Below, in pieces: positions 1 through 35,516 of a DNA stretch of 35,516 nt (position 1 is the stretch's first letter; every line of letters begins with the position of its first letter). Both the position numbers and the translations under genes were made by a program. Under the pieces are notes generated by a model. That model was not told the DNA's origin. It saw nothing but the letters and a program-made list of their open reading frames with translations, and made no database searches. Origin of the DNA: an uncultured Clostridia bacterium (lineage in GTDB: Bacteria; Bacillota; Clostridia; Christensenellales; UBA1242); NCBI GenBank assembly GCA_904397185.1, contig CAJFOL010000073.1, positions 1 to 35,516 of the forward strand. The letters are read 5' to 3'.

Positions 1-647
1 TCTAATTTAGTACAATTAGCAAAAGCCCCTGCTCCAATATTTTTTAATGTATTAATATCTTCAAACTCGAATGTTGCATTTGTAAAATTACTAAAAGCAC
101 CATTTCCAAGATCTGTAATACTAGAAGGAATGACAACTTTTTCTACGTTTCCAGATATTGTAGGTTCTTCCATTGTTAGAAGATCATCTACAGTACCGGT
201 GAACGTCGGAAAAAGTTTGACAGAATCAATCTTGTAATCTTCTCCACTATAACAAATTAAATTTCCATAATCATTAAATCTAATGGTACTAAGTTGCGAA
301 GTATCTCCACCATTATTCACATAAGATGCCAAATTAGTATTTAAAAACTCAGTTCCATCTAATTCTATTAAATCAACAATTTCTGGGAATATTAACGGTC
401 CTGCCATTAATACAACTATACGGACTATAATAGATTCTGCATCATCTCCATCAGGGAGTGTCAGAGAGATATTTCTAGCCCCTTCACCAGTTGAAATAGT
501 TTGAAATTTTAAGATAGGATAATCTTCCTCAGATATATTATTATCGCTCATGTAGTTTTGCCATTCTTCAATGTTTGCAAATTCAATTGTTGTTCCATCA
601 TTTAAGAAAAATGTAAAATTCTCGAGTGCCATCACTTTATTTTGCAT
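1..647 (-). CDS. BspA-type leucine-rich-repeat protein (partial, runs off the window edge; possibly 5'-truncated)
   Basis: Absent from the ORF track; translated by hand. The frame is open from 725 to the window edge and the first ATG is at 647. It contains VEKVVIPSSITDLGNGAFSNF and TLKNIGAGAFANCTKL, typical LRR_5/BspA repeats. No clear SD or signal peptide. Confidence 0.75.
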   Translation of the reverse strand, partial: MQNKVMALENFTFFLNDGTTIEFANIEEWQNYMSDNNISEEDYPILKFQTISTGEGARNISLTLPDGDDAESIIVRIVVLMAGPLIFPEIVDLIELDGTEFLNTNLASYVNNGGDTSQLSTIRFNDYGNLICYSGEDYKIDSVKLFPTFTGTVDDLLTMEEPTISGNVEKVVIPSSITDLGNGAFSNFTNATFEFEDINTLKNIGAGAFANCTKL

Positions 648-748
648 TTCTTCAGTAACTTCTTGAGTCAAATCAACTTCAAGTGTCTCAATATATTCTT
701 GCCATAGTTGAGTTTTATTTGATATTTATATATTGATACATATAATTA

Positions 749-795
749 TTATTGCATTTTTTATTGTTTAATCAAGATTTATTGCATTTTTTATT
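749..795. repeat. 17-bp direct repeat TTATTGCATTTTTTATT x2, period 30 bp
   Basis: Identical copies at 749-765 and 779-795, between the uvrA stop and the LRR gene. Confidence 0.8.
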
Positions 796-799
796 AATG

Positions 800-3631
800 T
801 TATTTCAAATATTTTTTGAGATGTTTGCCTGTGTAGGACTTTTCTACCTTTGCGACTTCTTCTGGAGTTCCTGTTGCGACAATCGTTCCGCCACCACTAC
901 CACCTTCTGGTCCAAGGTCAATGATATAATCTGCAGATTTGATTACGTCAAGATTGTGTTCAATCACAACCACGGTATTGCCATTTTCAACAAGCCGATT
1001 AAGTATGGATATGAGTTTTTTGATATCATACATATGAAGTCCTGTTGTCGGTTCGTCAAGGAGATAGATAGTTTTACCTGTCGACTTTTTAGAAAGTTCG
1101 GTCGCAAGTTTTACCCTCTGTGCTTCACCTCCTGACAGAGTGGTTGCTGGCTGCCCAAGTTTTATATAGTCAAGCCCAACGTCATGGAGTGCTTGCACTT
1201 TATTCTTGATTGATGGGATATTTTCAAAAAATTTGAGTGCCTCTTCAACAGTCATATCAAGGACGTCTGAAATGCTCTTCCCCTTATATTTAACCTCCAG
1301 TGTCTCGCGATTATACCTATGACCTTTGCACACTTCGCAAGGCACGATTATATCTGGCAGGAAGTACATTTCAATCTCTTTCACACCTGCACCCTCACAA
1401 GCATCACAACGTCCGCCTTTTACATTGAATGAAAATCTACCTGCACTGTATCCTCTAGCCTTTGCATCTGGTGTGCTTGCAAAAAGTTCTCGAATATACG
1501 AAAATAATCCAACATAGGTTGCAGGGTTGGAACGTGGAGTTCTCCCGATTGGTGATTGGTCAATATCAATCACTTTGTCAAGAAGTTCGACATTTTCTAT
1601 CTTGTCAAACTTGCCAAGTTCCAGTTTGGAGTTATTCAATTTGTTTGACAAATATGGATATATAACATCATTCAAAAGTGAAGACTTACCACTGCCAGAC
1701 ACACCAGTTATGCAAGTAAACACACCAAGCGGAATATCAACATTGAGTTTTTTAAGGTTATTCTCTCTTGCTCCCCGAACCTTTAAAAATTTATCCGATT
1801 TACGTCTACTTGTAGGCACCTCAATCTTCTCTTGACCTGTCAAAAACTTTGCGGTCACTGAATTTGGTGACTTTATGATATCTTCATATGTGCCATTGCC
1901 AACGATTTCACCACCATGCACACCAGCATAAGGTCCAACGTCAACTATCCAATCGGCAGAGCGAATTGTATCCTCATCATGCTCTACGACTATCAAGGTA
2001 TTTCCTAGGTCTCTTAGGTTTTTAAGTGTGCCAATGAGTCTGTCATTGTCACGTTGGTGAAGTCCTATTGATGGCTCGTCAAGGATATACAATACTCCTG
2101 AAAGTCCACTGCCTATTTGGGTCGCAAGACGAATACGTTGACTCTCTCCACCTGACAAGGTCTCAGCAGAACGCGATAAGGTCAAATACTCAAGTCCTAC
2201 GTCTGACAAGAATTTCAGCCTTGCCCTTATTTCTTTTAAGATACTCTTTGCAATCTCCGCTTTTTCTATTGATAAATTTAAATCATCGAAATACGGCAAA
2301 AGTTCCCCGACCGACATATCGCAGACTTCGGCTATATTCTTGCCTTTTATCTTGACCGACAATGCACTTTCATTCAATCGTTTGCCTTTGCAAGTCGGAC
2401 AGGTTATTTCTCTTACAAACTTGCCTATTTCAAAACGAATAAAATCACTCTTACTTTCGGCAAGTCTTCGTTTTAAGTTGTTTATAATTCCCTCAAATGA
2501 CAATGCTTTTTTGCCGTTGAAATGCTCAAAAGTCTTGTTTCGTGTTTCATTTTCGTACAAATCAAGTTTCTCGCCATTGTTACCATAAAGCAAAAGTTCT
2601 ATGTGCTTGCGAGGGAGTTTCTCAACCGGGCAATCTAGGTCAATATCGTATTTTTTTGCAAGTGCCTTGATGTAACGTTCCGCAAGTCCGCCACCGTCCA
2701 TTCGCCAGCCAGTCGCATTGAATGCCCCTTGATTGACAGACAAATGAGCATCTTTTAAGATAATATCCTCGGACACGTCAGAATATACACCAAGTCCAGA
2801 ACACGTTGGGCAGGCTCCATATGGTGCATTGAATGAAAAAAGTCTTGGAGTTATCTCTTCAAGTGTCCAGCCACAGTATGGGCAGGCATAATTTGTGCTG
2901 AAAAGTTGTTCGCCGTCATCATTATCGACTATGACCAGTCCTTCGGCAAGTTTCACTGCCGTTTCGATGCTGTCGGTCAAACGCGAATTGATGCCATCTT
3001 TCAGTACGAGCCTATCTACCACAACACGAATATTGTGCTTGATATTTTTGTCTAGGTTTATCTCTTCATCAAGCAGATAAATACTACCATCCACCTGCAC
3101 ACGAGTGTAACCTGACTTTTTTAAACTCTCAAACTGCTTAGCAAATGTGCCTTTTTGTCCTCTAACAATTGGTGCCAGTATGGTCAATTTGCTCCCTAGT
3201 CTCATTGTAAGAATAGCATCAACTATTTGGTCAACGGTCTGTTGAGAGATTGGTTTGTTACAATGCGGACAGTAAGGAGTTCCAACACGAGCGAAAAGCA
3301 ATCTTAAATAGTCATAGATTTCAGTCACAGTGCCGACAGTCGAACGTGGGTTGTGGTTTGTTGTCTTTTGGTCAATAGATATCGCTGGGCTTAATCCGTC
3401 AATTGACTCAACGTCTGGCTTCTGTGCTTGCCCTAAAAATTGACGTGCATAAGAAGAGAGGCTCTCAATATAACGTCTCTGTCCTTCTGCAAAAATTGTA
3501 CCAAAAGCAAGACTCGACTTTCCTGAACCACTGACACCAGTAAACACAATAAGTTTGTTTTTGGGTATTTCCAAATCTATATTTTTTAAATTATTTTCTT
3601 TTGCACCTTTAATAACTATTTTATCTTTCAT
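800..3631 (-). CDS. uvrA: Excinuclease ABC subunit A
   Basis: 943 aa. Two Walker A motifs (GVSGSGKSS), LSGGESQR and LSGGEAQR signatures, CxxC zinc modules, [17 protein letters not shown]. Confidence 0.99.
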
Positions 3632-3637
3632 ACTTTT

Positions 3638-3666
3638 ATTATACCACTTTTATTTTTAACTAACAA
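3638..3666 (-). promoter_or_regulatory. sigma-A promoter of uvrA, probably leaderless
   Basis: TTGTTA-N17-TATAAT with TG extension. Only 6 nt separate the -10 from the ATG, and there is no SD. Confidence 0.7.
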
Positions 3667-3686
3667 ATTTTTAATACATTTACACC

Positions 3687-3717
3687 AAAAAAGTCAAACG
3701 ATTTTGTTTGACTTTTT
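3687..3717 (-). terminator. Intrinsic terminator (possibly bidirectional)
   Basis: AAAAAGTCAAAC-gatttt-GTTTGACTTTTT inverted repeat with T-tails on both strands, downstream of the WG protein/microprotein unit. Confidence 0.75.
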
Positions 3718-3771
3718 AAGAAAAATTTTCAATCTCATTTTTAGAAAAATCCAATTTGTAATTATATAAAA

Positions 3772-3882
3772 CTATCTTTTCGCTTTGTTATCCGCTTTGA
3801 CAATTTTGTCAAGTTTTAATAGACATTTGGAGGTTGTTTCATAGATTTCACCAATTATTTTATTTGCTTCGGCTTTATTCAT
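3772..3882 (-). CDS. 36-aa microprotein MNKAEANKIIGEIYETTSKCLLKLDKIVKADNKAKR
   Basis: Below the ORF-track length cutoff. AGGAGG SD lies 6 nt upstream of the ATG, the ORF overlaps the end of 3875..5470 by 8 nt, and it ends before the terminator. Confidence 0.65.
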   Translation of the reverse strand: MNKAEANKIIGEIYETTSKCLLKLDKIVKADNKAKR

Positions 3883-5470
3883 TCTCGCCCTCCTTGGATA
3901 TATTCATTATATTTTGTGCTGTCTTATTATGAATTTGAAGTAGGCTTTCTGCAGCCTCCTTTCTAACTTTTTCTATCTTCTCTTGCTGGCTTTGTTTATT
4001 GGCTTTTTCTTTTGCAATTTCGGTCGCTCTTTCAATCACTAATTTAGAAATTTCGCTATATTCTTCAGTCGCCTTGGCTATCTCTTCTTCGTTTTCGCAT
4101 TCATCTATTTTGTCCTGAACTTGGCATCCAGCAAGGAAAGAATAAAGTGCAAAATAATCCCCACTATTTTCAGCATTTATACACTCTTTTAATACATTAG
4201 GCAAGTATTCGATCTCGGTGCTTAAAAGTAGATCTAAAGTATCCTTTTCTTCATCTGACAAGACTGCCTTTTTGCCATTTCCAGTCACATCTTTGTAACA
4301 TTTCTTTGTGATAAAACTCCAACCTTCTTGAGTCCTATATGCAATAAAGCCGTTTTTTTCTTCTATTTTTATTATCGGATTTTTAGGGTCAGACTCTAAA
4401 ACAAGTTTGCCGTCTTTACTATAATAATCACGTACAGTACTATCTTTTACCGCTCTCTTCCCATCATCTAGATAGCAAACATAGCCATATTTGCTTGATT
4501 TTATATCTTTATATTTATCTGATGGTGTAATCACAACTTTGCCATCATTATCCAAAATGCCACATTCATAAACAGTCATTGCAGACTCATCAAGGTATAC
4601 TTTTTCGCGTCTCTTCACAACTTTAAAGCCATCGCCTACAGTTTTAATTGACTCATATTCAAAAGGTATAATTTGTTTGCCCTCGCTGTTAAAGTAGCCA
4701 CAACTATAATTATGATTTCTTGTTACTCTAAAACCATCGCCTAGTTGTTCTATATTGTCGTACTTTTCAGGAATTATCACTTTGCCATTTTTATCATATA
4801 CCCCGAAATGTTCCCCTTGTACAATAAAACCATTGTTGATAGACAAAATTTCTTTATAACTTTTAGGCAAAATTTGTTCTCCTTCCATATTGAAAACAGT
4901 ATAATTGTCGTTAAGGTCTTGTGCAATAATATATTCGCCACCTTCTCTTATCTCTTTATAATTGCATGGAATTATCTCTTTGCCGTCTTTATAATAACCT
5001 CTTCTTATTACTTGAAATAATTGTGGCATTTCGTCATCGGCATCAGAGACCATAAAACCCTGCCCAATTTTGATGACGTCCGAATACTCGCAAGGCACTA
5101 AAATATCACCATTATAACTTGCAAGACCTTTTCGTATTCCATTAACACTATGGTAAGTCAAAAGAAACCCGTCATTATTTACTTTTATATCAGCATACTT
5201 TGAAGGCAAAACTTCTCTTCCGTCTAATGTTCTATATCCCCAACAGCCGTTTTCTTTTACAAAGTATCCGCCTTTGTAATATTCTTCTCTTATTTTATCA
5301 TATTTACATTCTAAGGTTTGAATGCCACTTTCAGTCACAAATCCACATTTACCTTTTTGCCAAACAATATAGCCATAGTCTGCTTTTTCAATATCACTAA
5401 ATGGTCCTAACTTCTCGCCATAATTTGCAACCAAATATTTTCTATTAAATAGTCCTTTTTGTATTTCCAT
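3875..5470 (-). CDS. WG-repeat (KWG-like) beta-repeat protein with a C-terminal helical domain
   Basis: About 9 repeats of G-(F/Y)-x-D/N-x-x-G-x-x-(I/V)-(I/L)-P-x-x-Y-x-x-I, then a charged helical tail. No signal peptide. AAGGAG SD. Confidence 0.85.
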   Translation of the reverse strand: MEIQKGLFNRKYLVANYGEKLGPFSDIEKADYGYIVWQKGKCGFVTESGIQTLECKYDKIREEYYKGGYFVKENGCWGYRTLDGREVLPSKYADIKVNNDGFLLTYHSVNGIRKGLASYNGDILVPCEYSDVIKIGQGFMVSDADDEMPQLFQVIRRGYYKDGKEIIPCNYKEIREGGEYIIAQDLNDNYTVFNMEGEQILPKSYKEILSINNGFIVQGEHFGVYDKNGKVIIPEKYDNIEQLGDGFRVTRNHNYSCGYFNSEGKQIIPFEYESIKTVGDGFKVVKRREKVYLDESAMTVYECGILDNDGKVVITPSDKYKDIKSSKYGYVCYLDDGKRAVKDSTVRDYYSKDGKLVLESDPKNPIIKIEEKNGFIAYRTQEGWSFITKKCYKDVTGNGKKAVLSDEEKDTLDLLLSTEIEYLPNVLKECINAENSGDYFALYSFLAGCQVQDKIDECENEEEIAKATEEYSEISKLVIERATEIAKEKANKQSQQEKIEKVRKEAAESLLQIHNKTAQNIMNISKEGENE

Positions 5471-5490
5471 ATTTCTCTCCTTATTGATAA

Positions 5491-5519
5491 ATTATAACAT
5501 AAATCGCCCTTTAAGTCAA
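5491..5519 (-). promoter_or_regulatory. sigma-A promoter
   Basis: TTGACT-N17-TATAAT with TG extension. Confidence 0.8.
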
Positions 5520-5530
5520 TATGAGACGAT

Positions 5531-5554
5531 AAAAAAGATAGGATGACCTATCTT
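5531..5554 (-). terminator. Intrinsic terminator
   Basis: AAGATAGG-atga-CCTATCTT stem, ending in a T-run on the minus strand. Confidence 0.7.
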
Positions 5555-5597
5555 CTCAATTTAAACATTTCTCTCTAATCGGGTGTTTTTTGCACTT

Positions 5598-6389
5598 TTA
5601 GTAAAGTTCGTAATCAATATTATCGAAAAATCTACTATTATCATCTAAATGTTGTACATTTCCGTCTTCACTTACAAGGTCAACACCATTTTTGTCTGCC
5701 TTAATCTTGTCATAAATTATAGGTGTAACTGCCTTTCCTGTTCTATCGAATAATCCAAACTTGCCATTCTGCTCAGCAATAATCAGATTTTTAGAAATAG
5801 ATATGCTATCATAATTGCAAGGCATAATCTCCTCACCTTTTTCGTTTAAAACACCATATTTACCTTTTTTCTCCATTTGAAAAACATAAATTCCTAACAC
5901 TTTTCTTACTGCATAATATTTGCAAGGTATAACCTCATTCCCATTCTCATCACAAAATCCCATATTTAAATAGATTTTCTTCTCCCAATCATAAAGAGGC
6001 TTTTCGTCTTGTTGTCTTTGACGTTCTTCGTCAAGATGTCCAACTGAAAAACCATTTTTTACTCTACCGATTGCATAGTATTTTGCAGGAACGACCTGTT
6101 TGCCATTTTCATCAAGATAACCTAAATTAGTTCCGTTTGCAAAAATAAAACCTACAACTTTATGCTTGTAATAGTCATAATCTGGCTTTAAACTTTCATA
6201 AATTGGCAATACTACCTCGCCTTTTTCATCATCTACGTAGCCATATAAATACCCCTTATCGGTTTGCACCTCTGTTTTATAACCATGATGCAATCTATTA
6301 ACTTTGTCATATGGCCCATATTCTTTTTCTTTATCAACTAAAAAATATTGCGACTCGTTGTTATTATCTTCTATTTCTTTTATTAACAT
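5598..6389 (-). CDS. WG-repeat (KWG-like) protein
   Basis: Repeats such as GYLDENGKQVVPAKY, GFCDENGNEVIPCKY and GLFDRTGKAVTPIIY. GAGGTGG SD. No signal peptide. Confidence 0.88.
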   Translation of the reverse strand: MLIKEIEDNNNESQYFLVDKEKEYGPYDKVNRLHHGYKTEVQTDKGYLYGYVDDEKGEVVLPIYESLKPDYDYYKHKVVGFIFANGTNLGYLDENGKQVVPAKYYAIGRVKNGFSVGHLDEERQRQQDEKPLYDWEKKIYLNMGFCDENGNEVIPCKYYAVRKVLGIYVFQMEKKGKYGVLNEKGEEIMPCNYDSISISKNLIIAEQNGKFGLFDRTGKAVTPIIYDKIKADKNGVDLVSEDGNVQHLDDNSRFFDNIDYELY

Positions 6390-6409
6390 AATCCACCTCT
6401 CTTAACTTG

Positions 6410-6438
6410 ATTTTAACATAAACAAAGCAAAATGTCAA
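6410..6438 (-). promoter_or_regulatory. sigma-A promoter
   Basis: TTGACA-N17-TAAAAT with TG extension. Confidence 0.8.
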
Positions 6439-6451
6439 TATCATTTATAAT

Positions 6452-6486
6452 AAAAATACACCCCACTTGTTGTGTAAGGTGCATTT
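6452..6486 (-). terminator. Intrinsic terminator
   Basis: On the minus strand AAATGCACCTTAC pairs with GTGGGGTGTATTT (13 bp including G-U pairs) and ends in a T-run. Confidence 0.65.
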
Positions 6487-6492
6487 ATGCTT

Positions 6493-7416
6493 TTAATTCC
6501 ATTCAATATTATCTGGCAGAGATTGCAAAGGACAAGTCCTGTCATATTCAATTTGTCTTGCAACAGAACTATTGCCATAATCAATTGTCTCTTCTACAAC
6601 CCTAAGTTTTTCATCAAATTGATAATGTACGGTTGTCGAATTGTCATCTGTAACAAGATCAAGTGTGTAAAAACCATCTTGATAATTTAAAGTGACATTT
6701 TCAACGGTGATTATTTCAGCAAAAAGATTGTGGATAAAGTTGTAAATAAAGTTTTCAAGGCATGACTTTTCGCTGTCAAGCGAGATTGAAAGCAGTTGGC
6801 TGTATGCCTCTTCGATTGTCAAACTTGTGTGAGTTCCTGTCAGTGTTGACGGAGTATACTGATAGAGATATCCATCATTATAATATATTATCTCTATATC
6901 ATTTTCTTTAGTATAACCTTTTATATATATTTCTTCATTTGAAAAATAACTTTCAGACAAATTGCCATCATTAAGTACATCAACACTTTGGTACAAACTT
7001 GTCGTGCCACTATAACCTTGCAAAATAATATTTTCTAGTCCTGCAAGGTCAAGCACTTCAACTGTAAATGTGGTTGTAAGGTCATTGTAAGAGATATCTA
7101 TTGTATACTCTCCGAGTGTCATCTTATCAAACTCTGAATAATCTATAGTGAAGTCGGTGATATTTTGACTGCTGCCTTCGCTATCATAATAGGTCACTAC
7201 AACATTCTCTTGATTGAAATCTTCGCCCTGAAGATAGTAAACTTGTGAATTTTGTGTGTCAACAACTAATTGCTCTTGATAGGTCTGCTCGCCCTCTTGA
7301 CTTGATTGATTTTTTTGGTTATTTTCATTCCAAAGATAAACAAACAAGTAAATTAGTCCAGCAAATAATGCAAGAGTGATTATTACGGCGATAAATTTTA
7401 AAATTTTCTTTGCCAT
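6493..7416 (-). CDS. Membrane-anchored protein with a bacterial Ig-like (Big_3-type) domain
   Basis: N-terminal TM helix. YxxGEDF...VVVTYYDSEG...FDKMTLGEYTIDISYNDLTTTFTVEV matches the Big_3 pattern. Acidic, beta-rich C-terminal half. Confidence 0.8.
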   Translation of the reverse strand: MAKKILKFIAVIITLALFAGLIYLFVYLWNENNQKNQSSQEGEQTYQEQLVVDTQNSQVYYLQGEDFNQENVVVTYYDSEGSSQNITDFTIDYSEFDKMTLGEYTIDISYNDLTTTFTVEVLDLAGLENIILQGYSGTTSLYQSVDVLNDGNLSESYFSNEEIYIKGYTKENDIEIIYYNDGYLYQYTPSTLTGTHTSLTIEEAYSQLLSISLDSEKSCLENFIYNFIHNLFAEIITVENVTLNYQDGFYTLDLVTDDNSTTVHYQFDEKLRVVEETIDYGNSSVARQIEYDRTCPLQSLPDNIEWN

Positions 7417-7439
7417 ATTTACTCCTTTTATGCAGAAAA

Positions 7440-7468
7440 ATTATAACACGACAAAAGTGCATTGTCAA
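7440..7468 (-). promoter_or_regulatory. sigma-A promoter (perfect consensus)
   Basis: TTGACA-N17-TATAAT with TG extension. Confidence 0.85.
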
Positions 7469-7542
7469 TATCAAAATTTCGCCAAAAATTATCTTTTAAA
7501 ATAAATTTTTTGTTTTTTGTTTGATTACATAAGATTTTATAT

Positions 7543-9516
7543 TTACTTAGTCTTATTTGTTTTGGTCATTTTTTCTAGTTGCTTGCGGAGTTTTTGGATT
7601 TGATTTCGAAGTTCAATCGCCCGCTCAAAATCTAATGCTCCTGAGGCAACTTTCATCATAGCAGTAAGTTTTTCAATCTCGGCAGGTATCTCCTCTTTCT
7701 TGAGTTTGCCGTCATCAACTTTCTTGGTTACGTCAAGTGTATTCTTTATTTCCTTTATAATAGTTTTCGGTGTAATTCCATGCTCCTTGTTGTATTTTTC
7801 TTGCAAAGCACGTCTCTTTTCTGTCGTCTCAATTGCACGTTTCATTGAATCGGTCATTGTGTCGGCATACATTATAACCCTGCCATTTGCATTACGTGCC
7901 GCACGGCCTATCGTTTGAATTAAAGCACCCTCACTTCGCAAAAAACCTTCCTTATCAGCATCCAAAATTGCCACAAGCTCAACCTCTGGCATATCAAGTC
8001 CTTCACGAAGCAGGTTTATTCCCACAAGCACATCAAACTCCCCTGCACGAAGTCCGTTTACAATCTCCACACGTTCCATTGTGTCAATCTCGGAGTGCAT
8101 ATATTTGGTCTTAAAATTATGCTCCTGAAGATATGTTGTCAAACTTTCTGCCATCTTCTTTGTCAAAGTGGTGACAAGCACACGGGCATTATGCTCGACA
8201 ACCTTTTGAATTTCAAGCATCAAATCTTCAATCTGTGTCTTAATCGGCTTAACTTCAATCTTCGGGTCTAATAATCCCGTTGGACGTATAACCTGCTCGA
8301 CAACTTGTCCTGCACGAGAGAGTTCGTACTGGGCAGGAGTCGCCGAGACGTACATAACTTGACCTATTTTACTCTCAAACTCATCGAATGTAAGCGGTCT
8401 ATTGTCCTTAGCGGCTGGCAGGCGGAAGCCGTAGTCAACAAGCGATTGTTTTCTTGCCTTGTCTCCGTTATACATTGCTCGTATTTGAGGCAAAGTCATA
8501 TGACTTTCATCAATAATAGTCAAAAAGCCTTTTGGAAAATAGTCTATGAGTGTATAAGGTGGCTCGCCTGGCTTGCGACCATCAAAATATCTCGAATAAT
8601 TTTCAATCCCGCTACAATACCCCACCTCTCTCATCATTTCAAGGTCATAAGATACTCGTTGACCGATACGTTCGGCTTCTATAAGTTTGCCCTCTCGCGA
8701 AAAATCTTCAACTGCCTTTTCTCTATCCTTTTCAATTTGCTCAAGTGCCTGCTCCAGACGGCTTCTACCAACCGCATAGTGGGTGGCAGGATAGATTGAA
8801 ACGTATTTAAGTTCGTTTATCAAATTGCCAGAAACAGGGTCAAAATTGTATATCTTTTCAATTTCATCTCCAAAAAAGCGAATTTTAACGGCAAGTTCTG
8901 ATTGGTTTGCTGGAAAAATATCAAGTGTGTCACCTTTTACTCTAAAGGTCGAGCGTTTGAAATCTATATCATTTCGTGTGTACTGAATGTCAATAAGTCT
9001 TGAAATAACCTCATCTCGGTCAACTAGGTCACCCTCTCGCAAGGTTATATGCAGATTGTAATATTCCTCGGGATTGCCAAGACCATATATACAGGACACT
9101 GATGCAACTATTATGACATCATCCCGCTCAAGTATTGAAGAAGTCGCAGATGAGCGAAGTTTGTCTATCTCATCGTTGACCGACATATCCTTTTCAATAT
9201 AGGTGTCAGTAGAAACAATATATGCCTCTGGCTGATAATAATCATAATACGAAACAAAATACTCCACACGGTTGTGCGGGAAAAACTCACGAAACTCATT
9301 ACATAACTGTGCGGCAAGTGTCTTGTTGTGGGCTATTACCAATGTCGGTTTTTTCATCCGTTGAATAAGGTTTGCCATTGTAAAGGTCTTGCCACTTCCT
9401 GTGACGCCCAAAAGCACTTGTTCTTTAAGCCCCTCTTGAAAACCCTCCACAAGTTTTTCAATCGCCTGTGGCTGGTCGCCTGATGGCTTGTATGGTGATA
9501 CTAATTCAAAATCCAT
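7543..9516 (-). CDS. uvrB: Excinuclease ABC subunit B
   Basis: 657 aa. [22 protein letters not shown] beta-hairpin, DESH, and a C-terminal UVR domain ([13 protein letters not shown]). Confidence 0.99.
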
Positions 9517-9534
9517 TTTTTATCCTTTCGCCAT

Positions 9535-9563
9535 ATTATACAACAAAACCACGTGTTTTTAAA
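9535..9563 (-). promoter_or_regulatory. sigma-A promoter of uvrB
   Basis: TTTAAA-N17-TATAAT, with an AAAGGA SD downstream. Confidence 0.6.
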
Positions 9564-9588
9564 AGTATTTTGCAATAAAATATTCCCC

Positions 9589-9954
9589 CTAACTTTTAAA
9601 AATTGCTTTGAGAATAAGACCAAACACAAAACTGACTGTCGCCAAAAATATACTGCGAAGCACAAGCATTAAAAGAGTTTTCTTTTGATGTTTTACATCT
9701 GCTAGATATGTCTGCCCTTTTTTCTTAAGTTTTACACAATAATAATACCCGTTTTTACTGTCAGACACCACAAAATCAATATAATTTTGCAACGATAAAC
9801 TTGCCATAATCTCGTCAATTTCATTCACTGAAAGCACCATCTTTTTGCATAACTCCTTTGCAATTTCATGCGGAGAAATAAGGTATGTTTTCTTCCCCAC
9901 ACATACCTTACATAAATATTTTAACACCAATTTTTCTTTTCTATTATCTGGCAT
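9589..9954 (-). CDS. Hypothetical winged-helix-like protein with a C-terminal TM helix
   Basis: 121 aa. Three helices plus a beta-wing pattern (SLSLQNYIDF...YCVKLKKKG) and a hydrophobic C-terminus. Confidence 0.8.
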   Translation of the reverse strand: MPDNRKEKLVLKYLCKVCVGKKTYLISPHEIAKELCKKMVLSVNEIDEIMASLSLQNYIDFVVSDSKNGYYYCVKLKKKGQTYLADVKHQKKTLLMLVLRSIFLATVSFVFGLILKAIFKS

Positions 9955-10342
9955 AAAAATTCCCTTGTCTTTATTCTTGCAAAAATATACAAAAATATTA
10001 CAAGTGAAAGAAAATTTAAAAATAATTATTAATAAAAAAGGAAATTCTCAAAAAATAAATAAAAAATTAAAAAAATATTAAATAATATATAAAATAATAG
10101 AAAAAAATCAAAAAATATGTTTTTAACATAAAAAACAATTAAATAAAGAGGGAATAATGATATAAATTAAAAAAATAAAGTGGTTTTTAAATTTCAATTT
10201 AATTTAAAATATATTTTTAAAAATGTATTTTAAAAAAAATATTGTTGCTTTACTCTCTAGAAAATACTGAAAATATTTGTTTCAAAAAAAAATGGCAATA
10301 ATTTTATGCATAAGTTACTTTATTATAGTTAAAAATATCTAT

Positions 10343-10711
10343 ATGCTTGACTTAAAGTCAAAATTGGTCCTTAAAATTTTGATTAAAGAATGTCCTTATG
10401 GCTCTTACAACATTATAGAATCCAAGGATATTATTTCTGCCATGCCTAGCAAATACAAAATAGACATGGAAGGACTGGAAAATATTTTGATTTATCTTGA
10501 GAGGCAGGAGTACATTTCAATCAAATATGATGATGACGGAGTGTACTGCCTTTGTGTGCTTCCTTTTGGAAATGAAATACTTGAAAATGATGACAACAAA
10601 AAACGGGAAGGCAATCCTCCCCGTCTTTGGGTTATAATCTTATTAGTCTTTATTTCTAGTCTTCTAGCATGTCTTCTAGGAACAGTGCTTGGTCGTATTC
10701 TACCCCTCTAG
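10343..10711 (+). CDS. Hypothetical winged-helix-like protein with a C-terminal TM helix (paralog of 9589..9954)
   Basis: Start moved from 10277 (TTG) to the ATG at 10343 because MLDLKSKLVLK aligns with the N-terminus of the paralog. YLERQEYISI...YCLCVLPFG. Hydrophobic C-terminus. Confidence 0.8.
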   Translation: MLDLKSKLVLKILIKECPYGSYNIIESKDIISAMPSKYKIDMEGLENILIYLERQEYISIKYDDDGVYCLCVLPFGNEILENDDNKKREGNPPRLWVIILLVFISSLLACLLGTVLGRILPL

Positions 10712-11417
10712 TAAATATTCTAATTTTAGACTGACGAGCCATACTATATATCCCATCAATGCCAATAATGAGTGAATCGATTAGTTTACAGCCTGAAAAA
10801 CTAAATAATCCTAGCATCTGCTCATAAGAAAGATTATCTTGTTTTGATGCAATACAACTCCCGCCTGGATGATTATGGACTATATATGCACCTGGCATTT
10901 TATAGGTAGAAACATATAGTGCAATATCTCGCATATTGAGTGAGACCATTGCCGTTCCACCCTTGCCAAAGCATCTACCCTGCATGACTTCTCCTGCAAT
11001 GTTGACACCAAACAAGTATACTTCTTCCTCATTTCTGCATCTAAGCAATTGTTCTACATAGTCAAGAAAATCGCCGAGCGAACTTGGTGGTTGTTCTGAT
11101 AATTTTTTGTTTGTGTAATAATTGAACACCTCAACCAGAGAGTGTATCTTTTTTGCAGCAGTTTCGCCAACACCTTTGACTTCCATCAAATCTTCAACAG
11201 ATGCATCTAAAACAGTTGGAACATTTTTGAACCTATCAAGAAGGCGATGGGCGAGAGGATTTACATCCCCTCGCGGGATTATGAAAAAGAGAATAAACTC
11301 AAGTGCTTGGATATCGCTTAGACCTATGAGACCGACAGTGTTGACTGTATCAAGTAATCTCTTTCTATGTCCATCATGGACGCACTTTTCATTGTTAACT
11401 TTAGTAACTTCTCTCAT
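10656..11417 (-). CDS. radC: RadC family JAB/MPN-domain protein
   Basis: HDGHRKRL N-terminus, HhH motif (VKGVGETAA), JAB motif E...HNHPGG...S..D. GAAGGGG SD inside the upstream gene. Confidence 0.92.
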   Translation of the reverse strand: MREVTKVNNEKCVHDGHRKRLLDTVNTVGLIGLSDIQALEFILFFIIPRGDVNPLAHRLLDRFKNVPTVLDASVEDLMEVKGVGETAAKKIHSLVEVFNYYTNKKLSEQPPSSLGDFLDYVEQLLRCRNEEEVYLFGVNIAGEVMQGRCFGKGGTAMVSLNMRDIALYVSTYKMPGAYIVHNHPGGSCIASKQDNLSYEQMLGLFSFSGCKLIDSLIIGIDGIYSMARQSKIRIFTRGVEYDQALFLEDMLED

Positions 11418-14400
11418 TGTTGTTCCCCTTCACTAGTATTTGCTGCAGCCACTAATTCCTCATAACTCTTGCCGTCCCAATCTTTTGGATATTGAGTAGC
11501 ATAAATACTATCCTCACCTATTTGGAAATAATTTTCGATATAATATCCCCCATCTTCGCAAAATATTTGGTCAACGTCAGATAGAATAAGAGGATTCATA
11601 TCTTCAGTATTTCCATTCCTATATATGTTTGTACCATCAAATCTTTGAATCTTAGCCGTTTCAAAGTCGTTGAGATTTGTGGCTTGATACCATCTGTTTG
11701 TATCAAGCATTTCTATTTTAGTAAAGCCATATCTTCCTCTAGCCCCACTAATACCATTGATACCATTTTGAGCCCATGCAGATATTTCTTGGCTATCTGT
11801 AGAAACGATTATTTCACCTCTTTCGCCTGCTTGTCCGCCTTCGCCTGCCTCACTTGGTTCTGGTACTTCTGATCTTGCCTCTTCACCATAGCCTTCGGCA
11901 AGTGTAGATATGCTTTCTTCTGCTCTATAGCCAGAGCCACCTGCACCGCCATTGCCACCGTCACCTGCTTTTATTATTCCATTATTGACAAATCCCATGT
12001 TGTCGTCAGTTAATGAAATAATGTTTGTTGAAGAAATAATAACATTTTTACCTGCGGAAGCATCTTCGCCATCTTCACCATCTTCACCAAAATCTGTCGC
12101 ATTATCTCCATTCTCGCCATCCATACCATTTGCGGATGAAATATAGCCAAAGTTTGTGAATTTTAACGGTGTGCTACTTGAAGTTAGTCCTTTGAATAGT
12201 GTTAGGTCATAGAACTGGCTGTTGCTTTGCAGGTGTGAGCCTGAACTATATAGGTCATTGTTGGTGTTGATATCTGAGGTTATTGTAACATAAGATGTTA
12301 TCTCAATGGTATCACCATCATAATTTCCGCTATAGTCAATCAAAGCACCGCTATTCTTATTGTATCTTTGAATAGAGCCATAATATTTGATATTGATAAT
12401 ATCTGCTTGTATGCTTGTACTTGACGTGGTAGTTTTCTTTATAAACAATGTATCATCATTCTCACCAAGGAAAACTATATCTTTTATATACGAGTTTGTA
12501 CCTAAAAGTGATTTGAAGAAGTTTGAGCCAAAATATGATATGTAATAATTGTTACCTATTATATTGACATTCCCTTTCTTTACAAATCCATCAGGTTCCA
12601 TATTAGAACTATCAAATGATATATCATTCATAAGAATTATAGACAGTGGTTCATTAGGTTTAACTGCATTTTCAACTACGTCACTATTTGTAATAGTTGG
12701 AGTCTGAGAATATGCATTTTTAACTGAGATATTAAAGGTGAAATTCTTAACCTTTACAGTGCTGTCTTGTACTCTTTCTACCATCTTTAGCAAGAATACA
12801 TATGCAGATTCTCCATCGATAATTTCATTTCTATAAACTCTATCTAAATATGCCCCTATAGAAGTTCCATTTTCTGTAGTGAGGTCTACATCAAACTTAG
12901 AGGTGTCTCCTTCTAAGATGCCAGTGCTTATTGTATATGTGTTGTAACGAGCAAATTTCGAACTTCCCCAAGAATAGCCTACGGCATTTATTGAAGTAGA
13001 AAATTCCTGTATACCATTCAATGCCTGCTCAACTTTATAAGTTATCTCATCTAGTGCTGTGTATCTATCATTTAACATCACATAATTTGTTGAGCCAACA
13101 CGACCTAATCTTAAAATATAATTTGTATCATTTTCATCGGTGTATTCAAATTCATCTTGTGTAAAGTATAGTTGACCTGTTGCACTTGATATTATATCAT
13201 AGATACTTACACATTGTCCTTGCAATGAAGTATATACACGACTCGGTCTAAATGTATATTGTCCACCATTTACACTATATTCTATACTTTCCCCTTGAAC
13301 ATATGTTTCTGCATCTTGATTATATCTATTTATAATCTCATTATTACTATTATAGTAAATAACATATGATGGTTCTCTTGTTCCATCTTCATCATTAAAT
13401 TGTCCTGCACTGTCATATGATAAAATCAAATTATCATTCACATCATACACGTTGAAGCCTTCTCTGTTTACTGGATTGCCGTCCTCATATGATACTTCAC
13501 TGAAGTAACTTACTCCTACAATGACTTTTCCGCCTCCAGCCGTATTGTCAACAGCATAATAGATTATTGTATTTTCTAAAATCATTTCATCAAGGTTGAT
13601 ATTTGTTTGCACTATGAAATATTCCAACTGACTAATTCTAGGATTGCTATCTCGAACAACAACTGTTATTTCATCCAAGTCATCTTCAGACAATGCATAG
13701 CCTGCGAAGAGTTCTATACCATATTCATTGTTCTCATTTGTTAAAACATAGTTTGGACTTAAAATATTTGTATAGTATTCTTCAGAACCCTCTGAAACTT
13801 TTGTGATAGTATTTAAGGTTGACTCACTCTCGCCTCCCCATAGTTCATAGATAACTGTGTCGCCGATTTCAAAGATGCTATTGTCTATACCTATTGTGAG
13901 ATTTGTCAAAACTGTTTGGTATGACTGTGTGTAATTTACTGACAATGTCCCATAGTATACTGTGACACCATTAAGAGTGTATGTTGTCAAGCCATTTAAG
14001 TCACTTTGATTGATAGTCAAAATATTGTCAGTAATAGTTGCTGAATTTGTGCTTGTTTCATATTCAAATTCGCGTTCAAATATGGCTTCAATATAGCCAA
14101 CAACTTCTCCATCGTCTGTAATATCAGTTCTTTGAGTAAATTCTGTCTCCAAACTTGCAAATAAGTTGTCTAATGTTACACTATTATCTAAATTATTGAT
14201 TATTGTGGTAAATGTATCTAAGTAACTGATAATTTGTTGGTTAATGCTCTCAATTTCACTCTCAGTCACTGTGCCATCAATTGTCAATGTCAATACGTTA
14301 CCTTCAATAGAAACGTCAAATGTGTGTCCGCCTATGATAAATGGAGGACAGTTTGCTGACTTAACCCAAGTTCCATTGCTGTAACTAAATACTGGAATGC

Positions 14401-17400
14401 CACTTAAGATGGCTAAGCCTTGATTTGATGATAATGATTGAAGATTTATTCTAAATTCATAACCTTGAGAATCTATGATTGTGCTTGAAGGATTTGATGA
14501 GTCTGTTGTAAACGAAGCATAACTTGCAAATTCTCCTCTTCCGTCTAAATTATCAACTACAGCAAAATTTTCTTGAATAAAGGAGCGAAGTTGATTCTCT
14601 AAAGTCGATCTCTCTGTTTCATCTAAATTCAAGTTTGCAAAAGTAAACATCAAATTGCCGTTATAACTTGCAATTGTGTAATTGTAAGTATTGCCGTTGA
14701 GCACAATTGAGTCAGTTGTACTGCTACCCATACTCCATCCGCTTGTATCTGAATATTGAGCAATAAGTGCTCTGTCATGGTAGAGTGTATAGTTTGTAAC
14801 ACTACCTGCAAACTCATACTCGTTTGCTATGTAAAGATTGATTATACTGTTGTACAAAATCACTTCACTTGATGTGATATTGTCGTTATACCAATCTGTT
14901 ACAACTTCACCATACTCAATATTTGCACTGCCTGAACTTGAACCACTTGCATTGTCTACACTATCGCTTGCATTTCCTCTAATGTTTGTAAATGAAATGT
15001 CTTTTATTCTCTCCGAAACACCCGCGACTGAGCAATAATAAGTTTTATCACTAAATCTATTGTTGATAATTGTTTGAACATTATCGTAGAAATCTGTTCC
15101 GCCATTTAGTGTTATATCCTCTTCATTTACCATAACATTTGCTCTACCATTTGATAGGTCGGCATTTGGCAGGTAAACAAGTAGTCCGCTTTCAGTTAGA
15201 CCAAAGTATAATACTGTCAAGTTAGAATCAGTGTCAGTGAAGTCTTCATCATATACAACTTCAGGATAATTCTCTTTCAAATAGTCTAATGTTACTCCAT
15301 CTTCTGCAAGTACTGCTTTTACCACTCTATCATAGTATATTGAAGGGTTAAGATTTGAACGTAATGTGTATCCGCCGATTGGTTGGAAACTATTAATTCC
15401 GTTTATCTCTATACCTACTGAGTAGTCATCAATATAATAATATTTTACATTTGATGGATTGAACGACAATGTCACATCATAGTCAAAATGTATACTGTAA
15501 CTTATTGAACCAGTCAATTCATCATCACTATAACATCTAAAGGTGATACTATTTTCACTGACAGACAAAACTGACGAGGTTAAAGAAACTTGGCCTCCAC
15601 TTGTTCTGCCTGTTGCCTCTATTGAATAATAGGAAGTATTTGCCATATAAGGCAAGTTGCCTAAAGATGCCGTAATCTCATAGGTGTATATACCAGCATT
15701 GAATATTGAACGCAAGTTATTTTCTTCTGCAATGTAGTAACTTGTTCCCCCTATTTGTACCTGTCTTGTCTCGCTTCCACTGGCATGACTTCTAGTACCA
15801 TCCTTTATGGAAGAACCATTTGTTGTGCTTACTGCATCGCTTTGACTTGAAACAAATTTGTTTGTTCCATCATCACCTTTGTATCTTTCAACATAATCTG
15901 AGTAAGCCTCGTCATATGATACTGGACTGAACTCTAAGTTGGTAACTTTATGAGGACTTTCAAGCCCATCACCCATATCAATACGATTTCTCCAGCCATA
16001 GTTTCCTACTCCATTGATTAATACACCAGCTTTTTTGCCTGTAAAATAATTTATGGTTGATTGTATTGACAATTCAACTACAAAACTCTTTGGCAAGCCA
16101 AAACTATTATAAGAGTTGATATAAACATTTGCATCTCCACTTTCAGGTCTTACTACTTCGGTGTCTATTTCAACAATTCTCTTTTCAATAGTACTGAAAT
16201 AAAGTATTGGTCCGAAAAGTATAGGCAATAACCACTCTGTTTCAAGCATAGATTCGCCATGGAAGTTTAGAGAACTAACTTTCACATAGTCGCTTATCTC
16301 CGCCCAACTCCAAGACTGAATTTCGGTGTCTTTTTCTAGCATTGAACCATTCATGTATACCGAATCTTCGCTTGCATCTAGTACTGCAAGACCACTTGCT
16401 GAGCCGTCACCAATATCTCCTATGGCATATGCCCAGACATTTCGTGGACTCGTCTGTCTTAATACTAAGTCTTCACGTCCATCCATTTCCCAATAGAAAC
16501 CAGTTGTTGGGCTTGCACCCAATGCTTCAATTGTACCTTCATTGTAGCATGAGGTAACACTTGCATTCTTTGCCTTTGCAATTATACCGCCACCATATGA
16601 GAAGCCTTGGATATTGCCATCTTCATTTGTTTTTCCATTATACTTATTTCCAGATTTGATTGTGCCTGAGTTGTAACTTCCTTGTATTGTAAGGTCATCG
16701 GCACTACTAAAGCCAGCAACACCACCTACATAATATTGTCCAAGATTTGTGAGAAGTCCGCTGTTGTTTGCATAGCCTGCCATAACTGAAGTTGCATTGT
16801 AACTATAGTTGATTGCACTCTCGCCGTCATCATCTGCAGACGCAACTAAGCCTACAATACCACCAACATAGTAGTTTTGGGTTGCAGTATTTGCAGTTGA
16901 GTAAACATTGATAGGTGCATAGTTTGAACTATAATTTATTGTACTATCAAGCATTGTACCTACAATACCACCGACTGCAAGTACAGAATAACCTGAACTA
17001 AAGCCATCTACGTCAATGGTAACCATGTTGGTAACTGTTGATATTGTTGAATTTTGTGCTTCACTGGCAAGTGCACCAATCGTCAAGTACTTGAAGTCTT
17101 CACCAAAGATTGAGGTGATATTAAAGTCATCAAATAAACCTTGAAGTAGGTCGTTTATTAGTTCTAAGAAGCCTGAGTTGTTGCTTTTGTCGATTAGTTC
17201 ACCTACAGTTGCATTTTTAATTGAGCCTGATAATGTAATGTTTGAAATATCAGAATCATATATCCTAATGGCTAAAAGTCCATTACTTGATATTTCTGCA
17301 TCGGTCAAACGAAGATTTCTAATATTCGAACGTGTCACCACTTCTATACCAGTTGATGGACCAATCATATCAAATAATGGAGAGGTCAAGCCTGAGATTG

Positions 17401-20400
17401 TCTTTTCTCTACCATCGAAGTTGATAGGTATATATGTGTCTCCATTGTCGGTCGTAGTGGTTGTCTCAAAGATAAGGCTAGTCCAAGTAGAATACTGTGA
17501 CTGCGACAAATCAATATCATACCATAGAACGAAGTTTCTTACCTCTGTAGTTGTCGTGCCTTCATCGGTTGTAATTGTATAGTCAATATCGTCAGCCTTT
17601 GCAAGCAAGCCTGCATTAGGTATTATGAAATAGACATTGCTATAGTCACTTGGTCTTGTATTGTTTGCAAGTCTAGTATACTCTGTCTCGGTAATGTATT
17701 CATCATAGTTTGTACCTTGTGTTGTCGTACCTGCCGAGACGTATGATGACGTTTTTAAGAAGCCAAACTTAGACGTTGGATAACCATAGTTAAAGTCGTA
17801 GTCGCCTTTATCATAGTTGTTTCTAATACCAAGATTGCTCTCTGAGTTGTTGGTTAAGCCAGTGACATAGTCAGTGTTTTGCTTATAATCAGTGTCATCT
17901 TCCAAAACTGAAGCATTTATTGCATTATAGTCATAGTACGAATCTGTGATATTATCGTTTTCATCATCTACACCAAATATAGAAAGTTCCCCTGTCGGTT
18001 TCCCGCTTGTGGTGTAGTCATTTAAGTCAAGTTTTGTAATAGAATAACTGTTTGCAATCTCAAATGTATTTGTATTTAGGGTTGATGCGAATGCATACAG
18101 GTTTGCTGAAATGTAAGAAGTTATGCTCCCTGTTGTGTAACTATTGAATACAAATTTATTGTTGTCACTATTTGAAATTGAACCATTCAATTCATTTCTT
18201 AGCCCTACAAGTCCATAGACTTCAGCCATATCTCCTGAATCACTTGCACCTCTGTAGATTATATCCAAAGCGGTCGTAGCATATTCTATCTTTCCAGAAT
18301 ACAGGTTTGTCACAACACCTGCGACATCTATAACTTTGTTGCCACCAATATCCATTTTGCCTTTAACTTGCACCGCAAATATTTGGCTGTTGTCATACAT
18401 ACTGTTTGCAATTCCTGAATAGTTGTCATCAAGTGTTATTGTACTGCCTTCGCTATCCATTGAATTTGTTGATATATCAACATTGACTACAAGCCCTGAT
18501 ACATATGAGAATCCACTAAGCGAATTGATAAGTGAAGAATGAGTTTCGCTTGAATCGTTAACCGTATAGTTTATCTCACCAGCGCCACCAATTATAGCAA
18601 CGTCTTTAAGAGTTGTCTTGTCTGTGCCTACTTCTAATTCTGTGCCTACTTCTAATGTGAAAGGTTCTGTGAATGATAGGTCAGCACTATTTTGACTGAT
18701 TGTAGCATAGGTCATACCATTAAACTTATATGAATTAGGAATAATGGTAGTATCATTTGTAAGTTCATAAGGCTGTAACTTATGTCCAACATCTACATTA
18801 TCGACACTTAACAGAGTATTTATTTGTGCATATCTGCCAAGCATACTTAACTCGTTTGTTCCGTCTGTGCTAAGGCTTAAATTGTTTGTAGAGTTGTAGC
18901 CATAGCCATCTCCAATGTATGGTACTAAGTAACCTATATCACTTCCGTAGTTATCTATGCAAAGTGAAACGGAAGAACTGTAATAGTTGTTGCTAAGTGC
19001 ACTTTGAGGAGAAGGTGCCCTGCCGAACAATGCACCTATAGATGTATAAGTAGTATTTGTACTGTTAACTTCATCTCTTGCATTGTGGTTTGTAACCATT
19101 GAATAGTTGCCATTTGCGACAATTCTATATTGACTTGAAATATCAGCCAAAAGTCCACCAAAGACATATGAATCTAATTCTTCAAGATTGTCATCATAGC
19201 ATACGTAAACGTCACCATAGTTGAAACTGTTGGTAATTGTAGCCTGTATAGTCTGACTTATTCCCGCTGGACTGCCAAGTCGACCTACAAGACCACCTGC
19301 TATAACGTCTCCACCTTGACTGTTTGCCCCATAAACTTTAAGCATACCACCAAAAGATGTGTTTATAAGTGAGACTGTATCGCTAGCACTTGTGAAATTT
19401 GTTTCTCCTATGATACCACCAAAGGTTATATTGCTAATATTTGAGTAAACGGCACCATTGAAGGCAACGTATGAGGAGTTTTGAGCGCCAACATTTACTC
19501 TTGAAATAGAATTTCCACCAGCACTTGTGTCAGTCTTGTAAACACTTCCTATGATACCGCCGACTGCCGGGCTATCGTCAATTTCACCACTTCCAATAAC
19601 TACAAATTGAGCATATGATACTACTCCACTTGTAATATTTACGGTGTTATTTCGAAGTTCGGCAAGTGAGGTCGCTGTTGTCTCGCCAAGAACGGAGCCT
19701 ATTGCAGAGTCATCGCTTATACCTACAAATCTAAATGATTCTCCGTTTGCATTCAATCTAGTAAGGTCAGCCCCCATACTGAAATATGCATTTGTTGAGC
19801 CTACCACAACACCTGCTTTTACTATACCAACTGTATTTGCTGTACCAAGTGTAAGGGTGTTGCTTGCATAATCATTGCTGTCTAAGGTGTCTTTTGATAT
19901 CTCACTGACACCACTTGAAGCACTTGATAGTGCCACAATTTCATAGTTTAATTCGCTAAGGTTTGTAATAGTCATTGAACTTCCAAGCGAACCTGCATAG
20001 CCACCTGCATATAACGAGGTAATTGTCACATTATTTTCACTGCCACTATTTTGAACTACATATAATCCGCCGTCAAATCTTGCACTATTGAAGTTTATTG
20101 CATTGACATTTGTATTGTCTGCTCTACCAAAGATTATACCTGTGTGCAATGTGGTAAATGACGAAGTTGCACTGCTTGTATCGTTGAGATATACATCAAC
20201 ACTGCCTGTGAAATTTGATTGCAAAGTCAAGGTATCAAGTCCGTGATTATAGCCAATATATCCTGCAATATATGCATTTGTCGCTGAAGCATGGCTTACT
20301 GTCACCCTTTGATTCTCATCATTTGACGAATTTATTCTTTCAATACCTTGTAGTGACAAATTCATCCTAAGAGCATTTGCCTCTCTTTCAATCAAACCAA

Positions 20401-23400
20401 AGTAACCACCGACATACATATTAGTAAAGTTTGTGTTTCTAAATGAATCGTTTTGTCTTGCAGAGCCGTCAATATTTATGAGGTTGCTATGTATAGACAT
20501 ATTTAAACCATTGACCTGCATAGTCGAACTTGTGCTTGACTGATACATTCTTCCTGCAAGCATACCTACTGATAACGAGTCAACTGATATTGGGCTGTTA
20601 TCACCTGCACTACTGCTTGTAGTAAAGTATACATTGAGTAATGAATCCGAATCTGTGAAGTCTGAAGAAGGATAGGTCACTGTATCTATAGAAACATTGA
20701 TGATTGTTGAATTGATAATCTCAGGAGCCAAAATACCTACATTTATGTTGCTTCCAGTATTAAGTGCTACTGTAGTATTGATTGGAGCATCTATATAGAT
20801 TCTGAGATTTGTAATGGTCGCTTCATTGAGTGAACCCGTTGAGAAGAGTCCTGCATTACCATTGTTTGCTGTAATCTTTATTTCAGAACCGCTTTTTGGA
20901 ACATACTCAATAACCACGTCATCTAGATAGAAGCCAGCACCAACAGATTCAATGAAACTTTGGTCAGAGATAATTCTTATCGGTCTTTCTTCGCCAGTTG
21001 TTGCATCTACTGTTGTATAGGTGTTGGTATGCCCTACTAAAGAGCCTGAGAAGTTTGATATTGGTGTATAATTGTTATTGAAATAGGTCGCTAAATCAAT
21101 ATCCACATAATTTCCTGTTGTATCCTCTGCATCTGCACTTACAAGTCCACGAACGATGATTGTAATATCACTGTTTGGTGATTGCATGATATCAAAAGCA
21201 CGTTCGATACTTTCATCATAAGCATCAAGGTATATGACATTGCTTACTCTTTGATATTGAATTGATGGGAACAAGTCATCGGTTGGATGAGTCCAGTTTT
21301 CTGTGTTCCAAACACCTGAACTTAAGAATCCTTGTTGAGTGAAGGTATGTCCGATTGCCGAAGAGGTATAGTTGATTGGTGAATTGATTGCATAAACGTA
21401 GTTTGTTTCGTAGAGGGTATTGTCTTCTATACTGCTATCAACGTCACCGAACAAGTTGAGTGACATTATATTGCCATTGAATGTGTAACTTTCGTAAAAT
21501 GCTACCGTTGGGGATAGTATTGAGCCTTGTCCTGCATCTCCTTCATTTGAAAGCCTTATAAGGTTAAGGTATGGTGTATAGTTGCTGTCATTTAGATTTG
21601 TATATACCCACTTTCCGCTTTCTCCAAGGTCAAAGGATGAACCTAAAATCAAGTTTGTCTTGAAAGTCTCTGAAACATTGATTGAAGAGTTAAAGGTCAA
21701 GTAACTATTTGCATTATAATCATAATTTGAAATATAATTCAAAGCATTTACTGCCATAAGGGCAATTCGTCCACTCCCGTAGTTGGCACCAATAATACCA
21801 CCCGCTGTCATAACTCCGCTTTCGCCGTCTTGTCTTGCTCTGACATCGCCTGTTGCGAAGACTTCGTTGATAAAGTATTTAGTATAAATTTCTTGGTCAT
21901 CCCCTAGAAGTTCTGCCTCTGCTTGGTAGGTGTTGGCACTTGATAGGTTAATACCACCTATGATACCACCTGCGAAATTAGATGCCATGCTTACAACGTT
22001 GAGTTTTGAGTAGGATATTTCCATACGTCCGCTCTCTACATAACCTACAAGTCCACCAATATATTCTTGATTATATGAACTGTTATCAAGATAGAAAAGG
22101 TTTGTTGCACCTCTTTCAGTACTATTGTCTCCAGTGTAGAAACTAGACATATTGTTTTCAATCTCACTTTGAGTTGAATCATCATAGACTGCGAAAATTC
22201 TACTCAAACTGCCGAATGACTGTCCTATAGCACCACCAGCAAAGAACTTGGTCGCTATAATATGTGATTGTGTGTTGTCGCTGTCTGCCTCAATTGTTAT
22301 TCCAGCATCACGTACATTTGTTTGGTAGGCTGTTAAACCAAATATACCGCCTGCCACTTGTCCTTGTACGTAAACTCTACCGCTCACTCTTATGTTGTTT
22401 ATGGTAAAGTTTTCGGCTTGATTTATGTTGAAGCCATCAAGTAATGTCGTGAAGTGGTCAGCATAGCCTACAACACTACCTGCATACGAATATACACTTA
22501 AAGTGTTTACTAATGGAGATGAAACCACTGTAGAATTGTTAAGATTATTTCTTATTTCATTTCGTATAGTCCTGATACTTTCAGTTGTGAAGTAATCATT
22601 TGAATCATATCTATCGGCTATAACATTAGGATTTGTCACTGTTATATTTTTGATTACACTGTTGCCAAAAGATAGACCTACAAGTCCACCTACAAAGTTT
22701 AGACCATTTACCTGACTATCATCACTGAATGAAATGTCAATACCTACAAGGATTGAGTCCTTTGCATAACCTGCAAGTCCTCCCACCATGGTTATATCAC
22801 CAGCAATAACTTGGTCTATCTCTAAGTTAAGGTTGCTCACAAGTGGAGTTGAACCGTTCCTGCTCTCGAGTGATGCAAAGAGTCCGTAAGCGACACCCTC
22901 TCCCTCTGATGCTATTGAAAGATTTGAAATTGTAAAGCCATTTGCATACAATCTTCCTGAGAATGATTTGCTGACTGATGGAAGAGTTATTGAAGTGCTT
23001 AAATCAGAAAGGTTGACATCACCGACAAGTCTGTATGTACCCCAAATTGAATAACTATTGAAGTATTGTCCTTCATAAGAAGAAGTTGACAAGCCCATTG
23101 CATCTACAAAATCTTGGGCATTTGCAATTAAGATTGGGTTGTTTGAAGAGCCTAGCGAAGTGTTAATCTCTCTTGTTGAATCTGTGAACTGCAAGATTGC
23201 ATACGGAAGAACGTACTCGCCTTGGTCGTCTACACCTACCACCCCGCCTACTTCACTGCCTTCTGCGATGTATGATACATATCTATGAGAGTATGTCTTA
23301 ATATTTGGCTCTATGAGTTTTATACCCTCGCCTACAACATTGCTCCAAATGCCATCATATTCAGAATCAGCAATAGCAAAGCCATAGAAATATGTTGAAT

Positions 23401-26400
23401 TTTCTGGGTCTGGTATCAGAATAGCACCTGTGCTATAGAGTGCCTCATTTGAACTATCTGATGCCTCTTCATTTCCATAGTACTGATAGTTGAAATAGTA
23501 ACAATTTGTATATGTACCATTTGCAAGCAAGTCACCACTTTCATTTACACCTGAGAAGTTCATCTGTGTGGAACGAGAATTTGCAATTTGAGATGCTGAG
23601 TAACTTGTCTCAATTGTTCCCTCATTTCTATATACGAAACCTGATGCAAGGTAAACATTAAGTGAATTTGAAGAGTTTGATATCAATATATTTGAATAAC
23701 TATCCTTGATAAGACCATTGTTGCTGTTTATAAAGCCTGCAATTATTCCGTATGCTGACTTGAGTGATGTGCCAGTATAGGCAAATTTAGCCCAGTCGTT
23801 AGTGTTAGTCTCGTCTTGTTTGCCTTCGGCATAACTTGTAAGAATAGTTCCTGAGTTTGTCCCAGCAAATCCAGAAGTATCATATGCTGTCGCTCTTGAT
23901 TGATTTTCCATATCAAGAAGTTTAACAAATGATGCTGAGATTGAGCCTGAGTTTGTAAGAACAAAACCTGCCATGTCACCTTGACCTATCATATAGAATG
24001 TATCAAGGTCTATAGTCGAGGCAAATGTATAGCCCATTGCTATAACATCGCCATTCTCGGCAACTTCCGTCCTATCTTCGCCAAGAATGGTCACCTCGTC
24101 ACCGCCTACTCGTGAGTTGGTTATATTACCAGAGTTACTTATAACAAATCCAGCCATTTGAGTTGACCAAGATGAGCCAGCGGTAAGATAAACACTCTCC
24201 GTGGTCAATGCACCACGAATAAATTTGACATTAAATCCTGATGGATTGTTATGTTCGTTTGTCGCTGGTTCTAATAGGCTTTCGCTTTGCCCTACAGCAT
24301 TACCTGTTGTATAGAAGGATACAACTTCGCTGTTTGTGATTATACCTGCATTTGATATTGCAAGTCCGGCAATATTTATTTGAACATTATTATTTAAAGC
24401 ACTGAGGTTTATAGTAAGTTGTCCACCATTGTAAATATTTACCCTAACGTTCTTTAATGTTGTGCTTTCAAGTACGTTATTAAATAGTGCGATATTCAAT
24501 TCGCTTGACGTTGAGGTTAAATTGAAACTTCTAATATGAATAGTATAACCATTTCCGTCAAGACTGCTGATAAGGTTTGTATTGAATGGAGTATGCTCGT
24601 CAAGTACTATATCATTCATCAAAATATAGTCATTCTGTGTTACCGTGCCTGTGTAATTTGATGGATCAAGATTTTCAAAGTCGCTTGCACTGTTTATAGA
24701 TATTGGAAGGTCCTCATCAGAATAAACACCAACTGTAACCGTGAAGTCTGTGTTGTAGGTCATAGGAGTTCCTGTAGCACTGCCGCTTGTATAGACAAAG
24801 GTTTTCAGTCTAAATTGTACTGTTTCGCCCTGTCTTGCTCCTATTATTGAAGCCTCCTCTGTGCCATTCGTATTTTCTATAAACTCAAATCTTGCACCTG
24901 CAGTGTATCTATAATTGTCTAAAACTGGGATTTCTTCGTTTCCATTTACAATATAGAAAAGTCTTTCACTTAATTTATAAGGTCTGTTATTCTCTATATC
25001 ATAGTTGATTGCATATTGAATTAAAGTTGAACTCTCTCCACTTGCATCAGTGAAAGTCTTGCTTGAAACATGATATTGATTTACCAAGAATTCTTGACGT
25101 TTTTGGAGTAATTCGCTCACCTTTGCTACACTTTCTTCGTCATTATGGTCATAAGTATAACTTTCTGGAAGAACATTGTATTCAACTTCAAATGCACTGG
25201 TAACACCTGCCCATGCATCAAGGTTGCCATTGTCGGCACCTACGATTTGTATATTGTTTGTGTCTACCTTTATATCAACCAGTGTGATAGTTGCAAAATA
25301 ATCTCGTGATTCTTTTACACCATTGATAGTCCTTGACACTTTGACAAGAAGTGACAGACTGTTGTTGCTTGAATTTACCGAGGCATTGACACCTGCTGTG
25401 ATAGATGCTGTATATGTCTTAATTCCAGTGATAGGGTCGGTAGTAGGAGTTGACAGTGAAGAGATATAAACCTCTTGAATATTGTCACCGACAAGAGTTG
25501 CACTTTCCACAACTTGGTCTTGTCTTACCTGCACTTCTACATCGACAGTCGAACCTAGTGCGACATATGATTGTGTTTCACCATCCACAAGTACCACTGG
25601 TTCTGACAAATAATTTATGGTTAAATAATAGTTTACTGTGCTTAAAAGTGTGCCTTCGCTTGTAAAGAAGGATGCGGTAAATCTTATGGTGCTATCAGAG
25701 TTTACTTGTGAACTTATTGCTGTCCTAAAGTATAGTGTACCATCATTGTTTTGGTCGCTATTTGGAGTAAATCTTATGGTGTTTGCATACACACTTACAT
25801 CAGCACCGTCATAACCTACAAAATTGTTGTTATTATTGTATGGCATAACAAGTTCAAAACTTACAGCATTTGCAACTGAGGCATTGCTATATGAGAGTTC
25901 CATGTAATCATAGTGCGCAAATGATGGGTTTGCTGTGACTTGCAAGATTGTATTGCTTCCAGGAGTGACTACACTTGTTTGGTCGCCCTTTTGGTGTACC
26001 GTACGGTAAATACCATTGTCGTTTGTCCAGTAAGAGTTTTCAACTTTGTAACTCGTAACATCAATATTTGTAAACTTTTGACGGGTAAGATTGAGCAATA
26101 CCTGTCCATTGTTGTTTCCGCTTGACAAGTCAGAACTATCAATGTTTGAATTGCTCCTAAATGTTACCACAAAATCCATATCTCTAGCAATATTGCTTCT
26201 ATAGTCAACATATACCGAGAATGATATTTCAAAAAGGTAACCATAGGTTTCTGTTTCTTCATCGAATGCATCATCTTCGTTTAAAAGTGTCACTGTCGCT
26301 GATAGGATATAGTTATTCTCGTCTGCCATATAGTCTTGTGGCAATGTATAGTGATAAACCGTTTTATTGTTCGCCGAAAGTACTTCGTCCTTTGTGATAT

Positions 26401-29400
26401 GAAGTTCATCACCATTATAAGAAATAATAGGCTGAAGATTGTCTTTATCACTCTGTGCCGTGGTGTCGACCTCTACACGAAGTGCAGCATTTGTTGATGG
26501 AGTCAAAGGTATGCTTTCGCCTGTGTAATTGAAGGATATGACACCATCAACTGGAGTTATAGTAAACGACCTACTAAACACACTATTGATTGCCGATTGA
26601 TACTCGCCGTCTGTGATAATCGCATCGACTTCAATCGAAGTTGTCACAGAGTCTTTATTGGTGCCTACCATAAATATGTTGTTGATTGGAGTGATATCTA
26701 GGCTGTTACCCACACTTGGTGTCATAGTCAATGTCATATCGTTTGCAACAAGTGAGTACTGCGAAGCAGTATTGCCTAAAAGAATTGTTGAATTTTCAAA
26801 TGTTACAGTATATTGACGTGACTTTGTCCTTTGAAGATAGGTCACTGAATTTTCTTGTATCTCATACGAATTGTTGGCATTGTCGGTGTATGAAACTATC
26901 ATTTGAGAAAGAGCATACATTACTTTGACGTCTATTGTCTTTGTATTCAAAACATCATGTTTAGAAGAAATTGTCAAGGTCACATCACCAGTGCCTACAA
27001 CTACGATGGAAGAACCTATTGTCCTCACTATTGAGGTGTCTGATGAGGTGATTATTATATTATCAGTGACATTTTCTAAGTCAAGCAACTGAGAAAGCGA
27101 GATGGTGTTGAGTTCGTTAAGGTCATTTTGTGCCGAACTTGTCAGGTCAGCCGTTCCACGTTCGACACTGTAGTAAAATAGTATTCCGCTATTTTCATTT
27201 ACCGAAAGTGACTTATAATAGCCGTCCTCATCATAGTTTTGAATCGCCCCTCCAGACACGTCAGTAACCTTCTCTTCTTGATACAAATCTCTAAAGTGAG
27301 GATTTTCATTGTTTACATATGTATAATATCCACTTCCTGATGAGATGAGATTGCCACTGTTTTCATTGTAGTATGATGAAGTGTATTCATCAAGCAGATA
27401 GTAAGACCAGTAAAAGTCAGAGTTTGAGGTGATATTTGCATATGTTGAGCCCATATCATTTCCTGCATAATATGCAACATTATCAATAACACCAAATGAG
27501 TAGTATATTCGTGTTTGCCCTGACAGTTGACCTACAATAGTACCTTTGATAGTCGCATTAATAACTGATATATTATCTTCTATATAATTATCAATATTAT
27601 AATTATAAGCATAAGAATATAATATCGAAGAGCCTTCTGTTGCCTGTCCTACGATACCACCTACAACGGCTCCAGTGAAGGTGTTATAGGCAGTTTGGGT
27701 GTCATCAGCCCTATCTGTAAGATTGTAAAATTCAACTCTTCCGTAACTGATTTCGCCGTTGTTTTGCCCTGCAATACCACCTACTGTTGCATTCTGTGCA
27801 TTGATAGTAAGACCAAGGACTGAAGAACCACTAATTGTGCCATTGTTTACACCAACAAGTCCGCCCGTCATCTCTCTTCCGTCATAATTTAATACACTTG
27901 GATAGGTTTGATAAACATCAACGGTCACATTTTCTATTGTACCGTCATTAGTATTTGCGACAAAGCCTTGTCCTGTCACTGTGCCTTGGAATGTTATATT
28001 CCTTATAATTGCATCCTCGGTCAAGGTGTTTGCAAAGTTTGCACCATTGAAGTTTATAGTAACATTTTCATCATAACCTTGAAGTCCACCACTAAATGAG
28101 TCAATAGAGACTCTAGTTGAAGAGATATCAAGGCTGTTCATTACTGTATAATATAGGCTTGGAATAATGCCATTAAACGAATTTTCATCATATATTCTAT
28201 ATGCATAATCAAAACTGCTACCATCGGCAACGGTTATCTTTATTTTCAAGAGAATATCACTAAAGTAAACCATTTCCATTTCGCCATCAAGCGAAGTGTT
28301 TGAGGTAAAGAAGGCATTGCCGACAAGGAAGTCATACCAAGTTTGTCCGTCAGACCTTAAAAGTCCTAATGCTCTAGCACTGACTTGACTTTGCACTATT
28401 TGGTCATCTACAAAGTAACTAAATATGATATTACCATTATATATTGCATCCTCTGGAAGAAGATAGATATAACCTGTTGTACCTTGTGAGATTATATCGC
28501 TTAGTGATACCCCGATTGTTCCTGTCGTAACACTGTTTACGTTGACAAAGGTATCGTTGTCAATAACATCGCCATTGTCGTCAGTTATTAAATAGGTTAT
28601 ATTGCTATTTCTTGCAGATTGTGGTGCTGTGGTAAGGATTAAATAGTATGGCTCGTCATCTCCTACTTCAAAATATATTCCATCTTCATCACTATTTTCC
28701 CAGTTAATCGAAGAAACTCTTTCTGCATTTCTAATTGTAATGTTGATAGTCGTCCACATTACGTCCAAAACTTCCTGTCCATCTTCCCCGTCAATAAGGA
28801 GTTGATAGTGAACCTCGAGTTCGTCAAAGAAGGTAAAGTCTTCATAGTTTGATATGGTTGATATTGTAAAGCGAAGTTGAGAATCTGTGATTGTTATATT
28901 TTCTATTGTATACCTACCATAATCCCACACAACCGAGTTGCTGTTTGTATGACTTTCACCCATAATTGAATTGCCAGACGAGTCTTTTACGGTAGACACA
29001 AATCTAATATTGTCAATAGATTTATATGTAATACCCGTGTTGGTAAAGTTTATAGTGATAGTCTTCTTTGTAAGGTCATCATCTCTAGTCGCAACGGTGT
29101 TTGCTGAGTAAAGATTTACCTGTCCGTCACTTGAAGGTGTGATTCTCATGCCATCTGGAGCAACATAACTTTCAATAAGTATAATTTTTATAATAGTTAC
29201 ATCGCCGTCCACACCTTTCCCTGTAAAAGTTGCAACAGCATAAGTAAAGCCTACTCCGCTCGTAATGATAGAACTATTATCCGCCGAGAAATATGCCACT
29301 GCACTGTATTTCTGCTGATTTGCTCTCGCATTTTCGATAATTTGTAAGATACCATCTTGAGTGTTTACCAAATTTTTAAACACGTCAAGTGTCATGGTTT

Positions 29401-31414
29401 CACTTGCAACAAAATCATAATAAGATACATCTATATCTGCTACCGCCTCATAGTTACCTGAGGAGTTGAATGAGTAAAACAGTGGTGTTGTCGACCCATT
29501 TTTGAGCATAATACTTGATAAACTTTCGTTATTCTCTTGTATTGCATTTCCTGCCAAATCATAAGACAGATTGTTTGTAGAATAATCGGTTACTGATGCC
29601 GAGGCATTATGTAAAATTACCACACTATTAAACGGAAGGAAGATGTTTATATCAAACTCTTCGCTTTCAAAGCCGTTCTCATGGCAAATCTTATAATGGT
29701 CAATACTTGTTACACCATAACTTGACCTATTTAAAGTCAATGTCACTGCAAATGTGACCGAATCGGTTGTTGCTGATACAAAAGTAGGTCCAGTCAGTGT
29801 CACATTTTCGCTATCCACATCAAGGTACAATCCATCTATTGTCGTCTGTCCTTGCAAAGTAAAGTATTTTGTTTGTGATATGGCTGTTCCGCTTGCACTT
29901 GAGTCAATATTAAAGTCGGCATCCTCGAAGACAAAATCCTCTTGTGTCACACTCTTTATAAGTTGAACGTCAAATGTATTTGTAACCTCTTCATTGTCTG
30001 CACTTCTAAAAGTTACCCTTATACCCTCGAAATTTTGAACTCTCAAATCTGATGCCGCTTTCATGTAAATTCTATCAGCCGAAAGCATATTCTCATCGCG
30101 GGTTGTGTATACGTTGCCGTCATATTCAAGCAATGCTTGAGTGATAGTGTTATTTAAAGAATCTTGATACCAAAATTCCACAGGACAGCCACTAGACAAG
30201 CCTCCTTCTGGCAAAACACCATTTGTTATTTCAACACTGATTGAATACCTGCCAGAGGCATTTACCACTGTTGTTGGTGTCACTTCTACAAAATATTCTT
30301 TGCCATATATATTTCTATATTGTGAATAAAGGACCTGTGTTGTGCCTTCAATGTTGTCTGCCCCATCCGTTGAAATTGTTATACCATTTACCTTTTCTCT
30401 TACACTAACGTAGATAGGCAAGCTTCGAATTGCTGGCAAGTCATAATCAGAATAGCCAACCTCAAAATATACAACAAAATCTTCATTTAGACTTGTAATA
30501 TTCTTGTTTGTGTAAATTGCATAGATTGGGTTACCTTCGCCATCTTCCCCTGTCGACTCAATTATCAACTGGTCAGTGGCATTACCAAACGAGTCTGTAA
30601 CAGTGTAAGAAACCTCAAGGTCTTGAGTGAAGTTGAGTTTTACATATCCTGTATACTGCTCATCACTGGCAAGGTTTGGCACAATGGTAAAGGTAGAATT
30701 ATCTTCAGTTATTTGGTCATACTGCTGATTATCTCGGCTATAGGACCAAGAGAGAGTGAGGTCATCTTCAAGTTGGTCTATAACTGGAAGTTCTATATCA
30801 CAAGTAACTCCCTTCTCTGTCGTAGCCCTAATTATAATAGTATTTTGCTGATACTCAGGAGATATTGTTAAAACATTGCCATTTATAGAGGCATTTGCCT
30901 CACCATCATATAACTCCCAAGTTATTGTACGTCTAGAATTAGAAGAAGGATAGAAAGTTAAAAGATTGTAGTCAATAAGTTCAATGCTGTCGCCTCGGAT
31001 TGCGAAGTTAGATTTTTTGTCGGTCTCTTCTGTCCTTTGTTCCATAGCCGAAACCTCACTGAAAACATCGACATTTATAATCTTTGTGATGTTCCCTTGA
31101 TAAGAGGTCACGTATATTTGACCATAACCTTCAGATAGCCCTGTAATAGTTATTACAGTTCGCCCATCTGAAAGCCCTTCTGTCCTATATGAAAGTATTG
31201 ACGTATCTCGTGCATCGACAGAGACTTGGCTGTCGCTTGTTCCCGTGACAGTCACTGTAACCTCTGCAGTTGATGGCACTGTGTCATCACCTATCTGTAT
31301 TTCTACATATTGAGTTGACAGTGTCATTTGAATGTTGTTCGTTGTGCAAGCGGTCAATATAGTCGCCCCAAGCAAAACAAACATACTTAAAAGCCCGACA
31401 AAAAACTTTTTCAT
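11414..31414 (-). CDS. Giant 6666-aa surface lipoprotein (Ig-like arrays, GLUG/beta-helix modules, Gly-rich tip); putative adhesin
   Basis: Uninterrupted 20,001-bp ORF with GAGGAGG SD. Signal peptide MKKFF...LTA-C lipobox. Many GGLVG/GGIAG/GGIIG motifs. Big_2-like motifs such as SSDTSIVRTIGSSIVVVGTGDVTLTI. Rich in N/S/T/D. Confidence 0.93.
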   Translation of the reverse strand: MKKFFVGLLSMFVLLGATILTACTTNNIQMTLSTQYVEIQIGDDTVPSTAEVTVTVTGTSDSQVSVDARDTSILSYRTEGLSDGRTVITITGLSEGYGQIYVTSYQGNITKIINVDVFSEVSAMEQRTEETDKKSNFAIRGDSIELIDYNLLTFYPSSNSRRTITWELYDGEANASINGNVLTISPEYQQNTIIIRATTEKGVTCDIELPVIDQLEDDLTLSWSYSRDNQQYDQITEDNSTFTIVPNLASDEQYTGYVKLNFTQDLEVSYTVTDSFGNATDQLIIESTGEDGEGNPIYAIYTNKNITSLNEDFVVYFEVGYSDYDLPAIRSLPIYVSVREKVNGITISTDGADNIEGTTQVLYSQYRNIYGKEYFVEVTPTTVVNASGRYSISVEITNGVLPEGGLSSGCPVEFWYQDSLNNTITQALLEYDGNVYTTRDENMLSADRIYMKAASDLRVQNFEGIRVTFRSADNEEVTNTFDVQLIKSVTQEDFVFEDADFNIDSSASGTAISQTKYFTLQGQTTIDGLYLDVDSENVTLTGPTFVSATTDSVTFAVTLTLNRSSYGVTSIDHYKICHENGFESEEFDINIFLPFNSVVILHNASASVTDYSTNNLSYDLAGNAIQENNESLSSIMLKNGSTTPLFYSFNSSGNYEAVADIDVSYYDFVASETMTLDVFKNLVNTQDGILQIIENARANQQKYSAVAYFSADNSSIITSGVGFTYAVATFTGKGVDGDVTIIKIILIESYVAPDGMRITPSSDGQVNLYSANTVATRDDDLTKKTITINFTNTGITYKSIDNIRFVSTVKDSSGNSIMGESHTNSNSVVWDYGRYTIENITITDSQLRFTISTISNYEDFTFFDELEVHYQLLIDGEDGQEVLDVMWTTINITIRNAERVSSINWENSDEDGIYFEVGDDEPYYLILTTAPQSARNSNITYLITDDNGDVIDNDTFVNVNSVTTGTIGVSLSDIISQGTTGYIYLLPEDAIYNGNIIFSYFVDDQIVQSQVSARALGLLRSDGQTWYDFLVGNAFFTSNTSLDGEMEMVYFSDILLKIKITVADGSSFDYAYRIYDENSFNGIIPSLYYTVMNSLDISSTRVSIDSFSGGLQGYDENVTINFNGANFANTLTEDAIIRNITFQGTVTGQGFVANTNDGTIENVTVDVYQTYPSVLNYDGREMTGGLVGVNNGTISGSSVLGLTINAQNATVGGIAGQNNGEISYGRVEFYNLTDRADDTQTAYNTFTGAVVGGIVGQATEGSSILYSYAYNYNIDNYIEDNISVINATIKGTIVGQLSGQTRIYYSFGVIDNVAYYAGNDMGSTYANITSNSDFYWSYYLLDEYTSSYYNENSGNLISSGSGYYTYVNNENPHFRDLYQEEKVTDVSGGAIQNYDEDGYYKSLSVNENSGILFYYSVERGTADLTSSAQNDLNELNTISLSQLLDLENVTDNIIITSSDTSIVRTIGSSIVVVGTGDVTLTISSKHDVLNTKTIDVKVMYALSQMIVSYTDNANNSYEIQENSVTYLQRTKSRQYTVTFENSTILLGNTASQYSLVANDMTLTMTPSVGNSLDITPINNIFMVGTNKDSVTTSIEVDAIITDGEYQSAINSVFSRSFTITPVDGVISFNYTGESIPLTPSTNAALRVEVDTTAQSDKDNLQPIISYNGDELHITKDEVLSANNKTVYHYTLPQDYMADENNYILSATVTLLNEDDAFDEETETYGYLFEISFSVYVDYRSNIARDMDFVVTFRSNSNIDSSDLSSGNNNGQVLLNLTRQKFTNIDVTSYKVENSYWTNDNGIYRTVHQKGDQTSVVTPGSNTILQVTANPSFAHYDYMELSYSNASVANAVSFELVMPYNNNNNFVGYDGADVSVYANTIRFTPNSDQNNDGTLYFRTAISSQVNSDSTIRFTASFFTSEGTLLSTVNYYLTINYLSEPVVLVDGETQSYVALGSTVDVEVQVRQDQVVESATLVGDNIQEVYISSLSTPTTDPITGIKTYTASITAGVNASVNSSNNSLSLLVKVSRTINGVKESRDYFATITLVDIKVDTNNIQIVGADNGNLDAWAGVTSAFEVEYNVLPESYTYDHNDEESVAKVSELLQKRQEFLVNQYHVSSKTFTDASGESSTLIQYAINYDIENNRPYKLSERLFYIVNGNEEIPVLDNYRYTAGARFEFIENTNGTEEASIIGARQGETVQFRLKTFVYTSGSATGTPMTYNTDFTVTVGVYSDEDLPISINSASDFENLDPSNYTGTVTQNDYILMNDIVLDEHTPFNTNLISSLDGNGYTIHIRSFNLTSTSSELNIALFNNVLESTTLKNVRVNIYNGGQLTINLSALNNNVQINIAGLAISNAGIITNSEVVSFYTTGNAVGQSESLLEPATNEHNNPSGFNVKFIRGALTTESVYLTAGSSWSTQMAGFVISNSGNITNSRVGGDEVTILGEDRTEVAENGDVIAMGYTFASTIDLDTFYMIGQGDMAGFVLTNSGSISASFVKLLDMENQSRATAYDTSGFAGTNSGTILTSYAEGKQDETNTNDWAKFAYTGTSLKSAYGIIAGFINSNNGLIKDSYSNILISNSSNSLNVYLASGFVYRNEGTIETSYSASQIANSRSTQMNFSGVNESGDLLANGTYTNCYYFNYQYYGNEEASDSSNEALYSTGAILIPDPENSTYFYGFAIADSEYDGIWSNVVGEGIKLIEPNIKTYSHRYVSYIAEGSEVGGVVGVDDQGEYVLPYAILQFTDSTREINTSLGSSNNPILIANAQDFVDAMGLSTSSYEGQYFNSYSIWGTYRLVGDVNLSDLSTSITLPSVSKSFSGRLYANGFTISNLSIASEGEGVAYGLFASLESRNGSTPLVSNLNLEIDQVIAGDITMVGGLAGYAKDSILVGIDISFSDDSQVNGLNFVGGLVGLSFGNSVIKNITVTNPNVIADRYDSNDYFTTESIRTIRNEIRNNLNNSTVVSSPLVNTLSVYSYAGSVVGYADHFTTLLDGFNINQAENFTINNIRVSGRVYVQGQVAGGIFGLTAYQTNVRDAGITIEADSDNTQSHIIATKFFAGGAIGQSFGSLSRIFAVYDDSTQSEIENNMSSFYTGDNSTERGATNLFYLDNSSYNQEYIGGLVGYVESGRMEISYSKLNVVSMASNFAGGIIGGINLSSANTYQAEAELLGDDQEIYTKYFINEVFATGDVRARQDGESGVMTAGGIIGANYGSGRIALMAVNALNYISNYDYNANSYLTFNSSINVSETFKTNLILGSSFDLGESGKWVYTNLNDSNYTPYLNLIRLSNEGDAGQGSILSPTVAFYESYTFNGNIMSLNLFGDVDSSIEDNTLYETNYVYAINSPINYTSSAIGHTFTQQGFLSSGVWNTENWTHPTDDLFPSIQYQRVSNVIYLDAYDESIERAFDIMQSPNSDITIIVRGLVSADAEDTTGNYVDIDLATYFNNNYTPISNFSGSLVGHTNTYTTVDATTGEERPIRIISDQSFIESVGAGFYLDDVVIEYVPKSGSEIKITANNGNAGLFSTGSLNEATITNLRIYIDAPINTTVALNTGSNINVGILAPEIINSTIINVSIDTVTYPSSDFTDSDSLLNVYFTTSSSAGDNSPISVDSLSVGMLAGRMYQSSTSSTMQVNGLNMSIHSNLINIDGSARQNDSFRNTNFTNMYVGGYFGLIEREANALRMNLSLQGIERINSSNDENQRVTVSHASATNAYIAGYIGYNHGLDTLTLQSNFTGSVDVYLNDTSSATSSFTTLHTGIIFGRADNTNVNAINFNSARFDGGLYVVQNSGSENNVTITSLYAGGYAGSLGSSMTITNLSELNYEIVALSSASSGVSEISKDTLDSNDYASNTLTLGTANTVGIVKAGVVVGSTNAYFSMGADLTRLNANGESFRFVGISDDSAIGSVLGETTATSLAELRNNTVNITSGVVSYAQFVVIGSGEIDDSPAVGGIIGSVYKTDTSAGGNSISRVNVGAQNSSYVAFNGAVYSNISNITFGGIIGETNFTSASDTVSLINTSFGGMLKVYGANSQGGDVIAGGLVGRLGSPAGISQTIQATITNSFNYGDVYVCYDDNLEELDSYVFGGLLADISSQYRIVANGNYSMVTNHNARDEVNSTNTTYTSIGALFGRAPSPQSALSNNYYSSSVSLCIDNYGSDIGYLVPYIGDGYGYNSTNNLSLSTDGTNELSMLGRYAQINTLLSVDNVDVGHKLQPYELTNDTTIIPNSYKFNGMTYATISQNSADLSFTEPFTLEVGTELEVGTDKTTLKDVAIIGGAGEINYTVNDSSETHSSLINSLSGFSYVSGLVVNVDISTNSMDSEGSTITLDDNYSGIANSMYDNSQIFAVQVKGKMDIGGNKVIDVAGVVTNLYSGKIEYATTALDIIYRGASDSGDMAEVYGLVGLRNELNGSISNSDNNKFVFNSYTTGSITSYISANLYAFASTLNTNTFEIANSYSITKLDLNDYTTSGKPTGELSIFGVDDENDNITDSYYDYNAINASVLEDDTDYKQNTDYVTGLTNNSESNLGIRNNYDKGDYDFNYGYPTSKFGFLKTSSYVSAGTTTQGTNYDEYITETEYTRLANNTRPSDYSNVYFIIPNAGLLAKADDIDYTITTDEGTTTTEVRNFVLWYDIDLSQSQYSTWTSLIFETTTTTDNGDTYIPINFDGREKTISGLTSPLFDMIGPSTGIEVVTRSNIRNLRLTDAEISSNGLLAIRIYDSDISNITLSGSIKNATVGELIDKSNNSGFLELINDLLQGLFDDFNITSIFGEDFKYLTIGALASEAQNSTISTVTNMVTIDVDGFSSGYSVLAVGGIVGTMLDSTINYSSNYAPINVYSTANTATQNYYVGGIVGLVASADDDGESAINYSYNATSVMAGYANNSGLLTNLGQYYVGGVAGFSSADDLTIQGSYNSGTIKSGNKYNGKTNEDGNIQGFSYGGGIIAKAKNASVTSCYNEGTIEALGASPTTGFYWEMDGREDLVLRQTSPRNVWAYAIGDIGDGSASGLAVLDASEDSVYMNGSMLEKDTEIQSWSWAEISDYVKVSSLNFHGESMLETEWLLPILFGPILYFSTIEKRIVEIDTEVVRPESGDANVYINSYNSFGLPKSFVVELSIQSTINYFTGKKAGVLINGVGNYGWRNRIDMGDGLESPHKVTNLEFSPVSYDEAYSDYVERYKGDDGTNKFVSSQSDAVSTTNGSSIKDGTRSHASGSETRQVQIGGTSYYIAEENNLRSIFNAGIYTYEITASLGNLPYMANTSYYSIEATGRTSGGQVSLTSSVLSVSENSITFRCYSDDELTGSISYSIHFDYDVTLSFNPSNVKYYYIDDYSVGIEINGINSFQPIGGYTLRSNLNPSIYYDRVVKAVLAEDGVTLDYLKENYPEVVYDEDFTDTDSNLTVLYFGLTESGLLVYLPNADLSNGRANVMVNEEDITLNGGTDFYDNVQTIINNRFSDKTYYCSVAGVSERIKDISFTNIRGNASDSVDNASGSSSGSANIEYGEVVTDWYNDNITSSEVILYNSIINLYIANEYEFAGSVTNYTLYHDRALIAQYSDTSGWSMGSSTTDSIVLNGNTYNYTIASYNGNLMFTFANLNLDETERSTLENQLRSFIQENFAVVDNLDGRGEFASYASFTTDSSNPSSTIIDSQGYEFRINLQSLSSNQGLAILSGIPVFSYSNGTWVKSANCPPFIIGGHTFDVSIEGNVLTLTIDGTVTESEIESINQQIISYLDTFTTIINNLDNSVTLDNLFASLETEFTQRTDITDDGEVVGYIEAIFEREFEYETSTNSATITDNILTINQSDLNGLTTYTLNGVTVYYGTLSVNYTQSYQTVLTNLTIGIDNSIFEIGDTVIYELWGGESESTLNTITKVSEGSEEYYTNILSPNYVLTNENNEYGIELFAGYALSEDDLDEITVVVRDSNPRISQLEYFIVQTNINLDEMILENTIIYYAVDNTAGGGKVIVGVSYFSEVSYEDGNPVNREGFNVYDVNDNLILSYDSAGQFNDEDGTREPSYVIYYNSNNEIINRYNQDAETYVQGESIEYSVNGGQYTFRPSRVYTSLQGQCVSIYDIISSATGQLYFTQDEFEYTDENDTNYILRLGRVGSTNYVMLNDRYTALDEITYKVEQALNGIQEFSTSINAVGYSWGSSKFARYNTYTISTGILEGDTSKFDVDLTTENGTSIGAYLDRVYRNEIIDGESAYVFLLKMVERVQDSTVKVKNFTFNISVKNAYSQTPTITNSDVVENAVKPNEPLSIILMNDISFDSSNMEPDGFVKKGNVNIIGNNYYISYFGSNFFKSLLGTNSYIKDIVFLGENDDTLFIKKTTTSSTSIQADIINIKYYGSIQRYNKNSGALIDYSGNYDGDTIEITSYVTITSDINTNNDLYSSGSHLQSNSQFYDLTLFKGLTSSSTPLKFTNFGYISSANGMDGENGDNATDFGEDGEDGEDASAGKNVIISSTNIISLTDDNMGFVNNGIIKAGDGGNGGAGGSGYRAEESISTLAEGYGEEARSEVPEPSEAGEGGQAGERGEIIVSTDSQEISAWAQNGINGISGARGRYGFTKIEMLDTNRWYQATNLNDFETAKIQRFDGTNIYRNGNTEDMNPLILSDVDQIFCEDGGYYIENYFQIGEDSIYATQYPKDWDGKSYEELVAAANTSEGEQQ
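18621..18656. repeat. Perfect 18-bp in-frame tandem duplication
   Basis: TCTGTGCCTACTTCTAAT x2, encoding LEVGTELEVGTD in the giant protein. Confidence 0.9.
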
Positions 31415-31478
31415 ATATCCTCCTCGTTTGTTGCCCTCAATGACAAAACAAACTTAAACAGCAATTTTGTATAAAAAG

Positions 31479-31508
31479 ATTATACATTTTTGCCATGTTT
31501 TTTGTCAA
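31479..31508 (-). promoter_or_regulatory. sigma-A promoter of the giant gene/radC unit
   Basis: TTGACA-N18-TATAAT, about 60 nt upstream of the ATG. Confidence 0.75.
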
Positions 31509-31632
31509 ATAAAATCAAATAAAATAGAAATAAATATATTTATATATTTAATTTTATTTTAGTTTTTAGTTTTAAAGAAAAAAGATATTTTTATGCATAA
31601 ATTAAATTTTTAATTTAAAAACAAATATTTAA

Positions 31633-31661
31633 TTGTATTTTTTTTACTTTTTTGATATAAT
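31633..31661 (+). promoter_or_regulatory. sigma-A promoter of ttcA
   Basis: TTGTAT-N17-TATAAT with TG extension, followed by an AGGGGT SD. Confidence 0.7.
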
Positions 31662-31682
31662 TTCATTGTTTTAGGGGTAAAA

Positions 31683-32393
31683 ATGCAAAAAATACTGAGT
31701 GTAATGCGTAAAGCATGTGAAAATTACAATTTGATAGAGGACGGTGACAAGATTGCAGTTGGTCTATCTGGCGGGAAAGATAGTCTAGCCTTGCTGACCG
31801 CATTAAAACGATATCAAAGTTTCATTGATAAGAAGTTTGAACTAATCGCTATTGCCATAGACTTAAGTGGTGGGAAAAACGATTATTCTGCCATCAAAGC
31901 CTATTGCGATGAGATTAATGTTGAACTCCACATCATCCCATCCAATGTCTTTGAAGTCGTTTTCGATATAAGAAAGGAGAAAAATCCATGTTCTCTATGT
32001 GCAAATTTACGAAGAGGACTGTTAAACAGCCATGCAAAAGAACTTGGATGCAATAAAGTAGCCTTAGGGCATCACAAAGATGACCTTATTGAGACCTTTT
32101 TAATGTCGCTCTTCTTTGAAGGACGTCTATCCACCTTTAAGCCTAAGACATATTTAAGCCGAGTGGATATCACAGTCATTCGTCCGCTAATTTATTGCGA
32201 TGAAAGTGAGATAATCAAAATTAGCAATAATTTCCCTATACTCTACAATAATTGTCCAGCGAACAAGCATACAGAACGTGAGAATGCAAAAAAGATTCTT
32301 AAAAATCTTGACCAAATATATCCAAATGCAAAAGAAAAAATATTCAATGCAATTATCAATCCACAGAGATATAATTTATTTGATAAAATCTAA
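31683..32393 (+). CDS. ttcA: tRNA 2-thiocytidine(32) synthetase TtcA family
   Basis: PP-loop SGGKDS, CSLCANLRRG, ALGHHKDD, VIRPL and a distal Cys (NCPA). Confidence 0.9.
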   Translation: MQKILSVMRKACENYNLIEDGDKIAVGLSGGKDSLALLTALKRYQSFIDKKFELIAIAIDLSGGKNDYSAIKAYCDEINVELHIIPSNVFEVVFDIRKEKNPCSLCANLRRGLLNSHAKELGCNKVALGHHKDDLIETFLMSLFFEGRLSTFKPKTYLSRVDITVIRPLIYCDESEIIKISNNFPILYNNCPANKHTERENAKKILKNLDQIYPNAKEKIFNAIINPQRYNLFDKI

Positions 32394-32501
32394 AAAAAAT
32401 TAATAAAAAAAATCATTTTTACTATTTTTAACGTATTTTTTTGATTTTTTTTGAATTTTTTGGCAATTTTTAATTAATTATTAAAATCAATCATACTTTT
32501 A

Positions 32502-32530
32502 TTGACGAATTTTAAAGACAAAATTAATAT
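32502..32530 (+). promoter_or_regulatory. sigma-A promoter of gpmI
   Basis: TTGACG-N17-TAATAT, preceded by phased T-tracts. Confidence 0.65.
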
Positions 32531-32549
32531 AAATTTAAAGGAGAAAATT

Positions 32550-34052
32550 ATGGTTACACTTATTATTTTAGATGGTTTTGGAATCAGCAAAGAAAAGTTT
32601 GGAAATGCGATCACTTCGGCAGGAACACCTAATCTTGACAAACTTATAAGGATGTATCCAAACACCACACTCAAGGCAAGTGGCAATGCTGTTGGGCTTC
32701 CTGAAGGTCAAATGGGCAACAGCGAAGTTGGGCATTTGACTCTTGGAGGTGGACGAGTTATACTTCAAGATTTAATGAAAATTGATAACGACATCAAGAC
32801 AAAAGCATTTTTTAACAACAAAAATCTTTTAAAAGCCTTAAATCATGCAAAAGAAAAAAATTCGGCTCTTCATATTATGGGGCTTCTCTCAGATGGCGGA
32901 GTCCATTCGCATATAAATCACCTGTTTGCAATAATTGACATGGCAAAACAAAATGGACTTAAAAAGGTCTATATCCATGCTTTTCTTGATGGAAGAGACA
33001 CACTTTACAATAGCGGAAAAGGTTATATCCAACAACTTGAAGATAAATTAAAAGGCACTGATTACAAAATCGCCTCTCTTTCAGGAAGAATTTATGCTAT
33101 GGACAGAGAACAGCGGTACGAACGGCTACAAAAAGCATACAATGTTTTAATATACGGAGAAAATTACAAAGATGAAAGTGCTTTGGACGCAATTGAAGAC
33201 AGTTATAAGCAAGGCGTCTATGACGAATTTGTTGAACCAATTTTACTTGTAAAAGATGCCACAATCAAAGATGATGATAGTGTTATCTTCTTCAATTATC
33301 GCTCAGACAGAGCAAGAGAGTTGACCTCTGCTCTCACAGATGAAAATTTCAACCACTTTAAGACAAAGAAGTTTAAAAACCTACTTTTCTCACCAATGGA
33401 AGAATATTCCGCCGAATTTAAAAAATTGAACGTCATTTATCCACCTGAAACAATTGAAGACAATCTTTCAGCAATCATATCTAAAAATGGGTTAAAACAA
33501 TTTCATATTGCGGAGACCACAAAATATGCCCATGTAACTTTCTTCTTTAATGGTGGAATTGAAAAGCCGTATGAAGGCGAAGACCGAAAATTAATTGAAA
33601 GCATAGATACTCAAGACTTCTCGTACTATCCAAAGATGAGAGCAATTGAAATTACAGAAGCGACACTTGATGCCATTGCCTCTGCAAAATATGACTTTGT
33701 TTTAGTGAACTATTCAAATCCTGACATGATAGGTCATACAGGAAATTTTGAAGCGACCAAACAGGCAATAGCCTGTGTAGAAAAACAAGCATATGCACTT
33801 GCTCTTGCAACCCTTATGGCAGGAGGCGATTGTATCATCACCGCTGACCACGGTAATGCCGAGTATATGATTGACAAAAATGGGAAAAAGATAACCTCTC
33901 ACACGACCAACCCAGTGCCAGTCATTTTAGTGAGTGAAAGATATAAAAAGGTTAGGCTTAAAAGAGGATGTTCTATTGCAAACATTGCACCAACAGTACT
34001 AAAACTATTAAATCTTGAAATACCTTCAACTATGGAAAAATCATTATTTTAA
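32550..34052 (+). CDS. gpmI: 2,3-bisphosphoglycerate-independent phosphoglycerate mutase
   Basis: ILDGFG, GQMGNSEVGH, DGGVHSH, DGRDT, NPDMIGHTG, TADHGNAE. Start moved to ATG 32550, which follows AAGGAG. Confidence 0.98.
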   Translation: MVTLIILDGFGISKEKFGNAITSAGTPNLDKLIRMYPNTTLKASGNAVGLPEGQMGNSEVGHLTLGGGRVILQDLMKIDNDIKTKAFFNNKNLLKALNHAKEKNSALHIMGLLSDGGVHSHINHLFAIIDMAKQNGLKKVYIHAFLDGRDTLYNSGKGYIQQLEDKLKGTDYKIASLSGRIYAMDREQRYERLQKAYNVLIYGENYKDESALDAIEDSYKQGVYDEFVEPILLVKDATIKDDDSVIFFNYRSDRARELTSALTDENFNHFKTKKFKNLLFSPMEEYSAEFKKLNVIYPPETIEDNLSAIISKNGLKQFHIAETTKYAHVTFFFNGGIEKPYEGEDRKLIESIDTQDFSYYPKMRAIEITEATLDAIASAKYDFVLVNYSNPDMIGHTGNFEATKQAIACVEKQAYALALATLMAGGDCIITADHGNAEYMIDKNGKKITSHTTNPVPVILVSERYKKVRLKRGCSIANIAPTVLKLLNLEIPSTMEKSLF

Positions 34053-34105
34053 AATTATTAAATTACCAAAAATAAAAAAATACACTTAAATACATTATTT
34101 TTTCA

Positions 34106-34143
34106 AAAAAACATATAAAAATGCAAATTTTTATATGTTTTTT
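34106..34143. terminator. Bidirectional terminator between convergent gpmI and MBL genes
   Basis: Perfect 17-bp inverted repeat AAAAAACATATAAAAAT-GCAA-ATTTTTATATGTTTTTT. Confidence 0.8.
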
Positions 34144-34166
34144 ATTGTTTTATTTTAAATTTTTAA

Positions 34167-34787
34167 TTATTTTATATAAATTTCATAATTTATATCTTTG
34201 TCTAAATATGATATAAATTCTTTCTCATTTTGTTTTGTTCCTACAATCGCATTGTAATGCGATGGAATGACAAGTTTTGGTTTTATGATATTTGTAAGTT
34301 CTGCTCCCTCTTTGCCATCCATGGTAAATGTACCGCCTATTGGCACAAACAGACAATCGCATTTTATCTTTTTGTTATCCTCATTGATATCACAGTCGCC
34401 TAAAATTGCATAGCTGATATTTTTATATGTTATTTTATATCCCACCCAGCCGTATTCTTTTTTATGGAATTGTTTATTGACGTTATATGATGGAAAGGCC
34501 TCGACCCTTATTCCGTCAAGCAAAAATTCTTGATTTGGCTGGACTGCTACCATCTTATTTTTATAAGTTTTCTTTATCTCCTGAGCGACATCCATAGGAG
34601 CGATAAATATAGTATCATCACACACTATCTTATCAATATCTTCAGGCGAATAGTGGTCATAGTGAGCATGAGTTATAAAAATATATTTTGCCTTGTACTC
34701 CCCTGTTATCTTATAAGGGTCAACGAAGATTTCATCCCCTATCATTATTGAACTATGATAAAGTACTTTTGCATTATAATTTAACAT
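34167..34787 (-). CDS. MBL-fold metallo-hydrolase
   Basis: VDPY, THAHYDH, GD, VPIGGTFTM and IPSHY motifs. AAGGAG SD. Confidence 0.92.
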   Translation of the reverse strand: MLNYNAKVLYHSSIMIGDEIFVDPYKITGEYKAKYIFITHAHYDHYSPEDIDKIVCDDTIFIAPMDVAQEIKKTYKNKMVAVQPNQEFLLDGIRVEAFPSYNVNKQFHKKEYGWVGYKITYKNISYAILGDCDINEDNKKIKCDCLFVPIGGTFTMDGKEGAELTNIIKPKLVIPSHYNAIVGTKQNEKEFISYLDKDINYEIYIK

Positions 34788-34829
34788 TTTTATCTCCTTT
34801 TTGCTAAAAAAACAATAAAAAATTCAATT

Positions 34830-35459
34830 TTAAGCCGTTTTTTCATCAAATTCATCAATATTTTCTTGATTTTGCTTTTCATTATCCTTCTTCTCTTTTT
34901 GGATGAGAAGCCTATTATATATCTTTAAAAATTTAGGTCTTAAATATCGCTGAACAAGTATTGGCATTATATGAAGAAGAAAATTCAAGAAAAATACAGG
35001 TAATCCAATCGTGAAAATGTATTCTCGTGGCAAGAATATGAATATAAGCAAACCCGCCACTATAGAGTAAAAATGCAAGGCTTCGGCTATGCAATTCTCT
35101 GTCAAAAATTTATAAATATATTCTGGGTTATTCGGCTCTGCAATTTCAGTCTTTGCAAAACCACTAAGTTTGCCGAGTTCTGGTATCTTATCCTTCCATT
35201 TTTTTATTTTCAATTTGTTATATAATTCATTCTCTTTGCTGTAAACTTTATATCTCTTTCGATACGGATTAAAGACCTTTGATGGTAGTATTCGGGTAAT
35301 TAATGTTATTACACCCGACATCAAACCACACACAACTACTGCTAAAAACAAATATAAAAACATTGCACCTACGTCCTTGTTCTCTGTAAGCACATAAAAG
35401 AGATTCCCTCCCATTATGATTGTTAAACCAACTGACAATATTGCAATGTATAATTTCAT
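34830..35459 (-). CDS. Membrane protein resembling the CrtO (glycosyl-4,4'-diaponeurosporenoate acyltransferase) family
   Basis: YNKLKIKKWKDKIP, FLTENCIAEALH and ILVQRYLRP match my recollection of CrtO-like motifs. About 4 TM segments. Confidence 0.7.
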   Translation of the reverse strand: MKLYIAILSVGLTIIMGGNLFYVLTENKDVGAMFLYLFLAVVVCGLMSGVITLITRILPSKVFNPYRKRYKVYSKENELYNKLKIKKWKDKIPELGKLSGFAKTEIAEPNNPEYIYKFLTENCIAEALHFYSIVAGLLIFIFLPREYIFTIGLPVFFLNFLLHIMPILVQRYLRPKFLKIYNRLLIQKEKKDNEKQNQENIDEFDEKTA

Positions 35460-35516
35460 ATTAATAGTTTAGCACAAATATCATAAAAAATAAAACAAGT
35501 TTTTAGATTTTACTAA

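What the first reader, a model, noticed from the sequence alone, without database searches (positions are those of the whole stretch)
11414..31414. Intact 6666-aa lipoprotein with alternating Ig-like stalks and ~7 GLUG/beta-helix modules
Seen: a lipobox, Ig-like beta-rich tracts (aa ~25-1060 and ~1400-2230), and recurring module heads of the type P/Y-x-I...Y/F-x-L-x-x-D-I...F/L-D/S-G-x-G-x-T-I followed by GGLVG-type rungs. These heads start near nt 28220, 24720, 23150, 21240, 18790, 17630 and 12640 (the fourth and fifth are degenerate). The modules are highly diverged, so this is not a recent repeat expansion. I saw no HExxH, LPxTG, SLH or RTX motif. Known: GLUG motifs occur in M26/IgA1-protease-associated and adhesin passenger regions. 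Inference: a non-catalytic, lipid-anchored filament possibly over 100 nm long that mediates cell-cell or host attachment. This is the best candidate for an undescribed system in the window.
Basis: partly seen in the sequence, partly recalled or inferred. Interest (0 to 1): 0.8.

Follow-up and report, generated by a model that had tools for sequence, protein, structure and literature searches.

The report
Giant lipid-anchored surface fibre, swappable tip
This is a real, conserved 6666-residue surface lipoprotein of a tiny-genome gut bacterium: a long stalk of Ig-like and beta-helix modules ends in a tip that differs sharply between strains, so it most likely serves attachment, though no binding has been tested.

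Summary
The ORF at 11414-31414 (-) is intact and encodes 6666 aa. It has a lipobox, a 12/12 consensus promoter and a GAGGAGG ribosome-binding site. Contigs from two other public runs each span all 20 kb, so it is not a misassembly. Full-length orthologs (6097-6891 aa, all with the lipobox, same flanking genes) were fetched from 14 genomes of the genus. Related giant frames occur in 104 of 150 genomes of the family (genomes 0.7-1.6 Mb). Other families of the order gave only short module matches in proteins of at most 4490 aa.

An AlphaFold model of aa 1800-2999 (pLDDT 81.7) shows Ig-like beta-sandwiches followed by a right-handed beta-helix. The best structural match of that helix is the non-catalytic beta-helix of M26 IgA1 proteases (Z 25.1). 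No catalytic, toxin, LPxTG, SLH or RTX signature was found.

New here: the last ~1650 aa are hypervariable. One allele is 99% identical over aa 1-5030, then mosaic at 16-96%. In a sister pair, synonymous divergence jumps about tenfold in the tip, which points to recombinational replacement.

Best reading: a lipid-anchored fibrillar adhesin with an exchangeable tip. The function is inferred. It is a new variant of a known kind.

The parts
31479..31508 (-). sigma-70-type promoter, TTGACA-18 nt-TATAAT
   Evidence: It matches 12 of 12 consensus positions and ends about 65 nt upstream of the ATG. It is a consensus match only and is not shown to be active.
31419..31425 (-). ribosome-binding site GAGGAGG, 4 nt before the ATG
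   Evidence: Read directly from the sequence.
31346..31414 (-). lipoprotein signal peptide, aa 1-23 (MKK, hydrophobic core, lipobox LTAC)
   Evidence: A lipobox is present in all 14 fetched orthologs as well. Lgt and LspA genes are present in 5 of 5 genomes searched.
28220..31345 (-). proximal beta-rich stalk, aa 24-1065, possibly Big_2-like Ig domains
   Evidence: This is a lead only. ESM-Atlas named clusters were 10 of 10 Big_2, at scores of 0.87-0.89. Big_2 was found in 1 of 15 orthologs at E 0.012. A profile search against PDB sequences found nothing. The region was not modelled.
27215..28219 (-). beta-helix module 1, aa 1066 to about 1400
   Evidence: Glug PF07581 scores 24.9 bits at aa 1181-1205. 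The head at 1084-1216 matches heads 2, 3, 6 and 7 by hhalign at 87-96%. The C-terminal limit is approximate.
24725..27214 (-). second stalk, aa 1401-2230, Ig-like beta-sandwich domains
   Evidence: In the AlphaFold2 model, residues 1-430 (aa 1800-2230) are beta-sandwiches plus one helix. The top Foldseek matches are tandem Ig-like arrays at E 1e-8 to 1e-6. Aa 1401-1799 were not modelled.
23153..24724 (-). beta-helix module 2, aa 2231-2754
   Evidence: This part of the model has mostly high pLDDT. The best structural matches are 7uvk_A (Z 25.1, rmsd 3.1, 271 aligned), 7jgj_A (Z 22.3) and 3n6z_A (Z 20.7); generic beta-helices score <=17.2. dN/dS is 0.01-0.05 in the G011/G006 pair.
21242..23152 (-). 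beta-helix module 3, aa 2755-3391
   Evidence: The head at 2761-2913 and the rungs at 2834-3155 match other modules at 82-96%. Glug scores 19.1 bits at aa 2908-2931, below the cut-off. Model residues 960-1200 are also short-strand beta.
   Evidence: Rung-type hhalign matches fall at 3512-3639, 3752-3957, 4038-4104 and 4276-4495 (82-95%), but there is no head-to-head match. GG[LIVF][VIAL]G motifs lie at 3952, 3999 and 4040. The region was not modelled. dN/dS is 0.29-0.62 in the G011/G006 pair.
16307..17629 (-). beta-helix module 6, aa 4596-5036
   Evidence: The head at 4596-4728 matches heads 1, 2 and 3 at 94-96% and head 7 at 84%. Glug scores 25.3 bits at aa 4940-4962.
12662..16306 (-). hypervariable distal region, aa 5037-6251, fold unknown
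   Evidence: Mean identity to 14 orthologs is 9-19% here, against 25-45% for aa 1-3400. Allele P0003 switches from 99% identity to 16-96% per 25-aa window at about aa 5037. The AlphaFold2 model is poor (pLDDT 49.7 overall); only aa 5526-5736 shows a beta-plus-long-helix unit, twice. ESM-Atlas found nothing.
11417..12661 (-). terminal module 7, aa 6252-6666: beta-helix head, glycine-rich motifs (GDGGNGGAGGSG) and a C-terminal tail
   Evidence: hhalign links it to heads 1 and 6 at 84-87%. On a low-confidence model the best structural matches are 7uvk Z 12.3, 7jgj Z 11.1 and 3n6z Z 11.0. The Gly motif is present in 4 of 14 genus orthologs and in 9 of 9 proteins found by C-terminal similarity. Only 12 representatives among 1.84 billion proteins match it.
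10656..11417 (-). radC-like gene whose ATG overlaps the giant gene's TGA (ATGA); a neighbour, not shown to be functionally linked
   Evidence: The neighbour was found at 13 of 14 orthologous loci, lying directly after the giant gene on the same strand in 12 of them and inverted further downstream in G002.

Best explanation
The gene encodes a giant cell-surface fibre.

Proposed mechanism:
- The protein is exported by Sec. Lgt adds a lipid at Cys23 and LspA cleaves the signal peptide, so the N-terminus is held in the outer leaflet of the cytoplasmic membrane.
- About 1000 residues of beta-rich, probably Ig-like, domains then act as a spacer through the cell wall.
- Beyond that, GLUG-type right-handed beta-helix modules alternate with Ig-like arrays to build a rigid stalk that is conserved and under purifying selection.
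- The distal ~1650 residues, ending in a glycine-rich beta-helix cap, form the working end. They are exchanged between lineages by recombination, as expected for a ligand-binding tip under diversifying or frequency-dependent selection from host immunity, phages or changing partners.

Shown: the intact, conserved gene; lipobox and maturation enzymes; the folds of aa 1800-2712; the divergence gradient; allelic mosaicism.
Inferred: surface exposure, the wall-spanning role, length (roughly 100-170 nm from textbook domain sizes) and adhesion itself.
For: - The gene is intact and has expression signals.
- Independent contigs of 27,255 nt (X2) and 35,607 nt (X5, another study) each span all 20 kb, with 31 and 179 differences.
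- Contigs of 11.6 and 8.0 kb from a metatranscriptome library cover 11779-31414.
- The lipobox is present in 15 of 15 orthologs. Lgt is found in 5 of 5 genomes, LspA in 5 of 5, a PBP transpeptidase in 5 of 5 and sortase in only 1 of 5.
- The protein is acidic and has no other hydrophobic segment.
- The folds are an Ig-like array plus an IgA1-protease-type beta-helix.
- Conservation: 21 of 24 genomes of the genus and 104 of 150 of the family have a match, and the neighbouring genes recur at the 14 fetched loci (the upstream PP-loop gene at 11, radC at 13, uvrB at 12).
- In the G011/G006 pair, dN/dS is 0.01-0.2 in 14 of the 17 windows up to about aa 3380 (the other three 0.22-0.41) and dS there is 0.14-0.30 (one window 0.48). 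In the tip dS is 1.6-2.2 or saturated.
- Allele P0003 differs at 41 columns in aa 1-5030 and is then mosaic. Both alleles stand for many sequences: 19 and 38 members.
- The near-complete relatives lack PGI (0 of 5) and ATP synthase alpha/beta above the cut-off (0 of 5). This fits a dependent lifestyle in which attachment matters.
Against: - No binding domain of known specificity was found, and no experiment bears on adhesion.
- The tip model is poor (pLDDT 49.7).
- About 60% of the protein (aa 24-1800, 3000-5467) was not modelled, so a cryptic enzyme cannot be excluded.
- The most conserved part is the beta-helix pair 2-3, not the tip. The key function could therefore sit in the stalk.
- Presence in an RNA library does not prove transcription, because DNA carry-over is possible.
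- High tip divergence could also reflect relaxed constraint, although the tip stays open in all 15 orthologs.
Confidence: 0.6

Rival explanations
1. The protein is a structural coat or spacer. Together with the other giant proteins of this genome it forms a thick protective or size-excluding layer, a functional substitute for an S-layer or capsule, rather than a specific adhesin. Tip variability would then be antigenic variation only.
For: G000 has at least 10 open frames of >=1800 aa, about 35,000 aa in all, or some 9% of the assembly. At least three of them carry lipoboxes. The stalk is strongly conserved. No ligand-binding domain was recognised.
Against: No self-assembly or lattice domain was found, and no SLH domain. 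A 1650-aa recombining tip is a costly way to achieve antigenic variation alone. The other giant proteins carry typical adhesin domains such as YDG, MBG_2, Flg_new and VWA.
Confidence: 0.15
2. The protein is a surface-tethered enzyme. One or more beta-helix modules, or an unmodelled region, would be a glycan lyase, hydrolase or protease acting on host mucus or on partner cell walls.
For: Right-handed beta-helices are the fold of many polysaccharide lyases and phage depolymerases. These appear as lower-ranked matches at Z 11-17. Giant genes of predatory bacteria have been linked to cell-wall degradation (title and abstract of bioRxiv 10.1101/2023.11.21.568195, seen in the listing).
Against: The best matches by a clear margin are the non-catalytic IgA1-protease beta-helices (Z 25.1, 22.3 and 20.7 against <=17.2). 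There is no HExxH motif. Pfam, NCBIfam and PHROGs found no enzyme family on 13 tiles.
Confidence: 0.1
3. The protein is a polymorphic toxin or contact-dependent effector. The variable C-terminus would be a deliverable toxin, and a downstream gene would provide immunity.
For: A sharp intra-species switch occurs in the C-terminal region behind a conserved N-terminal body, as in CdiA and Rhs systems (recalled from general knowledge). A gene overlaps the stop codon.
Against: The variable part is about 1650 aa and mosaic, not a short cassette behind a fixed motif. The very C-terminal residues are conserved again between alleles. No toxin or pre-toxin family was found. The overlapping gene is a RadC/JAB+HHH protein found at 13 of 14 loci at 32-71% identity, not a variable immunity gene. 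PADLOC was not run.
Confidence: 0.05
4. The ORF is an artefact: a chimeric assembly or a decaying pseudogene.
For: The window is a whole contig of a MAG that is only 75% complete.
Against: Two independent contigs span the gene. P0002 is 83-100% identical in every 100-aa window (96% or more in all but two) over 6667 aa. Fourteen full-length orthologs have no internal stop. Purifying selection is strong.
Confidence: 0.01

Closest known systems
Beta-helix (NTD) of M26 IgA1 metalloproteases (S. pneumoniae IgA1P, PDB 7jgj; G. haemolysans, 7uvk) and the BACOVA_03286 domain (3n6z)
   Same: These are the best structural matches of module 2 (Z 25.1, 22.3 and 20.7, at 15% identity) and of the terminal module (Z 12.3, 11.1 and 11.0). 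The Glug motif is shared. In pneumococcal IgA1P this beta-helix (residues 781-1070) is a small non-catalytic domain that gates the active site (passages read in PMC7695701).
   Different: There is no M26 catalytic region: no HExxH and no Peptidase_M26 hit. The anchor is a lipid, not LPxTG. The protein has about seven modules instead of one and is three to five times longer.
Giant1-5 surface proteins of Apilactobacillus kunkeei (3000-8000 aa, 6% of a 1.5 Mb genome)
   Same: Very large extracellular proteins take up a large share of a small genome. They have a beta-solenoid plus long elongated parts and diversify by intragenic recombination (abstract of PMC12863079).
   Different: There the beta-solenoid is N-terminal and SRRP-like, and the genes are clustered. 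Here the beta-helices are of IgA1P/GLUG type and spread along the chain, the variable end is C-terminal, the anchor is a lipobox, and the gene sits alone among housekeeping genes. No sequence relation was tested.
Fibrillar adhesins of Gram-positive bacteria (Ebh/Embp of staphylococci; the 7651-aa Ig-repeat adhesin of Mobiluncus mulieris)
   Same: These are single-chain fibres with stalks of Ig-like domains and a presumed distal binding part (abstracts of PMC9302970 and PMC10619420 in the listing).
   Different: Those stalks are tandem near-identical repeats. Here self-BLAST finds a single internal match. No sortase signal is present, and sortase was found in only 1 of 5 genomes.
Chlamydial polymorphic membrane proteins and autotransporter passengers (Vag8, Fap2)
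   Same: They have beta-helical passengers built from short glycine-containing rung motifs: GGA(I,L,V)/FxxN in Pmps (abstract of PMC11166332). Vag8 is a lower-ranked structural match at Z 15.7.
   Different: Those are outer-membrane proteins of diderms with a C-terminal beta-barrel. This protein has an N-terminal lipid anchor, and no other hydrophobic or barrel-like region was detected.

Membership tests
GLUG-motif beta-helix domain (Pfam PF07581; IgA1-protease-type beta-helix) | Glug motif matches above the Pfam gathering score | tested here: met
   Two tiles score above the 20.5-bit cut-off (24.9 and 25.3 bits). A third scores 19.1 bits, below it.
GLUG-motif beta-helix domain (Pfam PF07581; IgA1-protease-type beta-helix) | Right-handed beta-helix fold closest to the IgA1P NTD | tested here: met
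   Module 2 matches 7uvk (Z 25.1, rmsd 3.1, 271 aligned), 7jgj (Z 22.3) and 3n6z (Z 20.7). The next unrelated beta-helix scores 17.2. The terminal module gives Z 12.3, but on a low-confidence model.
M26 IgA1 metalloprotease (ZmpA/B/C/D) | HExxH zinc site with the M26 catalytic domains | tested here: not met
   There are 0 HExxH motifs in 6666 aa. No Peptidase_M26 family was found on 13 tiles.
M26 IgA1 metalloprotease (ZmpA/B/C/D) | LPxTG-type wall anchor (the feature is recalled from general knowledge) | tested here: not met
   There are 0 LPxT[GAN] motifs.
Bacterial lipoprotein (Lgt/LspA pathway) | Signal peptide ending in a lipobox [LVI][ASTVI][GAS]C | tested here: met
   The N-terminus is MKKFFVGLLSMFVLLGATILTAC. 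A Cys-containing lipobox is present in all 14 fetched orthologs.
Bacterial lipoprotein (Lgt/LspA pathway) | The genome encodes Lgt and signal peptidase II | tested here: met
   PF01790 was found in 5 of 5 genomes and PF01252 in 5 of 5, G000 included.
Bacterial lipoprotein (Lgt/LspA pathway) | Actual lipid modification of Cys23 | not testable with these tools
   This needs labelling, globomycin treatment or mass spectrometry.
Fibrillar adhesin (stalk + adhesive domain + anchor) | Stalk of Ig-like or similar domains plus a cell anchor | tested here: met
   An Ig-like array is shown for aa 1800-2230 and a lipobox anchor is present. For the proximal tract, aa 24-1065, there is only a lead.
Fibrillar adhesin (stalk + adhesive domain + anchor) | A domain that binds a ligand | not testable with these tools
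   No known adhesive domain was recognised. The tip fold is unresolved.
Polymorphic toxin / contact-dependent inhibition | A recognisable toxin or pre-toxin domain and a variable immunity gene downstream | tested here: not met
   No such Pfam or NCBIfam family was found. The downstream gene is a conserved radC.
Sortase-anchored surface protein | A C-terminal LPxTG sorting signal and a sortase in the genome | tested here: not met
   There is no sorting motif and no C-terminal hydrophobic segment. Sortase PF04203 was found in 1 of 5 genomes and not in G000, which is 75% complete.
RTX / S-layer (SLH) proteins | GGxGxD nonapeptides, or SLH domains | tested here: not met
   There are 0 GGxGxD motifs and no SLH or HemolysinCabind hit.

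The most novel reading that the evidence does not exclude
This lipoprotein is the attachment organelle of an obligately partner- or host-dependent family of genome-reduced gut Clostridia. The conserved beta-helix/Ig stalk would hold out a roughly 1650-aa tip that is swapped between lineages by recombination and sets which host surface or partner bacterium the cell can latch onto. This would be a cellular counterpart of phage receptor-binding proteins, and the feature that makes life possible without PGI, an ATP synthase or most biosynthesis.
Probability: 0.25. Interest if true: 0.75.

Novelty: new variant of a known kind. Interest (0 to 1): 0.5.

Why it matters
Genome-reduced, uncultured Clostridia are common in chicken and other animal guts. 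A published analysis of one such family, UBA1242, proposes that they live off other cells but names no attachment machinery (whole text of PMC12306168 read; passages of PMC13155120).

Here a bacterium with a genome of about 1 Mb keeps a 20-kb gene under purifying selection. That is 1.7% of this assembly and about 2% of the 0.8-1.0 Mb relatives. Homologous giant frames are spread over 44 of 58 genera of its family.

This gives a concrete candidate for how these cells hold on to a host or partner. The strain-variable tip could serve as a marker for strain tracking and as a handle for enrichment or cultivation. Structurally, it shows the small IgA1-protease beta-helix reused as a repeated building block of a fibre.

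Tried and rejected
- NCBIfam and PHROGs on 13 tiles gave 0 families.
- PDB sequence searches found nothing significant. They used a profile of aa 24-1100 (best E 0.24), a profile of aa 1800-2999 (0 hits at E<=1) and the last 400 aa (best E 2.5).
- ESM-Atlas on aa 5001-6666 gave a best score of 0.78, which is uninformative.
- AlphaFold2 of aa 5467-6666 gave mean pLDDT 49.7. Only the last module could be compared with known folds, and I drew no fold conclusion for aa 5467-6250.
- tblastn of 200-aa tiles of the giant protein against its own genome found one match outside the contig, on C86. No internal donor cassettes for the tip were therefore seen in this 75%-complete assembly.
- I considered that the glycine-rich tip motifs might form a polyglycine-II type adhesin head, as in some phage adhesins. 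That resemblance is recalled, not tested. No PDB sequence match and no listed structural match supports it, so I dropped it.
- Assignment of the genome to family UBA1242 is left open. Record titles say only 'uncultured Clostridia/Firmicutes bacterium'. A class II aldolase family is present in 5 of 5 genomes, whereas the paper reports fructose-bisphosphate aldolase missing.
- The first hhalign run exceeded the time limit and was redone in batches.
- Literature searches found no description of this protein family.
Full report
**What is there.** The window is one whole contig (C73) of a metagenome-assembled genome of 1.19 Mb in 128 contigs, 75% complete and 36% GC. On the minus strand, 11414-31414 is a single frame from ATG to TGA encoding 6666 aa. 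Only two other ORFs of >=100 aa overlap it, of 134 and 104 aa. About 65 nt upstream of the ATG lies a 12-of-12 match to TTGACA-18-TATAAT, and GAGGAGG sits 4 nt before the ATG. The stop codon overlaps the start of a radC-like gene as ATGA.

The protein starts MKKFFVGLLSMFVLLGATILTAC, a lipoprotein signal peptide with Cys23. This is its only strongly hydrophobic segment. The protein is rich in S, T, N and G and very acidic, with 820 D+E against 311 K+R. It contains no HExxH, LPxT[GAN] or GGxGxD motif.

**Is it real?**
- Contigs from two other public runs, one from a different study, each span the whole 20 kb in one piece. They are 27,255 nt with 31 differences and 35,607 nt with 179 differences.
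- A protein of 6667 aa from another assembly, P0002, standing for 19 sequences, is 83-100% identical in every 100-aa window, and 96% or more in all but two.
- Contigs of 11.6 and 8.0 kb from a metatranscriptome library cover 11779-31414. The tool warns that DNA can be present in such libraries, so this is only weak evidence of transcription.
- The 3' 10 kb is held by 20 runs of 12 studies, mostly labelled chicken gut metagenome.
- Misassembly is therefore excluded.

**Conservation.**
- With aa 2232-3200 as query, 21 of 24 other genomes of the genus have a match at 37-73% identity. In 14 of them the open frame is 6100-6904 aa. The shorter frames (944-5704 aa) were not examined and may be cut by contig ends.
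- I fetched 14 full-length orthologs of 6097-6891 aa. All have a lipobox.
- The neighbouring genes recur at these loci, which were fetched with only about 3 kb on either side. The order is a divergent PP-loop ATPase gene, the giant gene, radC, two small ORFs and uvrB. Matches were found for the PP-loop gene at 11 of 14, radC at 13 of 14 and uvrB at 12 of 14; in G002 radC and the small ORFs lie in a different order and orientation. The gene thus sits among core chromosomal genes, not on an island.
- In the family, 104 of 150 genomes (44 of 58 genera, genomes of 0.7-1.6 Mb) have matches, in frames mostly of 4000-8400 aa.
- In 16 genomes of 16 other families of the order, the single-sequence query found nothing.
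- A profile of aa 1800-2999 found full-length matches only in the family (5 of 5). In 41 of 145 genomes of other families it found only short matches of at most about 235 profile positions, mainly the module head, in frames of 392-4490 aa.
- The giant architecture is therefore family-specific and built from a widespread small module.

**Architecture.** Pfam on 13 overlapping tiles finds only the Glug motif, three times. NCBIfam and PHROGs find nothing. Internal similarity is invisible to BLAST, with one off-diagonal hit. Profile-profile comparison of tiles of the ortholog alignment (351 pairs) does connect module heads at aa 1084-1216, 2258-2441, 2761-2913, 4596-4728 and 6260-6348 at 84-96% probability. 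It also connects rung regions at 2834-3155, 3512-3639, 3752-3957, 4038-4104, 4276-4495 and 4773-4959. The two it called degenerate show rung similarity only.

An AlphaFold2 model of aa 1800-2999, built from 15 sequences, has mean pLDDT 81.7. Residues 1-430 are beta-sandwich domains whose best Foldseek matches are tandem Ig-like arrays (pilins, nectins, titin, PrgB, antigen I/II) at E 1e-8 to 1e-6. Residues 432-913, which are aa 2231-2712, form a short-strand right-handed beta-helix. Its best matches are:
- the Gemella IgA1 protease, 7uvk (Z 25.1, rmsd 3.1 A, 271 aligned, 15% identity);
- the pneumococcal IgA1 protease, 7jgj (Z 22.3);
- BACOVA_03286, 3n6z (Z 20.7).

These stand clearly above generic beta-helix enzymes and tailspikes, which score <=17.2. 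In the pneumococcal enzyme this beta-helix (residues 781-1070) is a small non-catalytic domain that gates the active site (passages of PMC7695701).

For the proximal tract, aa 24-1065, I have only a lead towards Big_2-type Ig domains. A PDB sequence search gave nothing, and the tract was not modelled.

**The variable end.** Mean identity to the 14 orthologs is 25-45% for aa 1-3400, 21-34% for 3400-5000 and 9-20% for 5000-6666. The gradient recurs in the closer pairs that can show it. For example, G011 against G006 gives 92%, 67% and 23%.

Within what is evidently the same species, protein P0003 (38 member sequences) differs from the window's protein at only 41 alignment columns in aa 1-5030. 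From about aa 5037 it becomes a mosaic:
- 20-64% identity per 25-aa window up to about aa 5475;
- 68-96% from about 5475 to 5925;
- 16-84% to the end (65% in the last, 17-aa window), with the last residues identical again.

P0002 shares a P0003-type block at aa 4952-4990 but is of the window's type afterwards.

For the close pair G011/G006 I computed Nei-Gojobori rates in 200-codon windows:
- Up to about aa 3380, dS is 0.14-0.30 (one window 0.48). dN/dS is 0.01-0.2 in 14 of the 17 windows and 0.22-0.41 in the other three, and is as low as 0.01-0.05 in three of the four windows over beta-helix modules 2-3 (0.15 in the fourth).
- At 3380-4700, dN/dS is 0.29-0.62.
- Beyond 4700, dS rises to 1.6-2.2 or saturates.

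A tenfold jump in synonymous divergence cannot come from faster protein evolution. It means the tip sequences have a much older common ancestor than the stalk, so they were exchanged by recombination.

The tip's last module again resembles the IgA1-protease beta-helix (Z 12.3, 11.1 and 11.0, on a low-confidence model) and carries invariant glycine-rich motifs such as GDGGNGGAGGSG. That motif occurs in only 4 of 14 genus orthologs, so species carry different tip types. Only 12 representatives among 1.84 billion proteins match the terminal 416 aa. No donor copies were found elsewhere in this incomplete genome.

**Cell context.** Lgt, LspA and a PBP transpeptidase are present in 5 of 5 genomes searched (G000 plus four near-complete relatives). 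Sortase is present in only 1 of 5. These cells therefore make peptidoglycan and lipoproteins but mostly cannot anchor proteins by sortase, which fits the lipid anchor.

The same five genomes lack PGI (0 of 5) and ATP-synthase alpha/beta above the cut-off (0 of 5, controls 14 of 14). They do have a class II aldolase (5 of 5). The genome also holds at least nine further open frames of 1800-6428 aa, so giant proteins take about 9% of the assembly. Some of them carry YDG, MBG_2, Flg_new, VWA or subtilase domains.

**Interpretation.** The best-supported reading is a lipid-anchored fibrillar surface protein with a conserved rigid stalk and an exchangeable distal end, most likely for attachment. The steps shown and the steps inferred are listed under Best explanation.

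The length estimate is arithmetic from recalled textbook dimensions: about 3.5-4 nm per Ig-like domain and 0.48 nm per beta-helix rung. It suggests roughly 100-170 nm if the protein is fully extended.

The rivals are a protective coat, a tethered enzyme and a polymorphic toxin. They are not excluded but have less support. A toxin reading lacks any toxin family, and the downstream gene is a conserved radC.

**Comparison and novelty.** The building block belongs with the GLUG/IgA1-protease beta-helix. The protein is not an M26 protease, because the catalytic features were tested and are absent. As a kind of thing it resembles the giant fibrillar adhesins of Gram-positive bacteria and the Giant1-5 proteins of Apilactobacillus kunkeei, which also fill several per cent of a small genome and diversify by intragenic recombination (abstract of PMC12863079).

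It differs from these in four ways:
- a lipid anchor;
- diverged beta-helix modules alternating with Ig arrays, instead of tandem repeats;
- a very long recombining C-terminal tip;
- restriction to one family of genome-reduced gut Clostridia.

Five literature searches found no description of it; supplements were closed. The family may be UBA1242 (Christensenellales), which a published analysis describes as probably partner-dependent (PMC12306168, whole text). That assignment is unproven here. I rate the finding a new variant of a known kind, of moderate interest.

Noticed in passing
G000 contigs C70, C86, C58, C21, C93, C117, C102, C51: The genome holds at least nine more open frames of 1801-6428 aa. 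Together with this gene they make about 35,000 aa, or some 9% of the 1.19 Mb assembly. C86 and C21 start with lipoboxes, and C70 and C58 with a transmembrane anchor. Pfam finds YDG, MBG_2 and Flg_new on C70, VWA, FctA and DUF11 on C117, and subtilase, LRR_5 and Flg_new on C51.
   Followed up: partly
G000:C86 (3839-aa frame); G001:C6, G003:C5, G008:C2, G023:C6: A shorter paralog family (frames of 3100-3850 aa, with a lipobox in G000) shares the beta-helix modules. In four genomes it lies about 36-39 kb from the giant gene on the same contig.
   Followed up: no
window 11414-11417: The giant gene's TGA overlaps the ATG of a RadC-JAB/HHH gene (ATGA), which suggests translational coupling of a 20-kb surface-protein gene with a DNA-repair-type gene. 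A radC match was found at 13 of 14 orthologous loci, directly after the giant gene on the same strand in 12 of them.
   Followed up: partly
G000, G005, G006, G011, G023 (whole genomes): No PGI (0 of 5) and no ATP-synthase alpha/beta above the cut-off (0 of 5; controls 12 of 14 and 14 of 14). A class II aldolase family is present in 5 of 5. Sortase was found only in G005.
   Followed up: partly
window 3-671, 3875-5470, 5598-6389, 6493-7416: More putative surface or repeat proteins lie beside uvrA and uvrB: a BspA-type LRR protein cut by the contig end, two WG-repeat proteins, and a membrane-anchored Big_3 protein.
   Followed up: no
window 9589-9954 (-) and 10277-10711 (+): Two small ORFs with C-terminal hydrophobic tails have no Pfam family. 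Both are matched near the giant gene at all 14 orthologous loci, at 62-92% and 44-80% identity.
   Followed up: no
G000:C117 (7642-nt contig): A 2435-aa frame carries VWA, FctA isopeptide and DUF11 domains, a pilin- or sortase-substrate-like architecture, in a genome where no sortase was found. It may be a binning contaminant, or the sortase may lie in the missing 25%.
   Followed up: no
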